Assembly (NCBI RefSeq): GCF_963921235.1 | Contig: NC_086107.1 | Span: 46,438,001 to 46,502,000 of the forward strand | Direction of reading: 5' to 3' | From: Mobula hypostoma | Lineage: Eukaryota | DNA: 64,000 nt | Shown: in pieces, positions 1-64,000 of the stretch | How the letters are laid out: each line of letters starts with the position of its first letter | Position numbering within the stretch: the stretch's first letter is position 1 | Translations under genes and position numbers: made by a program | The notes under the pieces: generated by a model | Told to the model about the DNA's origin: nothing | The model's input: only the letters and a program-made list of their open reading frames with translations | Databases searched by the model: none

Positions 1-500
1 TGGCCACTGAGTGTATATTAATGATTTAGATGAGGAGGTAAGTGGCACGAGTAGTAAGTTTGTGGGCGACACCAAAATTAGTGTGGTGGACAGTAATGAA
101 GGTGGTCTAAGATTACCTCAGGAACTTAACCAACTAGCAAAATGAGCAAAGGAAAGTCAGGTGGAATTTAACTGGATAGAGTTTACACACATCTCTCAAG
201 TGCCCTTGCTTGTCTTTCAATTAGTTTTATGTTTATTTATTTGTTTGTTTCTTTAAATCTTAAATCCATCCCGCAATGTGAGGGAGTAAAAATCTCTGCG
301 TTGTTTGGAATTACAAAACATAACAGTGGTAGAATCAAGTACATTAGGGTAATTTAAGAAACTCTTCAGTAAGCACATGGATGACTGGAAAATGGAGAGC
401 TATGTAGGAGGGAAGGGTTAGATTGATCTTAGAATAGTTTACAAGATTGGTACAACATTGTAGGATGAAGGGCCTGTAGTGTGCTGTGGTGTTCTAGAGT
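1..500 (+). mobile_element. CR1-type LINE fragments (degenerate RT C-terminal part and 3' end)
   Basis: Degenerate RT-like text (INDLDEEV..SKFVGDTKI), then a CR1-like 3' UTR similar to other CR1 3' ends in the window. Confidence 0.6.
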
Positions 501-529
501 ATGTTTCATGTTTTATGTTTGAAGTCTGA

Positions 530-1200
530 GGTAATGCATTTTGAAAAGGTGCAGTACAAGAACAGTGAACGACAGGGACATGGGGATTGTTGTGGAATAG
601 AGAGGCCTAGAGGTACGAGTACATATAGTAGTTCCCTGAAAATGTCGACACAGGTACTGTATACTATATGACAAAGAAGGCATTGGGCGTGCCTTACTTC
701 AGCACATGGGGCATTGAGTACGAGAGTTCTGATGACCTGTTGCAGCTTTACCAAATATTAGTGAGACTGGTCCTGGAACTTATGTACCATTTGGTTGCCA
801 TAGTCTAGCAGGTATATGATAAGCAAGAAACAGCACCAAAAGAATTTGCAAAGATATTGCTAGGCCTGGAGGCAATTCATTAGGAGAAGCTGTAGAAGCC
901 GGAACTGTTTTCCCTGGAGTGAAGGAGTCTGAATTGTGACCTTATAGCTCAAAGGGCATGAATAAACCCATTGCCCTGGTTAGGGGAGTCTAAAACTACA
1001 GAGCATAGGTTTAAGTTCAGAGGAGGAAAAATTAATAGGGAACTGAGGTGCACGTTTTTCACACAGAGGGTTGTGGGTATATGAGTCAAGCTACTCGAGG
1101 GTACAATTACAATGTTTAAAAGACATTTGGACAGGCTCATGGATAGGAAAGGCTTAGAGGGATGTGGACCAAATGCAGACAAATAGAACTAACTCAGGAG
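530..1200 (+). mobile_element. CR1-type LINE 3' fragment (degenerate)
   Basis: Nucleotide similarity to the better preserved CR1 copies at 9661-10768 and 36226-37258 (ggttgtgggtatatg, atgtttaaaagacatttggacagg motifs). Confidence 0.7.
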
Positions 1201-1336
1201 GACATCTTGGTCATCACGTGCAAGAGGCTTTTTCCCTCTGATGTATATCTCTATGGCCCTTTGACTCCACTGTTCTGAAAGGACAGTCCAAACAACCTAT
1301 CCATAGAATAATAATACCCTGAAGGAATCCAATCGC

Positions 1337-3133
1337 AAACAAGAGGAAATCTGCAGATGCTGGAAATCCGAGCAACACACGCAAAATGCTGGAGGAACAG
1401 AGTAGGCCAGGCAGCATCTATGGAAAAAAGTACAGTCGATATTTTGGGACGAGACCCTTCGGCAGGACTGGAGAAGAAAAGCTGAGGACTGGATTTAAAA
1501 CATTGGGGAGGGGAGAGAGACACACAAGGTGATAGGTGGAACCTGAAGGGGGAGGGATGAAGTAAAGAGCTGGGAAGTTGATTGTTGAAAGAGATACAGG
1601 GCTGAAGAAGGGGGAGTCTTATAGAACAGCCGGCCATTGAAGAAAGAAGAGGAAGGAGGAGCACCACAGGGAGGCAATGGGCGGGAGAGGAGATAAGGTA
1701 AGAGAGGGAAAAGGGGATGGGGAAAGGTGAAGGGGGGGCATTACTGGAAGTTCGAGAAATTGAAGTTTCTGCCATCAGGTTAGAGGCTACTCAGACAGAA
1801 TATAGGGTGTTGTTCCTCCAACATAAATGTGGCGTCATGACGACAGTGGAGGTGGCCATGGATGGACATATCGGAATGGGAATGGGTCGTGGTATTATAA
1901 CGGTTGGCGACCGGAAGATCCCGCTTCTACTGGCGGACGGACCGTAGGTGCTCGGTGAAACCCTCCCAATCTACGTCGGGTCTCAACAATATACAGGAGG
2001 CCACACTGGGAGCATCATACACAGTATATGACCCCAACAGACTCACAGATGAAGTGTCACCTTCACTGGAAGGACTGATTGAGGCCCTGAATGGTAGTGA
2101 GGGAAGAGGTGTAGGGGCAGGTGTAGCACTTGTTCTACTTGCAAGAATAATTACCAGGAGGAAGATCAGTAGAGAGGGACGAATGGGCAAAGGATTCGTT
2201 TTGGGAATGACCCCTGTGGAAAGCAGAAAGTGGGGAGTGGAAAGATGTTTTTGGTGGTGGGATCCCATTGGAGATGGTGGAAGTTATGGGGTATTATGTT
2301 CTGGATGCGGAGACTGGTGGGGTGGTAGGTAAGGACAAAAGGAACCCTATCTCTGGTACGGTGGCAGCAGGAAGGGGTGACAGCAGATGTGCATGAAATG
2401 GAGGAGATGCGGTTGTGGGTAGCGTTGATGGTGGAGGAAGGGAAGCCCCTTTCTTTGAAGAAGGAGGACATCTCCTACATTCTGGAATGAAAAGCCTCAT
2501 CCTGAGAGCAGATGTGGCAGAGATGGAGGAATTGAGAGAAGGGGATGGTGTTTTTACAAGTAACAGGATGGGAGGAGGTATAGTCCAGGTAGCTGTGAGA
2601 GTCCATGGGTTTGTAACAGACATGAGTAGATAAGCTGTCTCCAGAGACAGAGACAGGAGAGATGAAGAAAGAGGAGCGAGGTGTCAGAAGTGGGCGAGGT
2701 AAATTTCAGGGCAGGGTGGAAATTGGAGGCAAAATGAATGAAGTCAACAAGTTCAGCATGGGTGCAGGAAACAGCACCAATGCCGTCATCAGTGTAGCGT
2801 AGGAAAAGTCCCTCCCCACTGATCTCCCTCCTGGCACTTATCCTTGCAAACAGAACAAGTGCTACACCTGCCCCTACACCTCGTCCCTCACTACCATTCA
2901 GGGGCCCAAACAGTCCTTCCAGGGGAGGTGAGACTTCACCTGTGAGTCTGTTGGGTCATATACTGTGCCTGGTGCTCCTGGTGTGGCCTCATTTATATCG
3001 GTGAGATCCGATGTACATTGGGAGTCCGCTTCACCGAGCACTTAGGCTCCATCCACCAGAAAAAGTGGCATCTCTCAGTGGCCACCCATATTAATTCCAC
3101 TTCCCATTCCCATTCCGATATGTCCATGACACC
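1337..3133 (-). mobile_element. Penelope-like retroelement fragment (RT thumb/linker + GIY-YIG) with an inverted terminal segment
   Basis: Minus-strand ORFs SFFKERGFPSSTINATHNRISSIS..RDRVPFVLTYHPTSLRIQNII and a GIY-YIG remnant ending EHLRSVRQ; 2815-3129 is the reverse complement of 1856-2170. Confidence 0.8.
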
Positions 3134-3619
3134 TACAGTAGCATAAGGAAAGCAGCATATTTTTATTGTGATTCCTCCTACTACTCAGCCATGGTCCCTT
3201 TTTAATATCTGCTGATGCAGAACAGCAGAAGACAGCAGAAAGAAAATCAGAGGGTGATTGGATTTCATTCACACTGGTCACAGGCCTCCATTCTGAAACA
3301 CAGCCACCCACTAACATTCCCCCTGATGTAGGGCTTAGACCCAAGATGTTGACAATTCCTTTTCTACCACAGATACTGCTCGACCCTCTGAGTTCTTCCT
3401 GCAGATTGTTTGTTAGTCCCCATTAGTAACCTCTGCTTCCTTCCATCAAACCAATTTTGTAACCAGTTAGCTGCCTTGTCCTGAACCTTCGTAATTTCAC
3501 TATCCAGACAAATCTACCATGTTTGAACAACAGATGGTTTAAGCATTCATCATGTATTCTTCCATCTATTTGTGATATTAAAGCTAATCAATGACTTACT
3601 ACTTTAACTTATTTTAAAG

Positions 3620-3958
3620 GTGCTTTGGAATTGGAGATATTTTCCTCTCCACTGGAAGTTTCAGTAAATGAAGATGTTCTTCTAAAATGCATATACAGTA
3701 AACCAGAACATGATCTCAGCCATGTAGCTGTTCAATGGTCTTATAAATCTCAAACATCTCAGAAGGAACTGTATATATTTAATGGAGGGAATCATCAACC
3801 TAACAGAAGAGGTGCACAGATTTTTGAAGATGCATTACAGAATGGAAATGCTTCACTTTACCTCCCGAAAGTACAACTTAATGAAGAAGGAAATTATACC
3901 TGCACTGTTTATCTCACCCCAAATAAAGTTGAAAAGACTTCAAAGATGCTTGTTTCAG
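3620..3958 (+). CDS. NCR3LG1-like: Ig V-set exon of a B7-family / NCR3LG1(B7-H6)-like receptor or ligand
   Basis: ttttaaag acceptor, 339 nt, phase 1-1, gtaag donor; EDVLLKC..VAVQW..GNASLYLPKVQLNEEGNYTCTVYLTP has the canonical V-set C-W-C and resembles the B7-H6 family DASL.L..V.L..EG.Y.C.V..TP motif; family-level assignment only. Confidence 0.9.
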
Positions 3959-4654
3959 GTAAGAAAAGGATCTTTCACTTTGCTCATTAATAACATTATT
4001 AGTCATGTTTATTTGCTGATGACTTTGCAACGTAAACAACCAGATCCCGTGTTGTCTGCTACCAGAAGTGTCTGTGAATACGGAATGAGAGTTGCAATTA
4101 CTGATATCAGTCAGATTCATTCTGCACAGGCATCCCAAGGAAAGGAATTGCTGTCTGTCTTGCTCTTTTCTTCTTTCTTCTCTTCCTTCTTGTCCTTCCT
4201 TTGATCTTCTTGTTCTTCTCCCTCAACTGATTGTTATGTTGCATTTGATAAAGTTTGGCTCTAAAAAGTAACAATCTTATGTAGTGTGCAGTAGACCATC
4301 ACTAATTTTGACGCCCAGTCATATCTTGTAGAACAGTTCAAGTGATGGAGGTGTTAGTCCAGTAGGCCACTGGGCCACTCCATCATGCTTCACGTGAAGC
4401 ATATACGTTATATTTTTATGGTGATCGCATGTGCTTGGATTGTGCGTCACAGCTATCTGGCCTTGGAGCCAGCCTTTTATCTACTGTGGCAACTCAAATA
4501 AAGAAAGCTTTCTGCAATGACACACACTGAAGGCTTCATATCTGGTGCTTGTTCTGGAGGTCATGGGCCAGTTAGATCTGTTCAAATGTGAGCTTTGGCT
4601 AATGAGTGGAATTCCAATTTTGTAACCTTAGAATTGAATCACCTTTTCACACTG

Positions 4655-5190
4655 ACATGCAACAATTGAGGAAGTTTGGTATGGGCCCACAGATCCTAAG
4701 AACTTTCTATAAGGGCACATTTGAGAGCATCCTGACTGGCTGCATCACTGCCTGGTGTGGGAATTGTATCTCTCTTAATCACAGGATTCTGCAAAGAATG
4801 GTGTGGACAGCCCAGCACATCTGTAGTTGTGAACTTGCCATGATTCAGGACATTTACAAAGACAGGTGTGAAAAAAAGGGCCAAAAGGATCATTGGGGAC
4901 CCGAGTCACCCCAACCACAATCTATTCCAGCTGCTATTATCCAGGAAATGGTACCAGAGCATGAAAGCCAGGACCAACATGCTCCGAGACAGCTTCTTCC
5001 ACCAGGTCATCAGGCTGATTAACTCACACTGATCTGAGTGTATTTCTATGTTACATTGACTGTTCTATTTATTATAAATTAATATTGCACATAGTACATT
5101 CAGACGGAGACGTAACGTAAAGATTTTTACTCCTCATGTATGTGAAGGATGTAAGAAAAAAAATCAATTCAATTCAATTCCATTCAATAA
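4655..5190 (+). mobile_element. Rex/L2-type LINE 3' fragment
   Basis: ORF LRKFGMGPQILRTFYKGTFESILTGCITAWCG, typical of the RT C-terminus; (AATTC)n tail at about 5163-5190. Confidence 0.75.
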
Positions 5191-5846
5191 TGTCAGACCC
5201 TCTTTTTTCTGCATACTTAAGGTAGATCTAAGTGTGTAAACATCAGAATGCTTTCCCATAGTGAATAATTTCAATTCAGAATTCCTTGGGAAATTGCAGT
5301 GCGTTAGAGTGTCTACATAAATGCATGTTCATTCTTTTTAATTAATACCTTTCTCTATAACGATTGTATTGTTGTATTTGGGGATTGGCCCCTCCCATCC
5401 TTGGACTGCTGAGAACTGCCTGTCCATACCAGCAACACTATTTATAGGACATGTCACTCAGGGACGTGAGCTCTCTCTATATATATTTTTGTGTGACTGT
5501 ATGTTTACTGCTATCTATATGTGCCGTATGTGCCTTGTGTTGTGCATGACTGTTTGTATTGTGTTTTGTGCCTTGATCTCAGAGGAATACTGTTTCATTT
5601 TGCTGTTTTCATGGGTACTCATGTATGGATGAATGATAATTAAATGACGTAGACACTCCACCGCATTTTTAACAGTTAAAGTAAAAAAAGTAAGAAATAC
5701 GTAAATAAACAAAAAGAACAACAGCTTAAAGCCTGAATGCATAGAATATAGTTTTCTGGTCCCTCATTGCTGATGTCAGTAAACTCTAACTAGAGTACTT
5801 GATAATATATATTAATCATGAACTTATTCTGTTCTCTCTTCCACAG

Positions 5847-6143
5847 TCAAACCAAAAGTCAATGTATTTATGCAAAAAGAGGAGAACTTTGCAATATGTG
5901 AAGTAAAGGAATTTTATCCAAAGGAAATTACAGTCAGTTGGTTAAAAGTACTAAATGAAAAAGTGGAAGTTATTTCAAAAAATCAGTCTATTGATGATAT
6001 CGTTATGGACAAAAGTGGGACATTTAGTCTTACCACTAAAGTAAGAGTAGAATCGATGGTGAGTAGTTCTGCCAAGTACATCTGTACAGTGAAGCACAAA
6101 GAGTTCCATGGAAATTTTACACTGGCAAGCAACATGGCTAAAG
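5847..6143 (+). CDS. NCR3LG1-like: Ig C1-set exon of the same gene
   Basis: ctctcttccacag acceptor, 297 nt, phase 1-1, gtaag donor; KPKVNV..AICEVKEFYPKEITVSW..GTFSLTT..YICTVKH is the C1-set signature. Confidence 0.92.
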
Positions 6144-6637
6144 GTAAGATCCAATTGGAAAAGTATACAGAATATATTTCTAATATGTTGCCCCGCAATA
6201 TTCAAGCTTCCCTGATAATCCTCAGATATGCAGATTGACCGTGGAGCAAATATTATTATCAGCTCAACCAGCAATCACATTGTTTATACAGAAGATGTGA
6301 AAATGAGTAATTTGAGATTGATTCTAATTTGCCTCTAATTGAAAAATCCAAAGAGATAGAAATATTTTTAGGTATATGCTTCAGCTGATAAAAATGTAGT
6401 ACAGAAACAATTAGAATTAGCCCAAATACACATGTAACATTCATTCATAAAGGTGTCAATCTTCAGCTATTTCACATCTTGAAAATAAATATAATGCATA
6501 TGATTTGTATCACTAATTCATGCAGGGGATATATCAAACTGATAAGTCGAATAAGTTAGTAATACATTCTCATGAATATTATAAATTACATAGTTTATTC
6601 ATTTTTCAAGTTTTCAAAAACGTGCTTGTTTTAACAG

Positions 6638-6739
6638 AACAAGAACAAAGTAAGCTGACTGGTGGAATTATCTTTGGCATTATCATGCTACTTTGTGTTC
6701 TGGGTTTTGGAATTTGTATCTGGAAGAAAAAATCTAAAG
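6638..6739 (+). CDS. NCR3LG1-like: Transmembrane exon
   Basis: ttttaacag acceptor, 102 nt, phase 1-1, gtaacg donor; EQEQSKLTGGIIFGIIMLLCVLGFGICIWKKKSK is a hydrophobic helix followed by a basic stop-transfer segment. Confidence 0.9.
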
Positions 6740-7085
6740 GTAACGCTTTTCTCGGTTTATAAACGTCAACTAGAGTATGAAAAATAAAATGGTTAATTAT
6801 CTGTTGATAATTTATTAAAATCTATTTGTTATCTGGAGCTTAACTCAAAGTTGAAATTATAGTGATTTCTTAAAATTTAATCAGAATTAGAAGACTTTTT
6901 TCTCTCTTCTACAATATCATCCACTAGTCTTATTATGATTCTCACGGATTAACATTTTCATCACAATTTTCAATTTGGTTTTGAATGAACTATTAACAGG
7001 TTACTGATGCCATCTTAGTGATTTAAACAAAAGTCACTAGTATTCTGATAATTAAACTCTAATTAAATTAGGTAAACCTATCTGA

Positions 7086-7126
7086 AATATTGGAACACAC
7101 ATCAAAGTTGCTGGTGAATATTGGAA
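7086..7126 (+). mobile_element. 21-bp Penelope-terminus micro-insertion between 10-bp direct repeats
   Basis: aatattggaa-cacacatcaaagttgctggtg-aatattggaa; the insert matches the element end at about 63826-63850. Confidence 0.7.
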
Positions 7127-7369
7127 TGTATACATTAATTGTGGACACATCATTTTGTATTTTAAATTCAGACACAATAATCAATAATTACTTTTACTTT
7201 GTTACTTCATAAGCAGTGCCTTGGGGTCAAGGATGACTTACTGCCCTCTGATTTTGTGCTTTCTGAGTTTTGTGGCGCGCCATATTCTTTTGCACTCCAA
7301 ATATTAAAGATTGAACTGCTTTAACCATTTGTAATAAGAAACCCTTTCATTCCAGATATTCACATAGTC

Positions 7370-7750
7370 AATCTCTTCTGGGCTACCTCCAATGCTAGGA
7401 AGTCTTTTTTCAGTCTTCCAGGTGTAGCCTCACCAATTCTTTATATTCTGTAATAATAGTCTGTGTTTCTAAACTTCTTGGTAACAAAGACCGATATGCC
7501 ACTTGCCTTTCTCACTTTTGTTGCACCTGCCTGCTAACTTCATGCTGTTTGTGCTCAGGAACACCTGGATCCCTCTATACTCCCCCAGTTGTAAACTCTC
7601 TCCATTCAAATCAGAGCCCTCCTTTTGATTCCTCTTGTCAAAATGCATGATTTCAGAAGTGCCCACATTAAACATCATTTCCCTTGTTTTCACTCATTTA
7701 CTTAACTTATCCGTCTCCTACTGCTGAGTCCAAACATTCCCATCAGAGAT
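7370..7750 (-). mobile_element. CR1-type LINE RT fragment
   Basis: Minus ORF FNVGTSEIMHFDKRNQK..LNGESLQLGE matches the CR1 RT C-terminal region. Confidence 0.7.
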
Positions 7751-8420
7751 ACAAGAGATTCTGGAGATGCTGAAAACCCAGAGTAACACACACAAAATGC
7801 TGAAGGAACTCAGCTGGTCACACATCAACCATGCAGAAGAATAAACAGCTGATGTTTGGAACAAGAATGACTTATCAGGACTGGAAAGAGAGGGGATAGA
7901 AGCTAGAATAAGTGGGGAAGAGAAGGAATAGAAGCTAGCAGGTGATAAACAAAAGATGCCAGGTGAGGGGGGAAGTTTAGTGGATCAGTGAAGTGTGAAT
8001 CTGGGAGATGGTATGTGGAAAAGGTAAAGAAGAAAAGAAGGATAATGGATCACGGGAGAAGGAGGAGGACGGGCACCAGAGGGAGTTGAGGAGAAGAAAT
8101 GGGATAAGCGAGGAGTCCGATTGGGGAATGGAAGCAAAGAGAAGGAGACGAGGAGAAATTAGTGGAAGTTAGGGAATTCAAGTTCATGTTCTCAGGTTGG
8201 AGACTCCTCCGATGGATATGAGGTGTTGCTCCTCCAACCTTAGACTGGCCTCATTGAGGCAGTAGAGGAGGCCATTAATCAACATGTTGAAATGGGAATG
8301 GGGAGTAGAACTAAAATGGTGGCCACCAGGAAAACCAGCCTGTTGTGGCAGTCAGAACGAACCTCCAATATACATCAGCTCTCATTGATATAGAGGAGGC
8401 CACACTGTGTTTCTCATCAC
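7750..8420 (-). mobile_element. Penelope-like element fragment
   Basis: Similar to 1337-2100 (gagattctggagatgctg, cacacacaaaatgctg, aatgggaatgggagtagaac). Confidence 0.7.
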
Positions 8421-8479
8421 AACATATCTACCTTCATATGTCTACCTTCATATTAAAGACAAACTTGAATAACTCAGTG

Positions 8480-9000
8480 TTCCCTTCATTAAATTATCAG
8501 ATGGTAGATATAAATAACACCCCACTATTTCACATTTCTCTGTTAAGCTTTGGATGAACATTTATTTTGTCTGGTTCTATTTTTTTAAAACAAGACACAG
8601 TACATTCAGCTAATATTGCGTAAATTTAATACAAATTAAATAAAGTCAACATAATGTTGGAAAGTAATCAATAATGGTGATGAAAACATTCAATATTTTA
8701 CTATGCAAATACAATTTTCAATACTTGCTTCCTGTTTACTACACTTGGGTGGAGAAAACCTTCCCACTAAACAGTTATCAAATATTATTTTAGATCTAAT
8801 AAAATACCATTTATAATCTAATTGCAAGCCTTTAGTCTGTTTTATGTATGAAATGCACATAAAAAGTTTTTGGATATCCTTTAAGCTGTTTACACCTATT
8901 TCAAGGGAATATCTCACCACTCAGCAAATGGGATCAAACAGTTCAATATACAAATAACCTCAGCTGAATTATCATCTTCTGTGTGTGAGACTACACAATA
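8480..9000. repeat. Local duplication segment X, copy 1 (paralog of about 15620-16135)
   Basis: Shared sequence such as cacttgggtgg..attattttagatctaataaaataccattta..gcctttagt..gaaatgcacataaa..aaatgggatcaaa. Confidence 0.85.
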
Positions 9001-9660
9001 TTCACCCCTTCAATATGCTATTTTATACATCCAGGATATTTCAAACTGGACACCAGACAGTTATCCATTGGGAGAAGCTGCTGCAGCTTCTAAACTAACC
9101 AATCACAATGGAATCGACTTTCGACAATCAGAATAAGGCTCAACCCCACAGGACACTCCATCCTTCGAAAGTTCCAAATGTGATGATCCAACTCTCAGAC
9201 TAGTATGACTCTCAAGGACTCCTAAGTTATATATAAACCACAAAGGCACAATACTCAGAACTGTAAACCCAGTAGTCACTTCCAGTGTACTATAGTACTC
9301 CATCAGCCCCCCCTGTGCCACAAAAGTCCACCAGCCCCACCCTGGAGTGTAATAGCCAATAAGCTGGACCCCACTTCCTTTTATACATGGACTCTGAGGT
9401 ATGATCTACCAGGTGAGTGATGTTCACCAACCCATCAGGAATGTAGGTGCTGCATTCTTAACCAATAACTGGACAAATGCCACCTTCCCTTGTGATCAGG
9501 TAATCCATCAAAATCAGTTCCTGGGACAGTCTGGTCATGCCATGCTGAGAAAGACTATCATTCAAAATATCCTTCCTTCGTCATAGCTTTCTTACTGACC
9601 AGCATGGGCAAGGTGCTCATCCAGGTAACTGGGGTGGCATATAAATGGCACCACATATCA

Positions 9661-10768
9661 ATGGTTGGCAGATAGAAAGCAAAGGGTAGCAGTGAATGGG
9701 TGTTTCTCGGAATGGCAGGTGGTGACTAGTGGGGTGCCACAGGGCTCAGTATTGGGACCACAGCTGTTTACGATTTACGTCAATGATTTTGCGGAAGGCA
9801 TTGTGAATAACATCAGCAAGTTTGCTGATGATACTAAGCTGGGTTGCAGTGTGTCTTGTGATGAGGATGTTAGGAGAATTCAAGGTGATTTGGATAGGCT
9901 GGGTGACTGGGCAGAAACTTGGCAGATGGCGTTTAATGTGAATAAGTGTGAGGTTATTCCTTTGGGACCAGAACAGGAAGGCAGATTATTATCTGAACGG
10001 TGTGGAGTTAGGTAAGGGAGAAATACAAAGAGACCTAGGAGTACTTGTTCATCAGTCTCTGAAGGTGAATGAGCAAGTGCAGCAGGCAGTGAAGAAGGCT
10101 AATGGAATATTGGCCTTTATTACAAAGAGAATTGAGTACAAGAGCAAAGAAATCCTTTTGCATTTGTACAGGGCCCTGGTGAGACCACACCTGGAGTATT
10201 GTGTGCAGTTTTGGTTTCCAGGGTTAAGGAAGGACATCCTGGTTGTGGAGGAGGTGCAGCATAGGTTCACTAGCTTAATTCCTGGGACGTCCGGACTGTC
10301 TTACGCAGAGAGGTTAGAGAGACTGGGCTTGTACATGCTGGAATTAAGGAGATTGAGGGAGGATCCGATTGAGACATATAAGATTATTAAGGGATTGGAC
10401 AAGATAGAGGCAGGAAATATGTTCCAGATGCTGGGAGAGTCCAGTACCAGAGGGCATGGTTTAAGAATAAGGGGTAGGTCATTTAGGGCAGAGTTGAGGA
10501 GGAACTTCTTCTCCCAGAGAGTTGTGGAGGTGTGGAACGTGCTGCCTCAGAAGGTAGTGGAGGCCAATTCTCTGGATGCTTTCAAGAAGGAGCTAGATAG
10601 GTATCTTATGGATAGGGGAATCAAGGGTTATGGGGACAAGGCAGGAACCGGGTATTGATAGTAGATAATCAGCCATGATCTCAGAATGGCGGTGCAGGCT
10701 CAAAGGGCCGAATGGTCTACTTCTGCACTTATTGCCTATTGTCTATTGTCTCTTGTCTAATCACACCA
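9661..10768 (+). mobile_element. CR1-type LINE, 5'-truncated RT C-terminus + 3' UTR + (CTATTGT)n tail
   Basis: ORFs [28 protein letters not shown] and RPHLEYCVQFW; frameshifted. Confidence 0.92.
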
Positions 10769-12189
10769 CCCTATCGCAACCACAGGTAGGCTTGGGACTG
10801 CATATCCAGGAAGTACCATTCAGCATCCAACCAGTGCCCAGCTTCACAACACCATTTGGCATAGACACAGCTGTCCAAGGATACTGTTCCTTCTCACACT
10901 TGCCATCCACCTTGCACCTTGTTCCAGTACTCAACATACCACCTACACCAACTGTCAGCTGGGGAAATCACTAAGAGTCAGGACATTCTAATTATACAAA
11001 TGGTACACAGGGATAGACCAGCCCCTAAAGCATTCACTCCACCAAGGCTATTGAGGCTCAAGTCTCTTTAAGTCTGTTACCACACTCTGGGTCAGGGTTT
11101 GGCTGGAAGACTACCCCTGCCAGCTCCCCCAAAACAGAGTACAAAAACCCGAGAAGCCAGATAATACCCTCACAGTCTTTTCCCTTTCAAAAGGATATCA
11201 GTGGCTCCCCTTCCTTGATGAGGTAAGGAGTCTTCATACAAATTTAGCAATCTGACTGTTAATCCAGTGTGCAAATTCAATCACCATCCCCAGAAATGTA
11301 CCACAAGATCTCCCACCACAAATCACCATCCAACACTTTGCCATTCTGTAATGCAAGGAGATACAAATGCACTGCTCCTGATTAGCCACTGTATATTTAG
11401 AAAATACAACAATAGTACTACAAGAATTGGTCCCCAAGTGCTAAATTTTCTCTGAAATGTGGCCATCTGATATCCAGAATAAAGTTGCCCAAATTTCTAC
11501 TAAATTTCAACTCAAATTTCATACAGCCAGTATGAAATGGGTCACCCTAAACCAATAATATGGGGAAACAAGTAACGAGGTAACATATTAAGACACAGTA
11601 AACATGCAACAGATTTAGAAAAGAAGAAAGGAAGTAACTGACTAAATGGAATCAAGAAACAGAGTAACTGATTAAATGCAAAGCACAAATCTGTCAGTAC
11701 CTCCAGTTGAACTCTGTCTTTTTGTGTGTTTCCCCCTAGCTGTCAGTCTGTGGTTTCGTATTGCCATGTGTTCCTGTCGCCACTCCTGCTCTACTCTGAC
11801 CCCTCTATTACGGACTACTCCATCTGTTCCTCATTATTACTTGTATTACTGTCACATGTGCCTCATTGTGCTCCACCTATCATCTGCCTCTCTGTTTATT
11901 GCTCCGTGTAATTCAGTTCTGTTAATTTTCCTGAACCTTTCCAGCATTCGTATTTATACTCTGTCTGTCTGAATATAAATTCTGCCTGTTTCCCTATTCT
12001 ACATTTTTTGGATTTCTCTGGGTCTTTTGATCTCTGCCTGAACTTTGACGCTGACTTTGTTTGCACCTTGGGATTTGTTACACAGTTAATATCACTGTTT
12101 GTACAGTACCGGGTCTACGATTAGATCCCTGCTCCAGTGCCCTGACAAAATCCCAGGCTGTACTCCTCTTCTTTAAAACTTCCCATGGA

Positions 12190-14500
12190 AATGCAAAAAC
12201 TTGAAACAGTTGATTTCTCATAGAGAAATAAGGAGGGTGAACAGTCAGAGGTCATGGTCCCTGTAGGTACCAATGACATGGGTAGGATGAGTGATGAGGT
12301 TCTGCATAGGGAGTTCAGGGAGTTAGGAGCTAAGCTAAAGGGCAGAATCTCCAGGACTGTGATCTCAGGATTTCTACCCATGCCATGCACTTCTGAGACT
12401 GGAATTAGGAATATTATATAACTTAATATGTGCTATGGAGTAGGTGTAGGAGGATGGACATAAGATTTTGGATCATTGGCTACTTCCCGGGGAAGGTGTG
12501 ACCTGTACAGAAGGAATGGTTTGCATTTGAACAGGAGATAGACTAATATCCTAGAGGAAAGGATTGCTAATGCTGCGTGGTGGGGTTTAAACTGGAGTTG
12601 CAGGGCAATGGAAATCAGAGTGCCAGAACAGATAGTGGAGAGATTCTGGAGGCAGATGTTCGTAAGACCTCAGACAAAGTCAACAATCAAAAGTTTGAGC
12701 ATGCTGCGACTAGTGTCCTGAGCACATATTTCAACACAAGAAATATCACAGGAGCCCGGAGCATGGATCATCAACTGGAATTACGACATTGCAGTCATTA
12801 GTGAAACTTGGTTGCAGGAGGGGCAGGATTGGCAACTCAGTATTCTGGGGTAGCATTGTTTTAGACGTGACAGAGTGGGAGGGATTAAAGGAGAAGTGGT
12901 GACATTATTAGTCAGGGAAGATGTCACAGCAGTGCTCCGTCAGGACAGACTGGAGTACTCGACTAGTGAGGTTTTATGACGGGAACTGAGAAATAAAGCT
13001 ATAATCAGGTTAGTGGGGCTATATTACATACAACCCAGCAGTCCTTGGGATTTAGTGGACCAAATGTCTAAAGAGATCGCAGACTGTTACAAGAAACATA
13101 AAGTTGTTATAATAGGTGACTTTAACTTTCCACATATTGACTGGGAAACCCTTACCGTAAAAGGACTGGATGGGATAATTTGTCAAATGTGTTCTGGGAA
13201 GTTTTCTTGATCAGTATGTAGAAGTCCGAATCACAGAGCATACAATACTGGATCTGCTGTTAGGGAATCAGACAAGTCAGGTCACAGAGGTTTGTGTAGG
13301 GTTTGCTTCCAGTGACTACAATGCCATTATTTTCAAAGGAAATGTGCAAAGAGACAGGGCTGGTCTGCAGGTTGAGATTCTAAACTGGAGAAAGGCCAAT
13401 TTTGATGATATCAGAAATGATCCAGCTAGTGTGGATTGGGACAGGCTGTTTTCTGGCAAAGGTGCACTTGGAAAGTGGCAGGCCTTCAAAAGCAAAATTT
13501 TGAGAGTGCAAAGCTTGTACATGGCAGTCAGAATAAAAGGTAAATATAGCAAGCGTAGGGAACCTTGGTTTTCAAGAGATATCGGTTAAGAGAAAAAGGT
13601 GCATAGCTGGTATAGGCAAGTAGGAACAAATGAGGTGCTTAAGGGAGTACAAGAAATGCAAGAAAACACTTAAGAAAGAAATCAGGAAGGCTTAAAGAAG
13701 GCATGAAGTTGCTCTAGCAGACAAGGTGACAGAGAATCCTAAGGGATTCTACAGATATGTTAAGAGCAAAAGGATTGCGAGGGACAAAATTGGTCCTCTG
13801 GAAGACTAGAATAGTAATCCAAGTGTTGAGCCAAAGCAGATGGGGGAGATCTTAAATGCATCCTTTGCATCTATTTTTACTTCAGAGATGGATACAAGGT
13901 CTATAGATGTGAGGCAAAGCAGCTTCAACTTCATGGACTCTGTACAGATTACTGAGGAGAAGGTGCTTGTTGTCATGAGGTAAATCAGGGTGGATAAATC
14001 CCCAACCTTGAAGGTGTTCCCTTGGAAGATAAGGGAGGCAAGTACAGAAATTGCTGGAGCCCCAGCAGAAATATTGAAAGCATCCTTAGTGACAGGAGAG
14101 GTACCAGAGGATTGGAGAATAGCCAATATTGTTTCACTATTTAAAAAGGCTCTAAACAGAAAACAGGAAATTATAGGCCAGTTAGTCTGACATTAGTTGT
14201 GGGAAAATTAGCAAAACGTATTCTTAGGGTCTGAACATATAAGTATTTGGATAGTCATGGACTAATAAAGGACAGTCAGCAGAGCTTTGTACGTGGTAGG
14301 TCATGTCTAACCAATCTTGTAGAGTATTTCGAGGAAGTTATCAGGAAAATGTATGAAGGTAAGGCAGTGGACGTTGTCTCCATGGACTTCAATAAGGCAT
14401 TTGACAAAGTCCCTCATGGGAGGCTGGTCAAGAAGGTTCAGTCACTCAGCATTCAGGATGAGGTAGTAAATGTGATGTGACATTGAGAAGCCAGAAAGTT
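12190..14500 (+). mobile_element. CR1-type LINE (ORF1 SGNH-esterase remnant, APE endonuclease, RT start), degenerate
   Basis: VPVGTNDMGR-type esterase motif, VIIGDFNFPHIDW, SFVRGRSCLTNLVEYFEEV..DFNKAFDKVPH. Confidence 0.9.
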
Positions 14501-14504
14501 GTAG

Positions 14505-14660
14505 TAGAGAGTTGTAGGACTTTGGCAGGCCCTGCCGAAGGGTCTCTACCTGAAATATCGACTGTACTCTTTTCCATAGATGCTGCCTGGCCTGCTGAGT
14601 TCCTCCAGCATTTTGTCTGTGTTGCTTGGATTCCCAGCATCTGCAGATTTTCTCTTCTTT
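14505..14660 (+). mobile_element. Penelope-like terminal fragment (opposite orientation to the 1337 copy) with degenerate hammerhead-like motif
   Basis: ccctgccgaagggtctctacctgaaatatcgactgtac..gatgctgcctggcctgctgagttcctccagc. Confidence 0.75.
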
Positions 14661-14989
14661 GTGACATTGTATCTAAAATAATGTTTGAGCCTCCAACAAT
14701 ACATCTGACCTACCACTAGAATGATTTCTTATAAGACTCATCAAAACTGAAAAGGAATTGAAACAAAATACAACCTTGTATGGGCAATTTCATCCACCCA
14801 CTGTAAGCCTAACATGATGGCAACCAATTCAATTGTCTATACTGGTACTGACTAGTAAGTCATTACATTATTATTACTTGTAATTCAGGCACAAAAATAG
14901 ACACCAACATTCCCAGTTAAATTATGTTTTGGTTCATATTTAAAACTGGATAACATTCTGTAACTCACCTGAATTTATAGATGAACCAG

Positions 14990-15200
14990 CAGACATAATC
15001 TCTTGTGTCAGATTGAAGAAAATACTTTAGAGCTGGGTCACACTTCCCATGATCCCTAGTGGCAAGGATTTGGCAGCTGTAGCGTCTGCAGGCAGCCATC
15101 GTTGATACAGTATATACATCGATCTCCTTTTGAACCGAAACGTGAAAAAAACAACCTAACATTTTCTAAAGAGATAAAGTTCACCAGTACTCTGACTTTT
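14990..15200. repeat. Local duplication segment Y, copy 1 (paralog of about 16355-16550)
   Basis: Shared agattgaaga..tcccatgatccctagtg..tgcaggcagccatc..atctccttttgaacc. Confidence 0.8.
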
Positions 15201-15234
15201 AGATAAACTTAAATAACTCATACTGTGTTCCCTC

Positions 15235-15612
15235 CATTGATGATGAGGTCTCTGTTGGTCAGGGTTGACCATGGATGTTACATGCTAGCTGTCTAGATGT
15301 GCAAGCCCGGGCAGTACAGTACGGAGAACAAGCCGTTGTCCATGTAGCAAGCTCGCCCTCTCCACACATCTGATGAACCTGAAGGAACTGCAGAGACTGA
15401 TACAGTTTGGCACCAGCAGCATCGCAGGAGTTGCCAGTCAGCATTGAACTCAATACAGGACTGCCTTAGGGACTCCAGCTACAGATTTTTCCCATGGGGT
15501 TTACTCCCAAAGCCTTCCTGTGAGCAGATATACTGTAGCTGCAAGACAGCAGAGGTTTGAGATCAGAGTTTTTCTTCTCCTCGATGAGTTACGAAACACA
15601 GCTGACGAGCCC
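15235..15612. mobile_element. Interspersed repeat fragment of unclear class
   Basis: Repeat-like segment (tttggcaccagcagcatcgcaggagttgccagtcagc..) between the two duplication copies; class not determined. Confidence 0.35.
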
Positions 15613-15619
15613 GAATGAA

Positions 15620-16550
15620 ATTATTAATATAGATAGTAAATATAACTAGCACACCACTATTTCACAATTTTCTATTTAGGTTTCAAAAATCAAATTATTG
15701 TGTTGGGTTCTATTTTTTTTAAACAAAGTCATTGTACATTTAGCTAATATTGTGTATATTTAGTACAAATTAAATAGTGTTAACATGATGTTTGAAAGCA
15801 ATCATTAATGGCCATGAAAACATTTAACATCTAACTATTCAAATACAATAATCAGCACTTGCTTCTTGTTCACTGCACTTGGGTGGTGAAAACATTTCCA
15901 CTGAAGAGTTATCAAGTATTATTTTAGATCTAATAAAATACCATTTAATATCTAATTGAAAGCCTTTAGTGTGCTTTATGTGTGAAATGCACATAAATAG
16001 TGTTTCAATATCCTTTAAGTTGTTCAAATTTCTTTGAGATGTCTCACTAGTCATGAAATGGGATCAAATACTTCAAGATGCAAATAACTTCAGCTCAATT
16101 GTCATTTTCTGTGTGTAATCCAACACAATTTAACATCACTATGGTGTTGACAGCTCATTTTTAATTGATAGATGTGGCAAATCTGTATTATATAACTTAT
16201 TTTTTTCATTTAAAATAAAACAAACAGCAAGCCCTGCACTCAAGTGTAAACCACACATAGCATGATATGTCCTAACAGGGAAAGAATATTTCACTCTCTG
16301 ATCAGGCCTGCCTCATTTCCCATTGCTGATGCTGAAGATGTTTCCTTCACTCTGATTCACTGCCGAGATTGAAGAGTCTACTTTGAAGCCGAGTCACGTT
16401 TCCCATGATCCCTAGTGACAACGACCTGGCACCTGCAGCGTTTGCAGGCAGCCATCATTGGATATTTACATAAATCTCCTTTTGAACCAAAATGGCCAAA
16501 GGCTAATCTAAACGTTTTTTAGAAAAAAATTTTGCCAGAACTCCAACCTT
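15620..16550. repeat. Local duplication segments X and Y, copy 2
   Basis: Homologous to 8480-9000 and 14990-15200; copy 1 is split by about 6 kb of mostly TE-derived sequence. Confidence 0.8.
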
Positions 16551-17270
16551 TAGCATTTCTGCAAATTGCGTAAATGCAGCACTTATTTAGTGTAATAAAA
16601 ATGCAGGAAATATAATTTCTGGACAGAAATTATAGTTCGGTGTTAAAACAAAGAAGTTTTAAGTTCAGATATGGACAGCACTTGATATACTAAAAGAGAG
16701 CATTTAGTATTAACTTGGCTCTATATCAAGAAATAAAATTCTCTATGTGGATATACATTACAAGTAATTATCAAAGCAAGATGTGGAAAGACTTAAAATG
16801 TTAAAATATTTAAAATTTAAATATCCTCTTGAACCAGGGTAGATAATCTCACTCATGCCAACTCTGAGCTGATTCCACACCCAATGGACACTTTCAAGGA
16901 CTATGTAACTCACAATCTCAGTGTTATTTATTTACTTATTTTTTATTTACACAGTGCATCTTTTTTGCACATTAGTTGTTTGTCAGTTTTTGATTGTGCA
17001 TACCTACTGTTTGTCTTCATTCTACTCTGAATGTCTGCAAGAAAACAATTCTCCAGGTAGTATATGATGACATATACAGTATGAACTTTTACAGTAAATT
17101 TACTTTGAACATTTTGTAGTTATTTGCAACAAATACAGAATAGCTCAATGGGGAAAAGTGTGAAAATTCAAAACCTGCACTCTGAATTAAGTGTTGATAC
17201 ATTTTATATATTGTGTGGAAAGCTTAGATTCGTATATATAATTAAATATCTTTTAAACTAGCATCTGTAG

Positions 17271-17354
17271 ATACCAGTAAGTGTGAATCAATGGAAAGAG
17301 GAGATCAAAACTGCGAACTGCTTTTGACCAGTCAGGATCCCCAACTTCCAATAG
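17271..17354 (+). CDS. Candidate cytoplasmic exon (84 nt, DTSKCESMERGDQNCELLLTSQDPQLPI)
   Basis: gcatctgtag acceptor, consensus AG|gtaagt donor, open frame, phase 1-1 compatible with the TM exon. Confidence 0.75.
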
Positions 17355-18582
17355 GTAAGTGATTGACGTGTCTGATTATATTAAAGGTAAAATGTCCATT
17401 TTTAATGTTGCACTCTGAACACACAAAATTATATATATGTGTTAAACACAGTTTAGACGTTCCCAAACTTGAAAAAAAATGCTCCTCTGATGTCAAGGTA
17501 GTAATATATTTTGTATGCACTTTCTATACGTTGTAAAGAAATACTGAACTGGGGAACATGATTCTCAAAACAATTAGAGACTGGGGTGAGCACCAGGGAT
17601 TTCAGGTCAGCTTCTCTTTTGGTTGATGAATGTTTAATCCACCTCCCTTCAAATGTCATCTCAATTAAAGACTGAAGTTTAATATTTCAGCTGGTAGCTA
17701 CACTACTTGAGATCAACAACAAGAATGTGAAACAAAGTCACTCGCATACTGAGTGATTTCATAGTCATTTAAACAGGTTTTAGCTGAAAACTCACTATCA
17801 TCAACAAACTCCATTTAAGGATCCAAATTTTCCAAGTTTACTTCAAAAATCTTAAGAATTCTGGCCATTCTGATATCCTCTGTTTATTAAATGGAAACAT
17901 AAGTGTAAATAGTGAAGCCTTTGATTCACATTTGATGAATCTAGAACTGATTTTGCTGTTCACAAATCCTCTTGCCATCTATTCATTATAAATTGTTCAT
18001 CTGAAGATTCTCAAACAGTATGGTATCAATGCACTAAAAGGCAACTTGAGAGAACAATCTCAATTTGTTCACCTATTGTACATTTAGTTTGGGTTAAGTT
18101 AGACAATAGCAGATGAGAACTTAATGTATTGCTCACAAAATTATTATCAAATTATGTTGTAAATTGTGTTTAAGGATGACTGCACAGGAAAGAAATTAAA
18201 TGCATAATACACACAAAATTCTAGGGATCTCAGCAAGTCAGGCAGTGTCTATAACTGTTGACGTTTCAATAATTTCAGATCAATTGCACATCATAAAACA
18301 AATTTATGTCATTTTCTTCACTGCATGTCTCTTGGCTCAAAATGTTGACTTTTTTTACCTCCATATATGCTCCCTGGTTTGCTGAGTTCCTCCAGCATTT
18401 TGTGTGTGCTCTGAAGGTTTATAGCATCTGCAGGATTTCATGTTGAAACAGGAATGGCAAGAACAATTAAAATGGTGGGCACTGGGAAATCCTGCTCATT
18501 GTGGCGGTCATAATGAAGGTGCCGATAAAGTGGTTCTCAGATTCTCTGAAGATGATTCCGTGAAGACGGTCTAGTCCACTAA

Positions 18583-19381
18583 TTTAGATGTTTACTTGCC
18601 AGAAGAGGGTCGCAAAACAAAACGAATGAATTTACAACCAGTCCTTGCCGATACAATCTGTTTATGGACAGAATTGTGTATGGACAGAATTGTGTATGCA
18701 GTATAAAAAATACCAGAACTCATACGGTACTAATACGGTACTGGCAATTCTGAAGGAACACAATACAAACAACATTAGAATCCCACCCACCCTGCATCTT
18801 ATACATAACAGTGAAAAAGGTAAGCGAATACATCTCATCTATGACGTACACACGAGCTGAACTTCCGAACAGAGACTAAACATTTATGTTACGCGGTTAC
18901 ATGCACAATCAGTCCTGGTACAATAAAGTTAGACAAAAGGTACACTTTGGCACAACTTTTACAAGGTATTGCCTGATAGTTAAATTACAGGAAGACTGAC
19001 CTACTTGGAGTGAGGAACTTTGCATGAGCCACGCGATCCAGCGTCGATGCCTTTACTCGTGAAAATCTAAAGCATCCACATGTAAAACATGTCAAATTAC
19101 TGATATTCTTGATTTGCCAACAAGCATAAACGAATTCACATGGATATTGTCAATTAATGCTCACCTTTCCTCACCATGCCCAGTCTCGGGGAGGAAGTCA
19201 ATTCCAACGCCCCACCAGCGTCTTCAGCAGAAAACAAAATGGTCTCCCCACTATCCTGCGCGTGCGTAATGACATCACTGTCTCCATTAAAGGCACAGAC
19301 AGCTATTCCAACATTACCCGGATGGATACCTAAGTACACTTTTAACGATACCGAAGAAGATCCGACAGTCATCCGGTTACA
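18583..19381 (-). repeat. Gypsy 3' LTR, truncated at its distal end
   Basis: On the minus strand starts TGTAAC directly after the PPT GCAGGGGAGAA (plus 19382-19393); lacks about 70 bp present in the other LTR. Confidence 0.85.
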
Positions 19382-20184
19382 TTCTCCCCTGCATTCAAGT
19401 AATCGTCCTCGATTACTCATTCACTACAAAGGTATTTTTAACCTCCTTAACTGCTTCTCTAAAGAGAACTGAACTGAGACTAGCCAGTATCTCAGACACT
19501 GCTGCTGGACTTATGGAGACCTCATCAAGGACTGACCTTGGTTCGTGATGTGGGTTAGGGTGCTGTCCAGCATTTACTTGTTTACTCCTGCAGAGTGCTG
19601 CTACAAGAGGGCTTCCGACCTCTGCCCCTGCATTAGTTGTCCTCAGCTCCCCGTCTCAGTTCCAGAAGGTGTCATATTTTCGGAAGCTATGCTGTCTAGG
19701 CAAGGGTCAAGACTCTGTGCACCCTGTTCTGACATACCTTTTATCGCAATAATACCATTTTCTGAACCCTCAGAATCTGATTCATGCCCCAGGGGTGAGC
19801 TGGCCTGGGTTACTGGAGTTTGCAGTCTCCTTCGGGTAGCTGGAGCAGGATGGTTCTCACAGGGCCTGATGTCTACCCTGTTCACCCTCTTGCTAGGCCC
19901 ACCCTCCCAAGGTTCCACAGTGTACGTGTTGCCCAGTACCTCTACCACCCTGTAGACAATTGTGTTCCAAGCATCCTGAATCTTATTACAGCCTAATGTT
20001 CTGTTCCTCAAGTAAATCAGTGCATCCACATCAACTCTGGGACAGTACACTTTGTCCTCCTGTCAGGCAATGCGTTCTGCCGCCTTCTGTTCAGAGTATT
20101 CTTTTGCTCGGGCATGTGCATCCCTCAGTCGGCTCTGGTGTACAGCTAATCAGTCATGCTTCCGGTCCACCGTTTGTTCTTGCC

Positions 20185-21060
20185 CTAGCAGAGCATCCAC
20201 GGGCAAGTGGGGATCCACCACAAACAACGGATAGTAAGGTGAATACCCGGTGGTTGCGTGAGGTGTTGCATTCTATGCGTACACCAACTCAGTAGATGTT
20301 CTGACCATCTGTGCTTCTTTTCTGGAGGCAACGTACGCAACAGATCATGCATTGCCCTGTTGAAACGCTCGCACTGTGCATTTCCAGTAGGATGATGAGT
20401 TGTGGTACGGCTTTTCTTTACCCCGTGTATTTTGCAAAGCTCAGCTATGACCTGACTTTCGAACTTACAGACCTGGTCAGAATGCAATCTCTCAGGGACA
20501 CCGTACTTCATGAACCATTCCCTCAAGAGCACCCTTGCTGTGGTATCCGCCTTTTGATCCAAAGTCGGAAATGCTTGGGTGAAGTTACTGAAAACGTCCG
20601 TGACCACTAAGACATTCTCACGCCCGTCAGTTGCCGGCTCCAACACAGTGAAATCTATAGCTACAACTTCAAGCAGCCTAGAAGCCAGAAGTGACTTCAT
20701 GGGCGAGTGAATCCTAGGCTGCGGCATCTTAGTAAGTACACAACATGGACAATTTTTGACCCACCGTGCCACATCCTCGTGTATGCCCACATAAAAACAT
20801 TGACATCTCAACAACTGCAGAGTACGTTCTATACCTTGATGGCCCATAGAGTCATGTACATTCTCTAACACTTTGTTCCTCAAGCTGTTAGGTACCAGAA
20901 GCTGGTAACACTCCCCAAGCTTCTCATCCTCAACTACCCCACACAGTAACCCTTTACGCTCCCTGATACTGTCCCAGTGCCTGAACAGAGACAAAACGGG
21001 TTTAGGCAGAGTTTTACGCTCCTGGCCACTCAGCTTTCTTTTCTGATCCCATAAGTCTCT
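20185..21060 (-). pseudogene. Gypsy integrase (zinc-binding + DDE core), frameshifted
   Basis: HHCC and DDE motifs in ORF 20185-21189; the 5' part is interrupted by the hAT MITE. Confidence 0.85.
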
Positions 21061-21065
21061 TAGGA

Positions 21066-22043
21066 CAGGGGTCCCCAACCTTTTTTGCACCGCGGACCGG
21101 TTTATTATTATTATTGACAACATTCTTGCGGACCGGCCAAACCGGGGTGGGGGGGGGTGTTGGCATGGTGGTAGGTTGCCAACGGACAAGAGTAGCCGTC
21201 AAATACATTGTGTTTACCCCGAGAAGACTACCATGACCATGCACGGGCACCAGTGTGCGCATGCGTATACGTGCCGATTTTTTTCTACAAATCGTTTTTG
21301 GTGATTCTGTACGGGGGTTGGATGTTAATCACGACCAGAATATAGGTGATAAGTCATCTATGACTAATACACTCAATTTCATTTCTAAAGGGGTTTATCT
21401 AAAGAACCTAATATGAAACACACAGTACATATTTTCCTCACATGAATATAGTGATAAGTCAATTATAAGTCACTTATAAGTCAAAAGCATCATAACATTC
21501 TAAGTAATGTTTGGATATTAAACATACAGCACAAATTTCCCCCGTATGAACATATAAAATCGTTGCAACACACCAATATCGCTGAATCAGCGGGAGCCCT
21601 GGGCTTGTTTCCCTGCAACAAGACGATTCTATTGAGGGGTGATGGGAGACAGCGATACTCGAAGGGGGTTCCTTATGTCCAGTCTATTCCACAATTTAGT
21701 TTTCGTTGCATTCATTGCAGAGATATGTTGGAAATGGAAGCAACGTTTTCAGTGCTTTCGTGGCTATCTCAGGATATTCAGCCTTGACTTTGATCCGGAA
21801 TGCCAGCAGAGATGTTATGTCAAACATACTTTTCAGCCCGCCGTCATCTGTAAGCTCGAGGAATTGATCTCTTTCCTGTGCTGACATGGATGACGCGCGG
21901 GTAATGACCTTGCGTGCATTCAAGCTCAACAGTGGGTGTGACAGGGAATGAGGAAAGGTGCTGCTGACTCATATCGCCAAATCATATCGTTTCCTTGTGG
22001 CCCGGTTGCACATGCTTTGCAGCCCGGTGGTTGGGGACCGCTG
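21066..22043. mobile_element. Non-autonomous hAT (Charlie-like) element inserted in Gypsy pol
   Basis: TIRs caggggtccccaacc / ggttggggaccgctg; perfect 8-bp TSD TCTTAGGA (21058-21065, 22044-22051); transposase C-terminal remnant KAEYPEIATKALKTLLPFPT on the minus strand. Confidence 0.92.
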
Positions 22044-23374
22044 TCTTAGGACACCTAACACAGGGTCTTGCTGCTGAAAAGTATGCAAGTCCCCATTAGA
22101 ATAACGTGGGAGGGTTGGAGTGTTCCCTTGCATTGGACCATTTACATCACTAGTACCAGCTTCCCAGGCTTGAATTTGCTTAACCCTACAGCTGTTAAGA
22201 CCAGCGATAACCAGTGCCGGGTCAAGGGCAGTGCCGCGATTGATCAAACTACAGATCGCCACAGACCCATCAATCTCGGCATCCTCTGAGATAGGCTCAG
22301 GCTCCCCTGTAAATGGCTGCCTAGAGACTGCATCAGCCACGGTATTGCTCCAACATGGACGATACTGGACATCAAAGTCAAACACTGTGTAGACAAGTTG
22401 CTTACACTGGCTGATAATGTTCATGCCAACAATACATGGGATAGGTGGTTTGGTGCTAACAGGATCCCTGACTTCTGGAAAGCCATAATTTGGTATCTTC
22501 ATGCCCATTGCCTGAACCTCTAGCTCTAGATACCCAAGCTAAGGAATATCAAGACCGTTTTTAGCTGCTAGCCTAAGCCAGCCAGCAGTGGACAACATAC
22601 CCTCAACCTCTCCATTCAAGTGTTCTCGAAAGAACTGCTCGGTCAGGGTGCTTACCTGAGTACCTGTGTCGAACAGACAACGGACAGCGACACCTCATAC
22701 TTCAAGCTCCACAAATGGACATGTCCCTATAGCGCATTGCAGCAGCTGTCACAGGGTAGCTGTACATTATCTGTATCTATGAGGTTCTGTTGAATCGCCC
22801 AACTCCCAACCTCTTGAGGGCGGGAGGATGCAGACTCCACTTCCCTTGCACCCCGCTACTGTGGGAAATTCTTGGCCAAATGCCCTTCCACCTGACACTT
22901 AAAACATATTGGTTGCCCATCTTCTGTGAACCTAGGCTGTAAGTTATGTCTGCTGCTAGTAGCGCGTGTAAAATCCCTCTGTACAGTGAGATCTTTCACT
23001 GCTTGAGTCAATTCACAAAGGGCTTTGTCCTGCTCTGCGACCACTTTAAGGACGTCATCTAGTGTGACAGACTGAGATTCCGGAGCTTTAAGAGTCGACC
23101 ACTGTGCCTGGCTACTGCTACACTTTGACTTTCCAGACTTTGTATTTCCCAGGAGCTCGTCTACGAGCCACAGACGAGCCATAGTCATTGAGGACTGAGG
23201 GTGGTCCCGCACGAATCTGTGGAGCTCCCTTCTGAGGGAAGGATCCCGGATCCCCTCTATAAACTGATCTCTTAGCACCACTCTCTTATTGGTCACGGCA
23301 TCAGGGAAGTGCTTCAGTAGCAAGTTAAGAGCTTGGGCTAGGGCATGTGAAAATTCTCTTACATCTTCACCCAT

Positions 23375-23870
23375 ATAACCATATATAACCAGGTAACAAT
23401 TACAGCATGGAAACAGGCCATCTCAGCCCTTCTCGTCCATGCCGAACTCTTACTCTCACCTAGTCCCACCGTCCTGCACTCAGCCCATAACCCTCCATTC
23501 CTTTCCTGTCCATATAGCTGTCCAATTTAACTTTAAATGACAACATTGAACCTGCCTCAACCACTTCTGCTGGAAGCTCGTTCCACACAGCTACCACTCT
23601 CTGAGTAAAGAAGTTCCCTCTCATGTTATCCCTAAACTTCTGCCCTTTAACTCTCAACTCATGTCCTCTTGTTTGAATCTCCCCCACTCTCAATGGAAAA
23701 AGCCTGTCCACATCAACTCTATCCATCCCCCTCATAATTTTAAATACCTTTATCAAGTCCCCCCTCAACCTTCTACGTTCCAAAGAATAAAGACCCAACT
23801 TATTCAACCTTTCTTTGTAAATTAGGTGATGAAACCCAGGTAACATTCTAGTAAATCTTCTCTGTACTCA
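23375..23870 (-). mobile_element. CR1-type LINE 3' fragment inserted in Gypsy gag
   Basis: ORF LYSLERRRLRGDLI..NFFTQRVVAVWNELP; near-identical to the 3' end of the 36226-37258 copy. Confidence 0.9.
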
Positions 23871-24180
23871 CCCTCACGCTGTTTGCGACTGTAGAAGCTA
23901 TGCAACAGCTGGGGTGCACCACGCTGGTCTCTAAAAGCTTCCCTGAGTTAGGTGAACAAGTCATCAGCCCGGTCTTCCCCAGCATCACTGCGCATACGTG
24001 CTTCCTCTAAGGCTGTACCCCTGAGCAGGGACGTAAAGTCATACTGATCCTGGTCAGACTGATTTCTACAATGAAGTGCACATTGTACTTCTTCAATAAA
24101 GTCATCAGCAGACCTCCCATCTTTCCCAACATCCCCCATAAATGGAACAATGTGTCTTTCCCTTGGGATGTATCCATAGA

Positions 24181-24874
24181 TTAGATTATTAGATTATGAG
24201 GACACTCAGTCCTCGTTTATTGTCATTTAGAAATGCATGGATGCATTAAGAAATGATACAATGTTCCTCCAGAGTGATATCACAAAAAAAGGATAAACCA
24301 AAGACTAACACTGACAAGACCACATACAGTAATTATAACATATAGTTACAGCAGTGCAAAGTAATACCATAATTTGATAAAGAGCAGACCATGGGAACAG
24401 TTAAAAAAAAGCCTCAAAGTTCTGATCGACTCCTGATAGTCCCCGATAGCAGGCAGCAGAAGTGAGAAACTCTCTCTGCCATAAACCTCCAGGCACCGAC
24501 ATCTGTCAATGCATTGACAGCACCGACCACAGCCAACTCTGAGTCCGTCCGGAAACTTCGAGCCTCCGACCAGCCCTTTGACACCAAGCACCGAGCACTG
24601 AGCACCATCTCTGCCGAGCGCTTCTACCCCGCCCCGGCTGCCGAGCAACAAGCAAAGCCGAGGACTCGGGTCCTTCCCCTCCGGAGACTCTAGATCACAC
24701 AGTAACAGCTGCAGCAGAAAGGCATTTCAGAAGTTTCTCCAGATGTTCCTCCGTTCTCTCACGTCTGTCTCCATCAAATCAGAATTGTGCACGGCACCCT
24801 ACTTGACAGATTACAGATATCATTCACCGGAGTGGCCGCACAGGCTGCGTCGCGCCGCCATCTTCTCCTCCTCC
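24181..24874 (-). mobile_element. LINE-derived non-autonomous insertion in Gypsy gag
   Basis: (TTAGA)-like tail at 24181, apparent TSD tccatag on both sides; removing it restores the gag frame KRSYGYIPRERHIVPF. Confidence 0.7.
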
Positions 24875-25271
24875 TCCATAGGACCTTTTGCTTAATTTAT
24901 TTATAGTTGCCACGGCTTCATCATACCCACTACGCAATTCCCTAATTTGTTCATTCAAATCAATTTCAACTGATGTGTCCTCTGAGCGTGACATAGTAAA
25001 CGTCTTTAAAGTTCTCACAAGCTTGCAAAAAGGAGTTGCAGCCATCCTTTGCTGCAAACGCGATGGCTTCACGGCCCGCAGATCCCTGGGTCCATGTCTC
25101 CGCTCTGCGTGCTGACATCAGTTGCTGACATACTGGCCAAGTCCTGAGGCTCCACCATGCTCTCTCCTTCCGCCCGACAGGAACACAGTCCTGTCTTCAC
25201 CACTACTGTATTAGGTATTGTAAATTATACTGCATACAACAATCGGAGACCTTCTAAACTGGCTTGGAATT

Positions 25272-25290
25272 AACCCCACTCCTGGTACCA
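25272..25290 (-). promoter_or_regulatory. Primer-binding site complementary to the tRNA-Leu(TAA) 3' end
   Basis: Plus strand aaccccactcctggtacca equals the 3' end of vertebrate tRNA-Leu(TAA) including CCA (from recall); lies between the LTR and gag. Confidence 0.85.
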
Positions 25291-25293
25291 AAT

Positions 25294-26161
25294 TTTATAG
25301 CCTGGGGAAAAGTACACACTCAGGACAACAAATACTTCTTTGGGTTTTAATTCCTTTATCTGTTTTAGATGTTTAAGTGCCAGAAGAGGGTCGCAAAACA
25401 AAACGAACGAATTTACAACCAGATTTTGCAGTAATAATCTCAGTTTAAATTTCGATCCACACATTTGTGTATGGACAGAATTGTGTATGCAGTATAAAAA
25501 TACCAGAACTAATACGGTACTAATACGGTAGTGGCAATCTTGAAGGAACATAATACAAACAACATTAGGATCCCACCCACCCTGTATCTTATACATAACA
25601 GCAAAAAATGTAAGTGAATACATCTCATCTAAGACGTACACACGAGCTGAACTTCCGAACAGAGACTAAACATTCACGTTACGCGGTCAGTCCTGATACA
25701 ATAAAATTAGACAAAAGGTACACTTTGGCACAACTCTTACAAGGTATTGCCTGGTAGTTAAATTACAGGAAGATTGACCTACTTGGATGGTGAGGAACTT
25801 TGCATGAGCCACGCGATCCGGCAACGATGCCTTTACTCGTGAAATTCTAAAGCATCCACATGTAAAACATGTCAAATTACTGATATTCTCGATCCGCCAA
25901 CAAGCATAAACGAATTCACATGGATATTGTCAATTAATCCTCACCTTTCCTCACCATGCCCAGTCTCGGGGAGGAACTCAATTCCAACGCCCCACCAGCG
26001 TCTTCAGCAGAAAACAAAATGGTCTCCCCACTATCCTGCGCATGCGTAATGACATCACTGTCTCCATTAAAGGCACAGACAGCTATTCTAGCATTACATG
26101 GATGGATGCCTAAGTACATTTTTAATGATACTGAAGAAGATCCGACGGTCACCCGGTTACA
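25294..26161 (-). repeat. Gypsy 5' LTR (also preceded by a PPT and a duplicated integrase 3' end)
   Basis: Homologous to 18583-19381; TGTAAC start at 26161, PPT at 26162-26173, ends next to the PBS. Confidence 0.85.
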
Positions 26162-27406
26162 TTCTCCCCTGCGTTCAAATAATTGTCTTCGATTACTCGC
26201 TCACTACAAGGGTACTTTTAACCTCCTTAACTGCTTCTCTAAAGAGAACTGAACTGAGACTAGCCAGTATCTCAGACACTGCTGCTGGACTTATGGAGAC
26301 CTCATCAAGGACGGACCTTGGTTCACGATGTGGGTTAGGGTGCTGTCCAGCATTTACTTGTTTACTCCTGCAGAGTGCTGCTACAAGAGGGCTTCCGACC
26401 TCTGCCCCTGCATTAGCTGTCCTCAGCTCCCCGTCTCAGTTCCAGAAGGTGTCATATTTTCAGAAGCTATGCTGTCTAGGCAAGGGTCAAGACTCTGTGC
26501 AACCTGTTCTGACATACCTTTTATCGCAATAATACCATTTTCTGAACCCTCAGAATCTGATTCATGCCCCAGGGGTGAGCTGGCCTGGGTTACTGGAGTT
26601 TGCAGTCTCCTTCGGGTAGCTGGAGCGGGATGGTTCTCACGGGGCCTGATGTCTACCCTGTTCGCCCTCTTGCTAGGCCCACCCTCCCAAGGTTCCACAG
26701 TGTATGTGTTGCCCAGTACCTCTATCACCCTGTAGACCGTTGAGTTCCAAGCATCCTGGATCTCATTACGGCCTAATGTTCTGTTCCTCAAGTAAATCAG
26801 TGCATCCACATCAACTCTGGGACAGTACACTTTGTCCTCCTGTCAGGCAATGCATTCTGCCACCTTCTGTTCAGAGTATTCTTTTGCTCTGGCATGTGCA
26901 TCCCTCAGTCGGCTCTGGTGTACAGCTAGCCAGTCATGTTTCCGGTCCACCGTCTGTTCTTGCCCCAGCAGAGCATCCACGGGCAAGTGGGGATCCATCC
27001 CAAACAACAGATAGTAAGGTGAATACCCGGTGGTTGCGTGAGGTGTTGCATTCTATGTGTACACCAACTCGGTAGATGTTCTGGCCATCTGCGCTTCTTT
27101 TCTGGAGGCAACGTACGCTCTAGATCATGCATCGTCCTGTTGCAACAGGACTTGAGAGACCTGTTTCTTTTCTACAGACCCGCATATCATAGATAGGACC
27201 ATGCCAAATTCGTATAACTGGACTAGAATTATTCCACAATTCCTCCATTTTAAAAGTATCTGGAATTTTGCTTTGGAGCGAGACACATCAAATTCAATTG
27301 TTGCTACATGTTTTTACGTTTGGCAAAATTCCGGCTATGAATCACTGTTGTTTCATTTTGACATTGCCTGAGTTGATAGAGACACATTTCCTTTATTTTC
27401 ATTCAG

Positions 27407-27484
27407 AGGACACCCAGGCAAAGCCTGATGAACATAAAAGAGAAGAAGAGGAGCCGAATAATCAGGATTCCGGAGAAAATGAAG
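27407..27484 (+). CDS. 78-nt micro-exon E78 (EDTQAKPDEHKREEEEPNNQDSGENE)
   Basis: tttcctttattttcattcag acceptor, AAG|gtaata donor, open, phase 1-1. Confidence 0.7.
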
Positions 27485-27787
27485 GTAATATGACTGTTTG
27501 GACACACAGAGAATTGTTGAAAACTTCACGAGTTTTTCTTTGCATTGCCATTTCTGTAGATTACACACGATTATCTTCTGGTTAATTCTGTGAATCGTGT
27601 CACCATTATTCAGTAACCAGCACAATCAGAAGATTGTTTAAATACTCAACTTTCCTACCAGCACTGACATTACATGTTATTTAAGAGCATTGCACACCAT
27701 GGATGTAAACATGTAAAATCTGTCTCACCTTCACAATGCATGGTCAGTACATCCCAGGTTCCTCACAAATCCTTTCTTTGAATTCAG

Positions 27788-27832
27788 ATCAGAATGCAAA
27801 AAGCACAGTAGGAAAACCAGCCAAAGATACAG
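27788..27832 (+). CDS. 45-nt micro-exon E45 (DQNAKSTVGKPAKDT)
   Basis: ctttctttgaattcag acceptor, CAG|gtaagt donor, open, phase 1-1. Confidence 0.7.
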
Positions 27833-29006
27833 GTAAGTTAAGGCACAAATTTTATGAAAAAAAACAGAAAAAAATGCAAGTATTTACAGTATTTTGTCTG
27901 TTTCTTTTTCTTGCAATTGCATAACACCTTAAGTAGTTGGAGTGGGAAATATCTGTTGTTCCTGTACTGTGGCCTGCAAATTCTTTATCCAGAGAAATTT
28001 TCTAAAGATATTCCCTGCTTAATGCCTGGAAGATCCCTGGAAAATTCATTCCTCTATTCCGTAGCAAAGTTGAACAATCTACATTCCACCAGATTATCTG
28101 AAGATGATTCCTTGAAGACGGTCTAGTCCACTAATTGAAGCAGTCATGTAAATAATCCTCATCCTCCCTTGATCATATATTCATGGCCCTTACTACTGGG
28201 GCAGCACTCTTTAGTCACTGAAGATATTCTGTAATACAACAGAAATGCATGAAATCACAACAGACAAACAGCTGTTTAGAAAGTGTTAGAAATGTCAGGC
28301 CTCTGTCAGTGATGTCATCAGTACAAATTAGTGGTTTTCTTCCAGTTTCTGTAAATTGCATGTGATTGCCATCTCTTAATTCCAGTGAACGTAATCAGCA
28401 TAATTCACTCACCATCACACACAGGGAATATTTCCTTAAATTCCTCAAAGAAAATATCCTTATATTGATGATAGTTTTGAATTGGAACAGAAGAAGAAAT
28501 AGAACCAAATGGACATGCAAATGAGTTAAGGGATGAAAGTAAGGAAAATCCGGAAAAAAATGCAGCAGGAATATTGTTTATAATTGGAAGGCTTCTGTTG
28601 CAAACAAAGTGAGATTCACTTTTCATTAATCCCTTCAAAATTCCAGTGTAGATTGCCTACTTAATGTCTGGAAAATTCCTGAAGATACTGTATAAATTCC
28701 ACCTGCCAGCCTCTCTGGGGCAAAGTAGATTGCTGAAATTTGCAACAGGACTTGAGGCACGTGTCTCTTTTCCACAGACCTGCATTTCATAGACATGACC
28801 ATGCCAAATTAGTATAACTAGACTAGAATTATTCCACAATTCCTCCATTTTAAAAGTATCTGGAATTTTGCTTTGGAACCGAAACATACAAGTTCAGTTG
28901 TTGCTACATGTTTTTACGTGTGGTAAAATTCTGGCTATGTATCACTGTTCTGTCACTTTTACATTGCTTGAGTTGATGGAGACACATTTCCTTTATTTCG
29001 ATTCAG

Positions 29007-29084
29007 TGGGCACCCGGGAAAAGCCTGATGAACGTAAAAGAAAAGAAGAGGATTCGACTAACCAGGATTCAGGAAAAAATGAAG
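29007..29084 (+). CDS. E78 copy
   Basis: Intact AG/GT, 78 nt, open frame. Confidence 0.6.
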
Positions 29085-29383
29085 GTAATATGTTTGTTGG
29101 GACACACAGTTGTTGAAAACTTGGTGAGCTTTTGCTTGCATTGCAGTTTCTGTAGATTACACAAAATTATCTTCTAGTTGATTCTGTGAATACTGTCACC
29201 ATTATTCAGTAACCAGCACACCCAGAAGATTGTTTAAATATTCAACTATCCTACCAGCACTGAGTTTACAAATTATTTGAGAGCATTGCACACCATGGAT
29301 GTAAACATGCAAAATCTGTGTCACCATCAAAATCCATGGTCAGTAAATCCCAGGCTCCTCACATATCCTTTCTTTGATTTCAG

Positions 29384-29428
29384 ATCCGCATGCAAAAAGC
29401 ACAGTAGGAAAAGCAGCCAAAGATGCAG
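29384..29428 (+). CDS. E45 copy
   Basis: Intact AG and CAG|gtaagc, 45 nt, open frame. Confidence 0.6.
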
Positions 29429-30601
29429 GTAAGCTAAGGCACAAATTTTATGAAAAAATACAGAAAAATTGCAAGAATTTACAGTATTTTGTCTGTTTCT
29501 TTTTCTTGCAATCGCATAACACCTTAAGTAGCTGGAGTGGGAAATATCTGTTGTTCCTGTACTGTGGCCTGCAAATTCTTTATCCAGAGAAATTTTCTAA
29601 AGATATTCCCTGCTTAATGCCTGGAAGATCCCTGGAAAATTCATTCCTCCATTCTGTAGCAAAGTTGAACAATCTATATTCCACCAGATTATCTGAAGAT
29701 GATTCCTCGAAGATGGTCTAGTCCACTAATTGAAGCAGTCATGTAAATAATCCTCATCCTCCCTTGATCATATATTCATGGCCCTTACTACTGGGGCAGC
29801 ACTCTTTAGTCACTGACTATATTCTGTAATACAACAGAAATGCATGAAATCACAACAGACAAACAGCTGTTTAGAAAGTGTTAGAAATGTTAGGCCTCTG
29901 TCAGTGATGTCATCAGTACAAATTAGTGGTTTTCTTCCAGTTTCTGTAAATTGCATGTGATTGCCATCTCTTAATTCCAGTGAACGTAATCAGCATAATT
30001 CACTCACCATCACACACAGGGAATATTTCCTTAAATTCCTCAAAGAAAATATCCTTATATTGATGATAGTTTTGAATTGGAACAGAAGAAGAAATAGAAC
30101 CAAATGGACATGCAAATGAGTTAAGGGATGAAAGTAAGGAAAATCCGGAAAAAAATGCAGCAGGAATATTGTTTATAATTGGAAGGCTTCTGTTGCAAAC
30201 AAAGTGAGATTCACTTTTCATTAATCCCTTCAAAATTCCAGTGTAGATTGCCTACTTAATGTCTGGAAAATTCCTGAAGATACTGTATAAATTCCATCTG
30301 CCAGCCTCTCTGGGGCAAAGTAGATTGCTGAAATTTGCAACAGGACTTGAGGCACGTGTCTCTTTTCCACAGACCTGCATTTCATAGACATGACCATGCC
30401 AAATTAGTATAACTAGACTAGAATTATTCCACAATTCCTCCATTTTAAAAGTATCTGGAATTTTGCTTTGGAACCGAAACATACAAGTTCAGTTGTTGCT
30501 ACATGTTTTTACGTGTGGTAAAATTCTGGCTATGTATCACTGTTCTGTCACTTTTACATTGCTTGAGTTGATGGAGACACATTTCCTTTATTTCGATTCA
30601 G

Positions 30602-30679
30602 TGGGCACCCGGGAAAAGCCTGATGAACGTAAAAGAAAAGAAGAGGATTCGACTAACCAGGATTCAGGAAAAAATGAAG
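30602..30679 (+). CDS. E78 copy
   Basis: Intact AG/GT, 78 nt, identical to the 29007 copy. Confidence 0.6.
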
Positions 30680-30978
30680 GTAATATGTTTGTTGGGACAC
30701 ACAGTTGTTGAAAACTTGGTGAGCTTTTGCTTGCATTGCAGTTTCTGTAGATTACACAAAATTATCTTCTAGTTGATTCTGTGAATACTGTCACCATTAT
30801 TCAGTAACCAGCACACCCAGAAGATTGTTTAAATATTCAACTATCCTTCCAGCACTGAGTTTACATGTTATTTGAGAGCATTGCACACCATGGATGTAAG
30901 CATGCAAAATCTGTCTCACCATCAAAATCCATGGTCAGTAAATCCCAGGCTCCTCACATATCCTTTCTTTGATTTCAG

Positions 30979-31023
30979 ATCCGCATGCAAAAAGCACAGT
31001 AGGAAAAACAGCCAAAGATGCAG
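30979..31023 (+). CDS. E45 copy
   Basis: Intact AG and CAG|gtaagc, 45 nt, open frame. Confidence 0.6.
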
Positions 31024-31658
31024 GTAAGCTAAGGCACAAATTTTATGAAAAAATACAGAAAAAATGCAAGTATTTACAGTATTTAATCTGTTTCTTTTTC
31101 TTGCAATTGTATAACACCTAAAGTTAGTTGGAGTGAATTGTTGTTCCTCTACTGTTGTCTCCAAATTCTTTACCCGGGAAATTTTCTGAAGACATTGCCT
31201 GCTTAATGCCTGGAAAATCCCTGGAAAATTCATTCCACCATTCTGTAGCAAAGTTGAACAGCCTACATTCCACCAGATTATCTGAAGATGATTCCTTGAA
31301 GACGGTCTAGTCCACTAATTGGAGCGGTCATGTAAATAATCCTCCTCCTCCCTTGATCATATATTCATGGCGTTTACTACTGGGGCTGCACTCTCTAGTC
31401 TCTGCCTATACTCTGCAATACAACAGCACTGCATAATTTCACAAAATACAAACAGCTGTTTAGTAAATGTCAGAAATGTCATGCCTCTGTCAATGTTGTC
31501 ATCGATACAAATTAGTGGTTTTCTTCCAGCTTCTGTAAATTGCATTTGATTGCCATCTCTTAATTCCTGAGAACGTTATCAGGATAATTCACTTACCATC
31601 ACACACAGGGAATATTTCCCTAAATTCCTGAAAGACAATATCCTTTCATTGATGACAG

Positions 31659-31721
31659 TTTCGAATGGAACAGAAGAAGAAATAGAACCAAATGGACATG
31701 CAAATAAGTTGAGGGATGAAA
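31659..31721 (+). CDS. 63-nt micro-exon E63 (VSNGTEEEIEPNGHANKLRDE)
   Basis: ttcattgatgacag acceptor, AAA|gtaagg donor, 63 nt, open, phase 1-1. Confidence 0.6.
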
Positions 31722-32106
31722 GTAAGGAAAATCCATAAAAAACTGCAGGAATATTGTTTACAATTGCAAGGCTTCTGTTGCAAACAACGTGAGATTCACT
31801 TTTCATTAATCCCTTCAAAATTTCGGCAAACATTGCCTGCTTTATGCCTGGGAAATTATTGAAGATACTGTATACATTCCATCTGCCAACCTCTCTGGGC
31901 AAAGTAGATTGCTGAAATTTGCAACAGGACTTGAGGAACGTGTCTCTTTTCTACAGACCTGCATTTCATAGACAGGACCATGCCAAATTAGTGTAACTGG
32001 GCGAGAATTATTCCACAATTCATCCATTTTAAATGTATCTGGAATTTTGCTCTGGAACCGACACATAATATGTATTATTGTATAACTTTTAAACTGGCAT
32101 CTGTAG

Positions 32107-32180
32107 ATTCCAGTTAGTGCGAACCAATGAAAAAAGCAGATCAAACCTGCCAACCACTTACTCACAGATAACATTTCAGT
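32107..32180 (+). pseudogene. Dead paralog of the 84-nt exon
   Basis: Same acceptor context (gcatctgtag) and downstream intron as 17271; AAG changed to TAG at 32115-32117; gtaagt donor missing. Confidence 0.7.
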
Positions 32181-32983
32181 GATTGACATGTCTGATTATA
32201 GTAAAGGCAAAATCTCCATTTTTAATGATGCACTCTGAACACACCACATTATATAAAGATGTTAAAAACAGTTTAGACATGTTCTCAGAATTGAAGAAAA
32301 AGCTCATATAATGTCAAGGTAGTTCTATATGTTGCACACACTTAATATACATTGTACAGAAATACTGAAGTGGGGGATATGATTTTCAAAACTTTCCATG
32401 ACTCTATTCAACACCAGGGAATCAGGTCAGTTTCTCTTCTGGTTGATGAGTGTTCAATTCACTTCCCTTCAAATGTCACCTCAACTAAAGGCTTAAGTTT
32501 AATATTTCAACTGGAAGCTACATCTCTTTACATCAAAAACAAGAATGGAAAGCAAAATCACTTGCATAATGGGTGATTTCATGGATAGCCTTTGTCCAGG
32601 TATTAGCTAAGTGGTCACAATTGTCCTTTCAAAGATCCAAATTTGCGGTTTAATTCATAATTCTTAAAAAAAAAGAATCTGACTACTCTGATATCCTCTA
32701 CTTATTAAAATATAAAGATAAGTGAAAAATAAACAGTCAATGTTTCAATTCCTTCATATCAAATGTACATCATAAAAACAAATTTATTATATTTGCTTCA
32801 TGACTTATGTCTTGGCTCAATATGTTGTCTGTTTATTCACCTCTATAGGTGCTGCCTGGCTTGCTGAGTTCCTCAGCATTTTGTGTGTGCTGCTCAAGAT
32901 ATCTAGCATCTGCAGAATCTCTTATGTCAGAGAAATGAAATATTGTGTTTATATTACATCATTTTTTTTTGCTTGTTCCTCAG

Positions 32984-33409
32984 CTCCTACAATTAGTGAT
33001 ATAGCAAATCCCTTTCAACTCTGGCATGGTAAAACTGCCTACCTGAATTGGAATGTTACCATTCCCACTGGAGTTCCAATGGAAATTAAAATATTCCTGA
33101 AGAGAAAAATAAAGGAAGAAACAGAGAAAAAACAACTATTTCACTGGAAATTGTTAGCAGAACAACTACATGGACCACAAAAAGTGACTGCACCTCTGAA
33201 AGATATACGTGATCCATGCGAGGAAGATAATTTCTTCACTGCTGATGTACCAGATTTACAACGCGCAAACGAGGGGGGTTTTCACATACCCTGCAGTATT
33301 AAAGTGCAGCCTGATATATCCACAGATAATGGGACTGAGTTAATCATTGAAATTTATCCGGACTCTTTGGAGAAAGTCTGTACTTCAACAGTACTTCAAG
33401 TTACATCAG
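32984..33409 (+). CDS. 426-nt exon encoding a divergent Ig(C1)-like domain
   Basis: Long T-rich tract ending ttgttcctcag, open 142 codons, TCAG|gtaaat donor, phase 1-1; APTISDIANPFQLWHGKTAYLNWNVT..IKIFLKR..FHIPCSIKVQPDISTDNGTELIIEI..LQVTS. Confidence 0.75.
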
Positions 33410-33954
33410 GTAAATTGTGCACATTGTTGCTCACAGAAATACTTTCAAATGTGAAGAGTAATTTAGCTTCTCTTTGTATGGAGGCAGCCGAATCTGTCTA
33501 TTATTCCTGCTTTTCATTTAAATTTCCAGGAAGGACAATTTTTCTTTTAAATTTTCAAAAATGCAGTATCATCAGAATGAGTTTGTATTGGAAGAATAAT
33601 GTACCATTTATTCTTTGAGACAGTGACCAAACAGTCCATATACGTGTGCTAAGTACCTCATGATGCTTTTTATGTATAGTTTCTGCAGTTGTAAAATACA
33701 TGGGACACAATACAGCATGCTGTTCTACAAAGGAAAATGCCAGTGATCTATCAACTAATAGGTTAGGACAAAGTTGATTACACAGTTGCTTCGGAATGTA
33801 GTACTCCCTCTATATTCCACTGAAATACCACCTCAACAGGGTGCTGAAATCTGAAGGTGGAGCCATCAACAGAAACCTTCTGAAACATAACCAAGAACAC
33901 AGACAACTGGGTCAAAATGAATAGTTAGTCATTTTAGTTAGTTAGTTAGAGCAC

Positions 33955-36225
33955 CCCTGTGGCCGTTCCCACCAATAATAAGTATATCATTTTGGATACT
34001 GTTGATGGGGACGACCTACCAGGGACAAGTTACAGTGTTTGCGTCTCTGGCACTGAGACGGGACCCTCAGCTCAGAAGGGAAGGAGGGAAAAGAGGAGAG
34101 CAGTAGTGATAGGGGATTCGATAGTTTGGGGGACAGAAAAGAGGTTTTGTGGAAGAGATAGATAATCCCCGATGGTTTGTTACCTCCCTGGTGCCAAGGT
34201 CCGCGATATCTCAGATCGAGTTCTCAGTATTCTCGAGAGGGAGGGTGAACAGCTGGATGTCGTGGTCCATGTAGGGACCAATGACGTGGATAGGAAGAGT
34301 GAGGAGGTTCTGAAAGGCTAGTTTAGGGAGTTAGGTGCCAAGTTAAAGGACAGGACCTCCAGGATAGCAATCTCAGGATTGCCACCAGTGCCACATGCAG
34401 GTGGGTTTAGAAATAGTAAGATAACGCAGATCAACAAGTGGCTGGAGACATAGTGCAGGAGGGAGGGCTTCAGATTTGTAGATAATTCGGCAGTTTTCCA
34501 GGGAAGGTGGAACCTGTTCTGGCGGGACGGTTTACATCTTAACTGGAGGGGGACAAATATTCTTGCAGGTAGGTTTGCTAGAGAGGCTCCAGTGGATTTA
34601 AACTAGATACAAGGGGGGAGAGGAACCAGACTGTAGGAACAGATGTAGGAGAGAAGGAAGGAAAAGGAGATAGTAAAGTTGTTTTCACGGTCAGTAATAA
34701 ACAAAGAGAAAGAGGTGGAAAATTTCTTAAATGCATTTATTTTAATGCTAGGAGCATTGAAAGAAAGGTGGATGAGCTTAGAGCATGGATTGATACCTGG
34801 AAGTATGATGATGTAGCTATTAGTGAAACATGGCTGCAGGAGGGGTGTGATTGGCAACTAAATATTCCTGGATTTCATTGCTTCAGGTGTGATAGACTCG
34901 GAGGGACAAGAGGGGGAGGTGTTGCATTGCTTGTCAGACAGAATATTACAGCGGTGCTCTGGCAGGATAGATTAGAGGGCTCGTCTAGGGAGGCTATTTG
35001 GGTGGAATTGAGGAATGGGAAAGGTGTAGTAACACTTATAGGGGTGTATATTAGACCACCAAATGGGGAGCGAAAATTGGAGGAGCAAATTTGTAAGGAG
35101 ATAGCAGATATTTGTAGTAAGCACAAAGTTGTGATTGTGGGAGACTTTAATTTTCCACACATAGACTGGGAAGCCCATACTGTAAAAAGACTGGATGGTT
35201 TGGAATTTGTAAAATGTGTGCAGGATAGTTTTTTGCAGCAATACATAGAGGTACCAACTAGAGAAGGGGCAGTGTTGGATATCCTGTTAGGGAATGAGAT
35301 AGGTCAGGTGACAGAGGTTTGTGTTGGGGAGCACTTCGGGACCGGTGATCACTGTTGTAGCATGGATGAAATTACCAGAGAGACAGAGTCACTGGTAGAT
35401 ACAAAGTAGCTTCTTTATTCGACACAACAAGGTACAGTAGGCACCTTACTAATGGAGATGCTTTCCGCAGAAAGGTCTGCTAGCTAAATGTGGGGTCAAT
35501 ATTTATATGCTAAATACAAAGGTAATTGCTACTTAAAAGTTATAGACAATGCTTCCCATTGAAGCTACATACAAAATATCACACCATCCTTTCCTCCTGA
35601 CGCCAACATGTCTGGGTTGGTATCCACAGACTTTAGGAATGTAAGTTAAGTCTATTTATTTGGCATTTCCGGTGCTAACATAGAAGGCAATTAATATTTA
35701 TAATGTATAGGTGATACTGCCTTCGAAACTACAGCATCAGGTCAAACTACCAGAAGCATCTGGTATTCACACCTTTTGGGAAGCCCATTGTGGTGGACTC
35801 AATCCACAGTCCTTTGTCAAACAGATAAAATAGAAGTCTGGTGGCCAAAGTCATTTAAGTGTAAACAAATCATCTACCCAAAAAGAAATCCACTCTAACA
35901 ATCACAATACCATTAGTTTCAATATAATTATGGAGAAGGATAGGTCTGGACCCAGGGTTGAGATTTTTGATTCAAGAAAGGCTAACTTTAAGGAAATGCA
36001 AAAGGATTTAGAAGAGTGGATTGGGACAATTTGTTTTATGGGAAGGATGTAATAGAGAAATTGAGGTCATTTCAAGATGAAATTTTGAGGGTACAGAATC
36101 TTTATGTTCCTGTTAGGTTGAAAGGAAAGGATAAAAGTTTGAGAAAGCCATGGTTTTCAAGGGTTATTGGAAACTTGGCTCGCAAAAAGAGAGATATCTA
36201 CAATAAATATAGGCAGCATGGAGTA
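33955..36225 (+). mobile_element. CR1-type LINE (ORF1 esterase remnant + APE endonuclease), interrupted by a solo LTR
   Basis: AVVIGDSIV and VHVGTND esterase motifs; ORF 34768-35409 DVAISETWL..VIVGDFNFPHIDW..EGAVLDILL. Confidence 0.92.
35353..35900 (-). mobile_element. Solo LTR (548 bp)
   Basis: TGTT..AACA termini, perfect 5-bp TSD ATCAC (35348-35352, 35901-35905); TATA-like and AATAAA signals on the minus strand. Confidence 0.85.
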
Positions 36226-37258
36226 AATATAACCATATAACAATTACAGCACGGAAAAAGGCCATCTCGGCCCTTCTAGTCCATACCGAACTCTTACTCT
36301 CACCAAGTCCCACCGACCTGCACTCAGGCCATAACCCTCCTTTCCTCTCCTGTCCATATAGCTGTCCAATTTAACTTTAAACGACAACATCAAACCTGCC
36401 TCAACCACTTGTGCTGGAAGCTCATTCCACACAGCTACCACTCTCTGAGTAAAGAAGTTCCCCATCATGTTACCCCTAAACTTTTGCCCTTTAACTCTCA
36501 ACTCATGTCCTCTTGTTTGAATCTCCCCCACTCTCAATGGAAAAAGCCTATCCACGTCAACTCTGTCTATCCCCCTCATAATTTTAAATACCTCTATCAA
36601 GTCCCCCCTCAACCTTCTACACTCCAAAGAATAAAGACCCAACTTGTTGAACCTTTCTCTGTAACTTAGGTGATGAAACCCAGCTAACATTCTAGTAAAC
36701 CTTCTCAGTACTCTCCCTATTTTGTTGACATCTTTCCTATAATTCAGTGACCAAAATTGTACACAATACTCCAAATTTGGCCTCACCAATGCCTTGTACA
36801 ATTTCAACAATACATCCCAACTCCTATACTCAATGCTCTGATTTATAAAGGCCAGCATAACAAAAGCTTTCTTCACCACCCTATCCACATGAGATTCCAC
36901 CTTCAGGGAACTATGCACCATTATTCCTAGATCCCTCTGTTCTACTGCATTCTTCAATGCCCTACCATTTACCATGTATGTCCTATTTTGATTAGTCCAA
37001 CCAAAATGTAGCACCCCACATTTATCAGCCTACCTCATTATCCACAACACCACCTATCTTAGTATCATCTGCATGCTTACTAATCCAATTTACCTCCCCA
37101 TCATCCAGATCATTAATGTATATAACAAACAACATTGGACCCAGTACAGATCCCTGAGGCACACCACTAGTCACCGGCCTCCAATCTGACAAACAGTTAT
37201 CCACCACTGCTCTCTGGCTTCGCCCATCCAGCCACTGCTGAATCCATTTTACTACTTT
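36226..37258 (-). mobile_element. CR1-type LINE 3' fragment
   Basis: ORFs [19 protein letters not shown] and RPNLEYCVQFWS..RRLRGDLIE; tail at 36226-36245. Confidence 0.92.
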
Positions 37259-37260
37259 GA

Positions 37261-37475
37261 TATTAGATTAGATTAGATTAGATTCAACTTTATTGTCATT
37301 GTGCCAAGTACAGATACAAAGCCAATGAAATGCATTTAGCATCTAACCAGAAATGCAAAGAATAGTTATTTAAAAAATAACCGTGAATAAAAATGTGCTA
37401 CAGCACACAAATATATAAGTACTGAGACAGTACAATACAGATGCAATACTGCTTAGCGCTGTGATGAGAGGTTAC
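37261..37475 (-). mobile_element. LINE 3' end with (TCTAA)n tail
   Basis: Reverse complement of 57850-58059. Confidence 0.75.
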
Positions 37476-37698
37476 ACACAATTATCTTCTAGTTAATTCT
37501 GTGAATAGTGTCTCCATTATTCAATAATGAGCACAGCCATAAGATTGTTTAAATATTCAACTTTCCTACCAGCACTGACTTTACATGATATTTGAGAGCA
37601 TTGCACACCATGGATGTAAACATGCAAAATCTGTGTCACCATCACAATCCATGGTCAGGATATCCCAGGATCCTCATATATCCTTTCTTTGATTTCAG

Positions 37699-37743
37699 AT
37701 CCAAATGCAAAAAGCACAGGAGGAAAAACAGCCAAAGATGCAG
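37699..37743 (+). CDS. E45 copy (intact)
   Basis: AG and CAG|gtaagt, 45 nt, DPNAKSTGGKTAKDA. Confidence 0.6.
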
Positions 37744-38126
37744 GTAAGTTAAGGCACAAATTTTATGAAAAAAACAGAAAAAAATGCATGTATTTACAGT
37801 ATTTTGTCTGTTTTCTTTTTCTTGCAATTGCATAACACCTAAAGTAGTTGGAGCGAGAATTAATTGTTGTCCTCTACTGTATCCTGAAAATTCATAATCC
37901 CGAGAAATTTTCTGAAGATATTGCCTGCTTAATGCCTGGAAAATCCCTGGAAAGCTCATGCCTCCATTCCATAGCAAAGTTGAACAATCTACATTCCACC
38001 AGATTATCTGAAGATGATTCCTTGAAGACTATCTAGTGTATAATTGAAAGCAGTCGTGTAAATAATCCTCATCCTCCCTTGATCATATATTCATGGCCCT
38101 TACTACTGGGGCAGCACTCTTTAGTC

Positions 38127-40380
38127 TAGTGGTCACCAACCTTTTTAAGCCCAAGATCCCCTACCTTGACCTCAGTGAAAGGCAAGATCTACCTACTAAA
38201 TCATTTAGAGCTCAGATTGTACTTCCAATTTGAGGCCTTTTATTTGGGCGAATTGTATTTGAATTACACAAAATACTTTTGTCAAACTTTCAAATTAATT
38301 CAAACAAGAAAACACTGTAACTAGCATATCAAACAGGCCATAGCTGTCTTTCTTTAAGAATATTACATACTTCACACCTTTAATTCTAAATTTCATTATT
38401 TAATTTTATTTCAACACGAATAATAAATGAATAAAAATTGACTGTTGCGCTCAGTGTGATGACTGTGGCTGAATACTTTCTGCTAGTTCCCTGAAATTTG
38501 GCTCATAACTACAGACAGCCAGTCTGAGACAGTCTGTGAGGTGTAGGGTTGCCAATTGTCCCGTATTTCCCCGGCTAAGGTGCAGCGGTCTTATTAAACC
38601 TTTCATGTGGAAATGCTTTACGCCGAAGAAACAATTACCATTAATTTATATGGAAAAGATTTTGAGCATTCCCAGACCCAAAAAATAATCTACCAAATCG
38701 TACCAAATAACACATAAAACCTAAAATAACACTTACATATAGTAAAAGTAGGAATGATATGATAAATACACAGCTTATATAAAGTAGAAATAATGAAAAT
38801 TAAGCCAAAACCGATTTGAGGGGTAAAAAAAAAATCGGCACATACGCGCATGCGCACACAGGTGCCCACGCAAGACTTCATGGTCATGGTAGTCTTTCTC
38901 GGGGTAAACACAAATATCCCGGGATTTGGCTGCTACTTTTGTCTGTTATTTGGGAGTGAGAAAATTGGGAACCCTAGTGAGGTGTCTATCAGTAAGTTAG
39001 CTCCTGTTCTTAGATTTAATAATTTTCATGTGTGAAAATGCAATTTCACATAGATAAGTTGACCCTAAGTAGGCAGTGACTTTTAGTGCTATAAAACCAA
39101 CGCGCACACTGCGCATTGCTGGGGCCCCATCAGTAGTAATTGCCACCGGTTTATTAATAGGGATGTCATTTTCATGGACATTTTTTTAAACTCATTGTAA
39201 ATATCCTCACCTCTCGTTCTTTCCTTTAATTGCAAAAGAGTGAGGAAGTCCTCCTTTGTTGTAAAATCCTGGAAAGCCATTCTGACAAATACGACAAGCT
39301 GAGCTGTTTGCATGACATCCAGGGATTCATCGAACTGTAGTGAAAAATATTCATGTCCTCTGACGGTGACCCTACCCTCCTTGTCACTGTTGCAGGGCCA
39401 AGCGGTATATTATGTATTGTGGTTATGATGCCGTTTTTGTTTTTAAAGTCATTAAAGACAGCTTCTGTCCATTGCTTCCTTGAATAAATCGCCGTCTGTA
39501 AAAGGCTTCTTGTGTTTAGCCAAAAGGTGACTTATACAAAATGATGCTTCAATAGCAGCCTTATTTTGGCAGCATGTTTTGTGGGAAACGATTGCTGGGC
39601 CTTCAACCCCGATTTCAGCTCCTCAACTTTCCAGGCACGAATTGCGCTCTTTGTGGGGTGGGTGTCTTTAAATTTCTGGTGGTTGGTGTTGTGGTGCCGC
39701 ACCAGGTTCTCGCTTTTAGCCAGTGCTTGTGTTTGGTGGCACAACATACATACACACTTGTCTCTCACCAAGGTAAATAGAAATTCCTCTTCCCATTCTG
39801 GTTGGAACTTGTATGTTTTCGCCTTCTTTCGTGGAGCCTCCGCTATGCTATCAGGTTATCACAAGCAATTGCCAATTGCATCGCCTCTGATCTGGGCCGA
39901 CATTTACGTGCTGGGCGGCATCTAATTATTACGCTTGTTTATTTCGGCTTTTTTTCTTAAAGATTTGCTGGGTGCATCCCAACTACCGCTGTACCCCTGC
40001 ATGCTTCGCAGCCCGAAGGTTGGGGACACTGCCGTATATTGATGTTTGCGACAGTCTATACTGTTACCTAATCTAACTGGTCACTTTGATGCAGCACAGG
40101 CTACGCTGAAAATGTGGTGCATGCGGGAGAACTACATACATGTGCACTGGGCAGAAAGAACAGAACTAAACCCCTGCAACCTGGAAACAATCTCTTTTTA
40201 CAAACAGCTTTTTAGCGAAAATATTGCTATATTACCATTATCCTAATTAGTATTACTTACGTTGATAATGCTCACATTACAACAGTATTTGTGTATTTAT
40301 TTTTGATTTTTCTTCGGGATCTACTGGGAAAGTCTCAAAGATTGACCAGTCGATCGCAATCGACGGGTTGGCGACCCCTA
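38127..40380 (-). mobile_element. Degenerate hAT (SPIN/GTF2IRD2-like) DNA transposon
   Basis: Imperfect TIRs tagtggtcaccaacc / ggttggcgaccccta; transposase fragments TAQLVVFVRM..LKERTRGEDIY and CMLCHQTQALAKSENLVRHHNTNH; no clean TSD seen. Confidence 0.8.
38544..38976. mobile_element. MITE (433 bp) nested in the hAT element
   Basis: TIRs tagggttgccaatt / aattgggaacccta; perfect 8-bp TSD GTGAGGTG. Confidence 0.9.
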
Positions 40381-40634
40381 CTATATTCTGCAATACAACA
40401 GAAATGCATGAATTCACAACATACAAACAGCTGTTTGGAAAGTGTTGGAAATGTCATGCCTCTGTCAATGTTGGCATCGATACAAATTAGTGGTTTTCTT
40501 CCAGCTTCTGTAAATTGCATGTGATTTTCATCTCTTAATTCCTGTGAATGTAGTCAGCATAATTTACATACCATCACACACAAGGGAATATTTCCCGAAA
40601 TTCCTCAAAGAAAATATCCTTATTTTGATGACAG

Positions 40635-40697
40635 TTTTGAATGGAACGGAAGAAGAAATAGAACCAAATGGAAATGCAAATGAGTTAAGAGATGAAA
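40635..40697 (+). CDS. E63 copy (intact)
   Basis: gatgacag acceptor, 63 nt, gtaagg donor, VLNGTEEEIEPNGNANELRDE. Confidence 0.6.
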
Positions 40698-41163
40698 GTA
40701 AGGAAAATCCGGAAAAAAAGTGCTGGAATATTCTTTAGAGTTGCAAGGCTTCTGTTGCAAACAAAGTGAGATTCACTTTTCATTAATCACTTCAAAATTT
40801 CTGCAGACATTGCCTGCTTAATGTCTGGGAAATTACTGAAGATACTATATACATTCCATCTGCCAACCTCTCTGGGGCAAAGTAGATTGCTGAAATTTGC
40901 AACAGGAATTGAGGCACATGTCTCTTTTCTACAGACCTGCATTTCATAGACAGGACCATGCCAAATTAATGTAACTGGACTAGAAATAGTCCACAATTCC
41001 AACATTTTTAAAGCATCTGGTATTCTTCTTTGGAACCAACACATTCAAATTCAGTTGTGGCTACACGTTTTTACGTGTGGTAAAATTCTGGCTATGAATC
41101 ACTGTTCTTTCACTTTTACATTGCTTGAGTTGATGGAGACACATTTCCTTTATTTCGATTCAG

Positions 41164-41241
41164 AGGAAACCCAGCCAAAGCCTGATGAAGATAAAGGAGA
41201 GCAGCAGGAGCTGCCTAATCAGGATTCAGGAGAAAATAAAG
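41164..41241 (+). CDS. E78 copy
   Basis: Intact AG/GT, open (EETQPKPDEDKGEQQELPNQDSGENK). Confidence 0.6.
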
Positions 41242-42757
41242 GTAATATGTTTGTTGGAACACACATAGAATTGTTGAAAAATTCATGATTTTTGCTTGCA
41301 TTGCAGTTTCTGTAGATTACAGACGATTATCTTGAAGTTAATTCTGTGAATACTGTCACCATTATTCAGTAACCAGCACACCCATCAGATTGTATAAATA
41401 TTCAACATTCCTACCAGCACTGAGTTTACATGTTATTTGAGAGCTTTGTACACCATGGATGTAAACATGCAAAATCTGTCTCATCATAACAATCCATGTT
41501 CACTATATCCCAGGTTCCTCACATATCCTTTCTTAGATTTCAGATCCGAATGCACAAAGCACAGTAAGAAAACCAGCCAAAGCTGGAGATAAGTTAAGGC
41601 ACAAATTATATGAAAAGAAAGCAGAAAAAATACACGCATTTACAGTATTTTGTCTGTTTTTTTTCTTGCAATTGCATAATACCTAAAGTAGTTGAAGCGA
41701 CAATTAATTCTTGTTCCTCTACTGTGGCCTGCAAATTCTTTATACCAAGCAATTTTCTGAAGATATTGCCTGCCTAATGCCTGTAAAATCCCTGGAAATT
41801 CAGAACTCCATTCCATAGCAAAGTTGAATAATCTACATTGCACCAGATTATCTGAAGATGATTCCTTGAATACGATCCAGTCCACTGATTAAAAGCAGTC
41901 ATGTAAATAATCCTCATCCTGCCTTCATCATATAATCATGGCGCTTGCTACTGGGGCAGCACTCTTTATTCTCTGACTATACTCTGCAATACAACAGAAA
42001 TGCATGAAATCACAACAGACAAACAGCTGTTTAGAAAGTGTTAGAAATGTCATGCCTTTCTCAATGTAGTCATCGATACAAATTAGCCGTTTTCTTCCAG
42101 CTTCTGTAAATTGCATGTGATTGTCATCTATTAACTCCTGTGAATGTTATCAGCATAATTCACTTGCCATCACACACTGGGAATATTTCCCTAAATTCCT
42201 CAAAGAAAATATCCTTATATTGATGATAGTTTTGAATTGGAACAGAAGAAGAAATTGAACCAAATGGACGTGCAAATGAGTTAAGGAATGAAAGTAAGGA
42301 AAATCTGGAAAAAGTGCCGGAATATTGTTTAGAATTGCAAGGCTTCTGTTGCAAACAAAGTGAGATTCACTTTTCATTAATCTCTTCAAAACTACTGCAA
42401 ACATTTCCTGCTTAATAACTGGGAAATTACTGAAGATACTGTATACATTCCATCTGCCAACCTCTCTGGGGCAAAGTAGATTACTGAAATTTGCAACAGG
42501 AATTGAGGCACGCGTCTCATTTATACAGTCCTCCATTTCATAGACAGGACCATGCCAAATTAGTGTAACTGGACTAGAATTAGTCCACAATTCCTACATT
42601 TGTAAAGTATCTGGTATTTTGCGTTGGAACCGACACATTCAAATTAGGTTGTGGCTACACGTTTTTACGTGTGGTAAAATTCTGGCTATGAATCACTGTT
42701 CTTTCACTTTTACATTGCTTGAGTTGATGGAGACACATTTCCTTTATTTCGATTCAG

Positions 42758-42835
42758 AGGAAACCCAGCCAAAGCCTGATGAAGATAAAGGAGAGCAGCA
42801 GGAGCTGCCTGATCAGGATTCAGAAGAAAATAAAG
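42758..42835 (+). CDS. E78 copy
   Basis: Intact AG/GT, open. Confidence 0.55.
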
Positions 42836-44352
42836 GTAATATGTTTGTTGGAACACACAGAGAATTGTTGAAAAATTCATGATTTTTGCTTGCATTGCAG
42901 TTTCTGTAGATTACAGACGATTATCTTGAAGTTAATTCTGTGAATACTGTCACCATTATTCAGTAACCAGCACACCCATCAGATTGTATAAATATTCAAC
43001 ATTCCTACCAGCACTGAGTTTACATGTTATTTGAGAGCTTTGTACACCATGGATGTAAACATGCAAAATCTGTCTCATCATAACAATCCATGTTCACTAT
43101 ATCCCAGGTTCCTCACATATCCTTTCTTAGATTTCAGATCTGAATGCACAAAGCACAGTAATAAAACCAGCCAAAGCTGGAGATAAGTTAAGGCACAAAT
43201 TATATGAAAAGAAAGCAGAAAAATTGCACGCATTTACAGTATTTTGTCTCTTTCTTTTTCTTGCAATTGCATAATACCTAAAGTAGTTGAAGCGACAATT
43301 AATTCTTGTTCCTCTACTGTGGCCTGCAAATTCTTTATACCAAGCAATTTTCTGAAGATATTGCCTGCCTAATGCCTGTAAAATCCCTGGAAATTCAGAA
43401 CTCCATTCCATAGCAAATTTGAATAATCTACATTGCACCAGATTATCTGAAGATGATTCCTTGAATACGATCCAGTCCACTGATTAGAAGCAGTCATGTA
43501 AATAATCCTCATCCTGCCTTCATCATATAATCATGGCGCTTGCTACTGGGGCAGCACTCTTTATTCTCTGACTATACTCTGCAATACAACAGAAATGCAT
43601 GAAATCACAACAGACAAACAGCTGTTTAGAAAGTGTTAGAAATGTCATGCCTTTCTCAATGTAGTCATCGATACAAATTAGCCGTTTTCTTCCAGCTTCT
43701 GTAAATTGCATGTGATTGTCATCTATTAACTCCTGTGAATGTTATCAGCATAATTCATTTGCCATCACACACTGGGAATATTTCCCTAAATTCCTCAAAG
43801 AAAATATCCTTATATTGATGATAGTTTTGAATTGGAACAGAAGAAGAAATTGAACCAAATGGACATGCAAATGAGTTAAGGAATGAAAGTAAGGAAAATC
43901 TGGAAAAAGTGCCGGAATATTGTTTAGAATTGCAAGGCTTCTGTTGCAAACAAAGTGAGATTCACTTTTCATTAATCTCTTCAAAACTACTGCAATCATT
44001 TCCTGCTTAATATCTGGGAAATTACTGAAGAAACTGTATACATTCCATCTACCAACCTCTCTGGGGTAAAGTAGATTGCTGAAATTGGCAACAGGAATTG
44101 AGGCACGCATCTCATTTATACAGTCCTGCATTTCATAGACAGGACCATGCCAAATTAGTGTAACTGGACTAGAATTAGTCCACAATTCCTACATTTGTAA
44201 AGTATCTGGTATTATGCGTTGGAACCGACACATTCAAATTAGGTTGTGGCTACACGTTTTTACGTGTGGTAAAATTCTGGCTATGAATCACTGTTCTTTC
44301 ATTTTTACGTTGCTTGAGTTGATGGAGACACATTTCCTTTATTTCGATTCAG

Positions 44353-44430
44353 AGGAAACCCAGCCAAAACCTGATGACGATAAAGGAGAGCAGCAGGAGC
44401 CGCCTAATCAGGATTCAGGAGAAAATAAAG
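44353..44430 (+). CDS. E78 copy (type B)
   Basis: Intact AG/GT, open; identical to the 50639 copy. Confidence 0.55.
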
Positions 44431-45937
44431 GTAATATGTTTGTTGGAACACACATAGAATTGTTGAAAAATTCATGATTTTTGCTTGCATTGCAGTTTCT
44501 GTAGATTACAGACGATTATCTTGAAGTTAATTCTGTGAATACTGTCACCATTATTCAGTAACCAGCACACCCATCAGATTGTATAAATATTCAACATTCC
44601 TACCAGCACTAAGTTTACATGTTATTTGAGAGCTTTGCACACCATGGATGTAAACATGCAAAATCTGTCTCATCATAACAATCCATGTTCACTATATCCC
44701 AGGTTCCTCACATATCCTTTCTTAGATTTCAGATCCGAATGCACAAAGCACAGTAATAAAACCAGCCAAAGCTGGAGATAAGTTAAGACACAGATTATAT
44801 GAAAAGAAAGCAGAAAAATTGCACGCATTTACAGTATTTTGTCTGCTTCTTTTTCTTGCAATTGCATAATACCTAATGTAATTGAAGCGACAATTAATTC
44901 TTGTTCCTCTACTGTGGCCTGCAAATTCTTTATTCCAAGCAATTATCTGAAGATATTGCCTGCTTAAAGCCTGGAGAATTCAGAACTCCATTCCGTAGCA
45001 AAGTTGAATAATCTACATTGCTCCAGATTATCTAAAGATGATTCCTTGAATATGGTCCAGTCCACTGATTAAAAGCAGTCATGTAAATAATCCTCATCCT
45101 GCCTTGATCATATATTCATAGCGCTTGCTACTGGGGCAGCACTCTTTATTCTCTGACTATACTCTGCAATACAACAGAAATGCATGAAATCACAACAGAC
45201 AAACAGCTGTTTACAAAGTGTTAGAAATGTCATGCCTCTGTCAATGTTGTCATCGATACAAATTAGCTGTTTTCTTCCAGCTTCTGTAAATTGCATGTGA
45301 TTGTCATCTCTTAACTCCTGTGAATGTTAACAGCATAATTCACTTGCCATCACTCACTGGGAATATTTCCCTAAATTCCTCAAAGAAAATATCCTTATAT
45401 TGATGATAGTTGTGAATTGGAACAGAAGAAGAAATTGAACCAAATGGACATACAAATGAGTTAAGGGATGAAAGTAAGGAAAATCTGGAAAAAGTGCCGG
45501 AATATTGTTTAGAATTGCAAGGCTTCTGTTGCAAACAAAGTGAGATTCACTTTTCATTAATCTCTTCAAAATTTCTGCAAACATTTCCTGCTTAATATCT
45601 GGGAAATTACTGAAGAAACTGTATACATTCCATCTGCCAACCTCTCTGGGGTAAAGTAGATTCCTGCAATTTGCAACAGGAATTGAGGCACGCGTCTCAT
45701 TTATACAGTCCTGCATTTCATAGACAGGACCATGCCAAATTAGTGTAACTAGACTAGAATTAGTCCACAATTCCTACATTTGTAAAGTATCTGGTATTTT
45801 GCGTTGGAACCGACACATTCAAATTAGGTTGTGGCTACACGTTTTTACGTGTGGTAAAATTCTGGCTATGAATCACTGTTCTTTCACTTTTACATTGCTT
45901 GAGTTGATGGAGACACATTTCCTTTATTTCGATTCAG

Positions 45938-46015
45938 TGGATACCCAGGCAAATCCTGATGAAGATAAAAGCGAACAGGAGGAGAAGCCTAATCAGGTTT
46001 CAGGAGAAAACAAAG
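45938..46015 (+). CDS. E78 copy (type C)
   Basis: Intact AG/GT, open (DTQANPDEDKSEQEEKPNQVSGENK). Confidence 0.55.
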
Positions 46016-47522
46016 GTAATATGTTTGTTGGGACAAACAAAGAATTGTTGAAAAATTCATGATTTTTGCTTGCATTGCAGTTTCTGTAGATTACAGATGA
46101 TTATCTTGAAGTTAATTCTGTGAATAGTGTCACCATTATTCAGTAACCAGCACACCCATCAGATTGTATAAGTATTCAACATTCCTACCAGCACTAAGTT
46201 TACATGTTATTTGAGAGCTTTGCACACCATGGATGTAAACATGCAAAATCTGTCTCATCATAGCAATCCATGTTCACTCTCTCACAGGTTCCTCACATAT
46301 CCTTTCTTAGATTTCAGATCCGAATGCACAAAGCACAGTAAGAAAACCAGCCAAAGCTGGAGATAAGTTAAGACACAGATTATATGAAAAGAAAGCAGAA
46401 AAATTGCACGCATTTACAGTATTTTGTCTGTTTCTTTTTCTTGCAATTGCATAATACCTAAAGTAATTGATGCGACAATTAATTGTTGTTCCTCTACTGT
46501 GGCCTGCAAATTCTTTAACCCAAGCAATTTTCTAAAGATATTGCCTGCTTAACACCTGGAGAATTCAGAACTCCATTCCATAGCAAAATTGAATAATCTA
46601 CATTGCACTAGATTATCTGAAGATGATTCCTTGAATCTGGTCCAGTCCACTGATTAAAAGCAGTCATGTAAATAATCCTCATCCTGCCTTGATCATATAT
46701 TCATGGCGCTTGCTACTGGGGCAGCACTCTTTAGTCTCTGACTATACTCTGCAATACAACAGAAATGCATGAAATCACAACAGACAAACAGCTGTTTAGA
46801 AAGTGTTAGAAATGTCAGGCCTCTGTCAATGCAGTCATCGATACAAATTAGCGGTTTTCTTCCAGCTTCTGTAAATTGCATGTGTTTGTCATCTCTTAAC
46901 TCCTGTGAATGTTATCAGCATAATTCACTTGCCATCACTCACTGGGAATATTTCCCTAAATTCCTCAATGAAAATATCCTTATATTGATGATAGTTGTGA
47001 ATTGGAACAGAAGAAGAAATTGAACCAAATGGACATACAAATGAGTTAAGGGATGAAAGTAAGGAAAATCTGGAAAAAGTGCCGGAATATTGTTTAGAAT
47101 TGCAAGGCTTCTGTTGCAAACAAAGTGAGATTCACTTTTCATTAATCTCTTCAAAATTTCTGCAAACATTTCCTGCTTAATATCTGGGAAATTACTGAAG
47201 AAACTGTATACATTCCATCTGCCAACCTCTCTGGGGTAAAGTAGATTCCTGCAATTTGCAACAGGAATTGAGGCACGCGTCTCATTTATACAGTCCTGCA
47301 TTTCATAGACAGGACCATGCCAAATTAGTGTAACTAGACTAGAATTAGTCCACAATTCCTACATTTGTAAAGTATCTGGTATTTTGCGTTGGAACCGACA
47401 CATTCAAATTAGGTTGTGGCTACACGTTTTTACGTGTGGTAAAATTCTGGCTATGAATCACTGTTCTTTCACTTTTACATTGCTTGAGTTGATGGAGACA
47501 CATTTCCTTTATTTCGATTCAG

Positions 47523-47600
47523 TGGATACCCAGGCAAATCCTGATGAAGATAAAAGCGAACAGGAGGAGAAGCCTAATCAGGTTTCAGGAGAAAACAAAG
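47523..47600 (+). CDS. E78 copy (type C)
   Basis: Intact AG/GT, open. Confidence 0.55.
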
Positions 47601-50600
47601 GTAATATGTTTGTTGGGACAAACAAAGAATTGTTGAAAAATTCATGATTTTTGCTTGCATTGCAGTTTCTGTAGATTACAGATGATTATCTTGAAGTTAA
47701 TTCTGTGAATAGTGTCACCATTATTCAGTAACCAGCACACCCATCAGATTGTATAAGTATTCAACATTCCTACCAGCACTAAGTTTACATGTTATTTGAG
47801 AGCTTTGCACACCATGGATGTAAACATGCAAAATCTGTCTCATCATAGCAATCCATGTTCACTCTCTCACAGGTTCCTCACATATCCTTTCTTAGATTTC
47901 AGATCCGAATGCACAAAGCACAGTAAGAAAACCAGCCAAAGCTGGAGATAAGTTAAGACACAGATTATATGAAAAGAAAGCAGAAAAATTGCACGCATTT
48001 ACAGTATTTTGTCTGCTTATTTTTCTTGCAATTGCATAATACCTAAAGTAATTGATGCGACAATTAATTGTTGTTCCTCTACTGTGGCCTGCAAATTCTT
48101 TAACCCAAGCAATTTTCTAAAGATATTGCCTGCTTAACACCTGGAGAATTCAGAACTCCATTCCATAGCAAAATTGAATAATCTACATTGCACTAGATTA
48201 TCTGAAGATGATTCCTTGAATCTGGTCCAGTCCACTGATTAAAAGCAGTCATGTAAATAATCCTCATCCTGCCTTGATCATATATTCATGGCGCTTGCTA
48301 CTGGGGCAGCACTCTTTAGTCTCTGACTATACTCTGCAATACAACAGAAATGCATGAAATCACAACAGACAAACAGCTGTTTAGAAAGTGTTAGAAATGT
48401 CAGGCCTCTGTCAATGCAGTCATCGATACAAATTAGCGGTTTTCTTCCAGCTTCTGTAAATTGCATGTGTTTGTCATCTCTTAACTCCTGTGAATGTTAT
48501 CAGCATAATTCACTTGCCATCACACACTGGGAATATTTCCCTAAATTCCTCAATGAAAATATCCTTATATTGATGATATTTTTGAATTGGATCAGAAGAA
48601 GAAATTGAACCAAATGGACATGCAAATGAGTTAAGGGATGAAAGTAAGGAAAATCCGGAAAAATGTGCCGGAATATTGTTCAGAATTGCAAGACTTCTTT
48701 TGCAAACAAAGTGAGATTCACTTTTCATTAATCCCTTCAAAATTTCAGCAGACATTGCCTGCTTAATGTCTGGGAAATTACTGAAGATACTGTATAAATT
48801 CCATCTGCCAACCTCTCTGGGGTAAAGTAGATTGCTGAAATTTGCAACAGGAATTGAGGCACGTGTCTCTTTTCTACAGTCCTGCATTTCATAGACATGA
48901 CCATGCCAAATTAGTGTTACTGGACTAGAATTAGTCCACAATTCCTACATTTGTAAAGTATCTGATATTTTGCTTTGGAACCGACACATTCAAATTCAGT
49001 TGTGGCTACACGTTTTTATATGTGGTAAAATGCTGGCTATCAACCACTGTTCTGTCACTTTTACTGATGAAGATAAAAGAGAACGGGAGGAGCCGCCTAA
49101 TCAGGATTCAGGAGAAAATAAAGGTAATATGTTTGTTGGGACACAGAGAATTTTTGAAAATGTCATGATTTTTGCTTGCACTGCAGTTTCTGTAGATTAC
49201 AGACGATTATCTTGAAGTTAATTCTGTGAATACTGTCACCATTATTCAGTAACCAGCACACCCATCAGATTGTATAAATATTCAACATTCCTACCAGCAC
49301 TGAGTTTACATGTTATTTGAGAGCTTTGTACACCATGGATGTAAACATGCAAAATCTGTCTCATCATAACAATCCATGTTCACTATATCCCAGGTTCCTC
49401 ACATATCCTTTCTTAGATTTCAGATCCGAATGCACAAAGCACAGTAATAAAACCAGCCAAAGCTGGAGATAAGTTAAGGCACAAATTATATGAAAAGAAA
49501 GCAGAAAAATTGCACGCATTTACAGTATTTTGTCTCTTTCTTTTTCTTGCAATTGCATAATACCTAAAGTAGTTGAAGCGACAATTAATTCTTGTTCCTC
49601 TACTGTGGCCTGCAAATTCTTTATACCAAGCAATTTTCTGAAGATATTGCCTGCCTAATGCCTGTAAAATCCCTGGAAATTCAGAACTCCATTCCATAGC
49701 AAATTTGAATAATCTACATTGCACCAGATTATCTGAAGATGATTCCTTGAATACGATCCAGTCCACTGATTAGAAGCAGTCATGTAAATAATCCTCATCC
49801 TGCCTTCATCATATAATCATGGCGCTTGCTACTGGGGCAGCACTCTTTATTCTCTGACTATACTCTGCAATACAACAGAAATGCATGAAATCACAACAGA
49901 CAAACAGCTGTTTAGAAAGTGTTAGAAATGTCATGCCTTTCTCAATGTAGTCATCGATACAAATTAGCCGTTTTCTTCCAGCTTCTGTAAATTGCATGTG
50001 ATTGTCATCTATTAACTCCTGTGAATGTTATCAGCATAATTCACTTGCCATCACACACTGGGAATATTTCCCTAAATTCCTCAAAGAAAATATCCTTATA
50101 TTGATGATAGTTTTGAATTGGAACAGAAGAAGAAATTGAACCAAATGGACATGCAAATGAGTTAAGGAATGAAAGTAAGGAAAATCTGGAAAAAGTGCCG
50201 GAATATTGTTTAGAATTGCAAGGCTTCTGTTGCAAACAAAGTGAGATTCACTTTTCATTAATCTCTTCAAAACTACTGCAATCATTTCCTGCTTAATATC
50301 TGGGAAATTACTGAAGAAACTGTATACATTCCATCTACCAACCTCTCTGGGGCAATGTAGATTACTGAAATTTGCAACAGGAATTGAGGCACGCATCTCA
50401 TTTATACAGTCCTGCATTTCATAGACAGGACCATGCCAAATTAGTGTAACTGGACTAGAATTAGTCCACAATTCCTACATTTGTAAAGTATCTGGTATTA
50501 TGCGTTGGAACCGACACATTCAAATTAGGTTGTGGCTACACGTTTTTACGTGTGGTAAAATTCTGGCTATGAATCACTGTTCTTTCATTTTTACGTTGCT

Positions 50601-50638
50601 TGAGTTGATGGAGACACATTTCCTTTATTTCGATTCAG

Positions 50639-50716
50639 AGGAAACCCAGCCAAAACCTGATGACGATAAAGGAGAGCAGCAGGAGCCGCCTAATCAGGAT
50701 TCAGGAGAAAATAAAG
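50639..50716 (+). CDS. E78 copy (type B)
   Basis: Intact AG/GT, open. Confidence 0.55.
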
Positions 50717-52223
50717 GTAATATGTTTGTTGGAACACACATAGAATTGTTGAAAAATTCATGATTTTTGCTTGCATTGCAGTTTCTGTAGATTACAGACG
50801 ATTATCTTGAAGTTAATTCTGTGAATACTGTCACCATTATTCAGTAACCAGCACACCCATCAGATTGTATAAATATTCAACATTCCTACCAGCACTAAGT
50901 TTACATGTTATTTGAGAGCTTTGCACACCATGGATGTAAACATGCAAAATCTGTCTCATCATAACAATCCATGTTCACTATATCCCAGGTTCCTCACATA
51001 TCCTTTCTTAGATTTCAGATCCGAATGCACAAAGCACAGTAATAAAACCAGCCAAAGCTGGAGATAAGTTAAGACACAGATTATATGAAAAGAAAGCAGA
51101 AAAATTGCACGCATTTACAGTATTTTGTCTGCTTCTTTTTCTTGCAATTGCATAATACCTAATGTAATTGAAGCGACAATTAATTCTTGTTCCTCTACTG
51201 TGGCCTGCAAATTCTTTATTCCAAGCAATTATCTGAAGATATTGCCTGCTTAAAGCCTGGAGAATTCAGAACTCCATTCCGTAGCAAAGTTGAATAATCT
51301 ACATTGCTCCAGATTATCTAAAGATGATTCCTTGAATATGGTCCAGTCCACTGATTAAAAGCAGTCATGTAAATAATCCTCATCCTGCCTTGATCATATA
51401 TTCATAGCGCTTGCTACTGGGGCAGCACTCTTTATTCTCTGACTATACTCTGCAATACAACAGAAATGCATGAAATCACAACAGACAAACAGCTGTTTAG
51501 AAAGTGTTAGAAATGTCATGCCTCTGTCAATGTTGTCATCGATACAAATTAGCGGTTTTCTTCCAGCTTCTGTAAATTGCATGTGTTTGTCATCTCTTAA
51601 CTCCTGTGAATGTTATCAGCATAATTCACTTGCCATCACTCACTGGGAATATTTCCCTAAATTCCTCAATGAAAATATCCTTATATTGATGATAGTTGTG
51701 AATTGGAACAGAAGAAGAAATTGAACCAAATGGACATACAAATGAGTTAAGGGATGAAAGTAAGGAAAATCTGGAAAAAGTGCCGGAATATTGTTTAGAA
51801 TTGCAAGGCTTCTGTTGCAAACAAAGTGAGATTCACTTTTCATTAATCTCTTCAAAATTTCTGCAAACATTTCCTGCTTAATATCTGGGAAATTACTGAA
51901 GAAACTGTATACATTACATCTGCCAACCTCTCTGGGGTAAAGTAGATTCCTGCAATTTGCAACAGGAATTGAGGCACGCGTCTCATTTATACAGTCCTGC
52001 ATTTCATAGACAGGACCATGCCAAATTAGTGTAACTAGACTAGAATTAGTCCACAATTCCTACATTTGTAAAGTATCTGGTATTTTGCGTTGGAACCGAC
52101 ACATTCAAATTAGGTTGTGGATACACGTTTTTACGTGTGGTAAAATTCTGGCTATGAATCACTGTTCTTTCACTTTTACATTGCTTGAGTTGATGGAGAC
52201 ACATTTCCTTTATTTCGATTCAG

Positions 52224-52301
52224 TGGATACCCAGGCAAATCCTGATGAAGATAAAAGCGAACAGGAGGAGAAGCCTAATCAGGTTTCAGGAGAAAACAAA
52301 G
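52224..52301 (+). CDS. E78 copy (type C)
   Basis: Intact AG/GT, open. Confidence 0.55.
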
Positions 52302-54124
52302 GTAATATGTTTGTTGGGACAAACAAAGAATTGTTGAAAAATTCATGATTTTTGCTTGCATTGCAGTTTCTGTAGATTACAGATGATTATCTTAAAGTTA
52401 ATTCTGTGAATAGTGTCACCATTATTCAGTAACCAGCACACCCATCAGATTGTATAAGTATTCAACATTCCTACCAGCACTAAGTTTACATGTTATTTGA
52501 GAGCTTTGCACACCATGGATGTAAACATGCAAAATCTGTCTCATCATAGCAATCCATGTTCACTCTCTCACAGGTTCCTCACATATCCTTTCTTAGATTT
52601 CAGATCCGAATGCACAAAGCACAGTAAGAAAACCAGCCAAAGCTGGAGATAAGTTAAGGCACAAATTTTATGAAAAGAAAGCAGAAAAAATGCGCGCATT
52701 TACAGTATTTTGTCTGCTTATTTTTCTTGCAATTGCATAATACCTAAAGTAATTGATGCGACAATTAATTCTTGTTCCTCTACTGTGGCCTGCAAATTCT
52801 TTAACCCAAGCAATTTTCTAAAGATATTGCCTGCTTAACACCTGGAGAATTCAGAACTCCATTCCATAGCAAAATTGAATAATCTACATTGCACTAGATT
52901 ATCTGAAGATGATTCCTTGAATCTGGTCCAGTCCACTGATTAAAAGCAGTCATGTAAATAATCCTCATCCTGCCTTGATCATATATTCATGGCGCTTGCT
53001 ACTGGGGCAGCACTCTTTAGTCTCTGACTATACTCTGCAATACAACAGAAATGCATGAAATCACAACAGACAAACAGCTGTTTAGAAAGTGTTAGAAATG
53101 TCAGGCCTCTGTCAATGCAGTCATCGATACAAATTAGCGGTTTTCTTCCAGCTTCTGTAAATTGCATGTGTTTGTCATCTCTTAACTCCTGTGAATGTTA
53201 TCAGCATAATTCACTTGCCATCACACACTGGGAATATTTCCCTAAATTCCTCAATGAAAATATCCTTATATTGATGATATTTTTGAATTGGATCAGAAGA
53301 AGAAATTGAACCAAATGGACATGCAAATGAGTTAAGGGATGAAAGTAAGGAAAATCCGGAAAAATGTGCCGGAATATTGTTCAGAATTGCAAGACTTCTT
53401 TTGCAAACAAAGTGAGATTCACTTTTCATTAATCCCTTCAAAATTTCAGCAGACATTGCCTGCTTAATGTCTGGGAAATTACTGAAGATACTGTATAAAT
53501 TCCATCTGCCAACCTCTCTGGGGTAAAGTAGATTGCTGAAATTTGCAACAGGAATTGAGGCACGTGTCTCTTTTCTACAGTCCTGCATTTCATAGACATG
53601 ACCATGCCAAATTAGTGTTACTGGACTAGAATTAGTCCACAATTCCTACATTTGTAAAGTATCTGATATTTTGCTTTGGAACCGACACATTCAAATTCAG
53701 TTGTGGCTACACGTTTTTATATGTGGTAAAATGCTGGCTATCAACCACTGTTCTGTCACTTTTACTGATGAAGATAAAAGAGAACGGGAGGAGCCGCCTA
53801 ATCAGGATTCAGGAGAAAATAAAGGTAATATGTTTGTTGGGACACAGAGAATTTTTGAAAATGTCATGATTTTTGCTTGCACTGCAGTTTCTGTAGATTA
53901 CAGATGATTATCTTGTAGTTAATTCTGTGAATAGTGTTACCATTATTCAGTAACCAGCACACCCATCAGATTGTATAAATATTCAACTTTCCTACCAGCA
54001 CTGAGTTAACATGTTATTTGAGAGCTTTGTACACCATGGATGTAAACATGCAAAATCTGTCTCATCATAACAATCCATGTTCACTATATCACAGGTTCCT
54101 CACATATCCTTTCTTTGATTTCAG

Positions 54125-54169
54125 ATCCGAATGCACAAAGCACAATAAGAAAACCAGCCAATGCTGCAG
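54125..54169 (+). CDS. E45 copy (intact)
   Basis: AG and CAG|gtaagt, 45 nt, open. Confidence 0.55.
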
Positions 54170-55327
54170 GTAAGTTAAGGCACAAATTTTATGAAAAGAA
54201 AGCAGAAAAAATGCACGGATTTACAGTATTTTGTCTGTTTCTTTTTCTTGCAATTGCATAATACCTAAAGTAGTTGAAGCGACAATTAATTGTTGTTCCT
54301 CTACTGTGGCCTGCAATTTCTTTATTCCAAGCAATTTTCTGAAGATATTGCCTGCTTAACGCCTGGAAAATTCAGAATTCCATTCCATAGCAAGGTTGAA
54401 TAATCGACATTACACCAGATTATCTGAAGATCATTCCTTGAATACGGTCCAGTCCACTGATTAAAAGCAGTCATGTAAATAATCCTCACCCTGCCTTGAT
54501 CATATATTCATAGCGCTTGCTACTGGGGCAGCACTCTTTATTCTCTGACTATACTCTGCAATACAACAGAAATGCATGAAATCACAACAGACAAACAGCT
54601 GTTTAGAAAGTGTTAGAAATGTCATGCCTCTGTCAATGTTGTCATCGATACAAATTAGCGGTTTTCTTCCAGTTTCTGTCAATTGCTTGTGATCGTCATC
54701 TCTTAATTCCAGTGAATGTAATCAGCATAATTCACTTACCATCACACACTGGGAATATTTCCCTAAATTCCTCAAAGAAAATATCCTCATATTGATGACA
54801 GTTTCGAATGGAACAGAAGAAGAAATTGAACCATATGCACATGCAAATGAGCTAAGGATTTAAAGTAAGGAAAATCTTGAAAAAGCTGCGGGAATTTTTT
54901 TTTACAATTGCAAGGCTTCTGTTGCAAACAAAGTGAGATTCACTCTTCACTAATCCCTTAAAAATTCCTGCAGACATTGCCTGCTTAACGTCTGGGAAAT
55001 TACTGAAGATACTGTATACATTCCATCTGCCAGTTTCTCTGGGGCAAAGTAGATTGATGAAATTTGCAACAGGACTTGAGTCACGTGTCTCTATTCTACA
55101 GATTCGCATTTCATAGATAGGACCATGCCTAATTAGTGTAACTGGACTCGAATTATTCTACAATTCCTCTATTTTAAAAGTATCTGGAATTTTCCTTTGG
55201 AACCAAAACATTCAAGTTCAGTTGTTGCTATGTTTTTACGTGTGGTTAAATTCTGGCTTTGAATCTCTCTTGTTTCATTTTTACATTGCCTGAATTAATA
55301 TAAACACATTTCCTTTATTTGATTCAG

Positions 55328-55405
55328 AGGTCACCCAGGCAAAGCCTGATGAACCTGAAATGTAAGAAGAGCAGCCGAGTAATCAGAGTTCAGGAGAAAA
55401 TGAAG
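55328..55405 (+). pseudogene. Dead E78 copy
   Basis: In-frame TAA, and the donor GT is changed to AT. Confidence 0.7.
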
Positions 55406-56009
55406 ATAATATGTTTGTTGGGACACACAGAGAACTGTTGAAAACTTCATGAAGTTTTGCTTGCATTGCAGTTTCTGTAGATTACAGATGATTATCTTGT
55501 AGTTAATTCTGTGAATAGTGTCACCATTATTCAGTAACCAGCACAGCTAGAAGATTGTTTAAATATTCAACTCTCCCACCAGCACTGAGTTTACATGTTA
55601 TTTGGGAACATTCATGCCTCTATTCCAATAGCAGTGTTGAACAATCTATATTCCACCAGATTATCTGAAGATGATTCCTTGAAGATGGTCTAGCCGACTA
55701 ATTGAAAGCAGTCATGACTCTATTCCAATAGTAACGTTGAACCATCTGTACTACTGCTGGTATGTTCAACTTTGCTACTGGACTGGAGGCATCAGTCTGT
55801 TCTGTCCATCTCTGGGAACTGTGGATGGAACATGACAAATTGGTGTTACCACCACTATCAGACCAGAGTTATTCCCCAATTCTTCAAATACAAAACTGTG
55901 TAGAATTTTGTTTTGTAACCTGCACATTCAAGGCATAAAACAACAAATCCTGAAGCCTTCCTTATCATTTTGGGGGATTTTAACCTGGCCTCCTTGAAGA
56001 CGTCTCTAA

Positions 56010-57290
56010 ATAATTATTACCAATAAATCACTTGCCACCCCATGTCCACAATGACCTGGACCCACTGCAATTTGCCTATTGCTGCAATAGATCTATGGTA
56101 GATGCAATCTCATTGGTTCTTCATGTGGCCTTGGATCAGCTGGAGAATACAAATACTTGTGTCAAGATGCTGTTTATTAACTACAGCTCTGTGTTTAACA
56201 CAATTGTTACTACAGTTCTGATGAAAAAGCTCCAGAACTTGAGCCTCTGTTCCTCCCTCTGCAACTGGATCCATGACTTCCTAACAGAGTGACCACAGTC
56301 TGTGCAGGTCAGAAACAACATCTCCACTTCGCTGACAATCAACACTGGCGCATCTCGGTGATGCATGTTTAATTCACTGCTCTACTCTCTCTCTATGCCA
56401 TTGACTGTGTGGCTAGGTACAGCACAAATGTCATCTATAAATTTGATGATGATACAAGTATTGTTGGCAGAATTTCAGATGGTAACCCAAGGGTGTACAG
56501 GAGTGAGATACATCAGCTAGTTGAGGGCTGTTGTAGGAACAACCTTGCACTCAGTGTCAGTAAGCTGGATGTGGACTTCAGAAAAGGTAAGACTAGGGAA
56601 CACACACCAGTCCTCATAGAGGGATCAGAAGCGAAAAGAGTGAGAAGATTCAAGTTCCTGGGTGTCAATATCTCTGAAGATCGATCTCTGACCCAACATA
56701 TCAATGCAGATACAAAGAAGGCACGACTGCAACTATAATTAATTAGGGGTTTGAGGAGATTTGGTATGTCACTAACCACGCTCGCAAATTTCTACATATG
56801 TACCATGGAGAGCATTCTAACTCACTGCATCACTGTCTGGTTTGGGTGGTGGGCTACTGCACAGGATCGAAATGAACTGAAGAGAATTGTAAACTAGGTT
56901 AGCTCCATCATGGGCACTAGCCTCCATAGTATCCATGATATCTTCAAGGAGCAGTACCACAAAAAAGTCAGCATCCACCATTAAGGACCCGTATCACCCA
57001 GTTCATGGCTTATTCTCATTGCCACCATCAGGAAGGAGTACAGAATTGAGAAGGCAAACACTCAAATATTCAGGATCAGCTTCTTCCCCTCTGCCATCTG
57101 ATGGACATTGAAACTATCAACACTACCTCACTGCTTTTTTTATTTCAATTTTTGCACTACTTATTTAACTATTTTATATATATGTAAATACTGTACTTAC
57201 TGTAATTAATGGCTTTTTCTATTATTATGTATTGCATTGCAAATACAACATATTTCATGACTAATGCTGGTGATATTAAACCTGATTCTA
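56010..57290 (+). mobile_element. Rex/L2-type LINE RT fragment + 3' UTR
   Basis: DLDPLQFAY..RSMVDAISLVLH..MLFINYSSVFNTI and YKFDDDTSIVGRI. Confidence 0.9.
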
Positions 57291-57849
57291 ATCCTGAAGC
57301 TCAGCTGTTGCCACATGACTTTTCCATTTCTGAGTCTGTGGCTACGAATCATTATTGTTCCAATTCACATTGCGGAGCTGGCAGAGACACATTTTCGACT
57401 GTGTGAGCAGCCTAGGAATGCTAATTCTGAAGTCTAACAAACATTTGACTCGAATCAGATACTAGATCAGTAGAAAGTTTTATGTTTGATGTGCTGTGTC
57501 TGAATGAAAGAAAGGTCTGGGTAATTAGTTCAACAGTGAGATGCAGATCTTCAGGCAAGTTAATGATTGACTTTTGTGTTGTCAAATTGGTGGCGGAGTC
57601 TGCAAGTATACATGACTCGTAATCAAGCTTCACTGAAAGTGCTGCTACATCTTGTCTCAAGCTGTGTTGTCATTTTACACCTGAGAGATGTGAAATCCCT
57701 TACATCCCCTTTTCTGAATACAGTGCCAAATTCGGATGTCACCCCAACAAAGCCTAAAGAACATGAAAGGGAAGAAAAGAAGTTTCATGAAATTTGCTTG
57801 CATTGCAGTTTCTGTAGATTCCACATGATTATCTTCTAGTTAATTCCTG

Positions 57850-58059
57850 TAACCTCTAATCACAGCGCTAAGCGGTATTGCATCCGTATTGTACTGTCTC
57901 AGTACTTTTTTATTTGTGTTCTGTAGCACTTTCTTTATTCGCTGTTATTTTGTAAATAACACTATTCTTTGCATTTCTGGTCAGATGCTAAATGCATTTC
58001 GTTGGCTTTGTATCTGTACTCGGTACAATGACAATAAAGTTGAATCTAATCTAATCTAA
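57850..58059 (+). mobile_element. LINE 3' end with (TCTAA)n tail
   Basis: aataaagttgaatctaatctaatctaa; same family as 37261-37475. Confidence 0.75.
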
Positions 58060-58896
58060 ATGCTGTCAATGCTATTCAGTAACTTGCACACCCAGTGGGT
58101 TGTTTGAGCATTCAACTTTCCTACCAGCACTTGAGTTTACATGTTATTTGAGAGCATTGTACATCATGGATGTAAACATGTAAAGTCTGTGTCACCATCT
58201 TTCTTAATCCCTGGAAAATTTCTGCAGCTATTGGCTGCTTAACCCTTGGAAAATTCTTGGGAGATACTGTACACCTTTCACCTAGTGGAATGTAGATTGT
58301 TCAACTTTGCTACTGGGATTGAGGCATGAGTCTCTTCTGTACATCTCTGTGCATCGTAGATGGGAACAAGCCAAATTAATGTCATCACCATTATCAGACT
58401 TGAACTATTCCCCAATTCCTTAAAATCAATAATTTGTGGAATTTTGATTTGGAACCCATTTATTCAAGGTCTGTTCCTGCCACGTGATTTCATCTTCAGA
58501 GGATCTGTGACTATCAACCACAGCATTATTGTTTCAATTTTATATTCTTTAAATTGACGGAGACACATTTTGGCCAGAAGCCCAGGAATGTTCATTTTGA
58601 AGTCTACCAAGCATTTGGCTTGCATCAGAAGCTGGATCAGTGGAAAGATTTATGTCCAATGTGCTGTGAAGGACATCTAACTGAGGTAAAGAGTGGGTAA
58701 TTTGTGCCACAGTGAGATGCAGGTCTTCCGGCAAATTAATGTTTCCCTACTGTTTTGTCAAAATGACCAAGGATTCTGCAGGAATTCAAGACTCATCATC
58801 CAGCAGTTCAGAATGGTTTGCCACATTTTATCTGAGGTGTGTTGACATTTTACATCTGAGAGAACTTCCTTTGTTTGAATACAACACCCAATTCAG

Positions 58897-58974
58897 ATGT
58901 CACCCCAGCAAAGCATGGTGAACATGAAAAGGAAGAAGAGAAGTTAGTTAATCAAAATACAGGAGAGAGTGAAG
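58897..58974 (+). CDS. Diverged but intact E78-family exon (DVTPAKHGEHEKEEEKLVNQNTGESE)
   Basis: attcag acceptor, exactly 78 nt, AAG|gtaata donor, open frame, although the flanks are strongly diverged from the array. Confidence 0.65.
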
Positions 58975-59329
58975 GTAATAGATCTGGTGGAACACACAGA
59001 GAATTGCTTAAAGCTTCATGAGATTTGCTTCCCAATAGTTAATTCCTGTGATATCTACATAACTCAGTTACCACCACACCCAGGGGATTTTGGATTATTC
59101 ACCTTCCCTACCAGGACTTGATAACGCATGTCATTTGAAACCATTGTACATTATGTGAAGTCAGCATCACCACCATAATCCATTAAAGGTTGTACCATAT
59201 TAAATTCTTTGATTGCAGAGACATTTGCTTTCAAGTATGAATAAAATCTGGGAAAAATGCAAGATAAAGGATAGAAACTTGTTTGGATATATTTAAATAT
59301 AACAAAATCTAAAATGGCAGAGAAGAATG

Positions 59330-59720
59330 AGGCTCACACTTTCTTCTTATCCCAACTGCTTCTAGTTTCACCTACCCATCATTTCACTATTTCTGGTTAT
59401 TTTTAATCACCTTTCATCCTTTTTGTCTGCCTTCTTCCTCTCCTCACCCTCACCTGTCTTTGTCCTCCCTTTTCCCCCTCAGCTGCTTCCACCCATTATC
59501 CGTCAGCCTCTCTCATTCTCTTCTCCCATCAGCCCCCACCTCACCTGGTTCCACCTATCAGATTCCACCCCTGTCACACCACCACCTCCTTATATTGGCT
59601 ACCTTCCCTCTCTACTCTCTGTCGTGATGATGGGTCATGACCCTAAATGTCAATCAGCCCTCTGCCTCCTCAGGTGGTGCTTGATCAGCTGAGTTTCTCC
59701 AACGATTTGTCTTCTTTCTA
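59330..59720 (+). mobile_element. Penelope-like terminal fragment (degenerate)
   Basis: Pyrimidine-rich tract, then gatgatgggtcatgaccctaaatgtc and gctgagtttctccaac, as in the other copies. Confidence 0.55.
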
Positions 59721-59723
59721 CAT

Positions 59724-59804
59724 CAGGGGCTCCCAACTTGGGGTCCATGGACCTATTGCTTAATGATATTGGTCTATGACATAAAAAAATGTTGGGAGCC
59801 TCTC
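59724..59804. mobile_element. 81-bp hAT-type mini-MITE
   Basis: TIRs caggggctcccaac / gttgggagcctctc; flanks ttctacat / ttctatat (7/8 TSD match). Confidence 0.7.
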
Positions 59805-59819
59805 TTCTATATGTACCTT

Positions 59820-60670
59820 AGAAAGGCCTTTGATAAGGCCCCACATGGTGAGCTGATCCAGAAGGTCAGAACACATAGGATCCAGTGATGGATAGTAAAT
59901 TGTATACAATACTGGCTTGGTGGTAGAAGGCAAAGATGGTGGTGAAGGTTTGTTTTTCACATTGGATGCCTGAAGTGGTGTTCTGTAGCCAGTGTTCAGT
60001 GCAAGTTCCATTAACATTTTGCATATAATTTAATAATGTATGATCATGAATGTCAGTGGTACGATTAGTAACTTTGCAGATTATGTCAAAATTAGTGCTA
60101 TAGCAGGCAGTCCAGGAGATTGCCTCAGATTGCAACAGGATTTAGATCCACTGTGAAAGTGAGAAAGGAATAGCTAATTGAACTTAGGTAAGCATGAAGT
60201 GATGCATTTGGGAAGTTAACACAGGCCAGGGCATGCACAGGGCACTGGGGAATATAAATGAACAGCAAGACTCTGGGGTACAAGCACACGATGCCTTGAA
60301 ACTGGTAAAACAAGTACATCATAGAGTTGTAAAGAAGGCATTTGTCTTCAAGAGCTGAAGCATTGTGTACAGGGGATGGGATGTCATGTTAAAATTTACA
60401 AATTGTTGGTTCAGCTACACTTGGAATACAAATGTGCAGTTCTGTTCGCCACACTATAGGAAGCATGTGATTAAGCTGGACAGGGCACAGGAAAGAGTCA
60501 CAGGACTGTGCCTGGATTTGGAGGGGTGAGGTTATCAGGAGAATCTGGATATCGAGGGGCTGCTTTCCCTGGAGAGATGGAGGCTGAGAAGTGACCTAAT
60601 GGAAGTCTGTAAAATTATGAGGGGCATAGATAAGGTAGGTAGTGACTGTCCTTCTCCTGGGTAAGGATGT
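59820..60670 (+). mobile_element. CR1-type LINE RT fragment, degenerate
   Basis: AFDKAPHG-like start and ghleykcavlf..LDRAQERVT-like end, with many stops. Confidence 0.75.
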
Positions 60671-60689
60671 TTAAAACAAGAGGACATGG

Positions 60690-61420
60690 GTGTATGATGA
60701 GTGTTGATTCCTGTGATATGACTGAGTGTGAGGAGGGTAGTGAGATCCAAGAGACAATGCTGGAGGAGCCTCAGCCCTTGAGCTTGTCCAACAGGTCTGA
60801 GGTGTTTGCTCCCTGTGCGGATGACGGTGGGGGCAGTGGGAAGGGTGAGCAACCTAACTGTGGCACCGTAGTTCAGGGAGCATTCAAGAGGGGGGAAAGA
60901 AGGAAAATAGAGTGGTAATTGGGGATAGTGTAGTCAGGGGAATAGACAGAGTTCTCTGTCGCAAGGATAGAGCATCCCGAAGGCTGTGTTGCCTACCTGG
61001 TGCCCGGATTCAGGACATTTTATCTGACCTGCAGAGGAGTTTATGGTGGGAGGGGAAAGATCCAGTTGTCATGGTCCATATGGGTATCAATGACACAGGT
61101 AGAATGAGGAAAGAGGTTCTGCTGAGTGAACTTGAGCGGCTGGGGACTAAATTTAAAAGGCAGAACCAAAACGCTTGTAATCTCTGGATTATTACATGAG
61201 CCACATGCAAATTGGCAGAGGGTCAAGAAGGTTAGAGAGTTGAAAGCATGGCTCAAGGATTGGTGTTGGAGAAGTGGGTTTGAATTCATGGGAAATTGGC
61301 ACCAGTATTGGGGAAGGAGGGAGCTGTACCAATGGGACGGGCTCCAGCTGAACCGTGATGGGACCTGGATCCTAGTGAATTGCAAAACTGGGGCTGTGGA
61401 TACGGCTTTAAACTGAATAG
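60690..61420 (+). mobile_element. CR1 ORF1 (SGNH esterase) fragment
   Basis: VIGDSVVRG..CLPGARIQD..VMVHMGINDTG; DGLQLNRDG. Confidence 0.85.
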
Positions 61421-61469
61421 TAGCAGGGTGGGTTCAACAGATTGGTGAAGTATGGATAAAGTAAAAAAG

Positions 61470-62335
61470 AAAAGTGTCGACCCCAATTGGATTACTGTGC
61501 TCAATTCTGGTCGCCTCACTACAGGAAGGATGTGGAAACCATAGAAAGCGTGCAGAGGAGATTTACAAGGATGTTGCCTGGATTGGGGAGCATGCCTGAT
61601 GAGAATAGGTTGAGTGAACTCTGACTTTTCTCGTTGGAGCGACGGAGGATGAGAGGTGACCTGATAGAGGTGTACAAGATAATGAGAGGCATAGATAGAG
61701 TGGACAGCCAGCGCCTTTTCCCCAGGGCACCACTGCTCAATACAAGAGGACATGGCTTTAAGGTAAGGGGTGGGAAGTTCAAGGGGGATATTAGAGGAAT
61801 GTTTTTTACTCAGAGAGTGGTTGGTGCTTGGAATGCACTGCCTGAGTCAGTGATGGAGGTAGATACACTAGTGAAATTTAAGAGACTACTAGACAGGTAT
61901 ATGGAGGAATTTAAGGTCGGGGGTGATATGGGGGGCAGGGTTTACGGGTCGGCACAATATTGTGGGCAGAAGGGCCTGTACTGTGCTGTACTGTTCTATG
62001 TTCTATGTTCATTGATCGTGTGGATAGTCAGAGGCTTTTTCCCCAGGGCTGAAATGGCTAGCACGAGAGCATAATTTGAAGGTGCTTGGAAGTAGGTACA
62101 GAGCAGATGTCAGGGTTAAGTTTTTTACGCAGAGTGGTGAGTGCATGGAATGGGCTGCCGGCGGCAGTGGTGAAGGCGGAAAAAACAGGGTCTTTTAAGA
62201 GACTGCTGGATGGATACATGGAGCTTAGAAAAATAGAGGGCTATGGGTAAGCCTAGGTAGTTATAAGATGAGGACATGTTTGGCACAGCTTTGGGCCGCA
62301 GGGCCTGTATTGTGCTGTAGGTTTTCTATGTTTCT
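61470..62335 (+). mobile_element. Two consecutive CR1 3' ends with (GTTCTAT)n-like tails
   Basis: ORF ERRRMRGDLIEVYKIMRG..FFTQRVVGAWNALP; tails at about 61990-62010 and 62320-62335. Confidence 0.85.
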
Positions 62336-62419
62336 ACAAAGATAAAGAAAAAACAAAAGATAAAAAAAAGTAAGAGTATAGTGAAGAAAAGTCAAAAGCA
62401 AAAGAATAAAAGATTACAG

Positions 62420-63825
62420 ATTTTAAAAGGACAATGAGTACAAGTGCACTTTATTTGAATGCCATAGCATTCTAAACAAGGTGAATGAACTTGTGGCTCA
62501 AATCAGTGCAAAGAGGTAAGATTCAGTGGCCATTACGGAGACGTGGTTGCAGGGTGGAGAGGATGTGGAATTAAATATCCAAGGATATCAGGTAATGCAG
62601 AAGGATAGGCAGGAAGGTAAGGGAGTTGGGGTGGCGCTCTTAATTAAAGATGAGATCAAGGGGATAGTGAGAGACAATATAAGATATAAGGAGCAGAATG
62701 ATGAATCCATCTGGTTAGAGGTTAGGAATAATAAAAGAAAAAAAATCACTGGCGGGAATTGCTGGTGAACACAGCAGGCCAGGCAGCATCTCTAGGAACA
62801 GGTACAGTCGACATTTCGGGCCAAGACTCTTGTCCTGACAAAGGGTCTCAGCCCAAAACGTCGACTGTACCTCTTCCTGGAGATGCTGCCTGGCCTGCTG
62901 CGTTCACCAGCAACTTTGATGTGTGTTGCTTGAATTTCCAGCATCTGCAGAATTCCTCGTGTTTACTGGTGCGAGTTGACTATTGGCTACCAAATAATAA
63001 CATCACAGTACACAGGCAAAAGAGAGAGAAATATCTGAGGCATGTAAGAATGGAACACCAGTTATCATGGGGGACTTTAACTTGCACAGAGAATGGGTGA
63101 ATCAAGTTGGTCGAGGCAGTCTTGAGGGGGACTTCATAGAATGCATCTGTGATGGCCTTCTTGAACAGCATGTTACTGAACCGACAAGGGGACATCCTAT
63201 CTTAGATCTGGTCCTGTGCAATGAGGCAGGTAGAATTAGTGATCTTGTAGATAGGGATCCTCTTGGAAAGAGTGATCATAGCATGACTGAGTTTCTCATA
63301 AAAATAGAGGGTGCAATAATTCAATCTAAAACCACTGTATTGTGCCTAAACAATGGAGACTACAATGGGATGAAGGAGGATTAGGCAAGTGTAGACTGGG
63401 AACACGGGCTACATATGAGACAGTTGAGGAAGACTTCCAAAGATATTTTTCACAGTGCTCAACAAAAGTATGTTCCAGTTAAAAGCAAGGACAGTAAGGG
63501 TGGGGAGACCCAGCCTTGGATAACTAAGGAACTTAAAGAAGGCATCAAACTAAAAGCTCATGCATACAAAGTCGCCAAGAATAGTGGGAAACTGGAAGAT
63601 TGGGAAAACTCTAAAAAGCAACAAAGTACCACTGTGTGAGCAATAAAGAAAAGGAAGCTAGATTATGAAAATAAACTAGCACAAACTATAAAAATGGATA
63701 GTAAAAAATTTTATAATAATATAAATTGGAAAAGGGTAGCTAAAGTGTATGTAGGTCCCTTGGAGGATGAGAAGGAGGAATTGATACTGGGATATGAGCA
63801 AATGGCCGAGGCTTTGAATGAAGCA
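62420..63825 (+). mobile_element. CR1 APE endonuclease region, degenerate, interrupted by a Penelope insert
   Basis: AITETWLQ, MGDFNLH..WVNQ, ILDLVLCN..SDHSM. Confidence 0.88.
62759..62965. mobile_element. Palindromic Penelope-terminus insertion
   Basis: 62759-62831 is an inverted repeat of 62841-62913 with a 9-nt spacer. Confidence 0.8.
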
Positions 63826-64000
63826 ACACACATCAAAGTTGCTGGTGAACGCAGCAGGCCAAGCAGCATCTATAGGAAGAGGCGCAGTCGACGTTTCAGG
63901 CCGAGACCCTTCGTCAGGACTAACTGAAGGAAGAGTGAGTAAGGGATTTGAAAGCTGGAGGGGGAGGGGGAGATGCAAAATGATAGGAGAAGACAGGAGG
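63826..64000 (-). mobile_element. Penelope-like element terminus (continues beyond the window)
   Basis: caacacacatcaaagttgctggtgaacgcagcaggcc..; homologous to 1337-1500. Confidence 0.8.
63885..63922 (-). ncRNA. Minimal type I hammerhead ribozyme motif
   Basis: Minus strand UAGUC CUGACGA AGG-GUCUCGG-CCU GAAA CG UC GACUG: helix I pairs, core intact, helix III vestigial as in known Penelope-associated minimal hammerheads. Confidence 0.7.

Follow-up and report, generated by a model that had tools for sequence, protein, structure and literature searches.

The NK-cell receptor NKp30 has B7-H6 (NCR3LG1) as its ligand, and co-evolution of the two is believed to date back to sharks. In the human protein, the tail consists of one gag-like sequence carrying ITIM/SH2/SH3-type motifs instead of a micro-exon array; to our knowledge, little is understood, in any species, of what B7-H6 does within the cell that bears it. 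Among other members of the butyrophilin/B7 superfamily, the chicken BG proteins carry cytoplasmic tails encoded by 13–36 exons of 21 nt, the number of which varies between paralogues and which give rise to splice variants (PMC4046983). Mammalian butyrophilins (BTN/BTNL) combine V and C ectodomains and a transmembrane (TM) helix with a few very short cytoplasmic exons, followed by a globular intracellular domain (PMC4046983).

The 64-kb window of the Mobula hypostoma genome analysed here (the whole stretch of DNA, to which all coordinates refer; all features are on the + strand) carries most of LOC134353700, a B7-H6/NCR3LG1-like gene. Its product is predicted to be a type I membrane protein with an ectodomain most similar to that of human B7-H6/NCR3LG1 and with the same succession of IgV, IgC1 and TM helix. 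This part is encoded by (i) an IgV exon (3620..3958, 339 nt; Pfam V-set, E 8e-14, the match to the N-terminal domain spanning 3625-3969), (ii) an IgC1 exon (5847..6143, 297 nt; Pfam C1-set, E 6e-11), and (iii) a TM exon (6638..6739, 102 nt) specifying a 23-residue hydrophobic stretch (LTGGIIFGIIMLLCVLGFGICIW) and then KKKSK, the single TM helix coming right after the membrane-proximal C1-type Ig domain. These exons, like every exon of the gene after the leader, are of phase 1-1; the leader exon itself and the terminal exon (DAVLK*) were searched for and are absent from the 64-kb window. A search of solved structures with a Mobula birostris relative (~90 % identical to the window) as query yielded B7-H6 chains (3PV6, 4ZSO, 6YJP) as the top three matches (E 5e-22, over both domains), followed by CD276 (E 1e-13) and TAPBPR (E 1e-12), a ranking by sequence similarity to solved structures. 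UrIg and UrIg2, elasmobranch genes of the V-C1 type, were rejected as candidates, since they are laid out differently and have several C1 domains outside the cell (PMC12227049).

Further downstream, after the TM exon, lies an array of tandem units, each 1,585-1,595 bp long (k-mer offsets and blastn), in agreement with the ~1.59-kb units that an initial annotation had described downstream of a V-C1-TM gene. Tandem Repeats Finder, with its period limit of 500, did not detect the array. It consists of three older units (27307..32066, with used exons that match RefSeq isoform X1 exactly), one partial unit (37469-38127), ~9.6 young units (40380..55604, supported by unit coordinates, exon states and RefSeq isoforms X1-X4) and remnants up to 58198, a unit count possibly affected by the assembly of near-identical repeats. 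The array probably grew by unequal crossing-over, three- and four-unit duplications included (repeat offsets of 4701 and 6286). Three types of short exon recur in the units: an acidic one of 78 nt (e78), a basic one of 45 nt (e45) and a third one of 63 or 64 nt (e63).

RNA contigs show how these exons are joined to the gene. A contig of 1,168 nt from run X1 (depth 13.7, 0 mismatches) contains the V (contig positions 186-523, corresponding to 3618-3955), C1 (524-821) and TM (822-925) exons and continues with two exons of unit 1, e78 from 1019 and e45 at 1095-1138, before reaching e78 of unit 2; all its joints are of the GT..AG type, including those from IgV to 5847 and from IgC1 to TM (6143|6638). 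The 93 nt between the TM end at position 925 and the first e78 at 1019 equal the length of a juxtamembrane linker exon (17262..17354, phase 1-1, AG/GT flanks, encoding ASVDTSKCESMERGDQNCELLLTSQDPQLPI) with 100 % identity to the RefSeq proteins in tblastn. The TM exon is joined to the micro-exons via this separate linker exon. A contig of 596 nt leads from e45 of unit 3 (31023) through a 426-nt exon (32984-33409) and a further e45 to e78 at 41164, the start of which is represented in RNA by the letters AGGAA plus a loose end only. The e45 following the 426-nt exon in this contig has 3 mismatches on the unit-3 copy and fits best to the copy in the partial unit (37699..37743), which takes the same place in all four RefSeq isoforms. 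Within the array, the GT..AG joints in the RNA contigs are 27484|27788, 27832|29007, 29084|29384 and 31023|32984, the last of which bypasses a decayed, unused second copy of the linker exon (32079..32159; 58 % identity in tblastn) that has an in-frame stop and lacks its 3' part. The reading frame is open along the spliced chain, and the expectation that junctions at these AG/GT sites would be crossed in frame downstream of the TM exon is thereby borne out. Both the linker and the 426-nt exon had been overlooked in that annotation.

The e78 type is the best preserved one. All ten full-length copies in the array have an open frame as well as conserved AG acceptors and GT donors, i.e., three in the older block (27407-27484, 29007-29084, 30602-30679) and seven in the young block (starts 41164, 42758, 44353, 45938, 47523, 50639 and 52224, 78 nt each), the latter being used in the RefSeq models. 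A diverged copy at 58897..58974, likewise open and with intact AG/GT, brings the number of intact copies to 11, as had been counted before. This copy occurs in none of the four RefSeq isoforms; its words are present in RNA run X2, which also covers introns at low depth and gives no evidence of splicing. Two young copies (49064 and 53765) are truncated, having lost their 5' part and acceptor, and are unused. A degenerate copy at 55328..55405 with an in-frame stop and an AT donor serves as alternative last coding exon (EVTQAKPDEPEM*), forming the C-terminus of RefSeq isoform X3. In case of e45, a GT donor is retained in 5 of 13 copies, i.e., those of the older block (27788-27832, 29384-29428, 30979-31023), of the partial unit (37699) and one in the young block (54125-54169), all of which are in use. 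The other eight, all in the young block, read AT at the donor and are skipped by the models, so that the previous description of a 45-nt exon with proper AG/GT signals applies to the former five copies and fails for these eight. Apart from the e45 at 54125-54169, which is used in the models, only 78-nt exons are still spliceable in the young block. Direct joining of the young e78 exons to each other is predicted by the models, both those generated automatically for RefSeq and that of M. birostris; this fits the sequence, since the young e45 donors are lost and the third exon type is frameshifted.

The 426-nt exon (32984..33409, phase 1-1) encodes a domain of 142 amino acids inside the tail. 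Its product yielded no Pfam match at E <= 1, and single-sequence AF2 modelling was poor (pLDDT 57); the model based on an alignment of 24 sequences was used instead (pLDDT 91.1, pTM 0.85, all beta). As modelled, the exon encodes a beta-sandwich of Ig topology. Foldseek matches in the PDB are Ig V-like domains, namely of TCR V domains, MOG, MPZL1 and Nav beta subunits (probability 1.0, TM 0.45-0.56), and the matching AFDB clusters include Ig-like domain proteins. In alignment A1, the Cys column of two database members (LQC.VT) is occupied by Trp here and in most others; the tail Ig-fold domain of LOC134353700 and of most family members lacks the canonical B-F disulfide.

The four RefSeq isoforms X1-X4 (XP_062918043-46) decompose exactly into exons of the window and differ by skipped exons, which results in lengths of 631-776 aa; the longest contains 10 e78 and 5 e45 exons. 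The symmetry of all exons ensures that the frame is kept whenever one is gained, lost or skipped. The RefSeq names for LOC134353700 ('dextranase-like' or 'uncharacterized protein') are misleading, and the array, its dead exon types and the tail domain are undescribed there. Homologues of the same layout are present in Callorhinchus, Heterodontus, Heptranchias, Scyliorhinus, Stegostoma, Rhinoraja, Hemitrygon and Mobula, i.e., from chimaera to rays, filed as "uncharacterized" or misnamed proteins. Exon number also varies between relatives, with 8 e78 exons in M. birostris vs 10 in M. hypostoma, and isoforms of a paralogue differ by steps of 26 aa. A charged tail of variable length, built from spliced micro-exons as initially proposed, is therefore confirmed by the isoforms and by the exon number between relatives.

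Taken together, it is very probable that LOC134353700 is a B7-H6-like gene with a tail of the exon order TM, linker, 78/45-nt micro-exons, Ig-fold exon, e45 and young e78s. The transcripts run from TM via the 93-nt linker into alternating acidic e78 and basic e45 exons from the three old units, and from there through the 426-nt Ig-fold exon and one more e45 into the e78 exons of the young block. By topology rules, this tail should lie in the cytoplasm, as the protein has a signal peptide and only one TM helix, after which comes KKKSK. Outside the Ig-fold domain, acidic residues make up 28 % of the tail, basic ones 16 %, hydrophobic ones 6.6 % and proline 8.5 %, and the net charge is ~-46. Being highly charged with <7 % hydrophobic residues, this part is probably disordered; the disorder suggested earlier for the whole tail thus likely pertains to this part and not to the 142-aa Ig-fold domain inside it.

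Different readings of the locus are, to unequal degrees, conceivable. In the initial annotation each unit provided three usable in-frame micro-exons (78, 45 and 63 nt), any subset of which could be spliced. Some copies of all three types indeed have AG and GT-like flanks, and the paralogue model XP_062919169.1 of the same species contains the third type (VSNGTDEEIEPNGHANELRDE), which is thus, judged from this model's sequence, a real ancestral exon of the family. In LOC134353700, however, 10 of the 13 third-type copies are 64 nt long and hence frameshifted with stops in phase 1, two of these also lacking the AG acceptor, and the type is 63 nt and open only at 31659 and 40635. It is used in no RNA contig and in none of the four RefSeq isoforms: the copies of the older block (starts 28475, 30070, 31659) and all those of the young block are unused, and in the RNA e45 is followed directly by the e78 of the next unit or by the 426-nt exon, even the open copy at 31659 being passed over. 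Considering also the eight e45 copies with AT donors, free splicing of three exon types is largely refuted for this gene and is very improbable as a general description; the cassette in use comprises two exon types (78 and 45 nt). Nearly as improbable is that the tail exons, with the Ig-fold domain among them, encode extracellular or secreted parts by way of TM-skipping isoforms, or that they are part of another gene downstream. In favour of this, cytoplasmic tails do not usually contain an Ig-fold domain, and the symmetric TM exon could be skipped in frame. Against it, the TM exon of the 1,168-nt contig is placed after C1 and before the tail exons, a TM segment precedes the domain in all RefSeq isoforms and all homologues read, and the absence of the canonical Ig disulfide in most members would be expected in a reducing compartment.

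More serious, if still unlikely, is the view that the repeats are spliced but represent neutral filler, tolerated because the exons are symmetric, with only ectodomain, linker and Ig-fold domain being of importance. The pN/pS among e78 copies of ~0.8 suggests that the residue sequence is barely constrained and that the repeats could be near-neutral; decay is apparent from the lost e45 donors, the shifted e63 frames and the truncation of e78 copies, and the repeats vary in sequence from one order of cartilaginous fish to another. Yet the ten full-length array e78 copies used in models, which diverge by 15-25 % at the nucleotide level, without exception keep open frame, AG and GT, and acid-rich repeated tails recur from the six-gill shark to rays. 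The latter suggests selection on composition and length, if not on the sequence itself. Our best guess is that the tail may act as a length-adjustable charged spacer or scaffold, presenting the Ig-fold domain and a juxtamembrane motif to cytoplasmic partners, by analogy to the coupling of chicken BG micro-exon tails to the cytoskeleton.

The initial annotation knew of no tail of this kind in B7-family proteins; a precedent does exist in the 21-nt exons of chicken BG (PMC4046983). Ray and chicken proteins both combine an ectodomain of the B7 superfamily and one TM helix with a long tail in the cytoplasm that derives from tandemly amplified tiny symmetric exons. They differ in that BG exons of 21 (sometimes 24) nt encode alpha-helical coiled-coil heptads, whereas the ray exons of 78/45 nt reside in a 1.59-kb unit and encode charged sequence; with these exon lengths and its hydrophobic and proline contents, the ray tail does not fit a heptad coiled coil. 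Moreover, the extracellular part of BG is a V domain alone and its tail contains no Ig-fold domain, in contrast to V, C1 and tail domain in the ray. From the single gag-like tail of human B7-H6, the ray tail differs in being a micro-exon array, and it has no Pfam family match. Mammalian butyrophilins resemble the ray gene in the sequence of V + C, TM and short cytoplasmic exons before a globular domain, but the latter is B30.2/PRY-SPRY in BTN and Ig-like, without Pfam match, in the ray, where no PRY/SPRY match was obtained in full isoform X1 and amplification has brought the short exons to ~17 in the isoform of greatest length. Literature searches retrieved no description of the ray tail; works on shark B7H6 (Flajnik et al. 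2012; Ohta & Flajnik 2015) could hold one.

The principle of micro-exon tails being already known from chicken BG, the ray gene represents a second, independent case in the B7 superfamily. The locus offers a clean natural system for the growth and death of symmetric-exon arrays, as donors changed from GT to AT, frameshifts of 1 nt and exons truncated at the 5' side occur there together, and its reconstruction corrects misleading database names ('dextranase-like', 'IWS1 homolog', 'tapasin-related'). The inner part of ray and shark B7-H6-like proteins emerges as large, structured by an Ig-fold domain and rapidly remodelled by expansion, decay and skipping within an exon array. One may speculate, tentatively and at somewhat less than even odds, that the B7-H6-like proteins of cartilaginous fish constitute an undescribed class of immune-surface proteins, in which 1-7 cysteine-poor cytoplasmic Ig-fold domains are embedded in length-variable polyampholyte repeats encoded by an exon array, the diversity of the e78 exons, which show 4-6 times the divergence of their own introns, would be purposeful, and the tail would be a tunable intracellular scaffold or signalling platform, conserved for >400 million years and possibly present in amphibians too.

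The tail of LOC134353700, a B7-H6/NCR3LG1-like gene, is assembled from amplified symmetric micro-exons, the RNA contigs and RefSeq isoforms agreeing with the core claim of the initial annotation. Its observation is confirmed in part, the third exon type and the 45-nt donors having been overstated, and its interpretation is likewise supported in part. The exons for the IgV domain (3620-3958; Pfam V-set, 8e-14), the IgC1 domain (5847-6143; Pfam C1-set, 6e-11) and the transmembrane (TM) segment (6638-6739) are located on the forward strand, each being of phase 1-1 and of a length divisible by three. With a relative from M. birostris as query (~90 % identical to the window, not the window sequence itself), V-C1 best matched human B7-H6/NCR3LG1 among solved structures (E 5e-22 across both domains), the match to CD276 being weaker (E 1e-13).

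The supposed ~1.59-kb tandem units were recovered by k-mer offsets and blastn as a forward-strand array of 1,585-1,595-bp units: (i) an old block of three units (27307-32066) with ~87 % identity to the reference unit, (ii) a partial unit (37469-38127), (iii) a young block of ~9.6 units (40380-55604; 91-100 % identical), and (iv) remnants as far as 58198. In the k-mer analysis, repeats spaced 4701 and 6286 bp apart indicate joint duplication of three-unit and four-unit blocks. An extra partial 78-nt-like segment (57735-57782, DVTPTKPKEHEREEKK..) is followed by unit-intron remnants (57784-58198). The array formerly reached further downstream and has decayed past the young block. The intron between the array and a 93-nt linker exon (17262-17354) harbours an LTR-retrotransposon-like insertion (18583-27146) with direct repeats of ~1.8 kb (18583-20366 and 25364-27146, 93.2 % identical) and, between them, integrase/RT/gag-type ORFs on the minus strand (20185-23374).

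The V, C1 and TM exons were present in four RNA runs, all from one study. The main contig (1,168 nt, depth 13.7, zero mismatches) stems from RNA run X1 and aligns to two separate stretches, 3550-9549 and 27410-33409, being recognised as one contig by its identical length and depth. In the former, V, C1 and TM occupy contig positions 186-523, 524-821 and 822-925, with GT..AG joints; in the latter, contig position 1019 marks the start of the first 78-nt exon; the first 45-nt exon (1095-1138) comes next and is joined to the 78-nt exon of the second unit, bypassing the 64-nt segment. The 93 nt of this contig between the TM exon and the first 78-nt exon equal the length of the linker exon, which has AG/GT flanks, phase 1-1 and a 100 % match to the RefSeq protein. 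A 596-nt contig joins the 45-nt exon of the third unit (31023) to 32984, traverses a 426-nt exon to 33409 and continues with a 45-nt exon (best fit 37699) and the first 78-nt exon of the young block (41164). The linker exon and the 426-nt exon, which encodes an Ig-fold domain, belong to the tail. As had been proposed, the micro-exons are spliced to the TM-bearing transcript of LOC134353700 (1,168-nt contig), and the outcome named beforehand as refuting, splicing into a different gene only, was not observed.

A follow-up protein search led to XP_062918044.1 of Mobula hypostoma. The four isoforms of LOC134353700 (X1-X4, XP_062918043-46; 776, 761, 638 and 631 aa) all decompose exactly into window exons. 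Isoform X1 comprises, from the TM exon onwards, the linker exon, three pairs of 78-nt and 45-nt exons, the 426-nt exon, the 45-nt exon at 37699, seven directly joined young 78-nt exons, the 45-nt exon at 54125 and a last exon (DAVLK*), which was searched for within the window and not found. Isoform X2 skips the 45-nt exon at 27788, while the 78-nt exon at 42758 is joined in X3 to the degenerate copy at 55328, the stop of which ends the protein, and in X4 to the last exon. Variation of the tail by splicing, as initially suggested, is borne out by these differences in skipped exons, and variation by copy number by the M. birostris relative, which has eight 78-nt exons against 10 in LOC134353700. 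Direct joints between 78-nt exons of the young block are predicted by the automatic RefSeq models and the M. birostris relative.

The 78-nt exon has kept its AG acceptor and GT donor, with 10 full-length array copies open; the diverged copy at 58897 completes the 11 intact copies counted before. Copies 49064 and 53765 have lost both 5' part and acceptor, and copy 55328 carries an in-frame stop and an AT donor. For the 45-nt exon, the splice signals originally assigned hold for only five copies with GT donor (27788, 29384, 30979, 37699 and 54125), the eight copies of the young block having AT at this position. The third exon type, described as 63 nt and in frame, is 63 nt and open only at 31659 and 40635; ten of the 13 copies measure 64 nt, such that stops are reached in phase 1, and two of these ten also lack the AG acceptor. 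AT-donor 45-nt exons, truncated 78-nt exons and 63/64-nt segments are used in none of the four RefSeq isoforms, as predicted from the exon states in the sequence. From the presumed three-type cassette, the 78-nt and 45-nt exons work and the third is unused and mostly out of frame. The working cassette of LOC134353700 has two exon types, not three.

Outside the Ig-fold domain, the tail of isoform X1 (376 aa) contains 28 % D+E, 16 % K+R and 6.6 % hydrophobic residues at a net charge of -46; from this composition and charge it is probably disordered and cannot form a heptad coiled coil. A pN/pS of ~0.8 among distinct 78-nt copies indicates that individual residues are hardly constrained, yet every full-length copy used by the models retains its frame and splice sites. 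Between neighbouring units, the 78-nt exon has diverged 4-6 times more than the remainder of the 1.59-kb unit (example pair with the lowest p: 13/78 vs 39/1507 differences, Fisher p 5e-7), at synonymous and non-synonymous sites alike, a pattern for which patchy gene conversion may be a better explanation than classic positive selection. Two types of 78-nt exon (45938-46015 and other copies), EETQPKPDE.. and VDTQANPDE.., occur in near-identical intron backgrounds.

In run X2, mainly a close paralogue is expressed (contig depth 862), differing from the window V and C1 exons by 3-10 mismatches and also in the C1-TM junction (reads at 3618-6739). This paralogue matches the 'tapasin-related protein-like' models XP_062918031-42, the isoforms of which end like those of LOC134353700 (EVTQAKPDEPEM*, DAVLK*); hence, 3' exons of neighbouring paralogues are either matching or shared. 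Summed over contigs, depth was very high (from hundreds up to tens of thousands) at 32810-33009, 4550-5150 and 7750-7950, in short stretches just beyond exons with many short contigs loose-ended at both sides, which probably represent widely transcribed repeat (SINE/LINE) fragments outside LOC134353700.

The 142-aa domain encoded by the 426-nt exon (32984-33409) matched no Pfam model. AF2 predicts an all-beta structure (24-sequence alignment; pLDDT 91.1, pTM 0.85) with Ig V-like Foldseek neighbours (TCR V, MOG, MPZL1, Nav beta subunits; probability 1.0, TM 0.45-0.56). In the alignment, two database members have Cys (LQC.VT) where LOC134353700 and most members have Trp. From a single signal peptide and a single TM helix with KKKSK directly behind it, the domain is predicted to be cytoplasmic. 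Its best AlphaFold-DB cluster match is A0A1L8GI71 (residues 66-216; E 3e-9, TM 0.68, 23 % identity), presumably a Xenopus laevis protein judging from the accession series, followed by reptile-series entries and one Callorhinchus-series entry. The origin of the domain may thus predate cartilaginous fish.

The assumption that B7-family proteins lack such tails was wrong, since chicken BG tails comprise 13-36 exons of 21 nt, varying in number between paralogues, and butyrophilins have a few such tiny exons ahead of B30.2 (PMC4046983); the micro-exon-tail principle is already known in the B7 superfamily. In contrast to both, the ray exons (78 and 45 nt vs 21 nt in BG) reside in a 1.59-kb genomic unit, the tail is charged and non-heptad, and the intracellular domain is an Ig-fold rather than the B30.2 of butyrophilins. 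The ray gene is already in RefSeq as unnamed automatic models; no description of its tail was found in a literature search, the reach of which excluded a 2012 shark B7H6 paper and a 2015 review.

A search with the 426-nt exon product retrieved cartilaginous-fish proteins only. The same layout (signal peptide, V, C1, TM, and a tail of charged repeats with 1-7 copies of the 142-aa domain) is found in Callorhinchus (three copies), Heterodontus (seven), Heptranchias, Scyliorhinus, Stegostoma, Rhinoraja, Hemitrygon and both Mobula species, all under 'uncharacterized' or chance names. Besides LOC134353700, three or more paralogues exist in M. hypostoma; in one of these, 11 isoforms differ in steps of 26 aa, the length encoded by one 78-nt exon. 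Since the third exon type (VSNGTDEEIEPNGHANELRDE) is present in a paralogue model, the three-exon cassette is ancestral, with its third member dead in LOC134353700.

Follow-up and report, generated by a model that had tools for sequence, protein, structure and literature searches.

A predicted immunoglobulin-type domain, probably cytosolic, in the tail of a B7-H6-like protein of a devil ray

The window, by which we mean the whole stretch of 64,000 nucleotides analysed here (Mobula hypostoma assembly GCF_963921235.1, contig NC_086107.1, positions 46,438,001 to 46,502,000 of the forward strand), carries exons of a B7-H6 (NCR3LG1)-like gene. They encode an immunoglobulin (Ig) ectodomain, a transmembrane (TM) segment and a long tail that is assembled from micro-exons and one large domain exon. 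The features are as follows, with positions counted from the first letter of the window and the supporting evidence in brackets.

3620..3958, plus strand: V-set Ig exon of the B7-H6-like gene, 339 nt, phase 1-1 (tblastn, 91% identity; AG/GT edges)
5847..6143, plus strand: extracellular C1-set Ig exon, 297 nt, phase 1-1 (tblastn; Pfam C1-set in homologues)
6638..6739, plus strand: TM exon, 102 nt, phase 1-1, encoding LTGGIIFGIIMLLCVLGFGICIW followed by KKKSK (tblastn; hydropathy)
17262..17354, plus strand: first tail exon, cyt1, 93 nt, phase 1-1 (tblastn; AG/GT edges)
27407..31023, plus strand: upstream micro-exon block of three ~1.6-kb units, acidic low-complexity linker (tblastn; splice sites; contig junctions)
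27407-27484, 29007-29084 and 30602-30679, plus strand: upstream A exons, 78 nt, phase 1-1
27788-27832, 29384-29428 and 30979-31023, plus strand: upstream B exons, 45 nt, phase 1-1
32079..32159, plus strand: cyt1-type exon copy with an in-frame stop (stop read by tblastn; copy skipped by a contig)
32984..33409, plus strand: exon of a disulfide-less, C1-set-derived Ig domain, 141 residues, behind the TM segment (boundaries; homologues; fold model; RNA contigs)
37699..37743, plus strand: B-type micro-exon to which the domain exon is joined on its 3' side (contig piece identical to this copy)
41164..52301, plus strand: downstream micro-exon block (tblastn; splice sites; contig end)
41164-41241, 42758-42835, 44353-44430, 45938-46015, 47523-47600, 50639-50716 and 52224-52301, plus strand: downstream intact A exons

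Joined in order, the V, C1, TM and cyt1 exons, three A-B pairs, the domain exon, a B exon and an A exon yield a single unbroken reading frame. The segment encoded by the TM exon is the sole strongly hydrophobic stretch of the assembled protein. Behind it follows a tail of ~490 residues, in which acidic micro-exon linkers accompany one folded Ig domain; outside that domain the tail is strongly acidic, with 123 Asp and Glu against 67 Lys and Arg in ~490 residues. The A exons encode acidic peptides typified by EDTQAKPDEHKREEEEPNNQDSGENE and the B exons peptides typified by DPHAKSTVGKAAKDA, both kinds bounded by AG/GT sites. A search of positions 1-3619 for a leader-like open reading frame found none, and the leader exon presumably lies upstream of the window start.

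The micro-exon array shows several features of its own. All A-exon peptides end in a DSGEN(E/K) or NSGENE motif, which recurs along the tail (for example in 27407-27484). Some of these peptides are identical: the copy at 44353 equals that at 50639, and the copies at 45938, 47523 and 52224 are the same. The stretch 44353-52301 (plus strand) contains a ~6.3-kb higher-order duplication of 1.59-kb units. At 41543-41587 (plus strand), the only downstream B-type copy whose donor was read, GA replaces the expected GT, so this copy is probably dead, in agreement with the Mobula birostris model, whose second half has A-only repeats. Some 0.8 kb before the domain exon stands the stop-bearing cyt1 copy. 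Hemitrygon splices a cyt1 exon straight to the domain, and cyt1 and domain may form an old unit.

The domain exon spans 426 nt in phase 1-1, with 141 whole codons, a split codon at each end and AG/GT edges (cctcag/CTCCT at the 5' side, ACATCAG/gtaaat at the 3' side). It begins 26.2 kb downstream of the TM exon and is flanked on both sides by blocks of a ~1.59-kb tandem array bearing the 78-nt and 45-nt micro-exons. A preliminary description of this DNA, made from its letters, had read here an open 142-codon phase 1-1 exon lying 26 kb past the TM exon between two micro-exon arrays; the two array blocks and the distance agree with this, and the exon itself is borne out by its edges and by in-frame splicing in RNA contigs. 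HMMER against 1.8 billion representative proteins returned 20 matches to the domain peptide, 11 of them at E<1e-30, and a Pfam search with the same peptide gave no match at E up to 10. The exon is real, standing far above what a chance open reading frame would show.

Transcript evidence comes from contigs of four runs from the same organism, aligned to 30500-33700, whose run type is listed as 'RNA?', a guess in the record. In three of the four runs, which belong to one study, contig depth falls on exons and is zero in introns, and spliced contigs from three runs cover the domain exon with 0 mismatches. One contig of 596 nt reads in order through the B exon 30979-31023, the entire domain exon, a second B exon and the start of an A exon. 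The intron behind its junction 31023/32984 has GT..AG ends, and the junction 30679/30979 is present in contigs as well. The second B piece differs from the 30979 copy at 3 positions and matches the 37699-37743 copy exactly, and the trailing end of the contig is an exact match to the A exon at 41164 or 42758. Transcription of the domain exon, and its in-frame splicing to tail micro-exons at either end, follow from this contig and its GT..AG joint. The contigs are short and cover the local splice chain, stopping before the 26-kb stretch that leads back to the TM exon. Hence the cDNA check that the preliminary description had proposed, from the TM exon to 32984, is answered in part: RNA contigs support the local splicing, and the longer connection, which no contig spans, agrees with RefSeq collinearity and with the Callorhinchus gene. 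The link from TM segment to domain is drawn from the reading frame, collinearity and other species.

We placed the gene in its family through its relatives, whose gene models are automatic predictions. The closest homologue is Mobula birostris XP_072128570.1, a protein of 708 aa that is 90% identical over the domain and runs in the order signal peptide, V, C1, TM, acidic repeats, tail domain, acidic repeats. When aligned to the window by tblastn, it is collinear exon by exon, with identities of 91% for V, 88% for C1 and 88-90% for the domain; between these two rays, the domain is thus as conserved as the ectodomain. Compared with solved chains, the Mobula birostris V-C1 ectodomain has human B7-H6 as its top three matches (E 6e-22 to 1e-21), followed by CD276 (9e-14) and TAPBPR (1e-12). 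NCBI names two of the homologues natural cytotoxicity triggering receptor 3 ligand 1-like (NCR3LG1-like), and the features expected of a B7-H6/NCR3LG1 member, a V-set plus C1-set ectodomain (by Pfam) and one TM segment, are present. By these comparisons, the devil-ray gene codes for a type I membrane protein of the B7-H6 (NCR3LG1) kind.

The preliminary description had suggested a search for the order V-C1-TM-Ig in shark, ray and amphibian proteins, and this order is indeed found from chimaera to ranid frogs. In models from about a dozen species of chimaera, sharks, rays and ranid frogs, the same tail-domain type follows the TM anchor in 1-7 copies, with seven in Heterodontus and three to five in Callorhinchus. 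It lies behind a single hydrophobic segment in Callorhinchus, Heterodontus, Scyliorhinus, Stegostoma, Hemitrygon, Rhinoraja, Cetorhinus and ranid frogs. This span of lineages puts the origin close to the root of the jawed vertebrates.

The same models bear on whether the exon might belong to a different gene, so that models joining it to a B7-H6-like ectodomain would be annotation artefacts. In the ray, 26 kb and several repeats separate the TM exon from the domain, and the contigs lack the full path between them. Against such an artefact, contigs join the domain in frame to the micro-exon types that follow the TM segment in the model, and independent models of about a dozen species give the same order. 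The assembled reading frame between the two exons contains neither a leader nor a second hydrophobic segment, as the preliminary description had also read it. The Callorhinchus gene is the most telling, at only 5.7 kb for the whole. Its combined C1 and TM exon ends at 12491 (locus coordinates), and its domain exons lie at 12751-13182, 13900-14331 and 14632-15060, each closed by gtaag. One intron of 260 bp parts the TM-bearing exon from the first domain copy, which starts about 12 residues after the TM segment. With so little between them, reading the two parts as separate genes is untenable, and we consider an artefact of this kind very improbable for the ray as well.

Ranid frog homologues show a further variation. 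A crude hydropathy scan counts 1, 3 or 5 hydrophobic segments in them, always an odd number, and where there are three or five they stand between C1 and the tail domain. The arrangement can be written TM1-KKGWRPW-(TMa-loop-TMb)n-RFLWKYFT, and these may be multi-pass B7-H6-like proteins.

We modelled the domain to examine its fold. AlphaFold2 on the single sequence gave an unusable model (pLDDT 55); with an alignment of 24 homologous copies it reached pLDDT 90.1 and pTM 0.84. The latter model shows an all-beta sandwich, its strands spanning residues 10-13, 18-26, 32-42, 45-56, 90-93, 99-107, 118-125 and 131-140. In VIA-align, the best 50 matches were all members of the Ig superfamily, mostly of V frame; their Z reached 11.4, and the rmsd was 2.4-2.9 A across 108-115 residues. 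Among the matches listed are the human B7-H6 V domain (Z 10.7) and a titin Z1Z2 chimera (Z 10.1). Foldseek against PDB and Swiss-Prot models returned Ig domains only, at TM-scores of 0.45-0.62. The predicted model thus superposes on solved Ig domains as an Ig-like beta-sandwich. An Ig fold had earlier been assigned by eye, with AlphaFold and Foldseek proposed as the check; run on this peptide, they point to the same fold and to no other. Two sequence-level or feature-level searches were uninformative: the 24-copy profile found no PDB sequence at E up to 10, and an ESM Atlas feature search gave only generic Ig-like or unnamed clusters with scores under a useful level. A complex prediction for two copies of the domain scored 0.00, which bears neither for nor against a homodimer.

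Profile comparison indicates where this domain came from. With hhalign, the 24 tail-domain copies align to the extracellular C1 domains of the same proteins with 96.3% probability (E 1.7e-9). The corresponding value against their V domains is 12.9% (E 0.0022), and a control of C1 against V gave 7% (E 0.0049). We rejected a V-domain origin and preferred C1. Pfam C1-set (PF07654) matches are weak, occurring in 5 of the 24 copies with a best value of 9.2e-5, and absent from the ray exon at E up to 10. The data support descent of the tail domain from the C1-set domain of its own gene family, judged by sequence, with a divergence that takes it below the Pfam membership threshold.

The C1 register can be followed through the peptide. 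'AYLNWNVTIPTGVPMEIKIF' corresponds to the B-strand pattern LxCxVxxFYPxxIxIxW, 'GGFHIPCSIKV' to the E strand DGTFSVSSxLxV, and 'DISTDNGTELIIEIY' to the E-F turn and F strand DDGxxYxCxVxH. What tail domain and C1-set (PF07654) share is LxWxVxGFxPxxIxI in strands B and C, GTFxVxxxI in strand E and DDGAELxVEVxH in the E-F turn and F strand. They differ in that the tail domain lacks both cysteines and the C-strand Trp, has ~35 extra residues and sits behind a membrane anchor. Its B strand reads 'LNWNV', and the Trp (Trp22), which most copies share, aligns to the Cys that never varies in strand B of this family's C1 domains, as the preliminary description had proposed. The F-strand Cys is replaced by Ile121, with Ile, Val or Leu at this position in 24/24 copies, and the claim of the preliminary description that the canonical disulfide is lost is therewith upheld at both ends of the bond. 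The C-strand Trp position of a classical C1 domain varies among the tail-domain copies; the B-F disulfide packed on that Trp, which characterises the C1-set, is thus not a property of the tail domain. Two cysteines outside the canonical positions are common, Cys103 in 23/24 copies and Cys78 in 17/24, and Trp54, Arg40 and Ile34 are invariant across the alignment.

The ~35 residues inserted between strand C and strands D/E add one more strand, which holds the invariant Trp54 ('LFHW'), and a long loop. It is this insertion that gives the fold its V-sized look: the predicted topology has the dimensions of a V frame, an additional C' strand and a lengthy C'-D excursion included. The C1-like strand pattern noted earlier therefore stands by sequence (96.3% for C1 against 12.9% for V), with the refinement that the modelled frame is V-sized.

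A domain that has lost its disulfide might be a relic of evolution: a C1 exon that was duplicated, became stuck in the tail and continues to be spliced in without a function of its own. The copy number, which runs from 1 to 7 between species, and a surrounding tail built of recent tandem duplications would be in keeping with this. Several observations speak against it. The domain is 88-91% conserved relative to Mobula birostris, the same as V and C1, and the linkers diverge much faster than it does. From chimaera to frog it can still be recognised, its core residues being invariant, and AlphaFold2 models it confidently from a shallow alignment. We therefore think a relic improbable.

On which side of the membrane does this domain lie? 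Apart from the leader, each full-length protein contains one 19-residue window with a mean hydropathy of at least 2.3, the next best being no higher than 1.5, and basic residues come directly after the TM segment (KKKSK in the ray). The domain is C-terminal to this one TM segment, whose positively charged flank is on the tail side, which is what sequence rules expect of the cytosolic tail of a type I protein. The canonical cysteines are invariant in the ectodomain (10/10 for C1, 9/9 for V) and absent from the tail domain. N-glycosylation sequons number 1.7-2.0 per 100 aa in the ectodomain, with conserved sites present, and 0.72 per 100 aa in the tail domain, with none conserved; the ray copy has an NVT and an NGT site. 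Taken from sequence, the most likely location of the tail domain in the membrane-anchored isoform is the cytosol. We also considered a topology of the IGSF1 type, in which an internal signal sequence keeps later Ig domains luminal, and rejected it since the protein has no second hydrophobic segment before the domain.

The working form might nonetheless be secreted or luminal, with the TM exon skipped and the tail Ig domain acting outside the cell in a long soluble B7-H6-like molecule. Heterodontus francisci has a RefSeq isoform, X3 (XP_067902349.1), in which exactly the TM exon is missing (...LDTDPVE/GKTIPKE...). As all exons in the window are phase 1-1, that of the TM segment included, skipping 6638-6739 would keep the frame, and a secreted form is therefore possible in the ray too; Cys78 and Cys103, moreover, are largely conserved. 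Other evidence points away from such a form. The TM segment is retained by the majority of models across all species, nearly all tail copies have replaced both canonical cysteines that are invariant in the ectodomain, and the tail domain has no conserved glycosylation site. The C1 domains of long-tail paralogues, described below, often have only one Cys of the pair (by eye), which is unusual for a secreted C1 domain. In frogs, hydrophobic segments were apparently added in pairs, by crude hydropathy, and pairs would keep the tail on the same side. A secreted working form is in our judgement unlikely, and a cytosolic position of the domain is the reading we carry forward. The protein predicted for isoform X3 would itself be secreted, and its seven 'tail' domains would then lie in the lumen or outside the cell.

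Our main reading is accordingly that the exon encodes a folded Ig-type, C1-derived domain in the tail beyond the TM segment of a B7-H6-like protein, most likely cytosolic, and we put its probability at roughly 0.7.

Comparison with known systems sets the arrangement in context. Human B7-H6 (NCR3LG1), the NKp30 ligand, has in common with the ray gene a signal peptide, a V-set domain, a C1-set domain and a single TM segment. Its tail, which Brandt and colleagues are said to have described in 2009, is reportedly short, without an Ig domain, and Gag-like with signalling motifs. The ray tail by contrast has ~490 residues, with acidic linkers and a folded Ig domain. Immune-surface Ig domains are expected outside the cell, and the tails of such proteins are expected to be short carriers of motifs. 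Butyrophilins are relatives of B7 proteins with a V-C ectodomain, one TM segment and a cytosolic B30.2 domain that exerts inside-out control. They and the ray protein both have a folded tail module, which is an Ig fold in the ray and B30.2/SPRY in butyrophilins. Titin, the myosin-binding proteins and filamin contain cytosolic Ig sandwiches without the canonical disulfide; these belong to soluble proteins of the cytoskeleton and are of the I-set or filamin type, and we found no sequence relation between them and the tail domain.

Closer relatives are the long-tail B7-H6-like paralogues (Cetorhinus XP_078405426.1 and Hemitrygon models), which have the same ectodomain and TM segment as the ray gene. 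Their first domain after the TM segment matches the ray tail-domain type at E 1e-28 to 1e-47. The series then continues from this ray-type domain through a 126-residue intermediate, which matches both profiles and retains both cysteines, to canonical C1 domains, several of which have lost one cysteine of the pair. Whereas the tails of these paralogues run on with the intermediate and four or more canonical C1 domains, the window gene is without these: it has only the first, divergent domain type, and the remainder of its tail consists of acidic micro-exons.

We found no description in the literature of Ig domains in a B7-H6 tail, in a search of incomplete coverage, so that priority elsewhere is possible; public gene models of homologues are labelled 'uncharacterized protein'. 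What we present as new is the disulfide-less, divergent first-domain type standing alone among micro-exon linkers, together with its RNA-backed splicing and its C1 origin.

These features suggest how such a tail might work. The domain would serve as a protein-docking module carried on long, flexible, acidic and disordered spacers, and it could link the ectodomain of the NK ligand with some partner in the cytosol, so as to anchor or cluster the protein or to control its display from the inside out. The nearest functional parallel is the cytosolic B30.2 domain of butyrophilins. The folded domain is the conserved unit, and the linkers are lineage-specific and lengthen as the 1.6-kb unit duplicates. 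A more specific version, which we offer as speculation and think rather doubtful, is that the Ig module is a cytosolic sensor or coupler that binds a stress, viral or cytoskeletal protein and controls the display or conformation of the ectodomain. Such a device would be an Ig-fold parallel to inside-out signalling through butyrophilin B30.2 domains; its age would reach back to the first jawed vertebrates, and mammals would have lost it.

As the gene models stand, an NK-ligand family has retained at least one folded Ig domain beyond its membrane anchor in chimaeras, sharks, rays and frogs. The Trp and aliphatic core in place of a disulfide is what would be expected for life in the cytosol, and the preliminary description had linked the lost disulfide to such a location. 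If the location is true, the B7-H6/NKp30 axis would have an unrecognised intracellular side in non-mammals, and the tail domain would be a natural C1-set domain re-engineered to fold without its disulfide.

Repeats account for two further observations in the window. Retroelement remains lie inside the long introns and split the micro-exon array, at 19100-23500 and 25900-27100 (both stretches on both strands) and at 34000-37300; they include integrase-like and gag-like open reading frames with reverse-transcriptase and endonuclease fragments, and an integrase-like segment occurs twice, at ~19.1-20.3 kb and 25.9-27.1 kb. Just upstream of the domain exon, contigs of all four runs pile up to a very high summed depth over 32845-32930, and many different ones continue into unrelated sequence; this short element is a dispersed repeat with transcription in many contexts.
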